NCBI GenBank assembly: GCA_035221665.1
Contig: CM069140.1
Span: 69,254,001 to 69,318,000, forward strand
DNA from: Okamejei kenojei
Taxonomy: Eukaryota
DNA: 64,000 bases
Direction of reading: 5' to 3'
Part shown: positions 1 to 64,000 of the stretch, piece after piece
Layout of the letters: every line of letters begins with the position of its first letter
How positions within the stretch are numbered: position 1 is the stretch's first letter
Position numbers and translations under genes: made by a program
Notes under the pieces: model-generated
The model's database searches: none
Seen by the model: the letters and a program-made list of their open reading frames with translations, nothing else
Told to the model about the DNA's origin: nothing

Positions 1-1061
1 GTAGATGTAAATAGAGGTCTTTGATATAGCCAGTATAAGGCAGTAACCTGGCTCACCTCATTGTCGAGAGGCCACTACTTGACCATCTGATAAGTTCACC
101 TGGTGATACTTTCATATCAGTACATCGTAATATATGATGCAGGAGTAGGCCATTTGACCCTTTGAATCTTTGGCATTATTCAAGATCGTGGAAGAATTTT
201 CTTAACTTAAATCATCTCCCACCATCCCTACACTTCCTGTCTGTCCTAAATGCCCAGAAATATATCAATCTTGGTTGTGAATGTGGGGAGGATGTTTCCT
301 TTGACGTGCAGCTATGAGCCAGGGGCACCAAATGGAACGAGTTGGTCATTTGTGACCAAGGTGTGAAGAACTTTCTGCACACCTTGGTGCCAAATGGCCA
401 ACTCATTTCATTTTGGTGTCCATGGCTCTTGGCTCCATATCAGAAGAAATGTCCTCCCTGCATTCAGCCTACCTATAAGGATTTTGTATGTTTCAATTAT
501 CTCTGGCATTCTTCTAAACTGGCATAGGTTTAAGGTGAGAGGGAGGAGGTTTACATTGGATCTGAGTGGGATTTGTTTTTTACATAGAGGGTGCTTGGAA
601 TCTGGAATGCGCTGCTTGAACAGGTGGTGGAGGCAGATACTCTCATGATCGTAAGGAAATGTCTAGATAAGTAATTGAATCACCAAGGCATAGAAGTCTA
701 TGAATGTCATGTGGTTCAATACATTGAGTGGCTTGGTGGGCCGGAGGGTCTGTTTCTATGTTGTACTACTCTATAAATGTATAACATTTTGCAGTTTCCT
801 GATACCAGAATCTTATTTGGGCTGGCCAAAGCTAGATGTAAAGGAGTGTTTCAGATGTAGGCTAAATTCTTAAGCCGTTATAATTCTCTAGTTAGAGGTT
901 TGATTAAATACCCACCATTTCCAAGTAGCTGGAATAATTCTAAGAAACTTGATGGTATTGAGACAAAGTGTCCTTGCTATTGATCTCTATATATAACTAT
1001 CAAAACTCTCATGGCAACATTTTGTACTGCTAGGTGCATGCACTGCAACAACTTGCAAAGT

Positions 1062-1157
1062 GAGGCAGCATCTCCATAGATGCTGCCTCACCCACTGAGC
1101 TTCTCCAGCATTTTTGTCTACCTTTGATTTTCCAGCATCTGCAGTTCCTTCTTAAAT
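1062..1157 (+). mobile_element. Short Penelope-like terminal-repeat insertion with inverted 5' piece
   Basis: Family motif gatgctgcctcacccactgagcttctccagca...gcatctgcagttcc, flanked by the 12-bp direct repeat aacttgcaaagt (1050-1061, 1158-1169). Confidence 0.7.
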
Positions 1158-2519
1158 AACTTGCAAAGTTTGCCTCCTTTCCCTACAGTCTTCACTGTCA
1201 GATGGATAAAGTTCCCTTCCAACATCCTGACTTAGACACAGACTGCTCTTCCTATATTGTTACTGAATTGGTTTTGTGGTATACAACAAGAAGTTTCAAA
1301 ATCATCTCTTCAGAATAATGATTGGTAATCAAGGGTCATGCCAATGTAGCCACATAAATTTGAACAAATTAAGAAAATATAAGGGAAATCCAAAAAAAAA
1401 ACGGACTCAATACATTGACTTGAAGCAAATGGATTTAAGTTTTTCTTTGCTCTTTAATCGATTGACTGATCCGTCATTGGCAAAGGGTGCCTTTTTGATG
1501 TACATTTAAATATTGAGTTTAATGATGGACCAGATATGTGGCCTAGCATTTAATGCAAGCTGTTTCTTGGTGGATGTACTCCAAACATTTTTTACTTTGA
1601 ATTTATGTATCTTTGAACAAGTGGTGTTGACGGATTTCTTTCCACAGTTTTGTTTCCCACATCGTTATATAAAGTTATGATGTGAACTGTTAAATAAACT
1701 GATACATAACAAATGTATTGAAATGCATTGATTTTTGTTTTTCTCCTTTTGTTAACAGAAGTCAGGAAATAGCAGCTATTAGTTTAAACAATAGACTTGT
1801 CATTCACTGGTCAATTTGCCTTTCTTCTCTGTGAGTTGTGTACGTAGAAAAAACTGGTTAATTGAATTTTTTAAATATCAGGTGATAAAGATCCTGACAA
1901 ATTTGAAGAACATCTAAAAAAATCTGATTTTTATAATTTTCTTGGCACTATTTTATTTATGTTCTAGCTTCTCAATAAAGGCTGGTAGATTTGCTGAAGT
2001 TGCAGGCTTTTGCTAGCACGAATGAGCTAAAATGTGGTTGACTGAAGTGTTACTTTGTAATAGATTGGTATTATTTATATTTAATTTCCAACCATTGATT
2101 AAACTTTCGCTCATTGAAGGTTTCAGTACAAAATGGTATTCGTAGAAATATCCATTGATGCCTCAAAGTATTTTGTCAACTGTCAACTTGAGGGTGTTGC
2201 TGGCAATGCCAATATTTGATTTACAATGCTGAGAACTGTATTCCACATTCTGTATCTTCCTATTTGCTCTCCCCATTGTATTTCTCACTGTACCTCGATA
2301 CACATTACAATAATAAACCTAAATTTTACCTATCTAAATTTGCCCTGATGAAAATATCCTTATTGAGCTATTGTAGTCTGAAGAAGGAGCCCAATGCAAA
2401 ATGTCACCCAGCCATGTTCTCCAGAGATGCTGCCTGATCCGCTGAGTTATGCCAGTACTTTTTGGCAATTCCTTCTTTCTGCAGCTCTCTTATTTTTGGG
2501 TAATGTTCCAAAATATAGA

Positions 2520-2960
2520 TCCAAGGATAGTATGAGACTTGGGAATTGCAACTGTTGGTGTTCCCACGATTATCTTGGTGAGTTCAAAGCTGGTACGAGT
2601 AACTGTTGTCCATTTTGATGCAATTACATGGCTACTCAGTGCTGGAAGGGAGAAATTGTTACTGGTGGTGGGTTGCTAATCAAGGGAGCTGCTTTTTCCT
2701 GAATTTTGTTGAGCTTCATGTTTAATTGGAGTTACATTCATTCATGTAAGTGCAGACAGAGTATCCTACTCCTGACATGTGTCTTGTGCCTTGTGTAAAC
2801 GGTTTTGGGAGTCAGGGGTATTTGCAACAAGATACCCAGTCCCTGAAATACTTTTAGTCTTAGTACTTGCATGTCTAAAGCCAGTTGAGTTTCCAGTCAT
2901 TGGTGAACTGCAGGATGTTGATAGTTAGGGACTTGCAATGGTCATGTTTCTGAATGCCAA
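2520..2960 (-). mobile_element. Old degenerate CR1-like LINE fragment (third family)
   Basis: Patchy similarity by eye to 18360-18960 and to the reverse complement of the family ending at 36300-36762. Confidence 0.4.
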
Positions 2961-3194
2961 GTGTGGAAGGAGGGGAAGGCTAGAGTACTAAAATGGAAGA
3001 AGTACAAGTGAATTGTTACTTCACCCAAGATTGCTTAGGACCCTGGATTTTAATTTGGACAGCTACTCTGTGTGAAAAACTTTGCTCTCTGATCCTCTCA
3101 ATCTTCTCCCTCTCATTAAACCTAAACCTAATTACTTCGGATTCCTCACCATGGGAATATAATTATTTATTTGTACCCCATGTTACCCTGGTAA

Positions 3195-3815
3195 CACTTG
3201 GACTCTCTCCACACCATCACATCTTCTCTATACTTGACAACCAGCGTTGCATACCACTTTACACATGCAGACTACCCAATGTTTTGTAAAGTGGTCAATT
3301 GTGTCAGTAAATCCATGCCACATGCTTTCTTCATCACCTTATCCACCTGTATTGCCAGTTTCAGGAAACTGGCTCTGCGCCCCTCTGGTCACCAATACTC
3401 CTTTGGGACCCATCATTTACTGTATACATTCTACCATTATTTGACTTTCCAAAATTAATCGCCTCACTTGTTGGGATTGAATCCTGTCTAGCATTACTCC
3501 ATTCAACTTTCTAGCTGATCTACGCCTTGCTTAAAGCTTTTGACTACCTCCTTAGATATCTATAGACACCACAAACTTTATTTGTCATCTGCAAACATAC
3601 TAATCATACCTCCTACAACCAGAAAAAGTTGTTAATATATATCTCTAACCACGGGTCCTCGCACCAATCCTTGTTGTATACCTGTGATCACACACATCCA
3701 AACTGAAAAATAGCCCTCAAACACCATTCTTTGCATCCTATTACCAAGCCAATTGTTGCTCCAGTTTGCTAGCTTACTTCGAATGCCATGCATTCTAACC
3801 AGTAACTGACCTCCT
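3195..3815 (-). mobile_element. Old CR1 LINE reverse-transcriptase fragment
   Basis: Minus-strand ORF 3632-3874 has HGIRSKLANW..NWLGNRMQRMV.EG.FS.W..V..GIQQG.V.GP, a decayed CR1 RT GVPQGSVLGP region. Confidence 0.8.
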
Positions 3816-4727
3816 TTGAAAATATCAGTGACAAATCCAAATTTAGTTTTCACCGTTAAATCATTTATTACCATACAAATGTAATCGTTGTTACACTCTT
3901 AATCATAGTATTAAAATGTTGAATGCTTTTAAGATGTATTTTAACATCAGTGAAATTATTTCCTATAGTTTTGCATGGTTTTAATTTCCAGTTCAAACTA
4001 TGACAAAAGCTCAGTCCTAAAATAATGTTTCATTGAACTGGGATTAGTTTAGCAAGAGTTTTCAGGCTGAAGCCTTAGAACCACCATGAATTTCTGTCAG
4101 AAATGTTAACTGAAAAGATTTGAAAATAATTTTACTCTGGATGTTACGGGTGGCATTAACAGTTAAATTCAAAATCAGTTTATAAGATGCCTGTCTGTCT
4201 ACATTTTTTTTAAAAAAGCAAGCATTGACCTGCTTAAGGTTTACTATCTTAGAAGGAATCAGACCAGTGATCACTTATGCGTATGTTAAGCATGTCTCGG
4301 ATACAAAGCCAGAAATAATGACTTGAGTTGAGAGTCTGTTTTCAAAGAGAATTAAGTACGTTTTGGTATTTTGAATCTGCGATAAAATGTTTTTTAAATG
4401 CAAGGACACATTCAAATGCAGAATGTCAGAAAGTTGACAGTGAGATTACATTTATATAACAAGTTATGAGGCCACTGTTCATTTTTATTCCTACAGCTAC
4501 AGATCCAGCATTGAATTTGTAGTATATTGAAAGTTTATAATTTTGTTTGGACGTATTGATTATAATATTGAGGGTTTTTAAACTGCAAACATTTATTTCT
4601 CATTATTCAGAGGTTTCAAAGGTCTTTTATTGTCACGTGTACCTTAGCAATTATTAATAGTAAAAATAATTTCATTAGTGTGTATTTACCAGAGAAGGAA
4701 AATCTGAATGGTTTCTTTTAAGATGAG

Positions 4728-4823
4728 GGTACACAAAAAGCTGGAGAAACTCAGCGGGTGCAGCAGCATCTAAGGAGCGAAGGAGATAGGCGACGTTTCG
4801 GGTCGAGACCCTTCTTCAGACTA
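4728..4823 (-). mobile_element. Penelope-like terminal repeat with intact hammerhead core
   Basis: Reverse complement reads AGTCTGAAGAAGGGTCTCGACCCGAAACGTCGCCTATC followed by the family tail. Confidence 0.7.
4788..4822 (-). ncRNA. Minimal type I hammerhead ribozyme motif (antisense to TGFBR3)
   Basis: CUGAAGA, extra A, stem II GGGUC/GACCC, GAAA, palindromic ACGU helix III, GUC triplet. Stem I is weak in this copy. Confidence 0.65.
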
Positions 4824-5754
4824 AAGATGAATTGGCTATTGTACGTTGTCCATTAATATAAACAAGTGCAAAAAGAATCAACGTGTTGATGGGCACGTGG
4901 GAGAGAATGTCGCAGGAAGGTATGAAATGAGGAGTAGTGGAGAGGTGACGTGAGACTGATGGGAAGTGGCATGAACCCAATGGGCCAAATACTTATTATC
5001 AAAAAATAAGTAACTTGCAAATATTTCTACTTCTCTTTTGAATCCTGTATTGTTAAAAATAACGTTATCATTTATTTCAAATATCAAAGAACACTTGCAA
5101 TTTATGTGCTTCTGAGGGCATATTGCTGGACCTATCCAGTGGGACCACAGAGTAAAAATGACAGTGTGCAGTAAAACTATTTCAAAGTAATGATAATTTA
5201 TTATGTGAGAACTTATAGTATTTACTCGTGCCTTGTATTCATTAAGCACTCTAAAGCAAAGCACAAGGAAAAGTTTTGCTTCTTCGAATGAACTTTATCT
5301 CAGACCAGTCCACTTTGTCAAATGAGTTCCATTTGGTTGTAACTTTGGACCAGCTTATCACTGTCTCTCTCCACTTCTACACTGACCCTAGAAATACCTG
5401 GTGATCCTGAGGATGTGTAAACATGAACACTCAAGTGAAAAGTAGACCTGCCTGACGTTATTAGGAACTGATTTTAGTTTGTTTTCTAATAACCTAAATT
5501 AGTTATATTGGTTTATTAGTTATAAACAAATTATTGATGGGAAATTCTCTGGTTGACTAGCGATCAAGATTCAACCAATTCCTTAATTCAGCTGATTCAC
5601 CATCCAATTATTTTTATACAACTACACGCATAAGCATGGAAGTCTCAACTACCAGAGGTGAGAGTATGGAATGGTGAGATCCAGGTGTTTATATATTGGA
5701 ATCTCCATTAGTATTTCTATCAAACATTGTCTACTCAATCAATGGGATATGTGT

Positions 5755-5908
5755 GAAGAAGGTCTGAAGAAGGGTTCCGACCTGAAACGTTGCCTATTTG
5801 TTTTCTCCAGACTTGTTTTCTCCAGATGCTGCTTAACCTGTGGACTTACTCCAGCATTTTGTGTCCATCTTTGATGTAAACCTGTAACTTCAGTTCCTTC
5901 CTACACAA
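5755..5908 (+). mobile_element. Penelope-like terminal repeat with hammerhead-like motif
   Basis: AGGT-CTGAAGA-A-GGGTTCCGACCT-GAAACGTT-GCCT, then tccagatgctgcttaacctgtggacttactccagca...cagttccttcctacaca. Confidence 0.65.
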
Positions 5909-6794
5909 GTGACATCACTGGACAAGGCTGGTAGATGTTAATGGTGGAAGAAAATCTTACGTTTTCAAAGGTTCAAATTTAGTTCATATTTACCATTACT
6001 TTCTATAAAGCACTGTTCACATTTAAAAGGAAATGTCAATTGACATTTATTACCAGGCCAGGGTCATTTTTTAAACTTCCAGCATGGATTTGAACATAAA
6101 TTATGACTCCAGCATGACAGTTAAGAACATTGGAGAATTTGTATGTTAAAAGAAGCAAGCAGTTTTTTTTGTAAGACTGCAGAAACAATACTGAAGGGGA
6201 ATCTATGTGTCATATTATATTACTAATTGGTTACAATGAAGAAGCATGCAATATTGCATTTAATCTTTAAATTAGAAATCCTAAGCCAGTCCCTTCAGAA
6301 TCTTCTTTTGCACATTTATGATAGTAAGCATAGTTTTAAAGGATCAAGATGATCAGAAAATGTTTACGGTAAAGAAAATGTCAATGACTAAATATTTGGG
6401 TAACAAGCTACAAAAGTAAGCAGAGATGAGAAGCTGAATAAATAGTGGAAGCAGGGTAAAGCAACATGAATACTTTTCCTTCAATTACTGTGGCCATTGA
6501 AAAAAAGATAAGGATGGGAAAAGGGTGAATAACTTGGAAAAAACCCTCTACTGACATGTTCATTTATTATTGCACACTTTCAGTGAACAGATGCACTTCT
6601 GTGTAAGAGTAAAACAAAACGCAGAAGAAAAAGCAGAAAACTAAGATTAAGTTGAAACACTGAGCAGTATGCTGGAACAAGTTCCTCTTTAGCAGGAATG
6701 TTAACATGTCCACAGAATCTCCTCACTGCTCACCAATTCTTAAGTGAACTGACATTATAAACCATGTTCAACCCATGAGCTAAGTAGCTCCTTA

Positions 6795-7925
6795 GAGTCG
6801 TGGAGTCATAGAGTGATACAGTGTGGAAACAGGCCCTGCGCTTAGACCATATCCCTCCAAACCTGTCCTAGCCATGTAAGATAGAAACATAGAAAATAGG
6901 TGCAGGAGGAGGCCATTCGGACCTTCAAGCCAGCACCGCCATTCATTGTGATCATGGCTGATCGTCCCCGATCAATAACCCGTGCCTGCCTTCTCCTTAT
7001 ATCCCTTGACTCCACTAGCCCCTAGAGCTCAATCTAACTCTCTTAAATGCATCCAGTGACTTGGCCTCCACTGCCCTGTGTGGCAGGGAATTCCATAAAT
7101 TCTCAACTCTCTGTGTGAAAAAGTTTTTTCTCAGCTCAGTCTTAAATGACCTCCCCTTTATTCTAAGACTGTGGCCCCTGGTTCTGGACTCGCCCAACAT
7201 TGGGAACATTTTTCCTGCATCTAGCTTGTCCAGTCCTTTTATAATTGTATATGTTTCTATAACATCCTGCCTCATCCTTCTAAACTCCAGTGAATACAAG
7301 CCTAGTCTTTTCAATCTTTCCTCTTATGATAGTCCCGCCATCCCAGGGATCAATCTCGTGAACCTACGCTGCACTGCCTCAATCACAAGGATGTCCTTCC
7401 TCAAATTAGGAGACCAAAACTGTACACAATACTCCAGATGTGGTCTCACCAGAGCCCTATACCTGCCTAACTGTTTCTTAAATGATGGGATAGTCCCAGC
7501 CTCAACTACCTCCTCTGGCAGCTTGTTCCATACACCCACCACACATAGTGTGAAAAAGTTATCCCTTGGATTCCTATTAAATCTTTTCCCCTTCACCTTG
7601 GACCTATGTCCTCTGGTCCACGATTCTCCTACTCTGGGCAAAAGACTGTGCATCTACCCGATCTGTTCCTCTCATGATTTTGTATACCTGTATAAGATCT
7701 CCCCTCATCCTCCCACACTCCATGGAATAGAGACCCATCCTACTCAACCTTTCCCTATAGCTCACACCCTCGAGTCCCGGCAACATCCTCGTAAATCTTT
7801 TCTGAACCCTTTCAAGCTTGACAATATATTTCCTATAACATGGTGCCCAGAACTGATCACAATATTCAAAATGCGGTCTCACCAACGTCTTATACAACTG
7901 CAACATGATCTCCCAACTTCTATAC
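6795..7925 (-). mobile_element. CR1 LINE (family B, HER1-like) 3' fragment interrupted by a younger CR1
   Basis: Minus ORFs with LYKTLVRPHFEYCDQFWAP...LERVQKRFTRMLPGL and RTRGH. Tail agagtcatagagtgatacagtgtggaaacaggccct at 6795-6840. Confidence 0.9.
6880..7460 (-). mobile_element. Young CR1 LINE (family A) 3' fragment nested in family B copy
   Basis: [24 protein letters not shown]...LEFRRMR...ESRTRGHSLRIKG...NFFTQRVENLWNSLP, with the (atagaaac)n microsatellite tail. Confidence 0.92.
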
Positions 7926-7944
7926 TCTTTATGAACAAAGAGTC

Positions 7945-8300
7945 CTAAGAGACTGCAGATGCTAAAATCTTGAGCAAAACACACTGCTGGAGCAACTCAG
8001 CGGGGCAGGCCACATCTGTGGAGGGAATAGATAAACAATGTCTCGGCTCAGGACCTTTCTTCAGACTGGCCAGAACATGGTCGGAGAGTAGCAGGGATCA
8101 CAGTGGAGCAGTGAGACAAGGTCTCACAAAACCCCTGTTGGAGAGAAGAGTATTTCTTAAACGTGGGCATATTCTAAGGAGATTTTGCAGTCAAGTAGTA
8201 AATTGGAAACCAAGGTGTCTGAAGAAGGGTCCCCACCCAATACATTGCCCGTCCATTCTCTCCACAAATGTTGCCTCTCAGTGTTACTCCAATTCTTTGT
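7945..8300. mobile_element. Inverted pair of Penelope-like terminal repeats (degenerate)
   Basis: Minus arm 7945-8067 (ctgcagatgct...gctggagcaactcagcggggcagg...ttcagact) and plus arm from about 8217 (gtctgaagaagggtccccaccc). Confidence 0.6.
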
Positions 8301-10164
8301 GTTCAACTCCTTATAAACTGCTTTCACATGTTCCATCTCCTTCATTCTTTGTTCATGACCATTTTTGTGCTAGCTAATATCATTGGCATTGTGTTGCTTT
8401 TTCTTTTAAAAAAACAGAGCCACAGAAGAAAATCCAGTTATAAATGCAATCCCATGCCATTGTGCTATTCCTGACTTTGTCCATCCAGAGAATTCCAATT
8501 GTGACCAGATTTAGAAACAAAGCCTAGTTTTGGAAGGGAACAGGAGTTGGCTGGAGAAGAGTTATCTTGGCAAAGTATAAGGAAATGAGGAGGGAGAGCA
8601 GGCACAGTGCTCGTGGATGACAACAAACTAAAAACAAACTATAAAAATAGCTTCAGTAGTAGGCAATATTTGACTGAAAATATTGTCTTTCAAACATGCC
8701 ACCAACTGATATTTGCAGGTGAAAAACAAGTAAAAACACATGTTAGTGAGATTATATAATTCGTATGACGTGTAGTGTATTGTACTTAATAATATCAATC
8801 TCTGATAAGCCATGAATTTGTTGGTATCATCAACATACACTTGTCAGATAATCTTTTAATGGTGATATTATTTTGTTTAAAAAAATCAATTTTGCCAATT
8901 TGGTGTGAGCTTCAATATCTTATTATTTTACTTGCCAGCTATTTTGTATCATTACCGCATAGCTAAAACATTTTACTTCCGTATGACTTCTGAGGAATAT
9001 TTATCTGAAAATAAGTTTTTGTAGTTCAGCTTACAACAGCTGTGGAAGTGTAGACAGCTCATGTTGCAGTGAAATTTGATATTACTCGGTGTACGTTGCC
9101 ATGCTAGTGGAATAATGTAAATTTGGAGTAGTTGTTATGAATGATCAACCAACTGGTTTATTGCTATACCCGTCCAGTAGAAACCGCTCAATCAATTTAC
9201 GGATTGGTTGCATTGCCTTTCATCTGTTGTAACTCAATTCCAGGTTGTGACTTGTCACCTTTGCGGTAAAAACAAAATGGCATTTTAATGGCTCTGCTTA
9301 CTTTGATCATTTTTTAACATTTCTCTTTTGGTCTTGTGATACAATACAAATTGCTTTAACAGAACCTGGAAGCCTGAATCAGAGAATTGTTTTTATAGTT
9401 GGTTGCTGTGGCAATTCTCAGCCTTCCGTGAAACCATCGTCTCCTGGGAAACACAAACTTGTGCAGCTGCCTTTGGCCTATTGACATCAAGTATATCTAT
9501 TATGGAGCCACTGAAGAAAGGTTTCTTCTGATTTTGTTGCCATTATCTGAGTAGAATAGACAAACAGAATGTATGTTCAGTTTGCAGAAAATTGTGACAT
9601 ATCCATTCATGAATGGCACTATTGTTAATGCTTTATGTAGATTTGAGTGGAAAGCTACATCAGATAAAATCAAGAATGCTGTTTTTCCTGTTGTCAAACA
9701 CAGTGAAGTAAATATTTTTCCAAGATGATCAAAATGGTTAAGAAAGCATTTTTTCATCTCTTGATTTAGGAGAGTGTGTGATATGGATGATAGAAATGCA
9801 GAATTCGGTATCACTGTGGCCCTTAATTTGCAGTGCGTTATGCTCTCTGATTATTTAACTGGCAGCGGGTATGGCTATCGGAGAAGATGGACTTTGCCTG
9901 AATGAATGGGGCCTTTCAGTCAGTTTCCTTTGGGGAAGGTTTGAGCATTAAAAGCAGCAGAGCAATAGAGGCTGTGCCAGATGACCAGCACCACTATATA
10001 GAACATTTTCATCATTTTAACTGAAGTTCACGACTTGACTGAATTAAACTACTCGTACTATAACTTGGACTTTTGTCCCTGACACACATATTGCACTTAA
10101 ATAAAACTGGTAACCTTTCATAAATTAAGTCATATGACATCTTTGAATTGCTTTATGTTAAGAG

Positions 10165-10470
10165 GGTAACACAGCATCGGGAGAGTTGCTGCCTTGCAGC
10201 AGCAGAGACCAGGGTTTGATCCTAACTTCGAGTGCTGTCTGTGTGGCGTTTGTACGTTCTCCCTGTGACCATGTGGATTTCCTCAGGGTGCTCCAGTTTC
10301 CTCGCACACCCCAAAGACAGGCTGGTTTGTAGGTTTATTAGCTTCTGTAAATTACCCCTAGTGTGTAGGATGCAAAACTGGATTAACATAGAACTAGTGT
10401 ATGAGTAATCGAAGGTTGGCATAGATTCTGTGGGGTGAAGGGCCTGTCTCCGAGCTGTATCTCTAAACTC
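10165..10470 (+). mobile_element. tRNA-derived V-SINE (HE1-like)
   Basis: Box B-like gggtttgatcct, V-domain gtttgtacgttctccctgtgaccatgtggatttcctcagggtgctccagtttcctcgcacac, LINE-like tail gaagggcctgtctccgagctgtatctctaaact. Confidence 0.85.
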
Positions 10471-10719
10471 AACTTTCTTTCTAAGATACCTGCAGTGCCA
10501 CATGATTCGCATTGTAGTAACACTTAATGCAGCAGAAAGCATAGATGTGTATTGAAAAATTAGAAATTAAATTGGAAGTGAGACTAGGAAAATAAAGAAA
10601 GTAAATAAGCAATGCTGTTGTGTAATAGCAAAGAAAATCCAAAGATGTTTTAGAAGTAATAAAATTGGGTTACTAAGGAATGAGTAGGGCCTCTTGCGGA
10701 CCACAAATGTAACCCAGGA

Positions 10720-10846
10720 CATACAAGGAACTGCAGATTTTGGTTTACAAATAAAGATACAAATTGCTGGAGTAACTCAGCAGTTCAGGCAGCATCTCTG
10801 GAAAACGTGGATAGGTGTCGTTTCAGGTCAAGACCCTTCTAAGACA
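10720..10846 (-). mobile_element. Penelope-like terminal repeat
   Basis: aaggaactgcaga...tgctggagtaactcagcagttcaggcagcatctctgg...gtttcaggtcaagacccttc. Confidence 0.65.
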
Positions 10847-12064
10847 CGCAAACCACCTGTTGAACCTGATGTGAAAGGTTCCTATTACAAATCTTGGATT
10901 TATCTTCACAAAAAAGGGAATAGTGCCAGTGCTGTAGTTAAAGGGGGAAGTGTGAAATGCTTGCCAGATTAGACATAGTAAAGGGAAAACATTGACGGGT
11001 TGATTTAGCATGTTTCACAATGGATAAATTGCCAGGCCCAGATGAAATATATTCCTGGTTGTTAAAAGAAATGAGAACAAAATTGTGGAAGCTCCTATAC
11101 GTTTACAATTTTCCCTGGCAATTGGCGAGGTGCCAGAACATTTGAGGCCTATTAATATTTTATTGATGTAAAAAAAAAGAGGAAAAGATTAATTGGTAGG
11201 GACTGTATAAACCTTCTTCTAGAAAGGCACAGATTAATCAGCGACTAGTTAAATATACGATGAGTCTTAAAGCACATGGCTGGGATGTAGTGGGATCACC
11301 CTGTTCTGTTGTGTTGCTTCTGTTGCTCAGGGTGGATGTTGTCCTGTTAGATACAGCGGCACCTTTCTTCATAGTTATTCCAAGTACTTTGGAATTGGTT
11401 TGGATTGGTTCCTGGTCATAAAGTCATGGGCTGGATCGCACAGAAAACGTTTCATCAGCCCACCATGTTCATGTCTTTTACCCATCTACACTCATCCCAT
11501 TAGCCTGCACTGGGTCAATCTCTTCTGTGTCTTGCTTATTCAAGTGCTTGTCCAAATGCCTCTTAAATGTAAAATTATATATTTGATTCCGCCATCTCCT
11601 CTGGCAATCGGTTCTACAGTAGATATCAAACACACAATTCTTGCCCCCTATGTTTACATCCAAGGCGTCAATATACAATGTACAATCTGCTTCTAAAACT
11701 GTTCAGCAAGGAAAAATGCTGATACGTCAGCTGTAAGTAGGTAATAGTGATAACAGCAGGAGTTCTTTGTTTTTGTTTGACCTAATGCCTTGAGACTTTG
11801 AAGTCTGGAGCAAACTGAGAACTCCGTTGCTACAATCTTACAACTATATTTTACCAACTCTGGTGGGCCTGTTCCTCATGGGGCAGGATGATAATCAAGG
11901 ATAGTGATAAATGAGTCTCAGATGTTAACTGATAAAATAAAATCAACCAGTTGTGGGTGAAAACACTGTATTCTATCACAAACAGTTAGTGAAGAAAACA
12001 TTGTAGAATTGACTGGGGTAAGCTATTGTAACTAGCGACAACTATGTTAGTACTTGACAAATGC

Positions 12065-12290
12065 AGTTTAGTTTATTGTCACATGTACCGTGGTACGGTG
12101 AAAAGTTTTTGTTGTGTGTGCTGTCCAGGCAGCAGAAAGATAATACATGATTACAATTGAACCATTTACAGTGTAAAGATACATAAGGCAATGATGTTTG
12201 GTGCAGGGTAAAGCCAGCAAAGTCCGATCAAGGATAGTCCGAGGGTCACCAAAGATAGTAGTTCAGCACTGGTAGGATGATTCAGTTGCA
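12065..12290 (-). mobile_element. Rex1/Babar-like LINE 3' tail fragment
   Basis: gtttagtttattgtcacatgtaccgtggtacggtgaaaag is the reverse complement of the shared tail cttttcactgtacc..ggtacatgtgacaataaact. Confidence 0.6.
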
Positions 12291-12676
12291 AGTTACAAAA
12301 AATGATTGCCTTTCTCTTAATGCTTTTTGCTGCATTTTCTGAGCTGATTTGCATGTACATTATGTGTTCCGGCTTATGTACTTGTGCTAGGAATATCTGG
12401 TTCACTAATGAGCAATATATCCTTTTTAACAGTGAGCAGAAAAAATAGAGCGGTGACTTGTTTTACTTCCTGACATCCTTGATAATTTTGAGTTGATTAC
12501 AGTAATATCAAGTCTTATTGATCTTATAAAAAAGTGGAGCTGCATTACTTAACCTTTCACAAACATAGCACCTTGAACATCAGTAAAATGCAATAACTGA
12601 ATGTTATGTAAGAATTTTAAAGCAGATTTTAACTATAATAAATAATAATGTATGTTTGTTTTGCTTTTCCCAAAAG

Positions 12677-12814
12677 GTGACACTGAATTTAAGACCCATT
12701 TTCTCCATTGACGTCCATCAAAAGCCTTTGGTATTTGTGCTGAATTCCCCAAGACCTGTGGTTTGGATTGTAAAGGCAAAACAATTGGCACCAGGAGTAC
12801 AACGTCTGTTCCAT
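12677..12814 (+). CDS. TGFBR3: TGFBR3 coding exon (about human exon 4), orphan domain
   Basis: Acceptor ttttcccaaaag, donor gtaagt, 138 nt, phase 0-0. Translates to VTLNLRPIFSIDVHQKPLVFVLNSPRPVVWIVKAKQLAPGVQRLFH, matching remembered human VTLHLNPISSVHIHHKSVVFLLNSPHPLVW. Not in the supplied ORF track. Confidence 0.95.
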
Positions 12815-14909
12815 GTAAGTTGATTTAATTGAGTAATTTAGTCGGCACATCAGTGTAAACATGTTTCAGGAAAAAAACACGCAAGTGCAATACAGGAAAG
12901 TCAATAAAAAACATGTTAATACTTTTCTAAATATTTGTAACATTCTTTTAAAGAAATGGGGACCTTAATTTAGAGTCGCCATAATTTTTTTTTTACTGTT
13001 GTTCAGATCAGCTTTTTTAGCAGGTATGATGGTAGGGGCTTGCCCATTGACATCTGTCATCTTTGGGCAGTTTGACTCTGATCTATTAATTTCTTTCCAA
13101 TGCAAAATTCCAAACTATTGATCGAAACAAAAAATAAATTGTCCCCGTTGTTTTCCAAATAGTAGTGTAGACAAAGTTGGCTTCCCACATTTCATTATCC
13201 CTTTGCAAGGTTGTTTGAATTTTACCTGCTATAATATTTTTTATTTATTTGACTATTAACTTTAAACTATTTCAAAAACCTAAATAATATAAGCCCAAGG
13301 TGTAGCTTTGTTTAGTAATAATAATGCTTTCTCCTTGAACATGTAAAATATACATGAGAGAATCCAATCCTTCGCCCTATTTATTGATCTCAAGGCTAGG
13401 TCCAAGATTTTCTGATGTTCAAAACAGAATGAAGAGATCTTCAGGGACGACAGTTTAGATTCATGGATGTTTTTGGATAGTATACTTGTGAGGCATTCTT
13501 TGGAGAGTGAGCATCTGTCATTGGATTCTGGAGCCAATACAGATTAATACACTACATTGCCAGGTGCAAGGTTTTAAAATGATAAGGTTTTGGAGACAAA
13601 ATTATTCACTCAACTGAATTATTAAAATTTAAAGTTAAAAATATGTAGTTAATGAAAAATAAAAACCCAATTTATATATCATCTTATTACTCGGAATGTT
13701 TAAACACAATTTGTATCTACAAAGGTGCTTTGAAATGTGCTTTCTGTGCATGCAAATTTTTATTTTGCAAACAAAGATTTCGATCATTTTTTTATTTTGC
13801 TAACAAAGATGTAATGAGATAATAATTGAGTGGTCAATTTGTTTTTGTTGGTGTTCAAGAGAAAATAGCGTTATCAAAGTGATAAGTAGATCACTTTTTT
13901 AAAATTAGTCGTTTTAGGATCTGTAAATGTCTGCGCAAAATTGGTACAGCACAAAGTATATGTCTAGACGATGTCCACAACCAAGACTGGAAAATGCAAC
14001 TTTATGACTTCAAGAAACAAAAATGCTACCAACTTAGCCAAATTGAGTAGGTGCTCTTCCAGATGTTTGTGAGACTATAATAAACTTCATTCTCTGCCTC
14101 GCAGTGAGAGATGCTGAAATTGGGTGCCAAAAGTAGAAAAAGTGACCTTTCGTTATTCAGCCTCACTTTATGGAGACATAAACAAATATAGCAGATCTAT
14201 GTTCAAGCGAGCAGCTTCACCTAAGTACATTTTAAATGGCTTCAGTACTAAAAGGACATAAGTTTTCTTGGTTTGACATTGAATTGCAGACATTTGACTT
14301 TCATTTGTTGGTAAGTAGTTATTTGGAGATCAAGAAGTAAAAGAGTTCACAAATAAAAATAAGACCATATTATACAAGACACCATTTTGCATCAAATGCT
14401 CTGCATTGTCTACATTATAAAATAAATTCAGTTGATAAGGAACATTTTTAACATTATTCAGAAGTTCTCAGATGACATACATGGACATACACACATATTT
14501 TACTTTTATCAGTTTGCTAATTTTGCAACAATGCATCACAGCAATAATCTCATGAATGCATGCACGTGCACACACATACCTCTGCATGCAAACAATTTGA
14601 ATCAGGTGCAGGTTAATTTATTCAACAACTATATGTCTATGTTCTTTGTATGTGGATTTAATTTGATTAAACCAATGTTGGAAACGTTCCTATTGATGCA
14701 AAATTGTACGCACAAGAGAAGGGTTCTCGGAAAGGAAAGTTAAGGCAGACACGTTGCCCACAATCTTTTGGGCAGTTTGCCCAAAGGACTGGTGTGGAAT
14801 CACAGAAGTAAAAGACTGGTTCTTTTAGCTGCACTCATGTAAGAGCCACAAAGTAAGGTCCCAGACAGTGACCATGTTATTCCAGTGCAGGATATCTGCC
14901 TTTGTTTCC

Positions 14910-15212
14910 AGTTTTTAGACTTTTTAGGCTTTAGAGAGCGAGAGAGAGCGCAGGAATACGGCCTTTGGCTCACCAAGTATCTCCGTACACTAGCACTATC
15001 CTACACACTAGGGACAATTTACAATTTTACCGAAGCCAATTAACCTACAAACCTGCACGTCTTTGGAGTGAGGGAGGAAACTGGAGAACCCAAAGAAAGC
15101 CCACATGGTCACTGGGAGAATGTACAAGCTTCGTACAAACACCACGCGTAGTAAAGATCAAATCCAGATCTCTGGTGCTGTAAGGCGTCAACTGTATGGC
15201 TGCACCACTGTA
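14910..15212 (-). mobile_element. V-SINE (HE1-like)
   Basis: Reverse complement of the SINE at 10165 (ctacacactagggacaatttaca...gaggaaactggagaaccc...gtcactgggagaatgtacaagct). Confidence 0.85.
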
Positions 15213-15759
15213 GTGCTCGTTATAGCCCTTCTTTAGATTTCTTTAAAGTGAGATGATGCACACCTGAACACGAAGGGCTGTATCTCTACCCTTTCCAGAC
15301 AACAGCGGATGGGAACATGCAGAAAGCAGCCAGTAAAACTATGTAATAGACTATGTTTTCAGATTTTTGAGCCTTTCGGTAAACATGGAAAATTTCCAAA
15401 TAGAACCTTCCTCACAACATCAACTCAATAAGAGTCGTGATCCAGACAGGTCCAGAATTAGACTCCTTGCCAACTAAATAGTTACTTGCCATTCAAAAAA
15501 CAGATGGCATCTTAGCTGTCATTTTTGCAGAAATACTGGAAAACTTGTCTTGGATATTGGGCTGATGTGGCATTTATGACTATCCTTTCCTTGTAAATAA
15601 CTACCTTATACCTAACCTCTCCAAGAAACCTGAAAATTAGTTTACTAAGCTACCTGTCCCAATATCAGTAGTTATTGATCAAAATTTCTGTTAAGATCAT
15701 CCAAGAATGCAATACAACAAGTACTGTCTCTTCTGCGTCTTCCTTGATCTCCATCTGGT

Positions 15760-16122
15760 CATATTCTTAAGGACAAGCTAGATGCAGGAAGATTATTCCC
15801 GATGTTGGGGGAGTCCAGAACAAGGGGTCACAGTCTGAGGATAAGGGGGAATTCCTTTAGGACCGAGATGAGGAAAACATTCTTTACACAGAGAGTGGTG
15901 AGTCTCTGGAATTCTCTGCCACAGAAGGTCGTTGAGGCCAGTTCATTGGCTATATTCAAGAGGGAGTTGGATGTGGCTCTTGTGGCTAAAGGGATCAGGG
16001 GGTATGGAGAGAAGGCAGGTACGGGATACTGAGTTGGATGATCAGCCATGATCATATTGAATGGCGGTGCAGGCTTGAAGGGCCGAATGGCCTACTCCTG
16101 CACCTATTTTTCTATGTTTCTA
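15760..16122 (+). mobile_element. Young CR1 LINE (family A) 3' end
   Basis: MLGESRTRGHSLRIRG...FFTQRVVSLWNSLPQKVVEASS, 3' UTR gggccgaatggcctactcctgcacctatttttctatgtttcta. Confidence 0.92.
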
Positions 16123-17462
16123 TATATAATAGGTATCTTGTTTGATGCTAAGGGTGCTGAATGTGTGGAATAATCACTCCCTCTAAACCTTTCCAATCTG
16201 ACCACATGTCCCAATGTCTTTTAAATGTTGATATAGTACTTATCTCAACCACTTCCTCTGACAGCTTGTTCCATATACGTACCATCTACTCCATGAAAAA
16301 GCAGCCCCGTTGGATTCCTTTTAAATCTTACCCCAATCATTCACGGTCTCAAAATGTAAGACCACTCAGTCAAGAGTCGAGCAGATTGAATCATATTTTT
16401 GCAGCCATGCACCTTTCTGTGCTGCTTCTGTACCCTTCATTGTATAATACATTGTTTTCAGCTTCTAATTTTTGTCTGCAATACTTCAAAAATATTATCT
16501 ATAATCATGGGTGATTTCCAACTTGACACCATCACCTACTTTCTACTGTTTTACTGTTTGTTTTCAGGAAGTGCAATCAGTTGTGGTTTTATATCATACA
16601 TACCAAATTGACGCTGTGATGAGCTGAAACACCTTGCAGTTAAATATTATTGAGGCTGCATTGCTCAGTTTTCGGCATTATCTAGAGGATGACTTTTATC
16701 AATTTGCTTGCTCTCACTCAGGCTGAACTTGCCTTGCTTATAATGTGTACTTAACACTGTCAAGGTTAATGCATGAAGAATAACCATTTGAGTTAGGCTA
16801 TTGGATTGGCACCATGAAACTGTCAAAGAACATCAATGGAAAGGACAGAAAATATTAAGCACATTTTAAAAAATCTGTTTGATGTGACAAATTGAGAGAA
16901 GGATTATAGAAGTATTTCCTTTTGAAAAATTGTGAATTAACATATCAACAGAGGTTATTGCTTACTCTTTGATTCTCCCCTTTTGATTGAAATTTGCACT
17001 ACTAGGTTAGGAACCCAAGCATATTGTGATTGATGACATTTAACACAAAATGGATCCAGAAGTATCTTAATCCAACATACTGATGCCATTGCAGCAATGC
17101 CCTTAATAATTAATAAACACATTGGACAACAGACACAATATGAAAACTTAGCAATACACATTTTAGTGCAATTTCAAGTTTGAAATGAAATTGAATTAAT
17201 ATTAAGGATCAGTGATTTGTTTTTGCAACAACTTTCCAATGTAATACTTACATTTTAAAAAGAAATATCCACAGTTTTGAAAATAAAATAATTCTCTGGG
17301 GCCAAGATCAAGAGCAACATTTATTGCTAATTCTTAATTGGACTTGAGGTGAGGCTTTGCTTCAGTTCAACTAGGTAATAATCAGTGCAGTGAGTCTGTG
17401 TCAATTGAAGAACAATGACATTCTGCTCAAACGAGGACAGTGCTAGACAAGTATACCATGCC

Positions 17463-18120
17463 AACTATTTGCCTTACCATCGTGGGGCTGGCCGGCCTCG
17501 GAGCGTGGGGAGCGGTGGTGGATCGCCACTGCGGCCCGACTCCGGGGCTCCAGCTTCAGCTCCAGCTGCGGCTCGACTCCGGAGCTCCAGCTGCGGCCCG
17601 ACTCCGGAGCTCCAGCTCCAGCTTGCAGTCGGTGGACTGTCGGGATATCGGGTGCTCGCGGGTCCGGGTGGGAGACCGCTCTCCAGAGCTCCCGCAACAC
17701 AATTTCTCCAGCCCGTGTCGCGGGGTTGGAGCGACCCGGAGCGGGGCCGTACATCGCCCCGCACGGCTTTAATGGCCGCGGGACATTCCAGCGCCCGCCG
17801 GGGCTCCAACTTTGTGACTTTTGGGCCTAGAGCGGGGCCGTACATCGCCCGGCGCGGCCTCAATGGCCGTGGGACTTAACACCGCCCGCCGGGGGCTTCG
17901 ACATCGGGAGAGAAATGGTGCGGGGGAGAGAGAAGAACTTTGTCTTCCATCACAGTGAGGAGGAGAGTCACTGTGATGGATGTTTGTGTGAATTGAATTG
18001 TTTGTGTGTTTTTTTAATGAATTGCTCTGTTTGTATGGCTTGTAGAAACAGAATTTCGTTTGAGCCTCTCTGAGGTTCAAATGACAAGTAATAAAATCTA
18101 TCTAAATCTATCTATCTATG
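17463..18120 (+). mobile_element. CpG-rich non-autonomous retroelement with Rex1/Babar-like tail
   Basis: Abrupt GC/CpG-rich block with internal tandem repeats, ending in aatttcgtt...aatgacaagtaataaa(tcta)n. Confidence 0.6.
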
Positions 18121-18129
18121 CCTAGCAAA

Positions 18130-18360
18130 CAACTCCCCACCCCTCACTTATGCCGACCTATTATCTGCCACGCTTTGTCCTGCTTCTCCCCCTTTCCGGC
18201 TTTCTTCTTTACCCTCAAGAATCAGTCTGAAGAAGAGTCTCGACCGGAAACATCACCAATCCGTGTTCTCCATAGATGCTACCTGACCCGCTGAGTTACT
18301 CCAGCACTTTGCGTCCTTTTGTGTATTAACCAGCACCTGCAATTCTTTGTTTCTACCTTT
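18130..18360 (+). mobile_element. Penelope-like terminal repeat with hammerhead-like motif
   Basis: cagtCTGAAGAagagtctcgaccgGAAACATCacc...gatgctacctgacccgctgagttactccagca. Confidence 0.65.
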
Positions 18361-20619
18361 ATTACAGGTTGTGGTGGCCGAGGGTTTGGGGAATACTGTC
18401 AGAGAAGCATTGCCAAGTTGGTGCAGTACATCTCATAGTGCATACTGCAGCCTTGTTTCTCTGCTGATGGGGGAAATTCATTTTCAAGATTATAAAATTG
18501 CCAGTCGAGTGAGATGCCTTGTTCTGAGTGTTGAGTTTCTTGTGTCTTGTGGATCTGCTCCCATCCAAGCGTGTGTACATCTTTAAGATCCTTTTCCTGG
18601 ATAGTGTTGAGTTTCTGGATCCATGTTGGAACCCCTCCCATCCAGGCAAGTAGACATCCTTGAGAGGCTTTGCAGATGGTGGAAAGGCTTTCCAGAGACA
18701 GGACATGACTAACCCACGACAGAATACCAAACCTGGCATCTGCTACAATAAGTAACTGGTTGACTTTCCATTTGTAATGGGGGAGAAGTATGAGCAATAA
18801 TAATACAAATAGTCGTATGTGTAAGGGGTGATTATACATTCTTTGGAATGGTCAGTGCCTGGGACTTGCATGGTGTGAAGATAACTTGCTGCTTTTCAGC
18901 CAGAGCTTGGTTGTTGTCCATGCCTTGTTGAGTTCCGCATGGGCTTTTCATTATCCACAGCTTTAAAATGTTTCCCTGGTCTTTTTAATTTGGCAAAATC
19001 CAGTTGTTTTTTTCGTTATAAGACTGCATAATGTCGACCTTCATTAAAGTGTGTCTAAAACCATTAAACCACTGAGCACTGATTCTTCACACCAGACGTT
19101 TGGCTGCATGACAAAACCTGCTGAAACACCAGTGTTGTTTGTTTTCTTCAGCAAAGCATTTATCAGTAAATCAAAGGTGAACTTTCCAGTTGTATTTTAA
19201 AGAGATAAAAGTGTATTTCCACCATAAAACATCATACTATAGAAACAATTATTTTATAAGTTACCTGTATAAAGATTTAATGATTCTTTTTAAACCCCAG
19301 TTTTATCTGAGAAGTACTACTTTGCTAAACTCATAAACTTGTGTTCCAGACTGGTTGGAAGGAGCTGGAACCATTTCAGCGTCGTCTTAGAATGAATAAC
19401 AGATTTGTCTGAGTCAAAATTTATATTAAATGGATTATATTTCAGACACGCAATCTAGTTATGTAAAATGCTTACACAAACAAATGTCTGCTTTGCACAT
19501 GCTGTGTATGAGCTAAGTAAATGTTACCACTTAAAACAAATTAATCTTTATACGCCGTACTCTTTAAACTGCAAACTGCTATGCACGGAGCACAGAAAAT
19601 AATAGCATAAAATTAATATTCTTCCATGGGAAAGAAATAATTTTCCTTGCAAATTATTAAAATAATGTTCTTTATAAAATCATGAAAATGGTCATTGTGA
19701 CAATGACTTAAATGAATATTTAATGATTTTCCCCAATGCCTTGTGACTTGCGCAAAAGAACGATGAAACATACATTTTAATTGAGAAGGGCATGACTGCA
19801 GTTTGTTAGGACAGTCAAAATGTGTAGGAAGGAACTGCAGGTGCTGGTTTATACCAAGGATAGACACAAAGTGGGGGAGTAACTTAACTGGTCAGGCAGC
19901 ATCTCTGGAGAAAAAGGAAGAGAGATGTTTCGGGTCAGAACCCTTCAGTACTGCGGTAACATAGAATGATAGTTACAGGAGACTTCCTTCTGCTGTGTTA
20001 AATTGCAGAGCTATCACTTTGAGTAGGTTTAAAGTTGCAAACATATTCCTGTGAAGCAAAAGAGCGTAGCTACTGTGGAAAACTGTATTTGTCGCATGAG
20101 CCATTGAAGCCAGGTAAACAGTAATGTGACCAGATATTGGATCAGGTAGCATCTGCGTTTTAGGTGCAGAGCCCACAGATTTTGATTTTACCCAGAGTTG
20201 ATCAACGCATTGATCATTCTGTGTCAAATCATGCCAGCCATGAAATTTGACATAACAGTTCCATATGCAGTCCACATTACAATCCTGAATTCTAGAGTCG
20301 GGTGACACCCAATGATATTGAGTCACATAATGGAATATTTTACAGGAATGCATCACTTTCATAAATGGGGCAACGCTGTACCATTTGGCAGAATTAATAA
20401 GGAGAGTGATGTCAATTAAACAGCGCAGTTCTAAAATAAATGCGCGAGCAGAGGTGCCTCAGTGTAAGGTTGTATCACATCCCATTCTCCTGCTTTACAT
20501 TTCACTCCTCTGCTTTTCTTATCTGACATCCTTTTGTTTCCTTTATCACCTCTGGCCTTTTTCACTTTCTCCACCCACCTGCTAATCACACCCCTTCGCC
20601 AGTATCCACCTATCACTTG

Positions 20620-20764
20620 TGTAGGAAAGAACTGCAGATGCTGGTTTAAATCGAAGCTCAGTCTGTGGAAGGGGCTCGACCCAAAAAGTCACCCATTCCT
20701 TCACTCCAGAGATGCTGCCTATCCCGCAGCATCAAGCATTTACTCCAGCATTTTGTGCCCACCT
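20620..20764. mobile_element. Penelope-like inverted unit nested in an older copy (about 20585-20910)
   Basis: Flanked by the 15-bp direct repeat tccacctatcacttg (20605-20619, 20765-20779). Confidence 0.7.
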
Positions 20765-21654
20765 TCCACCTATCACTTGCCAGGCTTTGTCCTACCCCTA
20801 TCTCTCCTTTCCATCTTCAGCCCCCTGCTCCATTAGTGTGAAGAAAAGTGTTACCCATTTCCCTCCAATGATACTGCCTGACCTGATGAGTTACTCCAGC
20901 ATATATATTTTTGGACAATTGGCTTATTTACCTCTTTCTGTGTCATAGCGATTCAATATCAGGCTTATATGCTTATTTTATCTGTGAGCCCAATGCACGA
21001 TTTTGACACCAATCTGTCCATAATTTATATTACTAATTTTGTTTGCAGCTGTACTTCTCACTGAACAATGAATTGTTATCCTATTCAGTCATCTTGTTAT
21101 AATGTGGTTAAAACTGATGATCATGCCATATCTGTAGTTTAAAATTGAGCATTGTTTACCGACATTTTATGCCAATAATGTTAGCTTTAGCAAAGCAGTT
21201 CAAAAGGTTTACTCTGATGGCAGATATAATGGCAATCCAGTTGAGCAGAAAAGTAATCTCGTTAATCTACACAAAGTAACAAATATCTGTTTTTTATATA
21301 ATGCATCAGAAGGGCCAAGCATAAAAAGGATTCAGCATCTATAACAATGCTGCCAAAAGGTTATTTCATACATTAAATCAGAAATCTAGACTTTGCAAAA
21401 TCTAGTATTGTTGCCAAGAAATTGTTTTCTTCCAGAAAGATAAAAAATCATTAAAATAGTAACAGTAGTGGTATTGTTTAAGCTATGAAAAAAAAACTAT
21501 TAAAGTCACATATCTGATTATTTTATGGCTTCATTACGCAGGCCTGGAGAGAGAAATATTTTCATGACCAATGTCAATGACTTATATTTCTGTATTATCT
21601 GTAATATATGAATTATCAATAAGCATCGCTACAGTGGCTAAGATAGATGTCATG

Positions 21655-22240
21655 TGACTGTCATACAGCATGCAAACAGGCCCTTGGCCCAACTCATCCA
21701 TGCCAACCAAGGTGCCACAACTAGTCCCATTTACCTGTGTTTGGCGCATTTCCCCATTAACCGATCCTATTCATGTACCTATCCAAATACATTTTAAATG
21801 TTACAGTACCTACATCAACTAGTTATGTTGATAGCTCATTCTATATACCTACAACTTCCAGTACAAAAAAAAGTTGCCCAATTCCTATTAAATCTTTCCT
21901 CTCTTAGCTTAAACCTAGGCCCACTAATTCTTTATTCCCCAATTCTAGGAAAAAGTTGATGTGCATTTGTTCTACCTGTTGCCGTCACTGTGGTATGCAG
22001 CTCTAAGATCACTCAGCCTCCTGCACCCCACACAATAACATACTAACTAGCCTGTCCAAACTCTACGTGTAGCTCAGGCCCTCGATTCCTGGCCATATCC
22101 TCGTAAATGTTCTCTTCACTCTTTCCAGCTTAATGACATCTTTACCGTAGCAGGGTGACCAAAACTAAACACAGTACTTCAACTGCATCCTTGCTAATGT
22201 CTTGTACAACTGTAACATAATGTCCCAACTTCTATACTTA
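21655..22240 (-). mobile_element. Older CR1 LINE (family B) 3' fragment
   Basis: Tail gtcatacagcatgcaaacaggccct, with colinear similarity to 7460-7925. Confidence 0.8.
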
Positions 22241-22242
22241 TT

Positions 22243-22398
22243 CATGTGGGAAGGAACTGCAGATGCTGTTTTAAAGATAGACACAAATTGCTGGAGTTGC
22301 TCCGTGGGGCAGGCAGCATCTCTGGAGAATTGCCACCCATTTTTTCTCTCCAGATATGCTGCCCGTCCCGCTGACTTACTCCAGCATTTTGTTTCTAT
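22243..22398. mobile_element. Penelope-like inverted unit with target-site duplication
   Basis: Arms tgctggagttgctccgtggggcaggcagcatc and atgctgcccgtcccgctgacttactccagca. Flanked by 14-bp cttctatacttatt (22229-22242, 22399-22412). Confidence 0.72.
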
Positions 22399-22414
22399 CT
22401 TCTATACTTATTAT

Positions 22415-24077
22415 AAACAATAGGTGCAGCAGTAGGAACATTCAGCCCTTCGAGCCAGCACCGCTATTCACTGTGATCATCCGCAATCAGTATCCCATTT
22501 CTGCCTTCCCATATCCCTTGACTCCCCTATCTTTAAGAGTTCTATCTAACTCTCTCCTGAAAGCATCCAGAGAATCAGCCTTCACTACCTTTTGAGGCAG
22601 AGAATTCCACAGTCACAACTCTCTGGTTGAAAAAGTATTTCCTCATCTCTGTTCTAAATTGCCTACCCCTTATTCTTAAACTGTAGCCCCTAGTTCTGCA
22701 CTCCCCCAACATCGGGAAGATGTTTCCTGACTCTAGCGTGTCCAATCCCTTAATAATCTTATGTTTCAATAAGATGCCCTCTCATCCTTCTAAATTCCAG
22801 TGTGTACAAGCCCAGTCGCTCCATTCTTTCAACATATGACAGTCCAGCCATCCTGGGAATTATCCTTGTGAACCTACGCGGCACTTCCTCAATAGCTAGA
22901 ATGTCCTTCCTCAAATTTGGAGACCAAAACTGCACACAATACTCCAGGTGTGGTCTCACCAGAACCCTGTACAACTGCAGAAGGACCTCTTTGCTCCTAT
23001 GCTCAACTCCTCTTGTTATGAAGTCCAACATGCCATTAGCTTTCTTCACTGTCTGCTGTAGCTGCATGCTTACTTTCAGTAGCTGATGTACAAGGACACC
23101 CAGATCTCATAGCACTTCCCCTTTTCCTAACTTGGCACCATTCAGATAATAATCGGCCTTCCTGTTAGTGCCACCAAAGTGGATAACCTCACATTTATCG
23201 ATATTAAATTGCCATGCATCTGCCCACTCACCCAATCTGTCCAAGTCACCCTGCATCCTCATAGCATCTTCCTCACATTTCACACTGCCACCCAGCTCAG
23301 TGTCATCTGCAAATTTGCTAATGTTACTTTTAATCTCTTCATCTAAACTAAATCATGAATGTATATAGTAAATAGCTGCAGTCCCAGCACCAAGCCTTGT
23401 GGTAACCTACTTGTTACAGCCTGCCATTCTGAAAGGGACTCGTTAATCCCTACTCTTTGTTTCCTGTCTGCCAACCAATTTTCTATCCATGTCAATACCC
23501 ACCCCCTATACCATGTGTTCTAATTTTGCCCACTAATCTCCCATGTGGGACCTTATCAAAGTATTTCTGAAAGTCCAGGCTCACTACATTCACTGACTCT
23601 TCCTTGCCATTTTCCTAGTTACATCCCCAAAGAATTCCAGAAGATTAGTCAAGTATGATTTCCCCTTCGTAAATCCAAGATGACTCTGACCGATCCTATT
23701 ACTGGTATCCAAATGTGCCGCTATTTCCTTTTTTAATAATTGACTCCAGCATCTTCCCCACCACTGATGTCAGGCTAATGTCTACAATTCCCTGTTTTCT
23801 CTCTCCCTCCTTTCTTAAAAAGTGGAATAATATTAGCTACCCTCCAATCCACAGGAACTGATCCTGAAACTATAGAACATTGGAAAATGATCACCAATGC
23901 GTCCACAATTTCTAGAGCCACCTCCTTAAATACCCTGTGATGCAGACCATCAGGCCGTGGGGATGTATCAGCCTTCAGTCCCATCAGTCTACCCAACACC
24001 ATTTCCTGCCTAATGTGAATTTCCTTCAGTTCCTCCGTCACCCTAGGTCCTCTGGCCACTTGTACATCTGGGAGATT
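22415..24077 (-). mobile_element. CR1 LINE (family A) 3' 1.7 kb including decayed RT domain
   Basis: Minus ORFs LKADTSPRPDGLHHRVFKEVALEIVDALVIIFQ..VPVDWRVANIIPLFKKGGREK and [15 protein letters not shown]. tcagtgtcatctgcaaa is the reverse complement of FADDT. Frameshifts and stops present. Confidence 0.93.
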
Positions 24078-24314
24078 TTTTGGGCATAATTTTGCAAGGA
24101 GTCCTGGTAAAACTCAAATTAAATTGGGCCAGGACTTTCAGTGAAGGATAAGGCCCTGGGGAGTGTTGTGGACTGAAGGGATCGAGGAAAACAAGTACAT
24201 AGTTCCCTGAAAGTTGTGTAGCAGGTTGATAGAGCGGTCTAGTAGACTTTCAGTACTTGGCCTTTCATCAGTCAAGGAATTTTGTACTTGGGCCTTCATC
24301 AGTCTGGGAATGTG

Positions 24315-25086
24315 CAGGTAGACTGGGAGAATCGGGTTGGTACTGGACCCCAAGAAAGGGTGTTTGTGGAGTGCCTCCAAGATGGATTCTTAGAGCAGCT
24401 TGTACTGGAGCCTACCAGGGAGAAGGCAATTCTGGATTTAGTGTTGTGTAATGAACCTTATCAGATTTGATAAGGGAACGCAAGGTAAAGGAGCCATTAG
24501 GAGGTAGTGACCATAATATGATAAGTTTTAATCTACAATTTGAGAGGGAGAAGGGAAAATCGGAAGTGTCAGTATTACAGTTGAGCAAAGGGGACAATGG
24601 AGCCATGAGGGAGGAGCTGGCCAAAGTTGACTGAAAGTAGACCCTAGCAAGGATTATAGTGGAACAACAATGGCAGGCATTTCTGGGAATAATACAAAGA
24701 TGCAGGATCAGTTCATTCCAAAGAGGAGTAAGGGGTGACCGTGGCTGACAAGGGAAGTCAAGGGCTGTATAAAAATAAAAGAGAAGAAGTATAATATAGC
24801 AAAGATGAGTGGGAAGCCAAAGGATTGGGAAACTTTTAAAGAGCTTCAGAAGATAACTAAAAAAGCAATACGGGGTGAAAAGATGAGGTACGAAGGTAAA
24901 CTAGCCAAGAATATAAAGGAGGATTGTAAAAGCTTCTTTAGGTATGTGAAGAAGAAAAAAATAGTGAAGACAAATGTGGGTGCCTTGAAGACAGAAACAG
25001 GTGAATTTATTATGGGGAACAAGGAAATGACAGACGAGTTGATCAGATACTTTGAATCTGTCTTCACTAAGGAAGACACAAACCTT
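24315..25086 (+). mobile_element. CR1 LINE (family A) upstream segment in opposite orientation
   Basis: FVECLQDGFLEQLVLEPTREKAILDLVLCNEP, GGSDHNMI and KLAKNIKEDCKSFFRYVKKK...YFESVFTKED, i.e. endonuclease C-terminus and linker. Confidence 0.92.
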
Positions 25087-26139
25087 TTGTCCAGCCAAAA
25101 CTGGCATCAAGAAGAGTGGGCATTAATGTCAATCAAGGGGAAAACTCTGCTGCCTGAATCATATTTCATACAAAGGAAGATGGTTATGGATTTTGGGGGC
25201 CAATCATTTTGGTCCCAAGACATAATTGATGGGCGATCTGCAGCCCATCTCCTTTCCTGCTTCACTGTTGACAATCCTTTCATCATTATGTCAGATGTGC
25301 CTGTAAGCAAATTGGGGTGCTTTATAATCAACATGTTCTTTATAATGTTTTTATCTAAGTTGAAGCTGAAACTAATTGTCCTAGATTTATCATGTTTTCG
25401 TAAGTTTGAAGTTTAAGTTTGCAGGCAGTTTAGTATTGTTAATGACAGGAAATGTGTATATACATAAAAACCCTGTAATTACACTACCATATTTCCATCG
25501 TGTGTCATTATGGAAAAATGTGGTGCTGTAATTCAAAATTAGTTATCACGCTGTGTTTAAAATTGTTTTGTTTTTCCACATTGATGCGTAAACCTCCAAT
25601 TTCAGGGGCAGCATGGATTGTGAATTACCTTCTCATCCTCAAAGGCAATTGGTTCCCCATTTTCTTGGAAGACACATGCACCAGTTCTGCTGAATTTCTA
25701 ATTTACATTTATGATCTCCAAGCAGGCCAATTAAACTTTCCAGATATTTAAACAAATGACCGTCCAGTTTCGAAAAAACAAATTACAATATTGCTATTAT
25801 CATATCAAAATTATGAATATTAAATAGCATGGGGATGCAAATAGGACTGCCTGAGCAATCAAATGTGCATGATACAATTAGTACTTCCCTAAAATAATAA
25901 TTTAATCATTCCAATTTAAATGCCAAAGTAATGCTTTAATCCTGAAACATGGAATTTGGCCTTCATTCTTGTGCTCATGATTCTCAAATGAACAATCTAT
26001 TTTCAAATCTATCACATGGTTGTGAACAAAAAAATATTCCAGAATTTAGAACACTCAGCAAAGCTCAGAATGGCTCTTTAGGTCCACAATATTTATGCCG
26101 AACATGATGCCAAGTTTAAGTGGGTGCAAATGTGGTAAA

Positions 26140-26310
26140 ATATTGTGCTGAGAACTATATTCTGCACTTCGTATCTTCCTCTATGTATTTGAGTTTGACT
26201 TAATTGTTTTAAACAGTGTTTTCTGTTTGCATAGTATCCAAAACAAAAGCTTTTCACTCTACCTCGGTACACATGACGATAATAAACTGAAACCTAAATC
26301 TAAACCTAAA
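26140..26310 (+). mobile_element. Rex1/Babar-like 3' tail fragment
   Basis: gctgagaactatattctgcact...aaagcttttcactctacctcggtacacatgacgataataaactgaaacctaaa. Confidence 0.6.
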
Positions 26311-26574
26311 GACATTTGTTAACTTCTTGTGAATATTTTAACAGTAATTCAGAATTTGTGCACTGTTTGTGAAATAACTATATGCCACAATATTTAATAT
26401 TAAAAACACAAAATTGCTGGAAATAGTCAGCAAATCAGTCTTTTTAGCATTCACCTAATATAGTAGTTGTAATCCATGTTTATCCTAAACAGGATCTTCC
26501 TGTGGAATTTTGTCTTTGTTGTGTGTGGTGTTGCACAAAGGTAGAAAAGCGATGATACATTTGCAAATGAAAGT

Positions 26575-26785
26575 GTAGAATACAAAGTGCTGGAGTAACT
26601 CTGGGTCAGGCAGCATCTCTGGAGGATATGGATAGGGACCATCTTCAAACTGTAGTCTGCAAATCGAATAAGGTTGTTGACCCAAAACATCGCCTATCCA
26701 TGTTCTCCAGAGATGCTGCCTGACCTGTTCAGTTACTCCAGGACTCTGTGTTCTACACAACGTTCCAGCATGTACAGTTCCTTGT
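26575..26785. mobile_element. Penelope-like inverted pair
   Basis: gctggagtaactctgggtcaggcagcatctctggaggatatggatagg is complementary to cctatccatgttctccagagatgctgcctgacctgttcagttactccagg. Confidence 0.7.
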
Positions 26786-27514
26786 GGCCGCAAATGCAAG
26801 TGGTTTTTAATGCCCACCAACATCCTTTTGGTGTTTAAAGTAAATATCAGTTCCGTCATCGTGTGCAGCTGGAACAGAGGTAAGCATAAAATGGAACATT
26901 AATGTTGTGACAAATACATTTTTGGAATTACTGGTTGCTGGGAAGTTGAGATCGTTGTATTCACCTGATAGAAAGTTGTACAATATGTACAGAATCACAT
27001 ATAAAAGGTGCCGTGTAGCAGTAAGAGTTAAACCCCTCCTTTGGATTTTGTTCATCTATCTAGCTTCACCAAACTTAAGTTTGGATGCTCCCTAACAGTC
27101 TATGAGTCTGCACTATATGGTGTCGCAGCATAGTCAAATTAATGCCTTTTACTTGATTGTTTTGTTTTAAGTGATGTCCTATTTTGGCTGTGTTTTTAGT
27201 TTAGCTGTGATTCTCCTGCATTTGGCCAAAAGGGGATGGATGCTGAGTCAGTGCTGGTTACATTTTAGGAAAGACAGGATATTGCAGATGCTGGAATTTG
27301 GAACAAAAACAACCTGCTGGGAGCACTCAATGGGTAAAGCAGCATCTGTGGAAGCAAAGTGGTAATTGATGTTACAGATCGAGACTCCGCATCAGTACTA
27401 ACTTCAGGGGAATCAACCAAAGTGTCGACCAACCCTTTGTCTTTACAGATGCTGCTTTATCCACTGTCATCCCACAGCGGTTTGTATTTTGGTCCTGCAA
27501 AGATTTCTGTTGGA

Positions 27515-27810
27515 GGCAATACAATGGCACAGCTGGTTGAACTGCTGTCTTACAGCGTCAGAGATCTGGGTTTGATCCTGATCTTGGGTGCTGTCCCTGT
27601 CGAGTTTGCATTTACTTCAGGTGCTCCGGTTTCCTTCCGCATCCTAAAGACTTGTAGGTTAATTGGCCTCTAAAATTGTCCTTGGTATGTAGAAATTGAA
27701 TGAGAAAGAAGGGTAACATAGAACTATGCCCAGTGTGGACCTGGTGAGTCCAATGTGATCGATGCCCAGTGGGACTTGGTGAGTTGAATTTCCTGTATCC
27801 TTGTTGTATG
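27515..27810 (+). mobile_element. V-SINE (HE1-like), partly deleted
   Basis: ggcacagctggttgaactgctgtcttacagcgtcagagatctgggtttgatcctg head and ggtgctccggtttccttccgcatcc core. Confidence 0.8.
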
Positions 27811-29353
27811 AAGTAAGGCAAGTTCCCAACCTGAAACTTTGTCTGTTTGTACCCTCCACAGATGTTGTCTGACCCTCTGAGGTCCTGCAGCACTTTGTGT
27901 TTTGCTCAGTTCAGTGTGTTCAGGTACAGGTCAGTCATGGTCTGCCTGGGTGATGAAACGCATTTGGGAGTCTGAATCAAGTGGCCTCTGAATTGCCTGT
28001 GTCGCAAGTTCACACAAAAGCAGGTGGTTGTCTGTTACTTCATCTCTCCCCATCAGTGCTGCATCTCCCTTGCATCTCGCATCTGTAACTGATTCCAAAT
28101 ACTGTTCCTTTGTGCATTTTGACTTATTTCACTCCACTCTACATGTCTGTTTAGTCACTAGAGTTATTTTTAAGCCACACAGTCTCCCACACAAAGCTTT
28201 TGGTCACTGCGACTTAATGTTCTGCATTCCTGGACTCTCCCAAATACTAAAGACACTAAATAAATACATATTGTTGTTGTTGATACCAAGACTGGCCTTA
28301 ATTATGGCTTTTTTACTTGGTGCTAAACTAAACCATGCATTTATCACTTTGTTTTATTGCACTAACAAAAAAAATTTCCGAAGGATTATTTCTAAAGGTC
28401 GAACAGCTGGCTGTCTCTATAACTTTTTGGCTCTAATCAGTGGAGCGTCAGACTCCAATCCATCTGCATTAAATTTGTGCTGTAGGATGTAGGTATCAGG
28501 AAACTAGACGGGAATACGTACAGTACCGTGAAAGTAGCCTACTTATGGCACTGAAGGTGGGAAATAATATTTTGCATTATGGTTGGAGCATTGGTGGTTA
28601 AAATAAAGTAATGAGTATATGAAATAAATCCGGTTGGAAGTTATTCTCCTCCAACATTGAAGCATGTTTTTGTGCAGTAAAATTAATTCCACATAAACTG
28701 TCTAGACCAGAAAGTAACTGGCCACATATTATTTATCACTCAAGCCCTAAATGTACTGGGCCGGCTACAATGCAGCCAGTTGTGGGCCAAGTTTTAATCG
28801 ATGTTATGTTTAACATTAGTAAACATTGTAATATTATCATTCATTACTTTTCAACAATTTCAGCTTTTCATCTTATGGAGGCAATAGCCATGGCTTCTTA
28901 GTAGTTTGAATTTGAGCCTGGATTTTGTAGGCCACTGTTTATTGCACATGCACTCATTCGGAACCCCCCTGGGCCCGTGCATTTGAATTTACAGCAATCT
29001 TGGTACGCTGCTGTCTAAATCTCCAACATTAATTAAAATCTAGAGGATTACTGATACAATAACTTACTGATACAAGTTAGGTTTGAATGCCAGGAAGATT
29101 AATGGCACTATTTAAGATTTATTGGACTGTAGATTTGTTCACTTACAGTGCTTTTAACCCAGAATTGTACAATTCTTACACATTTTTCTCTGCCAGCACC
29201 ATGAATTTGCTAATTTTCTCAGAGGCACTTCCGGCATAAAACATAAGGGCCCCGGCAATATAAAATGTCACCCTGGAGTGACAAATATTAAGCAATATTT
29301 ATTTATGTACAGGAATGGTTTTAACAAAATGATTTTATTCTTTCTAATTTTAG

Positions 29354-29537
29354 GTGTCTAAGAATTCTACAGTTCAGTTTCCAACAGCAAACTTTACCTC
29401 ATCAAAATCATTGGAAGAGCATTCACTGCCTCAAGGTAGTAAACACTTACTGCAGTGGACCCAGAGAAAATACGGGTTCGTAACATCTTTCACTGAACTG
29501 AATAAGGTGAATAATATTTACATCAAAGTGGGTGAAG
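29354..29537 (+). CDS. TGFBR3: TGFBR3 coding exon (about exon 5), orphan domain
   Basis: ttttag|GTGTCT...GGTGAAG|gtgagt, 184 nt. VSKNSTVQFPTANFT...LLQWTQRKYGFVTSFTELNKVNNIYIKVGE resembles betaglycan YGAVTSFTELKIARNIYIKVGE. Confidence 0.96.
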
Positions 29538-29881
29538 GTGAGTTCATCTTACATCGCGATTGCCGTAAGTTGTCTCTTATCTGTAATGATCCGTGTGAAT
29601 TGTACACACTGCCAATAATGAACAATTCACACTGTTATTTAGTTATCGGTATGTTAGTATAATTATTTGAAATTAGTTCTTCCAGGTAGCTGGGGTTTGA
29701 TGTTTGTAAAGTGTTTTGCTGTTTATTACCTCTACATATAATATTGATTATTTACCATAAGGTTTGGTAAAATTAGCACCTCAGATATTTGTTTGCCACA
29801 GTTAAACTGAACAAATCTTAAGACAATATTTCGATGTTGGTTTGTGAACAAATCACAATACACTGTTTCAAACTTTTCCAG

Positions 29882-30050
29882 ATCCTGCATTGTCACCGAC
29901 GTGCATAATAAAGAAAAACTTTCTGTCTCAGAATTATCTGGGAGCCTATTTAAAAATGCAACCTGCACAGGGTTGTACAACTTCATACCCAGCCGAAGAA
30001 AAAGAGGTTCATGTGATTGAACTTGAATCCCCAAGTTCTAGTACTTACAG
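29882..30050 (+). CDS. TGFBR3: TGFBR3 coding exon (about exon 6), orphan domain
   Basis: cttttccag|AT...TACAG|gtaatt, 169 nt, phase 1-2. (D)PALSPTCIIKKNFLSQNYLGAYLKMQPAQGCTTSYPAEEKEVHVIELESPSSSTY resembles human KCNIGKNFLSLNYLAEYL...EEVHIIEL. Confidence 0.95.
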
Positions 30051-30360
30051 GTAATTCAGAATTTCAGTATGGTTCGAGTCTTTGATTTCTTTCAAAATGC
30101 TGAATTGCTGTGTGATAAGGGGTAAACAATGACCGTGTTGTTTAGGATATGGTTTTATGACGAGCAACAGGTGTCTCGAAACATTAGTGTAATTTACACT
30201 TTAGAACAGAAGGCAGCCTTTTTGTGCAAAGGTCCATTTGTGGCAGGAGGATTCCAGGTAGGTACTTGGAATGGAATGAATGCTCTCCATCAAGGCCTCC
30301 ATTGCAGCCAAATGCCCCTTACAGACATAAACGCATAAGTTGCATTGATCAAAGATTTAA

Positions 30361-30703
30361 TGGCCTGTCACACTTACGCGACCTTTACAGGCGACTGTCA
30401 ACACCTGTGATAGGTCGCCGAAATTTTCAACATGTTGAAAATTCAGCGGCGACCAGAAAGACACTACGACTCTTTGGAGACCTCTCATGATCATAGGAGA
30501 CTTCTCACAACCATACAGGCTGTATGTCATGAGAGGTCACCCGCGATATGTCGCTAGGGGTCGCCTGTATGGTCGTGAGAGGTCTCCACTGAGTCGTAGC
30601 GTCTTTCTGGTCGCCGCTGAATTTTCAACATGTTGAAAATTTCCATGACCTATAACGGGTGCCGGCAGTCGCCTGTAAAGGTCGCATAGGTGGGACAGGC
30701 CCA
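30361..30703. mobile_element. Palindromic MITE (non-autonomous DNA transposon) flanked by TTAA
   Basis: Left TTAA|TGGCCTGTCACACTTACGCGACCTTTACAGGCGACTG, right CAGTCGCCTGTAAAGGTCGCATAGGTGGGACAGGCCCA|TTAA. The arms are complementary over more than 130 bp. Confidence 0.88.
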
Positions 30704-30814
30704 TTAAGGTTCCACGCTTCAGCCGGAGAGCTTCTATGCACTTCTGCAATGCAGCAGAATGTCAAATGCAGAGGCACCTTGCAAGGATCCCTGTGGCTAG
30801 TGTTTTGAGAGTAA

Positions 30815-31075
30815 GTATACAGTGGCTCAGCAGGTGGTGCTGCTGCCTCGTATGCGCTAGAGAACCAGTTTCGATCCTGACCTCAGCTGCTGTCTGTGTG
30901 AAGTTTGCACGTTGTCCCTCTGATCGCATTGGTTTCCCCTAGGTGCTCTGGTTTCCTCCCACATCCCAAAGAGGTGCGGGTTTTTAGGTTGATTGACCTC
31001 GCTAAATTTCCCCGAGTGTTTAGCGAGTGGTTGTGATAGTGGGATAAAAAAGAACATGTATGTACGGGTGATTAA
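30815..31075 (+). mobile_element. V-SINE (HE1-like)
   Basis: cagtggctcagcaggtgg...gtttcgatcctgacctc...gtttgcacgtt...ggtgctctggtttcctcccacatcccaaaga. Confidence 0.85.
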
Positions 31076-31157
31076 TTTTTGACTTTTAAAAGCAGTGTAA
31101 TTACTTATCTGAACCAGTAAACAAGATTTTCAAAGGTTTCAGGTGGGAGCAAGGGCT

Positions 31158-31433
31158 ATGAGAAAGACTTTTTTCAATGAGAAAGACTTTTTTCACACAG
31201 AGAGTGGTGAGTCTCTGGAACTCTCTGCCACAGAGGGTAGTTGAGGCCAGTTCATTGGCTATATTTAAGAGTGAGTTGGATGTGGCCCTTGTGGCTAAGG
31301 GGATCAGAGGGTATGGAGAGAAGGCAGGTACGGGATACTGAGTTGGATGATCAGCCATGATCATATTGAGTGGCGGTGCAGGCTCGAAGGGCTGAATGGC
31401 CTACTCCTGCACCTAATTTCTATGTTTCTATGT
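31158..31433 (+). mobile_element. Young CR1 LINE (family A) 3' end
   Basis: Near-identical to 15870-16122, tail ttctatgtttctatg, short duplication atgagaaagactttttt at the 5' junction. Confidence 0.9.
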
Positions 31434-32239
31434 AACTTTTGCGAGGGTAGCATGCATAGAAATACTTCTGATAGGATGTATTGATTAAGAATTGTTTTTG
31501 TTCCACATCTTGTGTGATTTGTCTATGTTTTCACTTTTTTAATCTGGTGACATGGACTGCTTATTATTTTATTTGATTTTTATTGGCATTTCTGGCCAAT
31601 TAATTTTGAGGGACACCAGCTGGTTGTTGTTACTGGGATCCTCCAGTTTGGGTCAATGTACTTGAGGTTTGTCTTGCAGAGAGTTGTACAGGGCACTGCC
31701 TTTGACCACAGTTTAATTACATTCAGTTTGGGCCTTCACTGTTACGAAAAGCTGCTTTATTTACAAATGATCAGTGCCAAGTAGTGCTAAAACCAATATT
31801 GTGCAAAATCTCACCAGATTTTGGTCATTGTTATGCCAGTGGCTTTACACGAACTAGATACCAGGAAAACAGCTCCAGAGTTCTCGAAAATATTTCCCAC
31901 CATGTCCATACCTATTAACAACTAGCATTAAGCCTCCCAAAAACTTGCTCAAAATTCGTTATTGTCACATTTCTTCCACATCACACAGATAAACTTCTAG
32001 GATAATGACTAATTGCATCTTGTTAAATTTCCCTGACTTAATATAACTAACAACTTCCAGATGACTCCCCCAGTAATTAATGATTTTAATGGGGCACCAG
32101 TATTTCACATTGCAAGATTCTTGGAATGCCCCATCTAACCTCAGGAAATAGTTCCTGATGACGCCTAGTGACATTTTAACTGGATCCAATTGTTTCCATG
32201 ACTCCTTCATCCCTCTTAAGTTTTCCAAGTTTTCTAAAA

Positions 32240-32337
32240 GAAAGACACAAAATTCTGGAGTAACTCAGTGGGTCAGGCAGTATCCCTGAAGGAAATGGAT
32301 AGGTGACGTTTCGGGTCAGAACCATTTTTCAGACCTA
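32240..32337 (-). mobile_element. Penelope-like terminal repeat with hammerhead-like motif
   Basis: Reverse complement TAGGT-CTGAAAA-A-TGGTTCTGACCC-GAAACGTC-ACCTA has a perfect 5-bp stem I but a G8-to-A change in the core. Confidence 0.65.
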
Positions 32338-33576
32338 ACTTTCCAAAAGAAACTTCAATTTATTAAGCTCTAAGTTTAATGTTATCTAATTTGTATTTGG
32401 TGCTAACATTGTACTTCTAAAACAAAAGCTGGCATTAAAATGATATGATTTCAAAATGAGAATACTTTTTTTATTTTCAGTCATTGTTTTGCATTAGTTA
32501 TTTTAACCTGAAATTTTTACTTGAGTTGCCAGTTGTGGTGTTTATCCTTTCTAGTACAAATGCTACCTCCTCTAGCCCTCTAAGGTTTTATTTCTGTTCT
32601 CATGCATTTTCCATTGAAATTATCCTTTAATGCTTTTGTGATGAAGTCAGTACAGTTACATTTCCTGGTCATAACATCTGACCAATCACCCTTCATTGCT
32701 GAATCAAACTTAACAGTAAACAGAATATGTTTCTCAATCACCTGGCAAGCATCATAATAAAAGCAATTCAAAGGATAATGGGTGCTACAACAAAGTTGTC
32801 GGACCATTTGCTTGGCTGGCACAGATTTTAACGAGCTCATTTGCTCTGTTATAATACGTATGCAATGGACCTTTAGAAATTTTCTCTTGTGGATTCCCAT
32901 TTTAACAACATTTTTCTATCCCACATTTTTAACAATGCAATAAATGCAAAATGTTGGATATAACTCATTTATTTTGTCCTGTTTTGTATACCTATGGTCG
33001 TAAATGTCTATTCCAACATTCAATATGGTAGTCAGCTTTGCCCCGATGAATAAAGCTGCCGGGACACTGTAGAGATGTGTCTAGCAAAGATCAGAGTTGG
33101 CCTCCAATTGCCTCTGCTCCACAACGGCCTACGAGTAGGTTCATTGACCTCCTGATCATACATGATTGTATAAACAAAAGAGCAAATTAATAAGAAAACT
33201 ATCATCATTAATAAAAGATATTCCACTAAATCATGGCTGTCATTGAGATGGACAAATAGAAATAATTTGTCTGTGCAAGTTAAACTGTCATTGAGAGAAA
33301 AGTGTTAATGGTCAAATTCCATCCTCAAAAGTCTGACCTTTTAACTACTTCTGGAAAAAGCGTGTAGCCTAATTTTGAGTGAATATTACTATGAATCATT
33401 TTATAATGCATATTGCACTCTGGCCTGTTTTGCACATGTTCTATTGTCTGGGATTAATTCCAACGTTTTAATCAACTGGCCAGACACTAGAGACATGTTC
33501 AGCTGGAAAAGATTGAGTGTAAGTAAAAGTTTTGGCACATGTACAATTTTTTTTTTTTTATACTGTCCCACAGCAG

Positions 33577-33724
33577 GATTTTCAAAGTGGACATTGTAGT
33601 CGACATACGACCAATGCATGCAGACACCGTGCTCTCCAGAAATATTTTGCTGATCCTCAAATGTGAGAAAGCAGTCAATTGGGTAATTCAGTCCCATGGT
33701 GTCAGTGGAAAGCTAGAAGTAATT
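33577..33724 (+). CDS. TGFBR3: TGFBR3 coding exon (about exon 7); alternative start at 33574
   Basis: Poly-T tract, tandem cagcag acceptor, donor gtaagt, 148 nt. IFKVDIVVDIRPMHADTVLSRNILLILKCEKAVNWVIQSHGVSGKLEVI resembles human LILILKCKKSVNWVIKS. Confidence 0.94.
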
Positions 33725-34294
33725 GTAAGTATTTGAGTATTTACCTCTGTTAACTAATTGTTATTAACTAACAATCAAAATACTATAACTAAGTTTGTTG
33801 TGGTATTACAGAGTGAAACACTTTTGATGACTTAGCAAGTGGATGGCTTTTAAAAAAGTATTGTGAAGAATTGCCCTTCCAAAAGCTACGAAAACCTTAA
33901 TCTAGTGATATATATTGCTTGCGTATATGTATGAGTTATTGAAAGAATGAATATACTGTTTTTGTTGGGGATTACAATTTATCAGAAAAGGAAGTTGATC
34001 CTTTGCAAAAGTTTTGACTCCACATCTTTGCATAATAAAACAGGTTAGGGGCATTTAAAGAGTGTAATGTGAGACTCAGTACTGAGAACGCATTTTTCTG
34101 CTGGTTCCCTTGGGCTCTTAGCTGTTGAGTTCTGTACTTGCCCAAAATCTTCAAAAACTAACTGCAGTTTCAAGTGCCATACTCTCAGGAGCAGAAAATA
34201 TTATTTATATTCTGACTTCAACACAGTTCTCAATATTTGTTGCTGCATATTTCCATGCTTTTCTTCTTCTACAAGCCAGGAGCTACTTAATGGA

Positions 34295-34490
34295 GACACA
34301 AACAATTGCAGATGTTGGAATCTTGAGCCAAACACAGAGTGCTGGAGGAACTCAGCAGGTCAGGCAGCATCTGTGGAGGGAATGGACAGGTGACGTCTGA
34401 AGAAGGGTACCAACCCGAAATGTCATTATTCTCTTCATGGATGCTGCCTGATCCACTGAGTTCCTCCAGCACTTTGTGTTTTACTCAGAT
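34295..34490. mobile_element. Penelope-like inverted pair with central hammerhead motif
   Basis: Arms 34331-34371 and 34440-34480 are near-perfect reverse complements. The centre is CTGAAGA-A-GGGT-ACCA-ACCC-GAAATGTC. Confidence 0.75.
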
Positions 34491-34764
34491 CCTATTTAAG
34501 ATTGGGAACATTTCAGCACACTTTCGGTTTCTTCAAAAAAGTTATTTTCTCAATGTATTGAACACTCCAGTTAGGCACTGAATCTGCCCATCCTTTGCTT
34601 ACATCACACACTCTGTTACACTAACCATTTGTGGCTGCATAGCTCCTAACAACCTCTTGGTCTGAAAAGGGCATATGAGTGCCAATTAGGCCACAGGTGG
34701 TGGAAGCTAAGAGCCTGCCTATGGAACTTCCTGTAGGCCTTCCTGCAGTTCAAGGCTTTCTTTG

Positions 34765-35345
34765 TTTTAGACTAGAGATACAGTGTGGAAACAGGCCCTC
34801 TGTCCCACTGAGTCCAGACCAACCAGCTAGTCACCCCCATATACTAGCACTAGGGACAATTTACTCACGTGATCACGGGGAGAATGCACAGACTCGGTAT
34901 AGACAGCACCCGTAATCAGGATTGAACCCGGGTATCTGGCGCTGTATGGCAGTCACTCTACCGCTGCCGCTACTGTACCGCCATTTTTTTCATTTCTTAT
35001 GATTATGGCCATTTAGCTTAAATAATTTACTATTAAAATATTAACAAAAACAAAAAAAAACGAAATCCTCTTGAAGTACAGTTTCACAGCAGGTAGAGCC
35101 TCTGCCTCAAAGTGCCCGAACCCCTGCTTCGCTACTGGCCTTGGGCATATTCTCCCTGTGACTGGCCTTCCTCTGGCTGCTCTGGTTTCCTCCCACATCC
35201 CAATAACGTATGGGTCTTGAGGTTAATTGTACTCTGTCAATTGCCCCGAGTGTGTAAGGAGCGGATGCTGGGATAACATGGGATCAGTGTGTATTATCAG
35301 CATGGACTTACGATGAGCCAGTTTCCATGCGCTACTGTATCTTCC
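34765..35345. mobile_element. Two V-SINE copies in divergent orientation (about 34765-34982 minus, 35085-35345 plus)
   Basis: tagagatacagtgtggaaacaggccct...cgctgtatggcagtcactctaccgctg (minus) and cagcaggtagagcctctgcctca...ggtttcctcccacatccc (plus). Confidence 0.75.
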
Positions 35346-36299
35346 AATTAAATGTTTTACTGAAAATATCAGTATTAATTAAAGCGGAAAATATGTTCAC
35401 ATATATTTTGTGACGGTTAGCAGCCTCCTTCAATTGAATGGAGCAGGGCTTAATGCATTCTCCAACGCTGACTGGTGTGGTGCTGAGGGGCTAGAAACCT
35501 GGTATACCCTCCCCCTCGGCTCAGAATGTTACAAGTCCTCTGGACTTGAAGATGAATCCTCACAACTGTTCACCATTGGCATTTCTCTCCTGCTATGTGG
35601 CACAAGCTTCCTCGCCAGTTTAAACATAAATAGTCCTTTCATTGAAAGATAGAAGTAAGCTTAAGATAAAAGAAAAGTTTTGGAATAAACTGGAATAACA
35701 TTATCTGTTCCATTATGGTTCAAAATTGTATCACAAGTAAAATGTTCTGTTTATTTTCTTTCCTGCATTCATTCATGGGAATCACCGATAAGTATATGTT
35801 TCTGGCAATATCTTATTCTGCTTGAGTGGGTGATGGTGATTCTCTTCCATGTACTGCTGTAGACTTCATAATGAAATACTTCCAGCATGCTGCTTGCAAA
35901 GGTAGTATTTTAGCATTTTAGCCATTCAACAGTGAAGATGGCAAAGTATTTCTGTTGGGATTGGATGCAACATGCAGGGGAACTTGCAAATGTGGTGCTG
36001 AGTTTCTACATGATAGAAGTTTAGAAATACAGTATGGAAGTAGGCTTTTCTGCCCATCGAGTCCATGCTGTCCATCAGTCACTAGTTCACACTAGTTCTA
36101 TGTTATATCACTTTTGTGTTCACTCTGTGTACGTTAAGGGTAATTTACAGACCAATTAACTTACAAACCTGCATGCCTTTGGGACGCCTTCCTCCCATCA
36201 TTAGATCAAAAGTGGGTTATTTGGTGATTACTGTATTCAAATTTCAATTTCAATTATACACAGCAGGACCTGGACAACATTTAGGCATGGGCTGATAAA

Positions 36300-36762
36300 T
36301 GTGAGGTAGTATTCACAGCTATGCTAGCTAAGCTATGGTGAGTTACTGAGTTTACCACCCCAAAGCCTTTCCACCAGGTGCAAGGCATGAGTCCAGGCAG
36401 TGATGGAGTATACAGCTCCAACCTCACTCAAGATGTGCAACACTATCCTGGGGAAAAAAGCTTGCTTTGCCGACTCCCCAATTGTTGCCAACACTGGCGC
36501 ACAATGTTCTGGCACTTTGTAACACCATCACCTCTAGGTTCTTGTCCAAGATGCACAGCATCCTAGTGCCAGTCCTTCATTACAAGGACTCAATCCTGGA
36601 CCTCACTGCCTGACAGTACTGTGGGAGCACCTCCACCAAAAGGACTGCAGTTGTTCAAAGGGGCAGCTCACCGCCACCTTCTCAATCGTAATTAGGGATG
36701 TGCAATAAATGCTGGCCTTGTTAATGACTCCCCCATCTTGAAAAAATGAATAAATAAAAAAT
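36300..36762 (+). mobile_element. Old CR1-like LINE 3' end (third family)
   Basis: ggactgcagttgttcaaaggggcagctcaccgccaccttctc...aattagggatgtgcaataaatgctggccttg...aatgaataaataaaaaa, recognised as a common elasmobranch LINE 3' end. Confidence 0.6.
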
Positions 36763-38656
36763 CCTATTTCCACCACCCTAACACTGATGAGTTCCAGATT
36801 ATGACTGCCCTCTCCAGAAAAATGTTTTCCTATGCATCCCCTAGTGATGGTTTTTCCTCTGAAATTTGCATCTGCAGTCCCTTGTCTTTGAACCATCTGC
36901 TAATGGGAATAGCTTCTCTCTATTTACTCCATGCAAATCATTTGTAATCTTGTGCATTTGTCAAATCACCTTTTGGCCTTCTTTGTTCCAAGAAGAATAT
37001 TCTCATCTTAATTCTAACCTTAAGCTTGGAACTTTTCATTCCTTGGGATCTTTGGAAGCACACATTTTGTATAGTTGTGTGATTATTCATACTAATCACA
37101 TTTTTTCCTATTGCTGTTAAATGTTATTTGCCAAATGCAGATTCGCCCCCATTTGAAGAATTTATGTTTCTGAAAGGTTTTACCAATGGAAACACTTTGG
37201 AGCTTAATATTGTTGTTTAGAAGGAGTATGAAGAAAGTAGTGTGGCCGTGTTATAACCAAATTGGCCTTTTTTAATTGAAATGGAGAATGTGTTAGGCAT
37301 GATAATGCAGTTCTGTACTAAGTATTTGTTCAGCTGTCAACCCAGAGCGTGAAATCGGTAAGATTGTGGAGAAGGGGAAATCAGGCGAACCTTATTCTGA
37401 ACCACAATATAGTCAATGTAAATTATTTCCTTGACAGCATATAAGTGCTTATCTGAGTAACTGAGCAACTTATTACAATTATGTAGAGCAAAAATAAATG
37501 ATTCTTGCATTGACACAGTGGTATTTGTTGGACATTTTTTAACTATTTAGTAAATTGAAGCAAATACATTAAATCCCCTGGTTGTCAGAATAATCAAATG
37601 AAGATGCAACTAATGAAAATAAATCTAATTACTATGTATAATTACCTATGAGAGCTTTAAAAAAAAAAGAGTTCCTGCCCAATAAAGGATTAGTGGTGAC
37701 CGGTTGATAGTATTGTATTGATGAAGTATGGAGTGGTAATTTACTGGCCTCTGCGAAGAAAAGCTCAATCAGTTGAATAATTATGTGTGGCTTTTTTGTG
37801 CATTGGTAGCAAAGCATAACAAAAAAGAAATGTTCCTAAAACAATACGACTGTAGTGGAACGTAGTTGAGTATTGATGAATTCGTGGGAATTTTCAGTGG
37901 GAAAGGATTAAAATTTGGACACAATAAGGGCAAATAGAATGAGGAACAAATGGGGAATTTAGAAGAGATACACTGCATTATGTCTGTGAAGTGATCAGAC
38001 GTTTCAATGGAAAACATTATTTAAACCATGAAATCCATTTAATGTGTGTATTCTGGTCACAAAATGGATAGACGACTGAAAAGTCTAGCGAATTTGCTAA
38101 ATATGATATTCCCTTTGACAAGTTTATTTTACTTAATGTTATCAACGCGTTTCAAAATATATTTAGCTTGCCATAAACCCAGTTGTCTTCAAACAGAAAA
38201 TGACACACATATCATGCACATTTGTAAAATGAGTTTCAAACCTTAACCTCACCACCCTTTCACACTGCTTACTCTTATTCCAATTGTGAGAGTGGCTCTC
38301 ACCATTCTCCCTCCCTTTTAACATGAATGCTATAAAATTAATTTGAATTCCGAAACCAATTGTAAATTGTTTTAAAGAAATGTAAATATAAATTATTTTT
38401 TCCTGCTGACTTAAGGCATATGCGACTTTTAATCAAAAGAACTCTTACCAAAATAACTCTTACCAACCATGCAACAAAAGAAAGTACTCTCCATGGTCTA
38501 TATTGCCAATAGATAATGGATGTGCCTAAAAGTTTGTTTGATATTTTACCAAGTCAGGGTTGGAGGATTTTTAGTTATGAGTAAAGGTTGCTCAGGCTAT
38601 GTTTGTCTTCTTTAGAATGGAAGAGATTGAGGATAAATTTGAAAGGCCCATAGAGA

Positions 38657-38795
38657 AGGTGGGAGATTGCAACCTTCATGTGGTCCGCCCTGTTTCGACG
38701 AATGCAATCAACCTGGCATGCACAATCAAATAAGATCAAATAGAACAAGTTGTCCTACAACTTTAGGCTGTGCACGCCATACTCAAGAAGAAGAA
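38657..38795 (+). mobile_element. 139-bp retro-insertion with (GAA)n tail and 11-bp TSD
   Basis: GCCCATAGAGA at 38646-38656 and 38796-38806. The insert ends in caagaagaagaa. Confidence 0.8.
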
Positions 38796-40484
38796 GCCCA
38801 TAGAGAGTAGAAAGGAAGCATCTATTCCCCATGCCAAAGGCAGAGCCAAGTACATAGATTTAAGGGAATTGTTGGAAAGGTTATACGTCAATGGAATTTT
38901 CAGTTAAAAACCCCTGGAACTTACTATCTGAATGAACGAGTTTAAGAGCAAGCCCAAGAACATTAAGAAAGAACAGGATTAGAACATTTTCTCCCTCAGC
39001 ATTTAGAACATTTTGCCCCTTTGCTCAACATTTCAACTTGATTTACGGCTGATTTGCCCTAAGCCTCTATTCCTCTTCTCCAGTTTCCTATTGCCCTCAG
39101 TTTCTTGATCTTTCAAAAGTGTATGTATTTCCTCTCTCCAAATACCCACAAATCTGGTCACCACCAACCTCATAAGTGGAGACTGACAGAGATTCACCGC
39201 TGTTAGAAAGTGGTCTATGTACCTCAGCTTCCAAAGTCCTCACGATTGAGATCCTTCTTCAAGTGGAAACATTGCAACCTCTACCCTGAATAAGTCTACT
39301 GGTTTGAGTCACTTTCAAAGGGGAGAAATCATTAATTGAATTAAAATGTATTTGCGTATGAGTTCATAGTTATGACAACTGGGAGGTAATTCTTCTTTGC
39401 ATGTGGTGACTGAGCTAGAAGGTTTCCCATGCCATTACCTTCCATATTCCACTGTTATAACCTCTTTTTCTCTAAGTTTTAATTTTTTTAATACAATATA
39501 ACCTGTGCCTGAGCCATTTGGCCACTTTTGGCTGCTTGTCGGGCGCACCTTTACTCACTAGGAGATATCATTCTACCTTTCAGTCAGCTGCCACAAGGCA
39601 TCATTTGCTTGTTCCTACCTGATCCTGCATTGAACATCAATGACAATCCTTGTGCATTTTATTTAAATTTTCACAATCCTTGCAGCAGAGACGCACAGCA
39701 GCATTTTCAAAAGAGAACCAAAGAGATTTCCAGTGTCAGGAAATGTAGGACAATGTAAAACTAGATCTGATCATGGAAATAATATGATCTAGATCATGGA
39801 AATAATATGTTTGTAATATTTTTTAGACTTTGAAGGATGTAAAGGTGTTTTCTTAACTGCATTCCTGATGTAGAACAAACTTCAATTTCCCAAGGTCAAT
39901 TGTGTCAGCATGCATAATTTCTGAAATGTTATGGTGAAAATTACCCTTGCTTACTTTCCTTCTGAAACAAAAATCCAACCAGTACCAGAGGTTTTTCATG
40001 GATGCAAGTCATGCATGGTTACTGCAATCTCTGTCCTTTTGCAATTTAGTAAATAGTTTTATGCCACTCTTTTTGTGATCCTGTATTTCACACATCATTC
40101 GCCAGTTAGAACGGTTTATGGGTCTGTCTCTTTTCTCACTCCCATTAAAATGTATGTACTGCAGGTTATGCTTGTTAGACTTAGAAACCAGACGGCTGAA
40201 TTCAGTTTTGATTCTGTTAGGAAGCAACTGGAAGAATAAAGTCTACACATTCTTGAAGACTATGCTTTTACTTGATGAGGAAAGACACAAAATGCTGGAG
40301 TAAGTCTATGTGTCAGGCAGCATCCCTGGAGAACATGGATAGAACATTTCGGGTTCGGACGTTTCTCAAAACTGAATTACTCCAACATTTTGTGCCTTTA
40401 CTTGGGAAACCAGCATCTGCAGTTCCTTGTTTCTACACCCTAATTTTACTTGATGTCCATCCTTTTATGAAAATACAAATTCAC

Positions 40485-40962
40485 CAGGTTAATTCCCGGG
40501 ATGGTGGGACTGACATATGATGAAAGAATGGGTCGACTGGGCTTGTATTCACTGGAATTTAGAAGGATGAGAACGGATGTTATGGATACATATAAAAATC
40601 TTAAAGGATTGGACAGGCTAGATGCAGGTTAAATGTTCCCAATGTTGGGGGAGTCCAGAATCATGGGGTCACTGTTGAAGAATACGGGGTAGGCCGTTTA
40701 GGACTGAGATGAGGAAACAGTTTTCCACCCAGAGAGTTGTGAATCTGTGGAGAAGTGGAGGCCTATTCACTGGCATTTTTCAAGAAAGTTAGATTTAACT
40801 GTTAGGGCTAAGGAATCAAGGGATATGGGTAAATATCAGGAACAGGGTACTGATTTAAGATGATCAGTCATGATCATATTGAATGGTGGTCCTGGCTCGT
40901 AGGGCCGAATGGCCTATTCCTGCACCTATTTTCTATGTTTCAATGTTCTATGTTTCTATGTC
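40485..40962 (+). mobile_element. CR1 LINE (family A) 3' fragment
   Basis: ttcaccaggttaattcccgggatgg...ctggaatttagaaggatgaga...tail ttctatgtttcaatgttctatgtttctatg. Confidence 0.9.
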
Positions 40963-41277
40963 TTCATAATATTTTGGTAAATCATGTTGGCGACTTCCGC
41001 CACTAAAACTTGCTATGTGTTGTTTACCAATGGATAAATCTAGCTTTTTGCTAAACTCTCTGACAAATGTATTGTTGTTGCAAATGTGTGCAGAGCAGTG
41101 GTTTTTCATCCATTATCTCCTTGATTGTCGAGCGGAGCTAGTCGAGGAATTCAGTTGATCAACAGGGAGATTATGTGGGGCAAGGAAGCGAATCATGAAA
41201 AGAAAACCATTGCAATTTACCTGGAAAAAGGTGGCCAACTTGAGCTCACCGCCAGTGGCCATGTTTGGCTCAGATTC

Positions 41278-41445
41278 CGTTTAGTTTAGAGATACAGTGT
41301 GGAGATGGGCCCTTTCGCCCACTGAAAACCCACGCAGTTATAGGGAGAATGTACAAACTCCATACAAACAGCACACGTAGACCGGATCAAATCCAGGTCT
41401 CTGGCGCTGTAATGCAGCAACTCTATTGCTGCACCACCTTGCCAC
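41278..41445 (-). mobile_element. Internally deleted V-SINE
   Basis: gtttagtttagagatacagtgtggaga...gggagaatgtacaaactcc...gcagcaactctattgctgcacc. Confidence 0.75.
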
Positions 41446-41954
41446 TATTTAATGTGTATTAAATGCACATTAGCTACATGTTTCTAGTGTAGTATACTTA
41501 ACTCTTCTGTTGAGATATTTTCTGGTTGAGATGCTCTCTCCATAGCTATAATGTCTTCTGGAATGAAAACATAATGAGATCAATGCCAAATTCTGTAGTA
41601 AGAATGAGCTAGGCATATGCAGTGACATTTTGCCCTGGTACATGTAATTAATTTTAATCTTATCACCTTGAAAATACAGTTTGTGCCACTGAGTTTGTAA
41701 TACATTTGGTGTGGTGGCAAATTGTTGATCTGTAAACTATATTTAGCAAACCAAAATAAAGATATACTGTTTTAGTGGTATTTTAATTACCACATTCTGA
41801 CCATCCAAAAGTATATACACAGTATAAGCACTTAACATAACTGAAGTTAAAGATAGGTCTCTGCATGTGCTTTTATTTGCTTTTTAGGTTGATTGAGTAT
41901 TTAATTTTAATTGTATGGATTTCTCAAATTGGGATAAAAAAGAACAAATTAAGT

Positions 41955-42237
41955 ATGGCCGGCACAGCTGGTAGAGCCATTGCCTCGCAGCACCAGGGAC
42001 CCGAGTTTAATCCTGACCTCATGTTATTTGTGTGGTGTTTGCACGTTCTCCCTGTGATCACATGGGTTTCCTTCGGGTGCTCTAGTTTCTTCCCACAATA
42101 TTAATTGCTCCGTAAATTCCCCTAATATGGAAGGTGTGGATGTGACAGTGGGATAACATAGAACTTGTGCGTATGGGTGATCTATGGTCGGTGGGTCAAA
42201 AGGCCTATTTCAATGCTGTATCTCTAAACATAACTAA
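41955..42237 (+). mobile_element. V-SINE (HE1-like) ending about 55 nt upstream of an exon acceptor
   Basis: ggtagagccattgcctcgcagcaccagggacccgagtttaatcctgacctc...gtttgcacgttctccctgtga...gctgtatctctaaac. Confidence 0.85.
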
Positions 42238-42293
42238 GTAATGATCCTTAACTTAATAGATTTGTTATTAACATTTATCTCTATCTCATCAAG

Positions 42294-42489
42294 ATCTCTG
42301 ACAGGGACAGTATTAAATTTAGTCGAGAGACAGAAGCATCCATGGCTGTGGTGAAGAAAACATCATCTAATCTGACGACCGCGAAGCTTGACCTTATGCG
42401 TTGGGTTCGAGAACGAGGTCACAGCACGATCACTTCATATACAAAGGCCTCGGTTGCCAACCACATTCATTTAAGGCTTCAGGAAGCTG
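42294..42489 (+). CDS. TGFBR3: TGFBR3 coding exon (about exon 8), end of orphan domain
   Basis: ctcatcaag|ATCTCT...GCTG|gtaagt, 196 nt, phase 0-1. ISDRDSIKFSRETEASMAVVKK...ITSYTKASVANHIHLRLQEA resembles human ITSYTMAPVANRFHLRLE. The acceptor was chosen because it is the only nearby AG that preserves phase. Confidence 0.9.
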
Positions 42490-43074
42490 GTAAGTGTTCA
42501 AGAATGTGTATCTTCAGTAGGAGCTAAAACTGAATTATAATCTGATCGCAGCTATATATCAACATCTTTAATCCCACCAGCAATGAATGTCCATCATATA
42601 TAAACAATGTATCAAAACCAATTCGAAGGGCTTGGACGTTATATAGTTATCTACAAGTATTTAAAATAGACTGCAATAATTCCAGCTCGTGGACATTTTT
42701 ACATTGTGTAAAATAAATTATTTTAAGTTTGGTTATAAGTAGTCAACACATTGAGTTGTACATCACTGAAACAGGCCCTTCAGCTCACAATTGGACTTCA
42801 TCATACATCCAGCCTGTGCAGTGAGTAGGATAATTTGTCTTTATAAATGTGGTAACTCAAAAAAAAGGATAGAATTTGCCAAAAAAAGGTAGAATTTGTC
42901 AAAAATAAAGGGTAGAATTTGCAATGTTAATCTTAATGCCAATGATATTGTTTATTCAGCAACATAGGTATGAATTAAGTTAGTATGAAGAATTAAGTTA
43001 GTATGGGAATGGTTAATATCAAGTCCCTTTAAGTATTGTTGGGACTTTACTCCTTATGAACACTATTTGTGACC

Positions 43075-43315
43075 AGGAACCACATTTGCTACTGCCCTGG
43101 CTTTGTAGCAATAGTTTTTCCATGGTTGCTGCGGACTATCCTTAATCGGACTTTACTGAATTTTATCTTGCGCTAAATGTTATTCCCTTTATCGTGTATC
43201 TGTACTCAGTGGATGGTTCGATTGTAATCATGCGTAGTCTTTCCACTATCGGGTTAGCACGCATCAAAAGCATTTCACCATACCTCGGTTCATGTGACAA
43301 TAAACTAAACTCAAA
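43075..43315 (+). mobile_element. Rex1/Babar-like 3' tail fragment
   Basis: aaaagcatttcaccatacctcggttcatgtgacaataaactaaact tail. Confidence 0.6.
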
Positions 43316-44414
43316 TGTGAACTTCTGAGCTTTGCTTGAGGATAAGGATGGTGAGGAACTTAGTGGAGGTATCATTGAAAATATTGGAGATGATTGAGCA
43401 CTTTATCCGGGAAGCAACCTGGCACTTGCCCCAAATACCTGGATTTTATCCAAGTCCAAGTACTGGAGTTGCTGCTAGAGGTTTTAGAATTTGAGTTTCT
43501 GTGTACCTCTCAAACTTTGTGAATTGCAATCTTCAAACTTCCGTGGAGGCAGAGAGTGAAAATAAAGCATTCCCACATTGGGACGCATGAGTTGACAAAG
43601 TAATTCCAAACCTATCACTTTATACATACAGCAGAAGATAAAAGCCAGGCATCAGCATGGTTCCAGCTGTGAGAATGAAATGTGATTCTATGTGATTTCT
43701 GAATGAAGTAAAATTTTCAATTCCATCAATGTGTTGAACAAGGAACAGAATGAAGTGTCTTCAACTGGGGTGGACTTGTGATGCTATCTGTTTGTGGAAT
43801 TAAGTTATTTGATTATTCTTGCATGCATTCAATCGTTTACCATTACCCAGTTAGAGTTGTAATTTACTTTCTCTTTTTTGGAAGTTGAAATCCGTACAAT
43901 TTGTGGTCATTTTGAAACTGAAATACTGGAAGTGATTCAGAAATTCTTAAGGGAGACGAGAGATGTGCTGCAGCTGCTATGGGGGTTGTTAGCTATCCAA
44001 ATGCCTGTGGAACAAGTGGTCAAGTAACAGGTGCAAGAGCTATATGGCGAAGAAGACAAGTCACTGCTAATATGGCAAACAAAAAATAATATATCTTTGC
44101 ATCTCATCAGGGAATCAACTTTGAGTTGGCAAGAGGCAGTGATGTGGTGTAACAAATGTTGGACTGAGTGACCGGCTGCTGAAAATGCTCAAAATTGTTG
44201 CTTGTAAATTTAAATCGGGTCAATATGTTGAAATGCGGTGTTAACTTGATAATATATTACTTTAAAAAGTAATTCACTTTTGTGGGGCTAAATGGTTAGT
44301 TAGGACTGAAGTTGTTTTTTAAATTTCCTTGTTCATCACTTCTCACTGCTTACCTGAAGAAATGTTTGCATTTCTGAAAATAGGTTTATTTGTATATACG
44401 TACGTTACCAAATA

Positions 44415-44830
44415 TGGGTTTAGGTTTATTATTGTCATGTGTACCCAAGTACAGTGAAAAGCTTAGTTTTGCATGCTACCCAATCAAATCAGATAATACT
44501 ATACATAAATACAATCGTCAAACTTGAGTACAATAGGTAGCGCAAAAGGGAAGATACAGAGTGCAGAATATTGTTCTCAGCATTATAGTGCAATAGTTAT
44601 AGAGATAAAGTACCACGTCCTCAGTGAGGTAGTGGTAAATCGGACAGTACGCTAGCTTTTGAAGGACTGTTCAGCAACCTGATTACAGAGGGGAAGAAGC
44701 TGTTCCTGAGTTTGTAGGTGCGAGTTTTCAAGCTTATTTACTGCCCGGCAAGAACGGGGCAAAGAAGGAATAGCCAGGGTGGGAAAGGTCTTTGATTATG
44801 TTGGCTGCTTTCCTGAGCCAGCGTGAAACA
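44415..44830 (-). mobile_element. Rex1/Babar-type LINE 3' fragment
   Basis: The reverse complement of about 44669-44710 encodes LRNSFFPSVIRLLN, a typical Rex1/Babar ORF C-terminus, followed by the tgacaataataaacctaaacc tail. Confidence 0.75.
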
Positions 44831-45465
44831 GAATTTAGCAGATAAAATAGAAGTAATTTAACCCATGTGTTTTATTTCACTACTCTCCTTTTCATTCTTT
44901 TCTTCACATGTTATCTAAATTTACCGTTTTAATTCCTGCTGCTATTTTCTCTATCAATATTTTTCTTTGACATGGATATCTTTTCAAATGTGCATGCGAT
45001 CCTTTTCTATTTTGCTTTATGTGAATGGCAATAGCACAATTGCACATGTGGGTAGTTGGAAGTATTTTTTTTTATATCAAAAGTGAAATAAGACAACTTG
45101 GAGGATTTCTTTGGATCTCTGCAGTGTGGAATTATCTCGCTAACTTGGGGATTAAGCTGAACCAGATAAGTGGTGAAGGAACTGTAAATGGAGAATGAAC
45201 GAATCCTGGATAAACTTTCTTATGAGAAGTTTTCTTTGATAGTAAGAGTGACCTTTTGCATCCGAAGTAGCCTGGAGATAGTTGAGGAGGTGAATCCACT
45301 TACTATGTCTGAAGAGATTGCTCCAGCAATACTGTTAAATCATGACAGTATTGCGATTCTGACCCATATTGATGGAAGGCTACCAATACAGATCAGGATC
45401 AGATGAGATTGGGGAAGTAAAATTTGAAAGTAATGGCGTTTCAGCACACATATATTTGTCCGAAG

Positions 45466-45680
45466 TCCGAATTCTCTGCCTCAGAGGGCGGTGGAGGCAG
45501 GTTCTCTGGATGCTTTCAAGAGAGAGCTAGATAGGGCTCTTAAAAATGGCGGAGTCAGTGTATATGGGGAGAAGGCAGGAATGGGATACTGATTGGGGAT
45601 GATCAGCCATGATCACATTGAATGGCGGTGCTGGCTCGAAGGGCCGAATGGCCTAGTCCTGCACCTATTGTCTATTGTCG
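45466..45680 (+). mobile_element. CR1 LINE (family A variant) short 3' end
   Basis: gaattctctgcctcagagggcggtggaggc...gggccgaatggcctagtcctgcacctattgtctattgtc. Confidence 0.85.
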
Positions 45681-47602
45681 TAGTAATCCCAACCTTGAAT
45701 GGCTTTATCAAAAAACAACATTGGCGAAAGCACTAAAAAGCCCATAAAACAACCAACCCATCCTAAAATATAAATATAGCAGCTGGGTCTTCGATGAAGG
45801 GACAATAGCACAAGTTAATTCAAGGAAGCCCCGCTAGTAAATGTTCAAATTTTTGAGGTTTATTTCACTATTAACAAATTGCTTTCCTCAGCACCATATG
45901 CTTTGTGCATTATTTTGACCCAAAGGAATTACTCCTTGGGAATCATGTACTTTTAAAATTGTTAGCGCAGTTCGCCCAAACCACAGGTTTTCTGAACATA
46001 AACAGTCCAGTCTCCCAGTGGCATCAACCAGTGTTATAGAAAAATTAAAATGTCAGATTAAACTTATTAATCGTTTGAAAGTTATCACAAGTCCTTGCAA
46101 TAATAAAATTAACAGCTTTATTGAATAATCCTTTGGGTAGTTTTGCTTCACCATTCCTGATGGTTGTTAGTGCACAAAACTTGTTATTTCTTTCTTCCTT
46201 TTCAAGAGGAAATACTGTCATGGATGTAGCAAGTGTTATTAGGGTTACAGCCAATTATAGATGTGGTTGGTTTGCTAACATTGACATTTTATACTGAAGC
46301 GGAAGACTTAAATTTTTATCATCCTTTTAACTAACTGATCTGCTTGGCCTTTCTCTGAGAACTGGTTGATCATTTTGGCCAAGCAATATACGGCGAAGAA
46401 CATGGCTTAAAAGTACAATATTTAGACACAGCTCCTTGATACCTTGGTCAAATCATTATTCGTGATGCACATTGAAAATCGTAAATAATCTGAGCCTTGT
46501 ACTGTAAAGAACTAATTTAAGAAGGGGGAAAAGAATAAAAGAGAAATTCTAAGGTCCAATTTGAAAAGATCTAATTAGTCAGGAATGTTGGAAAACTGAT
46601 GTGGACTGAGTGTTTGATTTCAAAATAATTGTAATGTTGAATTTTTAAATCTCAATCTGAATAGTGTAGTTGATCCAAACCCACATAGATTCATTAAGTC
46701 TACCAGAAATACTGATGCTGGAGAATGTTGATATTGTTCCGATTGCATTTTTGTGATATGTAATGCATTGTAATAGTACAGTAACACTATTGTTGCTCTC
46801 TCAGACCGTGATATTAAATGGTATAATAGCGTTGTGTTCAACTGTTTAGAATATTTGACATTAAGATGTTTAGTATTTGAGAGTCTTTTGAAAATTAGAA
46901 CTCAATCCATTTAAGAAAACAGAACTGAATCAAATCTTGTTCCATGGAGCATTCTATGGATTACAAAACAGTATTACTGTGTTCCACGGTGTTGTCTGGA
47001 AAAGAATAGTCGGGCTAATAAGTAATAAATAGGGATGTGGTTTATGCTAATTTGGTGGCAGGGAATCGCAGACGAAGCTTAAAAGTAGAGATATGGAATG
47101 CAGCATTGACGACACCCAAGTTTCAGGAACTTCATTGATTATATTACAGCAATTGAATCTACTGTTGACTAAATTAGACTTGTGTATAATCATTTTATTC
47201 CATAATCAAGACCGAGTTTGTTATGTAACAAAGTCTTTCTGTAACCTCCATTCTGTAACCATGACATAGTTTTACGGATAATCAGGTTTGTGTGTAATCA
47301 ACTGAGAAAATAAAAGCTGTATCACAGTTGTGCTCAGGATATCAGCTTTGACTGATCTCCTGGGGTACACCACTTTTAATAAATCGCCTGTTGCTTTGAA
47401 CGCCAACTCCACATGGCCTTACCATTTCCGCCTAAACATAGAATGCTTCAAATGAAATAAGACAATGCAGGATTAATACAGTTATAACACTGGAGCAAAT
47501 TAGATCTTCTAATGAAACTTGTTTTAAGCCTTGTAATGTTTTAAATGGCAAGACTGTTTATTGACTGTTTCCTGTTCTTCCAACACCCACATCCTACTCT
47601 AG

Positions 47603-47913
47603 TTGAAGAAGAGGAGGTCGAGTCCTTCCTGCCACCAGAGCTGACTATTCTGAGGGAGCCTTTGCAATCGTCAGATCAGGCCTTGCCTGGGCTTAGAGAA
47701 GCTCTTCGGTTTCCATTTCCCTTTGACCAAGAAGAATATGATAGGGTCGACACAGCTCACAAGTTGCCACAGCGATCACAAGATAGTACATTTGAAAGGC
47801 TAATGAGAAGTGGATTACCTGAACCAGAAATTCAAACTTTTGATAATGTGGCCCTATCTGTTCAATGCAAAGATGAAAAAATGATCGCTGTAATTGAAAA
47901 GAGCAGCTTGCAG
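47603..47913 (+). CDS. TGFBR3: TGFBR3 coding exon (about exon 9), linker and start of ZP-N
   Basis: ctactctag|TTGAAGAA...TTGCAG|gttagt, 311 nt. EEEEVESFLPPELTIL...LRFPFP...NVALSVQCKDEKMIAVIEKSSLQ resembles human PPELRILL...IALSVKCDNEKMIVAVEKDSFQ. Confidence 0.95.
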
Positions 47914-48111
47914 GTTAGTTTAATTCTATTATATGCTTTATCAATTTTGTAAATATTAATTCACAAAAATATCATCAGTTCAGACAGTTGGAGACAGAAT
48001 TCAGGTGCTGGAATCTGGAGCAAGAGACCTGATGCAGGATTTCAACTCGAAACGTTGACCATTTGTTTCCACCCACAGTTTGCTACTCCAACACTGAGTT
48101 CCTCAAGTCTG

Positions 48112-48151
48112 ATGGGTCTGAAGAAGGGTCTTGACCCGAAACATCACTTAT
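48112..48151 (+). ncRNA. Minimal type I hammerhead ribozyme motif in the TGFBR3 sense strand, within a Penelope-like repeat (about 47990-48212)
   Basis: Stem I AUGGGU/ACUUAU (6 bp, two G-U), CUGAAGA, extra A, stem II GGGUC/GACCC, GAAA-C-AUC triplet. Confidence 0.65.
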
Positions 48152-48936
48152 TCCTTTTCTCCAGAGATGCTGCCTGTCCTATTGAGTTACTCCAGCTTTG
48201 TGTGTCTATCCTCAAGTAGATTGTTGCTTCGATTGTTTGCTAGTTGTAGATACAGTTGTGCTTGAGCATTCTGTTGCCATAAAAGGAAAGAACAATGAGA
48301 TTGGGCAGAGTCAATATGGATTCATGAAAGGGAAAAGTTTTTTTGAGGTTATAATTACCAAAATTGGTAAGGATGAATATTTCTGGTTATTTCAAAGGCT
48401 TTTGATAAACTGCCACTCGAGAAGTCACCAAATATAATTAGAGTGTGAGAAACTGGTCATCAGCCAGAGATGCTGCCTGGCCCGCTGTTACTCCAGCAAT
48501 TTGTCTTTTTTTTAGGCTTTAAGAAGGTATTGACAGACTAATAAAATGGGTGAGGATATAGCAGATAGCATATAATAGAAGTGTCTGCTTTAGTTGAAAA
48601 ATGTGCTGAAGCAATGCATTTTCTCAATTGTTATTGGAATGCATGGGTCTCCAGAGGGATTTGGGTGTCCTTTTTCACAACTCAGTGAAAATCAACATGT
48701 GGGTACATCAAGCAGAAAGAAAGGCAAATGATATCATGGCCTTTAGTTTTAAAGATTTTAGTTTTAAAGATACAGCATGGAAACAGGCCCACTGAGTCCA
48801 TGCTGACTATCGATCACCCGTTCACACAAGATTCCTAGAGGATTCAGTGCAAGAGTAAAGATACATGAAGGTTGAAGCCGCAGAGATTAAGCAATCTGAG
48901 TTGATATTTTTATCCTCCCATGATCTTTTTCTACAG

Positions 48937-49089
48937 ATTGACACATCTACAGTTATGGAGATTACTCTACTGGATCCAAAATGCAAAGCAAAAGTAAATG
49001 CCACGCATTATATTTTGGAATCTTCACTCACTGGCTGTGAGACGACTATGTACCCTTCCATGGATGGTTCCACTGTCTATTTGAATTCG
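48937..49089 (+). CDS. TGFBR3: TGFBR3 coding exon (about exon 10), ZP-N
   Basis: ctttttctacag|ATT...AATTCG|gtaggt, 153 nt. MEITLLDPKCKAKVNATHYILESSLTGCET resembles human MDVTLLDPTCKAKMNGTHFVLESPLNGCGT. Confidence 0.96.
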
Positions 49090-50661
49090 GTAGGTGAAAC
49101 AATTAATAAGCTGCTGGCTTTAAACTTGTTGCAAAAGACTACAATGAAACTAATTTTAATCCTGTCCACCAGTGGATAATAAACTACTGTCAAAGATTAA
49201 AACAAATATCAAAAGGTTCTGCTTTGAACAATATATGGATCGCGTACAGGCAGAAGGAGATTAGTTTACCTGGACATCATGTTCGGCACTGACATTGTGG
49301 AGCAAAGGGTCCTTTACAGTGCTGTACTGTTTTTTGGTCTATGAGTGTTGGGCGGGCAGATTGACAGTTTTTCAGAGATTGGAAGGGAGGCCAACCTGAT
49401 GGGTTGCATATTGAAGCCATGGTGGGAGGTCACCACTGATGGACGTAATTGGGAGGCCCAAGGGAAGAATTGGGAAAGTATATTCTTCAAAAGCGACCCA
49501 CCTGAGGCAACATGTCTGTGCTAAACATTTGCTTTAGCTGATCCCTTTTTAAGTAATACTGAAGCAGGATTGTAAATGTTTTGAAGGTCTGCTTCTGTAT
49601 AGACTGCCTTCTCCCTCAGGGAGCTGCATGTATGGTGGAGAATCCTCAAAATCTCCTCTAAGTGTGATGTGTCTATCACTGTCAGATGCTGGGCAAGTAT
49701 GGGCTCTTCCATGCATTAGCTGGTCAAGCCCGAGAGGATACAGAGGAAATCTGATATTTCACACAATTGCTTAGTTTCTCTTTAACTTTTATTTCTCATT
49801 AGCATTCAATTGTTTAGGACACCAAAATGTGAGACCTGTGGAAACCAATTTTTTGGCATTTGTTCTTCAGATCCAGGTTTTGTGTTTTTTCACAAAATAT
49901 GTGGTCCTGCTGCTTTTCGAATGCTATACTGCATTGAAGTTACTAATGGGGGAAAACGTGTTTTTAGTTTCAGTTTCATGACACAACCTTATTAAAATTA
50001 AGAGAAAATGTATTTTACAAAAAGCAGATTTATCCTGCTCTCCATTTGATTTTTCACGATTTGTTAATTTTATAAAATATATTGACGAATGCCTGGATGA
50101 AATATGCTTCAGGCCAATTGGATGTACACTAGATTAATATTTTTTTCTGAGCATAGAAAGAGAATGTTTAAACATACAATTCTATGATAAGTAGATGCAG
50201 AGGGAATGAGTGTGTTGGGGAGGCTCATTGAGGGAAAAGATAAGGAGAGCAGTAGAGGAGAAAAAGGGGAAAATTATACTTGTATAAAATTCTACGTTAA
50301 GAGTGACATCTCAGAAAACTTTCTATGGTAGAGGAATAATATAGACCAAAAATAGGAAGCAGAATAGATGGCGGTGTAGGGAAGCAAAATGAGCTGTCTA
50401 TGGAAAGATTGTTAAGTGGGTGGCAATGCTAAAAGTTTGAAGGCAAAAGTTACTGCACATGGCAGAGGGGAAATGATGAGGAACTGCTGATGGACAGAGT
50501 TTAGAGCAAGTAGCACCATGCTAGAGATTGAGCCGATTACAGATTGGGTACCTGGAGGAAAACATATTTTCTTTTACTATTTGAGCATGACCAGTGATTT
50601 TGCAGGTCAACTATTTCAAAAAGGTTTCATTAAGATATTCTTAATTTTCCCTGACTGACAG

Positions 50662-50787
50662 ATTGTGATGCAGTTGGAGTACGCCATTGAAGAAAGCGGA
50701 TGGTATAGTGATAACGAAGAATCTGGAGACAATGGCTTTCCTGGAGATGGTGATGACCTAGTTGCAAACAGACCCAGAACTATTTTG
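50662..50787 (+). CDS. TGFBR3: TGFBR3 coding exon (about exon 11), GAG-attachment region
   Basis: ctgactgacag|ATT...ATTTTG|gtatgc, 126 nt. IVMQLEYAIEESGWYSDNEESGDNGFPGDGDD contains the hallmark ESGDNGFPGD. Confidence 0.95.
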
Positions 50788-51284
50788 GTATGCAATGCAG
50801 CTTGCGTATTGATTTCAATTTACATTTGTGCATGCAAGCAGGTTAGAGTACACATTAGCAAGGACATCTGCCTTCTGAATTTCATGATCCTACAAAAATA
50901 ATCAATTGCACAGTTAACTATTCAGCTGCTGACCTTAAAATGTGTTGCAAATATGGGTTGCCTGTTTTATTTGAGCAAAGTAAACGTTAACATTATGACC
51001 CAAACACACAAGTTCTGGTGGACTCAGCAGGTCAGGCAGTGGACATAAATGTGGGAGCTGAGGCTGTGGTGGAGGGGGGGGGGGGGTTCAGTGACCAGAG
51101 GGTCTTACTGGTTCCAGTGGAGGGAGGAGGGCTTCCTCATAGGAGGGATACCACAAGGAGGTTTCACAGTGGTTCAGATGCTGGCAACTGCCGAGTGGCA
51201 ATTTTGCAATACAGGGAGTGCACAAACAAATAAGTGTTCCATTGAGTAGCGCTAAGCAGAGGACCATTGTACTATAATTTGTAA

Positions 51285-51515
51285 GTCATACAGTCATAGC
51301 GTGTGGAAACAGACCCTTCGGCGGAACTTGCCCACACCGACCAACATGTCCCATCTACACTCGTCCTACCTACCTGCATTTGGCCCATATCCCTCTAATC
51401 CAGTCTTATCCATGCACCTGTCTTAATTATTTCTTAAACGTTGTGATATTACCTGTCTCAACTACATCCTCCAGCAGCTCATTCCATACATCCACCACCC
51501 TTTGTGTGAAAAAGG
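51285..51515 (-). mobile_element. CR1 LINE (family B) 3' end
   Basis: agtcatacagtcatagcgtgtggaaacagacccttcgg...ccatatccctctaa...accaccctttgtgtgaaaaa. Confidence 0.85.
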
Positions 51516-51561
51516 AAGAGTTTAATAGTTGGTTGCAGTTAGCATGGCATTATTAGCATGG

Positions 51562-52090
51562 CCTAATCTGAGGAAAGACATTCTTGCCATAGAGGGAGTA
51601 CAGAGAAGGTTCACCATCTGATTCCTGGGATGGCAGGACTTTCATATGAAGAAAGACTGGATAGACTCGGCTTGTACTCGCTAGAATTTAGAAGATTGAG
51701 GGGGGATCTTATAGAAACTTACAAAATTCTTAAGGGGTTGGACAGGCTAGATGCAGGAACATTGTTCCCGATGTTGGGGAAGTCCAGAACACGGGGTCAC
51801 AGTTTAAGCATAAGGGGGAAGTCTTTTAGGACCGAGATGAGAAAAACATTTTTCACACAGAGAGTGGTGAATCTGTGGAATTCTTTGCCACAGAAGGTAG
51901 TTGAGGCCAGTTCATAGGCTATATTTAAGAGGGAGTTAGATGTGGCCCTTGTGGCTAAAGGGATCAGGGGGTATGGAGAGAAGGCAGGTAAGGGATACTA
52001 AGTTGGATGATCAGCCATGATCATATTGAATGGCGGTGCAGGCTCGAAGGGCTGAATGGCCTACTCCTGCACCTATTTTCTATGTTTCTA
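51562..52090 (+). mobile_element. Young CR1 LINE (family A) 3' fragment abutting an exon acceptor
   Basis: MAGLSYEERLDRLGLYSLEFRRLRGDLIETYKILKGLDRLDAG...NLWNSLPQKVVEASS. The tail ttctatgtttcta ends at about 52090. Confidence 0.93.
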
Positions 52091-52117
52091 ATAATGATAA
52101 TGTTTCTGTTGTTTCAG

Positions 52118-52297
52118 TTTAACTGTACATACTCAACAGCGAGCAAGAAATCAAAAGTGCCTCGACGCCGTAATTTCCCTTCAGTGAACCAAGTCAACAA
52201 CGCGACTTTGAACATGGAGCTGTACAGCACAGATTTGTTCCGTGCACCCACACAGGGAGTGCACACTGTTTCGGAAAATGCCCCATTATTTGTTGAG
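52118..52297 (+). CDS. TGFBR3: TGFBR3 coding exon (about exon 12), ZP-N/ZP-C linker and start of ZP-C
   Basis: gttgtttcag|TTTAAC...GTTGAG|gtaatg, 180 nt. FNCTY...NATLNMELYSTDLFRAPTQGVHTVSENAPLFVE resembles human NITFNMELYNTDLFLVPSQGVFSV. Confidence 0.95.
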
Positions 52298-53598
52298 GTA
52301 ATGATCTTGCCTAGCTTGCAAATGAAGAATTGTGCAATTGGTGCTTTATGCGGAATTATATCAGTTCCTTTTTAGTGTGCAATCAAACAAGCATGTGGTT
52401 AGCTTGTGGTTTTGCTTTCTATGGCTTGACAGGGAAAATTGCAGGCATAATCAACCCAGAAGTGATACTGGAATTTGACCAAAGTGGTTTTCCTAACCAT
52501 GACAATTACCGTAATTTCATTGTGGTGTGTAATACTGCTTTTAAAACTAAGATGCGATCTAAGACTGTTACATCACTAACTAAAGCACACACTTTATACA
52601 TTCATTATATTCTTGCTTATTCAAGCTGCTGTTAGTTAGGGTGAAATACCTAGCCAGCACTATTGCAGCAGTGACCACTTTATCCTGTCAATTTAAAAAA
52701 GCAATGAATGGCACATTTTTAGACTGTTTAAGAAAACACTCAATTTATCTGGAATTTTATCAGCAAATAAAAGAGCAATCTGTAATCTATATTCAAACAG
52801 TTTAAAAGACCAAAGTCTTTTTAAGCAAATGATTTAATGTATAAGCATTGATTCCCACGCAGCCCCTCTTCAATGTCGCAATGTGAAAATTAAAAAAAAC
52901 TGGGTAAAGTATTTCCTCTTATATAATTCTCACAAGCTTTCTCAAGTTTAGCTTTATTATTAGTATTATTAGTTACAGCTTAAGCAAGTTACGAATAGCA
53001 ATTTCTTGGTTGTCTGTTGAGTTACGTCATTCCTACTGTAGTGAAATCATTCAAAATAATTTAATGTGTCATTAAGATCACATGCAGCAGCAGATCAAAA
53101 GCATGCATGCGGGAACACGAAAGCACCTTTGCACAACCGGAGCCAATTCATGGTCGCATTGTTTCTTTTGTTGCAATGTCAGGAAGGAACTTCACAACAA
53201 CCTCATTATTCTGCCATTTTAAAAATAGATATAAAAAATAATGATGCAGTAATTTTCCAGATACTGATCTATTTCCATTCCACACATGTTGGTTCTTTGC
53301 GTAGTGGTAGACTTTTGTTTTTCTCTCGTGCGAAAGGCTAATCTGAACATACAGCCTGCTCTTGCTTTAAAGAGATGCTCATTGCCCTAGCCCACTATCA
53401 TAGGAGCAACCAAGCAATGCAGAATATTCACAATGAGAATAAAATTACTACAGCAAAAAAAAGTAAAATAGAATTAAGGCTGTAAATATTTTTTTCACAA
53501 GAATCCTCTTCCCCCTTTTTGATGATTTTGATTAAATTGCAATGTGATGCCATTTGAGAATTTTAAATACTTTTTCTCTTCTTGCTCTTTGTATTTAG

Positions 53599-53907
53599 GT
53601 CTCTATAACAAAATCTGACCCAGATATCAGTTTTGTCATCCAAACATGTTACATTTCTCCATCGTCGGACCCTGCTGCCCATTCAAACTATGCCATTATT
53701 GAAAACATTTGTCCAAGAGAAGACTCGGTGGCCTTCTACAGTTCCCAGAAGCTTGATTTCCTCATACCGCACGCAGAGATGGAGAAAAAGAGATTCACAT
53801 TTATCTTTAAGCCAGTCTACAACATTTCCTTGGTTTTCCTTCATTGTGAAATTACGTTATGCAGTAAAAAGGATGGTGAAAGTCAAGGATTTCCTAATCT
53901 CCCCAAG
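53599..53907 (+). CDS. TGFBR3: TGFBR3 coding exon (about exon 13), ZP-C
   Basis: gtatttag|GTCTCT...CCCAAG|gtttgt, 309 nt. VSITKSDPDISFVIQTCYISP...IIENICPREDSVAFY...KKRFTFIFKPVYNISLVFLHCEITLC. Confidence 0.96.
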
Positions 53908-54257
53908 GTTTGTCTATTTAGTCATTTGAAAATAAGGACATAAATACCAGCAATTTGCAATGCATGCTTTATTTCTACAAGTTTAGAATGTTAGTCAGAT
54001 TTCCTCATCCACGTTAAAAGCAGTTGGAACATTTATCTAGTTATAGATAACACAACACGCAGCTTTAACTAAAAGTTGCTGTAACTTTGCTTATGCCCAC
54101 TGCTGAAGTAAATAATGTGAGTCACCAGAATGATTTATGTATCACCTGACAGCCAACAATCTATATCTTGAGATCTGCCGTGTTGAATCATACATTGCTT
54201 GTGCATATTTTCTATAGAAAACATTTACCAGCTTTGTCACGGGCTCCTATAATCTTG

Positions 54258-54610
54258 TAGAGTCAGTCATACAGGACAGGAACAGTCCCTTCAGTCCAAC
54301 TTGTCCATGCTGACCAATATGCCCCATATGACAATAAAAGACTAATCCCATCTGCCCATGATTGACCCATCTCCCTCTAAACCTTTTCTATCCATGTGCC
54401 TGTCCAAATATCTCTTAAATGTTGTTATAATACCTGCCTCAACCCCTTCCTCTGACAACTTGTTCCAGATACCCATCATTCACTGTGTGGAAAAAGTTGT
54501 CCTTCAGGTTCCTATTAAATCTTTATCCTCTCACCTTAAACCCAGCCCCTCAAGTCCTGGAAAAATCCTTGTAAATCTGCTCTGCACTCTTTCCAGTTTA
54601 ATGACATCTA
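54258..54610 (-). mobile_element. CR1 LINE (family B) 3' fragment
   Basis: agagtcagtcatacaggacaggaacagtcccttc...cccatctccctctaaacc...cctattaaatcttt. Confidence 0.8.
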
Positions 54611-54897
54611 TTTTTATAATCATATATACAAAATCACTATGAGTGCAGTTAATTAATTGGTAAGCACGAAAATCAATTTAAATTTCTGGCCTCAAAAATA
54701 CTTGGGATTGATCATTGGAATTTTGCATTATTCATTGGCAGAAAATATGTTACTCCAAAGATTCCAGCCATTTTTAAAACAATGCAATGGTTACTAAACC
54801 ATAATCAGTGTTTGCAATTATTGTTAACACAAAGCATTACATCTGTTGAATATGCTTGTTTTTAACCTGATTTTGATATATCTGTCTCTTGCTGCAG

Positions 54898-55027
54898 TGT
54901 ATTCCACCTGATGAAGCTTGTATAAGTGTGAATTTTCAAATAATAATGGCTATGGCAAGGAACAGGCAAGCATTTACAAAACCACTGGCCGTCATTTCTG
55001 GAAAAGTTGCTCCAACCATCGCACAAG
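54898..55027 (+). CDS. TGFBR3: TGFBR3 coding exon (about exon 14), end of ZP-C and external hydrophobic patch
   Basis: cttgctgcag|TGT...CAAG|gttagt, 130 nt. CIPPDEACISVNFQIIMAMARNRQAFTKPLAVISGKVAPTIAQ resembles human CVPPDEAC...FTKPLAVI. Confidence 0.95.
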
Positions 55028-55056
55028 GTTAGTCACCATTAAAAGCCTGACTAGTT

Positions 55057-55081
55057 TGTGTGTGTGTGTGTGTGTCTGTGT
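55057..55081. repeat. (GT)n microsatellite about 30 nt downstream of an exon donor
   Basis: tgtgtgtgtgtgtgtgtgtctgtgt seen directly. Confidence 0.9.
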
Positions 55082-57319
55082 CACATATACTTCTTGTGCA
55101 TTGGTTTACATAACGGGTAATCCACACAGATGTGTGCAATCAGTAACTGCTTTCCTCTAGGCTAGCAAAAAAACATTAATGAAGTGTGGAATGTCACATT
55201 TTCACAGATGGCAGGGTTTTTTTTGTGATCGAATGGAGGTATGAAATTTTCTCTAGACCAAGCTATCAAGATCTCACTGCTCACATTGAGGCAGTGTCAA
55301 ACGAGAGGAATGAAATCACTGGTAGATTAGCAGAACTTTTGCATATTGTTGTAAATAATACCTTTACTTGCAAGGGTTAAATATATTTGTGATACGACTT
55401 GAACAGAAGGGAAGCATCAGTTGAAAGAAATGGCAGAAAAGTAGAATTGAGTGTCATCGATTTGGCATATGTATGGAAAATAATCCTATCTAGGACAGGA
55501 ACGCATTATAGTGTGAGCCTATGATAACCAATGCAGTCCAGGGGTAAAGGTGCATGTAAGACCACATCTCATTAACAGAAGTTTGACGGCTGCTTCTACG
55601 TTGTTGGACGAAACACCACAGATCTGCAGCTGGATGCTGGAGGACTAATGATTAGCGAGAGTAAAGCGATCGACCATGTCAAGTGCTTTGGAGCAGTTGA
55701 AGATGGTCAAGAGGTTATGGTGCCATGCCATTTATTGAGTATTGGTTTGTTCTAGCCAGTAATGGTTTTTGAGGTGGGGAGAGTTGCGTAGGCAATAGGG
55801 AGAGAGCATCTCCCATTCCTTCAGAAGGTGATGAGAGAGAGAGAGACAATGGGGTCTGGGATGCCATGGAACTGTTCCCAGTCCCTGACAAAGGGCTGCT
55901 CTCAACCAGTGTCAATCAGGCGGGGGTGGGGGGGCTAGGGGATTGTATTATGTTCCTGGCCCAACAGTGTACAGCCCAAATAGATCTTTTTTTTTTATAT
56001 TGGGGAGGGATATGTCCCTATGAACGTTATGGTTGGATGACCAAGAACGCTGTAATAAATCAACAATCTGCACAGTATCAGTATAGAATTTTTCACAGGA
56101 AATATGAATGGACTATTGTTTTATATCTTGGTAAAAGTATGAAGTTTGCTTTCCAGTGTAGTTTTGTTTATTAAGTTGAATTTGGACTGTTTGATTGGGG
56201 TTGAAGAGCATATTTGCTCTAACAGATCAGTTGCGTGAAGGATGGATAGATCTGACCATGTACTCCTGTACATGTTATTGTTTAAATCTGTTCCATTAAA
56301 AAATGGCCTTGTTAACAAAGAACAGTTGTTTTCAATATAGTCTGTACAAGATTTAAATGAAAAACTATGAGCTGGATATATACATTTGTAACAAAGTCAT
56401 AAACAAACTGTTATTGAAAGCCTAATTTCATAATTGGATTGTGTCTCATTGTTTTGTGCTTGATTCTGCTCTAGCCTAACATATCAACCAAATACATATT
56501 CTGATCAGACCAGGACATCTCTATCGTTGTTTTTTCCTCCCTGCCTTCAATTGGATGCAGATCCATTCAAGATAGCTCATTCACCCTTACCTACACCCAA
56601 TATGGTTTACCAGATAGAGGTTCACGCCATGCCATCCCTACCCCACGCCACCCCTCCATCACATCTCACTATATCTTCACTGCCTCTATATTGGCCTGAA
56701 CCTATACGAGCTGCAATTTTATCAAAATAAACAGTAGGAAAGACAAGTAAAAGTTGACTTTGATTCTGACACAAACTCGATAACCTTGACCCAATACCAC
56801 GCTCTAAAATGCTGAAGTAATCTACAACCTTGGCTAGTGTCTGGGGAAAGAAACCGACGAGATCTGATTTTTCAAATCTTTTCTCACTTGCCTCCTACGT
56901 TCAACACTTCGAAACTTCAGCTCGCCAACAACTCTGAAGAGATTGATGCAGGCAACAAAAACAATTATGGTAATCTGGAATAAATAACCACACCCCTTTA
57001 TAAACAACATGTTTTGAAGCATATGGACTTTGTTTATCCATTCTTTTATAAGTGAAGCAAGCAGTGCTTATATGGAAAGATATTTGATGAATTACTTATG
57101 TGTTTATTCTGTTTAGACAGTAAAGGGAGGGAAGTCTATTAAATGCATTTTGCTCTATTTTGATTGTCTGTGTGTGAAGGTGTTCATTTTTGTACTTTAC
57201 CATTTTCTTAGTTAATAGATAAATTCAATGGATTGCAAGAACATTCCACACTGTTTTGGTTTGCACACTGGGTTAAATTTCTTTAAAATTGAACATTTCT
57301 TAAAACAAAGGCCACCCAA

Positions 57320-57510
57320 GTAACTGCAGATGCTTGCGAAAAACACAAGCTTCTGGAGAAGCTCAGCGGGTCACGCAGCATCTGAGGAGAGAATGACCAG
57401 ATGATGTTTCCATTCGGGCCTGAAGAAGGGTCCTGAACCAAAACATCAGTAGTCCATTCTTTCCCCAGTTACTACCTCGCCTGCTGAGTTCCTCCGGCAC
57501 TCTGTTTATG
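57320..57510. mobile_element. Penelope-like inverted pair (degenerate)
   Basis: ctggagaagctcagcgggtcacgcagcatc...cctgaagaagggtcctgaaccaaaacatc...ctgctgagttcctccggcact. Confidence 0.65.
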
Positions 57511-57543
57511 CTATGTCTTAAAATAAACATATCAACCAAATAC

Positions 57544-57697
57544 ATATTCTGCACTCTGTATCTTCGCCTTTGCTGTATCTACTGCACTTGAGTTTGACTT
57601 GATTGTATTTGTGTGGTATATCTGATCTGTTTGGATAACATGAAAAACAAAGCTTTTCATTGCACCCTGGTACATGTGACAAGAATAAACCTAAACC
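57544..57697 (+). mobile_element. Rex1/Babar-like 3' tail fragment
   Basis: atattctgcactctgtatcttc...aaagcttttcattgcaccctggtacatgtgacaagaataaacctaaacc, matching 26140-26310. Confidence 0.65.
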
Positions 57698-58115
57698 ATT
57701 GTTCTGCATGAACAAGTAATGGTGAGATACAAATTCAAGGCAAAAACAGTGTCTTAAAATGTAACATGGAATTATTTTTGACCACACAGTTGTGTTTAAA
57801 ATCCCCAGTCCCGTTTCTTTCCACCCCCCCCCACACTTTTCTCCAGCCAAGAGAGAAAGCGGGAGGCTCCTTCAATCTATCCATCAAAGCCATTTTGTAC
57901 GAGCAATGTACTTAAGCAATAAAAAAGAAATGTAGAACTGCTAGTGAACACAATATATGCAATCAGCATGTATCCTAGTAACTTGTTCTTTACTATGTTT
58001 ATAGAATTCAGTTTTAATATTTTATCAAACTCTTCTTGTGAACTCGAGAATGATGACTGGCCAAAGGCCAATATTTTGATAGGTAATTAATACATTTGAT
58101 TTTTTTTCTTTTTAG

Positions 58116-58157
58116 TGAAAATGGACACCCAGATTATTGCCGAGAAACCAAGGCCTT
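58116..58157 (+). CDS. TGFBR3: TGFBR3 42-nt juxtamembrane micro-exon (about exon 15)
   Basis: Strong T-tract tttttttctttttag, donor gtaagt, 42 nt, phase 1-1, open frame (V)KMDTQIIAEKPRP. Position and length fit the short human juxtamembrane exon as I recall it, but sequence similarity is low. Confidence 0.8.
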
Positions 58158-60572
58158 GTAAGTTAAATTATTAAATGTTATTTTAGCTGTAAAATTGTTA
58201 TGCTTATAAGGATATGCTTATGTTTTAAAACTAATAAGAGAATCAAGGAGGTAATGCAAGAAGGTAGCGCAGAGGTAGAAGATCAGCCATGATGATCTTG
58301 ATGGTGGAGCAGGCATAAGGCGCAGGATGGAAGCTGCTACTACTAATGTTCATTCGTGTTCTTATGAACGAGCTTTCAGTCAGTGGTACCATTTGCTTTG
58401 ATAAGTAATAAGTTTCCTCATTCAGTGACTTGTTATTTTTGGAATGTTTTGCAGCATAATATAAAACTTAACACATCATAATGTTTTCAACATTGAACAG
58501 TACAGCACAGGAACAAACCCTTCATACCATAATGTTTGTGCTGAAGATGATACCAAGTTAAAGCCCTCTTTGGGCTGTACATGATCCATATCCCTCTATT
58601 CCCTGTGCCTATTCAAAAGTCTCTTAAATGCCGCTATCGTGTCTGCTTCCTCCACCACCACTGTGCAAAAATACATGCCTCACATACCTCCAATAAAGTT
58701 TTCCCATCTCCAAACAACTTTTTGCATAAGTTCCTGTTGTTTATTTATTGCCCCTAACCACTTTTAAGAGTTCCCAACCCTAAATTTCTTCTCCAGTAGG
58801 TGACTGACCCTGCCTTATCCAATCAAACCCCAACCTAAATCTCTCTCTCTGTCTCTAAAACTACCTCTTTACAACCTTGTTCCAGCCCCACCTCCCTCAT
58901 CCCGCCTCCCTTCTCTCACACTGGTGATTCAAAGCCCAAGTTGATTTCTTCCCTCATGTCATGAGCTTTTGGATAAAGAATGCAAGATTGTTCTACCCAA
59001 CATGACATCCCGGGGCCAGCCTGAACTAAAATTGAGCTGTTGGGGATCCTTGGACCAAACTGGTATAGCACCATCTCTTCAGTGCTGCTTTCATGCATTG
59101 ATTCAGGTCCACGTTCTTTTAAAGTATGATTTTACATTAAATGTATTTTTGATTAAGAAACCGTTTAATTCTATGGATTTAATTCCTCTTTTCATTCACT
59201 CTCACTGCTAAAAGTGAATGGGAAGAGGAATTATATCCACAGAATGAAACTGTTTAATTCTCTCTCTATATTCAGAAATACATGTGAAAATGAAAGCATC
59301 AATTCACAAACATCCCTATGTATTACTAATTAATGTAGCAACTCTCTCTGAAACTACAACCTTGCTTGCCTATACTGCCTGCCACGATTAGCTAACATAG
59401 AGGTATTGTGACAGGATTACAGCATAGTGAAATTTAGCCCCAAAAGCTGACCAGAGGTCTTGCAAGTGAAAAAAAAACAAAGCATGTGCCATTAACCGTA
59501 ATTATATGGGAACACTGATTTTCCTTCTGTCTGGAAATAACAAATGGATAGTCTTAAATTATAAAGAATTAATAATCTATTCTAAACTTAAGATAATAAA
59601 TAGCAATATAAATTTAAAATCTCTTAATTAGATGATTATTACTAAAATAGAAAAGAACTGGGGCACAAATAATACTCAACGACACCACTGGAAGCTAAGT
59701 AGTCTTTTTTTGTAAGTGTAACATTTAGGATAAGTTTGCTCTTTAAAGGTAAGCTACTGTGCATAATAAATTCATGAATCACACTGGAAAATGTTCTTTA
59801 AAGGTTGTTTATTTCAACACTTTTTGATTTTATCAAACATATGTGAGTTGGTTAATGTTTAAAATACGTAGTCGACCTTTGCCCCATTTTAAACAATTAG
59901 TTATTTAACTTATTTTATCACCATTAATAAATATAATCTCTAACACCTTCTGAGATTTGCTATTTACTCTTGCCCATTTCCAGCTACTGTTATTGAGATT
60001 TCATGTTGCCTCCTTCTAAATCATGGTTTCAGACTTAATTAGAGCAGGATGGATAGCAGCGATCTGAACCAGATTTGTTAATAAGGTGCACACACATAGG
60101 CCTTTGTGCAGTCGATGTCTTTAGGTCTAAAGCCTCCCTGTAAATAGTCTGTGTTTCAGAATTTAAGAAAAAACGTATTGTGATGTTTGAGACAGTGCAA
60201 ACACGCAATCAAACCTGTAGACAAATTAATTGCTGTTGGCATGAGTATGTTGCATTTAAACACTAGTTCAGTTGTCATTACTAATAAATAATTCTGCACA
60301 TCTGAAACTGATTTTTTGGTGACTAATAATCCCAACTGAAGATTTATTTAATATAATACTTCATATCTACATACAAATAGGTTAATTGTTGAATTGCTGA
60401 TGTTTGCATTGTGCCCTAAATACTAGATCACTTGTCATTATGTTACTATCCATGAATAAACCTGTACACTCAAAAATAAGATTTTTTGTTAAATGATAAT
60501 TCCAACTGGAGTTGTGTTAATTTTTTGTCATATCTACATGCACATCTGTATAATATTTCTTCCATCTTTCAG

Positions 60573-60680
60573 ATATAATTTATGGTCTCGATACTCCCAC
60601 AGTGGTGGGAATTGCATTTGCAGCCTTTGTGATTGGTGCCCTTCTGACAGGAGCTTTGTGGTACATTTACTCTCGCACAG
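60573..60680 (+). CDS. TGFBR3: TGFBR3 transmembrane exon (about exon 16)
   Basis: catctttcag|AT...ACAG|gtaggc, 108 nt. [35 protein letters not shown] is nearly identical to the betaglycan transmembrane segment. Confidence 0.98.
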
Positions 60681-60889
60681 GTAGGCTTGAAATTATTTTA
60701 TTTCTCTATATCCATGGCATAGGATCATCCTCATTCTCTGGAGATGAAACAATTACATTTTCCTGGTGGATAAGGAAAGGATTAATAGTCAACTGAGATT
60801 AAAATACGGATGAACATACAGATCTCAGTTTTGATTCCTTTTCTGAATATGGACAAAATTTACAACTTGATTGATTCTAAATCATACAA

Positions 60890-61245
60890 TTAGAACATAG
60901 AGCAGTACAGTATTGGAACAGGTGCTCCGGCCCATAATGACAGCTGAACATAATGCCAGAATAAACTAATCTCATTTGCCTGTACATAATCCATATCTCT
61001 CCATTCCCTGCGTATACATGCGCCTATCTAAAAGCCTCTAAAACATCACCATCCTTGGCTTTGCTGTCCAGGTACCCAATACACTCTGTGTTGAAGCAAA
61101 CTTGCCCTACACATCTCCTTTAAATTTTGTCCCTTTTGTCTTAAAGCAATGCCCTCCAGTCTTTGACATTTCCACCCTTGGAAAATGGTTCTGACAGTCT
61201 ACCTTATCTATGCCTTTCATAATTTTATATAATTCTATCAGGACT
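60890..61245 (-). mobile_element. Old CR1 LINE 3' fragment
   Basis: tagaacatagagcagtacag...ccatatctctccattccctgc...aaacttgccctacacatctcctttaaa. A similar piece lies at about 58490-58715. Confidence 0.7.
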
Positions 61246-61314
61246 AAAATAAAGTGCATAAAATTATGAGAAATTTATAGAATTGTAGGCTTTCTTTTAA
61301 AACTTGTAGAAATC

Positions 61315-61600
61315 TGTTTGGAGATACAGCATGGAAATGGTCCTTTGGCCCATCGAGTCCACACCGACCATCGATTGCCCGTTCACACTTGAACTTATCC
61401 CACTTTTTCATCCACTCCCTACTCACTAGAAACAATTTACAAATGCCAATTAACCTATAAACCCGCATGTCTTTGGGTTATAGGAAGAAAGCAGAGCAGC
61501 TGTATGAAACCCACGTAGTCACAGGGGGAATGCGCAACCTGGGTCAGGATCAAACCCGGGTCTCTGAAGCAGCAGCTCTATTGGCTGTGCCACCGTTGTA
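61315..61600 (-). mobile_element. V-SINE (HE1-like)
   Basis: gagatacagcatggaaatggtcctttggcccatcgagtccacaccgaccatcga...ggtcaggatcaaacccgggtctctg...gcagctctattggctgtgccacc. Confidence 0.85.
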
Positions 61601-63148
61601 AGAGTATTTTTAGAATTTGAAGAATGAGTGGAAATACGTTTTCAAAATAATAATTTAACATAAGGTTCAAGCAATGTGGCCTTAATAAAGTTATTTTTTT
61701 TAATATTATGTTGGCCATTTCCTTGAAATACATTTAGCTTGATGCAATGGGTCTGTGGAAGCTGACAGGATAGGAGGATGAGTTCATAAGAAATATTGCC
61801 AGAGGATAACCTCCTGTGCATAGCCTAGGGGAAATTGGTTATAATTTATGAAGTAAAGGGAAAATGCTACCACATGCAATCTGTAAAAGTAAAGTTGGTG
61901 AGTATGTACTGAAATACTCTGCAGGTAAAATGGCATTTATAATCTCTTCAGAGAAGGCATTTTAATTAATCTTTTAATTTCTCTAAATCTCTATTCTTAA
62001 TTATAGAGCAATTTGCATTCATCAATATTCTCTGTGTTTGTATATTTTTTTAATGTAGCTCCCCAGGTAGAAATATATCAGTATTTGTTTTTATTAAAAA
62101 GCCATGTTGTTCTTAGCAGCTTGGATGGAGGTTCGCTTTGTCCTTATGATTTGGCTTTGAGCTGAGCCAACAATGGGTTTAATTTTCACTTATTTTAGCA
62201 AATGTAGACTTTCTAATATGATCCACTCTGGGTCTTTCTAACATTTTGACTGATCGTGAGCCCACCACTCAAAGCCACACGTCATTGAGCCAAATTGATG
62301 GTCTCATTTCACCAATGGTTTTAGTGTGGTGTTAAAAACAGAAGAACATTCACATGCATTAGGCATTGCTTTGAGACGTGCATGGCCCTCACTACCTGAT
62401 CCTAGAAGATTGATAAATGACTCAAAATATACTATTGGTCAACGTTATAAGGTGCTCCACCTTATCGAACACACAAAAAAAAACCTTTCAAAAGAAAGTC
62501 CAGGTTGGGATTAGAAATGACGTAAAAGTGACATCAATCAAAGGTTCATCTGTCTTTTTTTGATGGGTGATCGAATATAATTGATGATGTTCACAGAGAA
62601 CCCTCATATCATTGGCTTTACCACCTGGCTGAACTATAGGAATAGATCACAGCAGCAGAGTGCTAAACTATGGGAAATAACACTGTACTTTATGGCAGAG
62701 CTCAAATATAAATCCTAGACCTTTCTTTGAATCACTCTGTGTTCTATTGACAGAGTTCGATGTTGCTCTACACTCCCCTCAGGGCCTTTTAAATTCTCCA
62801 GGAAATGGCAAGATATTTATCACAGAACTGTTTTGAGTTATAAGAGGGATCTTTCATTGTGTCTAAATCATCCAGCATTGACTTAATTACATTATTGCTG
62901 AACAAAAAATATGCAAGGATGTGTAAGGCAAACAGTTTTAAAATACATTATAGAACTATTTACTGTCACCGCTCAATTGACTTCCATTTTTTATCTGGAT
63001 GTGAATATTTTAGATTTAAAGGGAATCAAGGAACATGGGGTTAGTGCAGGAAAGTGACGTTAAGGTAAGAATTAAGAAATCTTTGCTTTGAATGTCAGAG
63101 CAAGGAGAAGAGCTGCATTCCACTGCTTCTGTTTCTTTTGTCCTTGTA

Positions 63149-64000
63149 CAGTGCCCTCCATAATGTTTGGGACAAAGACAAATCGTTTATTTATTTGCCT
63201 CTGTACTCCACAATTTGAGATTTGTAATAGAACAAAATCACATCTGGTTAAAGTGTACATTGTCAGATTCTAATAAAGGCCATTTTTATGCATTTTGGTT
63301 TCACCATGTAGAAATTACCACAGTGCTTATACATAGTCCCCCCATTTCAGGGCACCATAATGTTTGGGACACAGCAATGACATGTAAATGAAAGTAGTCA
63401 TGTTTAGTATTTTGTTTTATATCCTTGCATGTAATGACTGCTTGAAGTCTGCAATTCATGGACATCACCAGTTGCTGGGTGTCTTCTCTGGTAGACAGAT
63501 AGCAACTGAGCAGATAGGATGTGTCTATACATTTCAGAATTCATTATGCTTCTACCATCAGCAATTGTATCATCAATGAAGATAAGTGAGCCAGTACCTT
63601 CAGCAGCCATACATGCCCAGGCCATAACACCCCCACCACCGTGTTTCACAGATGAGGTGGTATGCTTTGGATCTTGGGCAGTTCCTTCTCTCCTCCACAC
63701 TTTGCTCTTGCCATCACTCTGATATGTTAATCTTCGTCTCACCTGTCCACAAGACCTTTTTCCAGAAGTGTGGTTGCTCTTTTAAGTACTTCTTGGCAAA
63801 TTGTAACCTGGCCATTCTATTTTCATGGCTAACCAATGGTTTGTATCTTGCAGTGTAGCCTCTATTTCTGTTCATGAAGTCTTCTGCGGACAGTGGTCAT
63901 TGACAAATCCACACCTGACTCCTGAAGAGTGTTTCTGATCTGTCGGACAGGTGTTTAGGTTTTTTTCTTTATTATAGAGAGAATTTTTCTGTCATCAGCT
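63149..64000 (-). mobile_element. Defective Tc1-family DNA transposon (IR/DR type), running off the window edge
   Basis: TA|CAGTGCCCTCCATAATGTTTGGGACA terminus, inner direct repeat ccataatgtttgggaca at about 63355-63371. Minus-strand transposase FWKKVLWTGETKIN...KVWRR...VKHGGGGVMAWACM...MNSEMYRHIL and C-terminal SMNCRLQAVITCKG..TKY*. Confidence 0.92.

Follow-up and report, generated by a model that had tools for sequence, protein, structure and literature searches.

The dispersed repeats in the window (the whole 64,000-nucleotide stretch of Okamejei kenojei DNA analyzed here) are probably pseudo-LTR (pLTR) stubs of 95 to 135 bases that derive from an EN+ Penelope-like element (PLE) of ~4 kb, and their hammerhead, mostly broken, is likely an idle passenger from uncut RNA. 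In a profile search, we obtained 29 matches in the window versus 0 in the reversed control, and 17 of the 29 reached the hammerhead core. A preliminary description had claimed about ten copies, and the repeat is thus commoner than it supposed; the six clear and six decayed copies that it named were all found where, and on the strand on which, it had placed them. The stubs are listed below.

2376..2471, strand +: pLTR stub, decayed core
4721..4821, strand -: pLTR stub (youngest subfamily); the sole copy in the window whose ACGU, stem II and core are all intact; helix I of 2 bp; begins at +1
5762..5900, strand +: pLTR stub; core letters retained; G10.1-U11.1; N17=U; AGGT arm differs from native CAGT
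7954..8066, strand -: pLTR stub, decayed
8217..8312, strand +: pLTR stub, decayed
10725..10840, strand -: pLTR stub with tail, decayed core
18225..18347, strand +: pLTR stub with tail; 2 of 4 stem II pairs; palindrome gone
19828..19946, strand -: pLTR stub with tail; core deletion
20661..20766, strand +: pLTR stub, decayed
22270..22401, strand.: pLTR tails, inverted pair without a hammerhead core
26578..26780, strand.: pLTR stubs, inverted pair; decayed core in the + arm
27285..27490, strand.: pLTR stubs, old inverted pair
27809..27913, strand +: pLTR stub, decayed
32232..32334, strand -: pLTR stub; G8>A and G10.1>T; TAGGT arm differs from native CAGT
34330..34502, strand.: inverted pair; core of the + arm fused straight to the inverted arm
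40265..40409, strand.: pLTR stubs, inverted pair, decayed core
48116..48219, strand +: pLTR stub; palindrome gone (ACAT)
57339..57519, strand.: pLTR stubs, inverted pair, decayed core

The stub at 4721..4821 and the pLTR found in ORF-bearing copies have the same sequence. Among the six copies previously singled out as clearest, that at 4788-4822 proved intact and the other five were altered, the ACGU palindrome having given way to ACAT in those at 18224 and 48112 and to ATGT in that at 34397. Two frames of a host gene were also mapped in the window.

29354..29659, strand +: frame with an exon of a TGFBR3 (betaglycan)-like host gene (phmmer to TGFBR3 chains, E 1.2e-18)
53599..53940, strand +: frame with a ZP-C exon of the TGFBR3-like host gene (E 4e-39)

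No strand bias of the stubs relative to this gene was seen (10 sense, 7 antisense), nor was there any between the two mapped exons, where 2 sense and 2 antisense stubs lie.

The parent element and the size of its family

The linked RT plus GIY-YIG ORF that the preliminary description proposed to look for genome-wide was found, elsewhere than in the window, and the element has the structure pLTR-ORF-pLTR, with the ORF encoding RT, a CX4CxxC linker and GIY-YIG. Of 20 long-RT loci, 19 had the hammerhead motif 97 to 230 nt past the ORF stop. In 12 of 30 loci, a 5′ copy of the motif preceded the 5′ anchor by ~1,005 nt, and 6 of 10 fetched full-length loci carried two motifs 2,849 to 4,066 nt apart. 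In Pfam searches, all 3 ORFs matched, within one frame, both RVT_1 (E 1.5e-6 to 5e-5, in each case just below the Pfam cut-off) and GIY-YIG (E 3.4e-5 to 2.1e-3, with a single ORF of the 3 above the cut-off); a pair of shorter L034 fragments gave no Pfam match, and a PDB search with the element's ORF was empty. Atlas assigned the ORF to RT/GIY-YIG clusters at 0.98, and the ORF translations contain the linker CNRRKCYTC, which corresponds to the CX2-5CxxC found with a C-terminal EN in the Neptune/Nematis clades (PMC8557442). As in EN+ PLEs, direct pseudo-LTRs or partial tandems flank the ORF; inverted 5′ arms occur, and so does the optional tail of 30-40 bp. The unit measures ~4.0 kb; its first in-frame ATG lies ~165 nt beyond the motif, and a long proline-rich repeat region occupies the vicinity of the ORF N-terminus.

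The genome contains 14,415 exact hammerhead cores, and pLTR pieces, counted with a profile built from 54 of 60 seeds, occur at ~384 per Mb, or ~1 million genome-wide by extrapolation. Stubs greatly outnumber ORF copies.

The hammerhead fold and its decay

In the ORF-linked copies and in the subfamily majorities, the conserved core, the G10.1-C11.1 pair, the extra base at 9/10.1 and the NUH triplet were all present, and ACGU constitutes the palindromic 15.1-16.1 segment. The earlier reading of the motif as a minimal type I hammerhead in which an ACGU palindrome replaces helix III, carried by a high-copy Penelope-like family, is supported. Its stems were in part misread. The sequence native to the element ahead of CTGAAGA is CAGT rather than NNGGT (7,380 exact CAGT forms versus 1,424 GGT forms), and only 2 of 30 GGT loci possess the element's upstream sequence. 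The TAGGT, AGGT and ATGGGT arms, which had been taken for a stem I paired across differing sequences, represent junction sequence and show no covariation. For stem II, 4 bp with a 4-nt loop fits better than the proposed 5 bp with 2 nt. Helix I comprised 2 bp in ORF-linked copies, in 30 of 30 CAGT loci and in 7 of 7 descriptor matches, the helix I of 4-5 bp expected for PLE minimal hammerheads being absent from the CAGT loci examined, and a third pair was formed in 12 of 74 copies versus 13.8 in shuffles. Among GGT copies with unrelated flanks, stem I reached at least 4 bp in 10 of 19 versus ~6.6 expected (a hand estimate), a lengthening that we found unconvincing.

The stem covariation looked for in a family alignment did not appear: across 117 copies no pair exceeded the shuffles, and only one-sided U-A/U-G changes were seen in a family too uniform for much power, so the ribozyme identity rests on the core letters and their position. 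When further hammerhead families with a GCGT loop were sought, 12 matches came up; 9 of them resembled the present family, and the set gave no outgroup for covariation. The Rfam check suggested earlier likewise yielded no hammerhead family at E≤5, and its 3 matches were all unrelated.

The idea that the dispersed copies are working ribozymes was not supported; we found the hammerhead intact in 1 of 17 window copies and, across a 464-kb sample, in 5 of 118. In each of 18 intact copies, the predicted structure lacked a folded stem II. Changes affected 140 of 486 CpG positions versus 43 of 648 non-CpG catalytic positions, and we infer that the hammerhead in genomic stubs decays mainly through CpG loss. 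The lower change at catalytic sites was also considered as a sign of selection on the copies and was set aside, being confounded by base type and by the required 5′ match. These results indicated that the window hammerheads are broken in nearly every copy and are likely idle passengers. Overall, the earlier observation of the repeat and its motif was partly confirmed, and its interpretation was partly supported.

Copy ends and the putative RNA start

The 3′ ends of 374 copies fell into two preferred intervals, +90 to +99 (166 copies) and +120 to +134 (123 copies), consistent with the optional 30-40-bp PLE tail, and 145 of the 374 had an inverted arm upstream. At the other end, 107 of 168 copies reaching +3 stopped between -4 and +3, and a full-length copy (L125) begins at +1. 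No pile-up of copy starts was observed at the cleavage site (+32). A start peak at +39 (20 copies) came largely from a tandem array; the 54-bp tandem array in L181 has no hammerhead motif. The sequence YCAGT is retained across otherwise dissimilar UTRs and matches the Pol II initiator. A putative cap-derived G was looked for: counted by hand, 47 of the 100 DAGT matches listed first had G, but only 6 of the 18 with unrelated flanks. In all 4 read runs compared, loose ends clustered between -1 and +2; the 24 listed runs are all contigs, and such ends are no measure of RNA starts or expression. Judged from sequence, the 5′ pile-up at the motif edge likely marks the putative RNA start of the element; the ribozyme would then probably overlap the promoter, and the stubs would be run-off cDNAs.

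Compared post hoc with promoter consensus sequences, the region matched the Inr at 5-6 of 6 positions, CGANC (+18 to +22) exactly, the DPE RGWYV (+28 to +32) at 4 of 5 and CGG at +27 at 1 of 3. It is conceivable, and we put it forward tentatively, that the 32 bases of the hammerhead double as a Pol II core promoter, with YCAGT as initiator, the stem II loop holding an MTE-like CGANC and a DPE-like box lying over the cleavage triplet. The ~million stubs might then be complete run-off cDNAs from an internal priming site to the first RNA base, and the invariance of a motif with a 2-bp helix I might owe as much to promoter duty as to catalysis. In the Penelope of D. virilis, the start site precedes the motif by ~120 nt (PMC2377424 with PMC4209133), and an overlap of motif and start is therefore not general.

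In the mechanism that we propose, the element RNA would start at the A of YCAGT, three bases ahead of the CUGA box, and the protein would nick genomic DNA and prime reverse transcription at internal "tail" sites, as in the anole PLE. Priming in the first pLTR would run off at the RNA 5′ end after 95 to 135 bases and leave a solo stub; priming in the second pLTR would generate the longer ORF copies with random truncation. The hammerhead of the active element may cut only as a dimer via ACGU, with protein help. For the anole element, internal RT initiation, uncut RNA as the chief substrate and cleavage assisted by protein have been described (PMC11167929).

Several other explanations were weighed against this reading. 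The same element could give a 5′ pile-up if reverse transcriptase stalled or switched template on meeting a C-rich tract, or the base of a helix closing over the CUGAAGAAGG box, rather than reaching an RNA start. A pyrimidine tract is indeed the native upstream sequence in all ORF-linked subfamilies, the MFE folds that were printed pair the CUGAAGAAGG box with CCUUC tracts further downstream, and the starts are not sharp, spreading over -3 to +5. Pairing of the box with the tail end, however, occurred in only 4 of 18 folds, and 52 of 61 copies passing -5 also pass -10, so copies beyond -5 mostly run far upstream and the tract itself is no barrier; with YCAGT common to otherwise unlike UTRs, stalling is rather unlikely. 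The pyrimidine tract, followed by CTGAC and CAG directly ahead of the motif, could also make CAG/T a splice acceptor, as in the D. virilis Penelope (PMC4209133), splicing then lengthening helix I and activating the ribozyme, and a donor-like AAG/GTATG lies at the putative start codon. However, the motif was joined to a donor elsewhere in the element in 0 of 150 anchored loci, and none of the 15 joints shown, out of 51, was a GT..AG joint. Introns are retained in PLE copies, which makes the lack of spliced DNA copies weak evidence; we regard splicing as improbable.

Finally, the stubs could form a self-propagating non-autonomous family (retrozyme- or SINE-like) with active hammerheads, as the preliminary description implied. 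Their density and excess over ORF copies would suit such a family, and animal retrozymes have been proposed to be pLTR-derived (10.64898/2026.07.22.740005). The stubs nonetheless match the pLTRs of ORF-bearing subfamilies, the single tandem array examined lacks a hammerhead, and intact copies are as scarce as the 464-kb sample indicates; together with the 2-bp helix I of every descriptor match and the lack of a start pile-up at the cut site, this makes self-propagation very hard to credit.

Comparison with known systems

The O. kenojei family is an additional member of the published class of minimal PLE hammerheads, which includes fish and "mostly single, truncated" copies (PMC4209133), and on the ribozyme side it adds one more fish genome to that class. 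It shares with the class the core boxes, the extra base between A9 and G10.1, G10.1-C11.1, a palindromic 15.2-16.2 segment, the lack of helix III, a site in both pLTRs, mainly single truncated copies and occurrence in fish. It differs in helix I (2 bp here versus 4-5 bp in Schistosoma, the atypical motif of D. virilis being the one reported case of 2 bp), in helix II (4 bp versus 6-8), in abundance (14,415 exact cores versus ~4,000-9,000 motifs in coelacanth and Xenopus) and in having one almost invariant sequence rather than many covarying families.

In its features, the element resembles Neptune- or Nematis-clade EN+ PLEs (PMC8557442), with a single ORF, RT followed by a C-terminal GIY-YIG, the CX4CxxC linker, partial tandems, inverted 5′ arms and an optional 30-40-bp tail; the N-terminal proline-rich repeat region and the ~4.0-kb unit set it apart. 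As in PAc, the Poseidon element of the green anole (PMC11167929), the hammerhead lies close to where pLTR and ORF meet, two preferred 3′ ends follow it, and copies include the uncut site; the PAc ORF, in contrast, starts inside stem II rather than beyond the motif, and the clade differs. For the role of PLE hammerheads (PMC8557442, PMC11167929), a motif placed on a putative start site and predicted to be folded off would allow a direct test of whether it is kept by catalysis or by promoter function.

The stubs also document, on a very large and natural scale, the ends that PLE transposition leaves. Like non-LTR retrozymes (10.64898/2026.07.22.740005), they are non-coding, related to pLTRs and associated with a type I hammerhead; whereas retrozyme units stand in tandem, each with its own hammerhead, the window stubs are dispersed, single or inverted, and mostly broken.

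Identity and layout of the carrier element

All twelve sites named in the preliminary description were located in the window, where a profile search recovered 29 pieces of the repeat versus 0 in the reversed sequence. This stretch is underlain by a gene with the following exons.

29354-29659, 48859-49176 and 53599-53940, + strand: exons of a TGFBR3/betaglycan-like gene

With a rebuilt profile, 190 pieces versus 0 in the control were found in a 464-kb sample that comprised the window plus 10-kb stretches, 8 from its neighbourhood and 32 taken arbitrarily. The arbitrary stretches held 123 pieces, from which a genome total of about 1.06 million was extrapolated, with each inverted arm tallied as its own piece. 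Exact cores preceded by T were then counted genome-wide by the bases ahead of CTGAAGA, giving 7,380 for CAGT (the native form), 2,323 for DAGT, 1,424 for GGT, 1,415 for YGT and 1,873 with no G, while the reversed-pattern control was 0 for each class. These 14,415 cores, together with 384 pieces per Mb in the arbitrary stretches, bear out the proposal of a high-copy family.

Twenty loci with long open frames were fetched from 150 scored RT matches (37,643 candidates). Upstream of the repeat, long copies encode a GIY-YIG domain and its CNRRKCYTC linker, with RT motifs lying further upstream, and the hammerhead motif was present 97-230 nt past the ORF end in 19 of the 20 loci. In all three ORFs scanned with Pfam, RVT_1 and GIY-YIG share one frame, the RT falling slightly under the cut-off in all three and GIY-YIG exceeding it in one; the ORF had an Atlas score of 0.98 against RT/GIY-YIG clusters. 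A 5′ walk showed that 12 of 30 loci have another copy of the motif about 1,005 nt upstream of the anchor; this copy reads on through the tail (an optional 3′ segment) and reaches a putative ATG after about 165 nt. Six of ten loci fetched whole, drawn from these 12, had both motifs, spaced by 2,849, 3,730, 3,960, 4,008, 4,023 and 4,066 nt. This arrangement, an ORF between two pseudo-LTRs (pLTRs), is the layout of endonuclease-bearing Penelope-like elements (PLEs). Thus, the repeat does have the Penelope-like carrier first proposed, and the linked RT plus GIY-YIG ORF that had been sought lies elsewhere in the genome. Because of the linker and the C-terminal endonuclease, the sequence points to the Neptune or Nematis clade (PMC8557442, in part).

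The hammerhead motif and its decay

The ORF-linked copies read YCAGU-CUGAAGA-A-GGGU-CUCG-ACCC-GAA-ACGU-C-(A/G)CC, and share with the minimal PLE hammerhead, as far as it is described in the consulted part of PMC4209133, an extra base after A9, G10.1-C11.1 and a palindrome replacing helix III. The assignment to a minimal hammerhead with an ACGU palindrome agrees with that motif; the suggested Rfam check matched no hammerhead family at E<=5. Helix I was 2 bp in 30 of 30 CAGT loci and in all seven matches of an independent hammerhead descriptor, which had 0 matches in five Markov controls.

The reported pairing of stem I across different sequences did not hold, since the longer arms are non-native: upstream of 30 GGT loci, the element's own sequence was kept in only 2, with an inverted arm in 9 and unrelated flank in 19 (null for this classing: false "native" 6/300, false "inverted" 11/300). 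Nor was the stem covariation sought in a family alignment found, as no helix I, II or III pair exceeded shuffles in 117 unselected copies; subfamily majorities varied only in the loop and by a U-A/U-G change on one side.

Intact hammerheads made up 1 of 17 core-bearing copies in the window and 5 of 118 in the 464-kb sample, with most damage falling on CpG sites. In folds predicted from +1 (the A of CAGT) to the tail, stem II pairing probability stayed <0.5 in every one of the 18 intact copies; the six printed folds show the purine-rich 5′ box paired to downstream pyrimidine tracts. Given the few intact copies and a stem II predicted to be unpaired, the stubs (dispersed 95-135-base pLTR end pieces) are unlikely to be working ribozymes. 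This agrees with published data, in which the PLE monomer did not cleave and dimers cleaved at a low level (PMC4209133, in part), and cleavage was protein-assisted and dispensable for insertion (PMC11167929, in part).

That fish PLEs carry minimal hammerheads, and that these are scattered as single truncated copies, has been published (PMC4209133, in part), as have PLE-related retrozymes in one chondrichthyan (10.64898/2026.07.22.740005, in part). A literature search, with Repbase and Dfam outside the comparison, found no paper naming the O. kenojei family or the promoter overlap considered below. Three further loci (L275, L280 and L281, match at ~1500) each gave a single match resembling a hammerhead, in which the loop is GCGT and the stems bear no relation to those of the present PLE family; no GIY-YIG tail was seen upstream of them, and they are possibly other PLE families or chance.

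Copy ends and a candidate promoter

Ends were mapped in 374 copies, with the 5′ end not a selection criterion. The 3′ ends clustered at +90-99 (166/374) and +120-134 (123/374), a two-site tail signature, although matches were required to reach model position 85. An inverted arm lay upstream in 145 of the 374 copies. Among 168 copies reaching +3, the 5′ end lay between -4 and +3 in 107; of the remaining 61, 52 extended beyond -10. No pile-up occurred at the cut site, +32, starts at +31, +32 and +33 numbering 3, 4 and 5, near the neighbouring rate. About 36% of exact cores retain native upstream sequence when pattern classes are weighted by the first 30 loci of each on contig 1, a non-random draw. 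A full-length copy (L125) starts at +1, and loose ends clustered at -1 to +2 in contigs of four of four public runs, whose RNA label is a guess and whose assembled contigs are blind to RNA starts. Four ORF-bearing copies (L113, L133, L137 and L139) start near the tail end (~+130 to +160; ~620-655 in the oriented loci) and not at the motif, resembling old Penelope copies with a solo ORF between short repeats.

PLE promoters sit within the pLTR (PMC2377424 and PMC6765202, both in part), and reverse transcription begins internally at tail sites, on uncut RNA (PMC11167929, in part). Element RNA probably starts at +1, and priming within the first pLTR would run off after 95-135 bases. In favour of this, the +1 region fits the initiator (TCA+1GTY; BBCA+1BW), +18 to +22 (CGACC) exactly matches the revised MTE, CGANC, and +28 to +32 scores 4/5 for the DPE, with background rates of 0.0012, and 0.165 for a DPE-level match (consensus: PMC5580651, in part). 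Against it, the motifs were picked post hoc, CCAGT is the form in the youngest subfamily, and +20 is G in some copies. The MTE is, moreover, chiefly a Drosophila element, and the loop CG can equally well be accounted for by a stable YNMG-type tetraloop. A cap-G test found G in 47 of the first 100 DAGT matches (counted by hand), but in 6 of 18 among unrelated flanks. That the hammerhead motif doubles as the element's core promoter is conceivable, though rather doubtful. As for a splice-acceptor reading, no joined copy was seen among 150 loci. L127 and the full-length copies related to it carry a donor-like AAG|GTATG, which overlies the putative start codon about +160 from the motif; the search turned up no spliced DNA copy.

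Other repeats

An array of 54-bp tandem units at L181:1613-2152 (10 copies, 97% similar) is built of pLTR tail sequence that lacks the hammerhead, a minisatellite arisen from the element's end; similar units occur in L035, L036, L037, L039 and L244. A weak Rfam match to mir-9186 at window 22298-22376 (E 0.011, far under gathering) falls on two pLTR tails in inverted orientation; pairs of this kind can thus resemble microRNA hairpins. Another LINE-like family is represented by many 3′ fragments (window 6870-7996, 15771-16114, 22505-23106 and 51567-52090), for which Pfam gave no match; we take them to be [15 protein letters not shown]1-like. An open frame at 63404-63781 (-), with no Pfam match at E 0.01, presumably resembles a Tc1-type transposase fragment. 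Outside the PLE family's matches, an inverted repeat at 30362-30701 has 134-nt arms, 88% complementary, with 72 nt between them.
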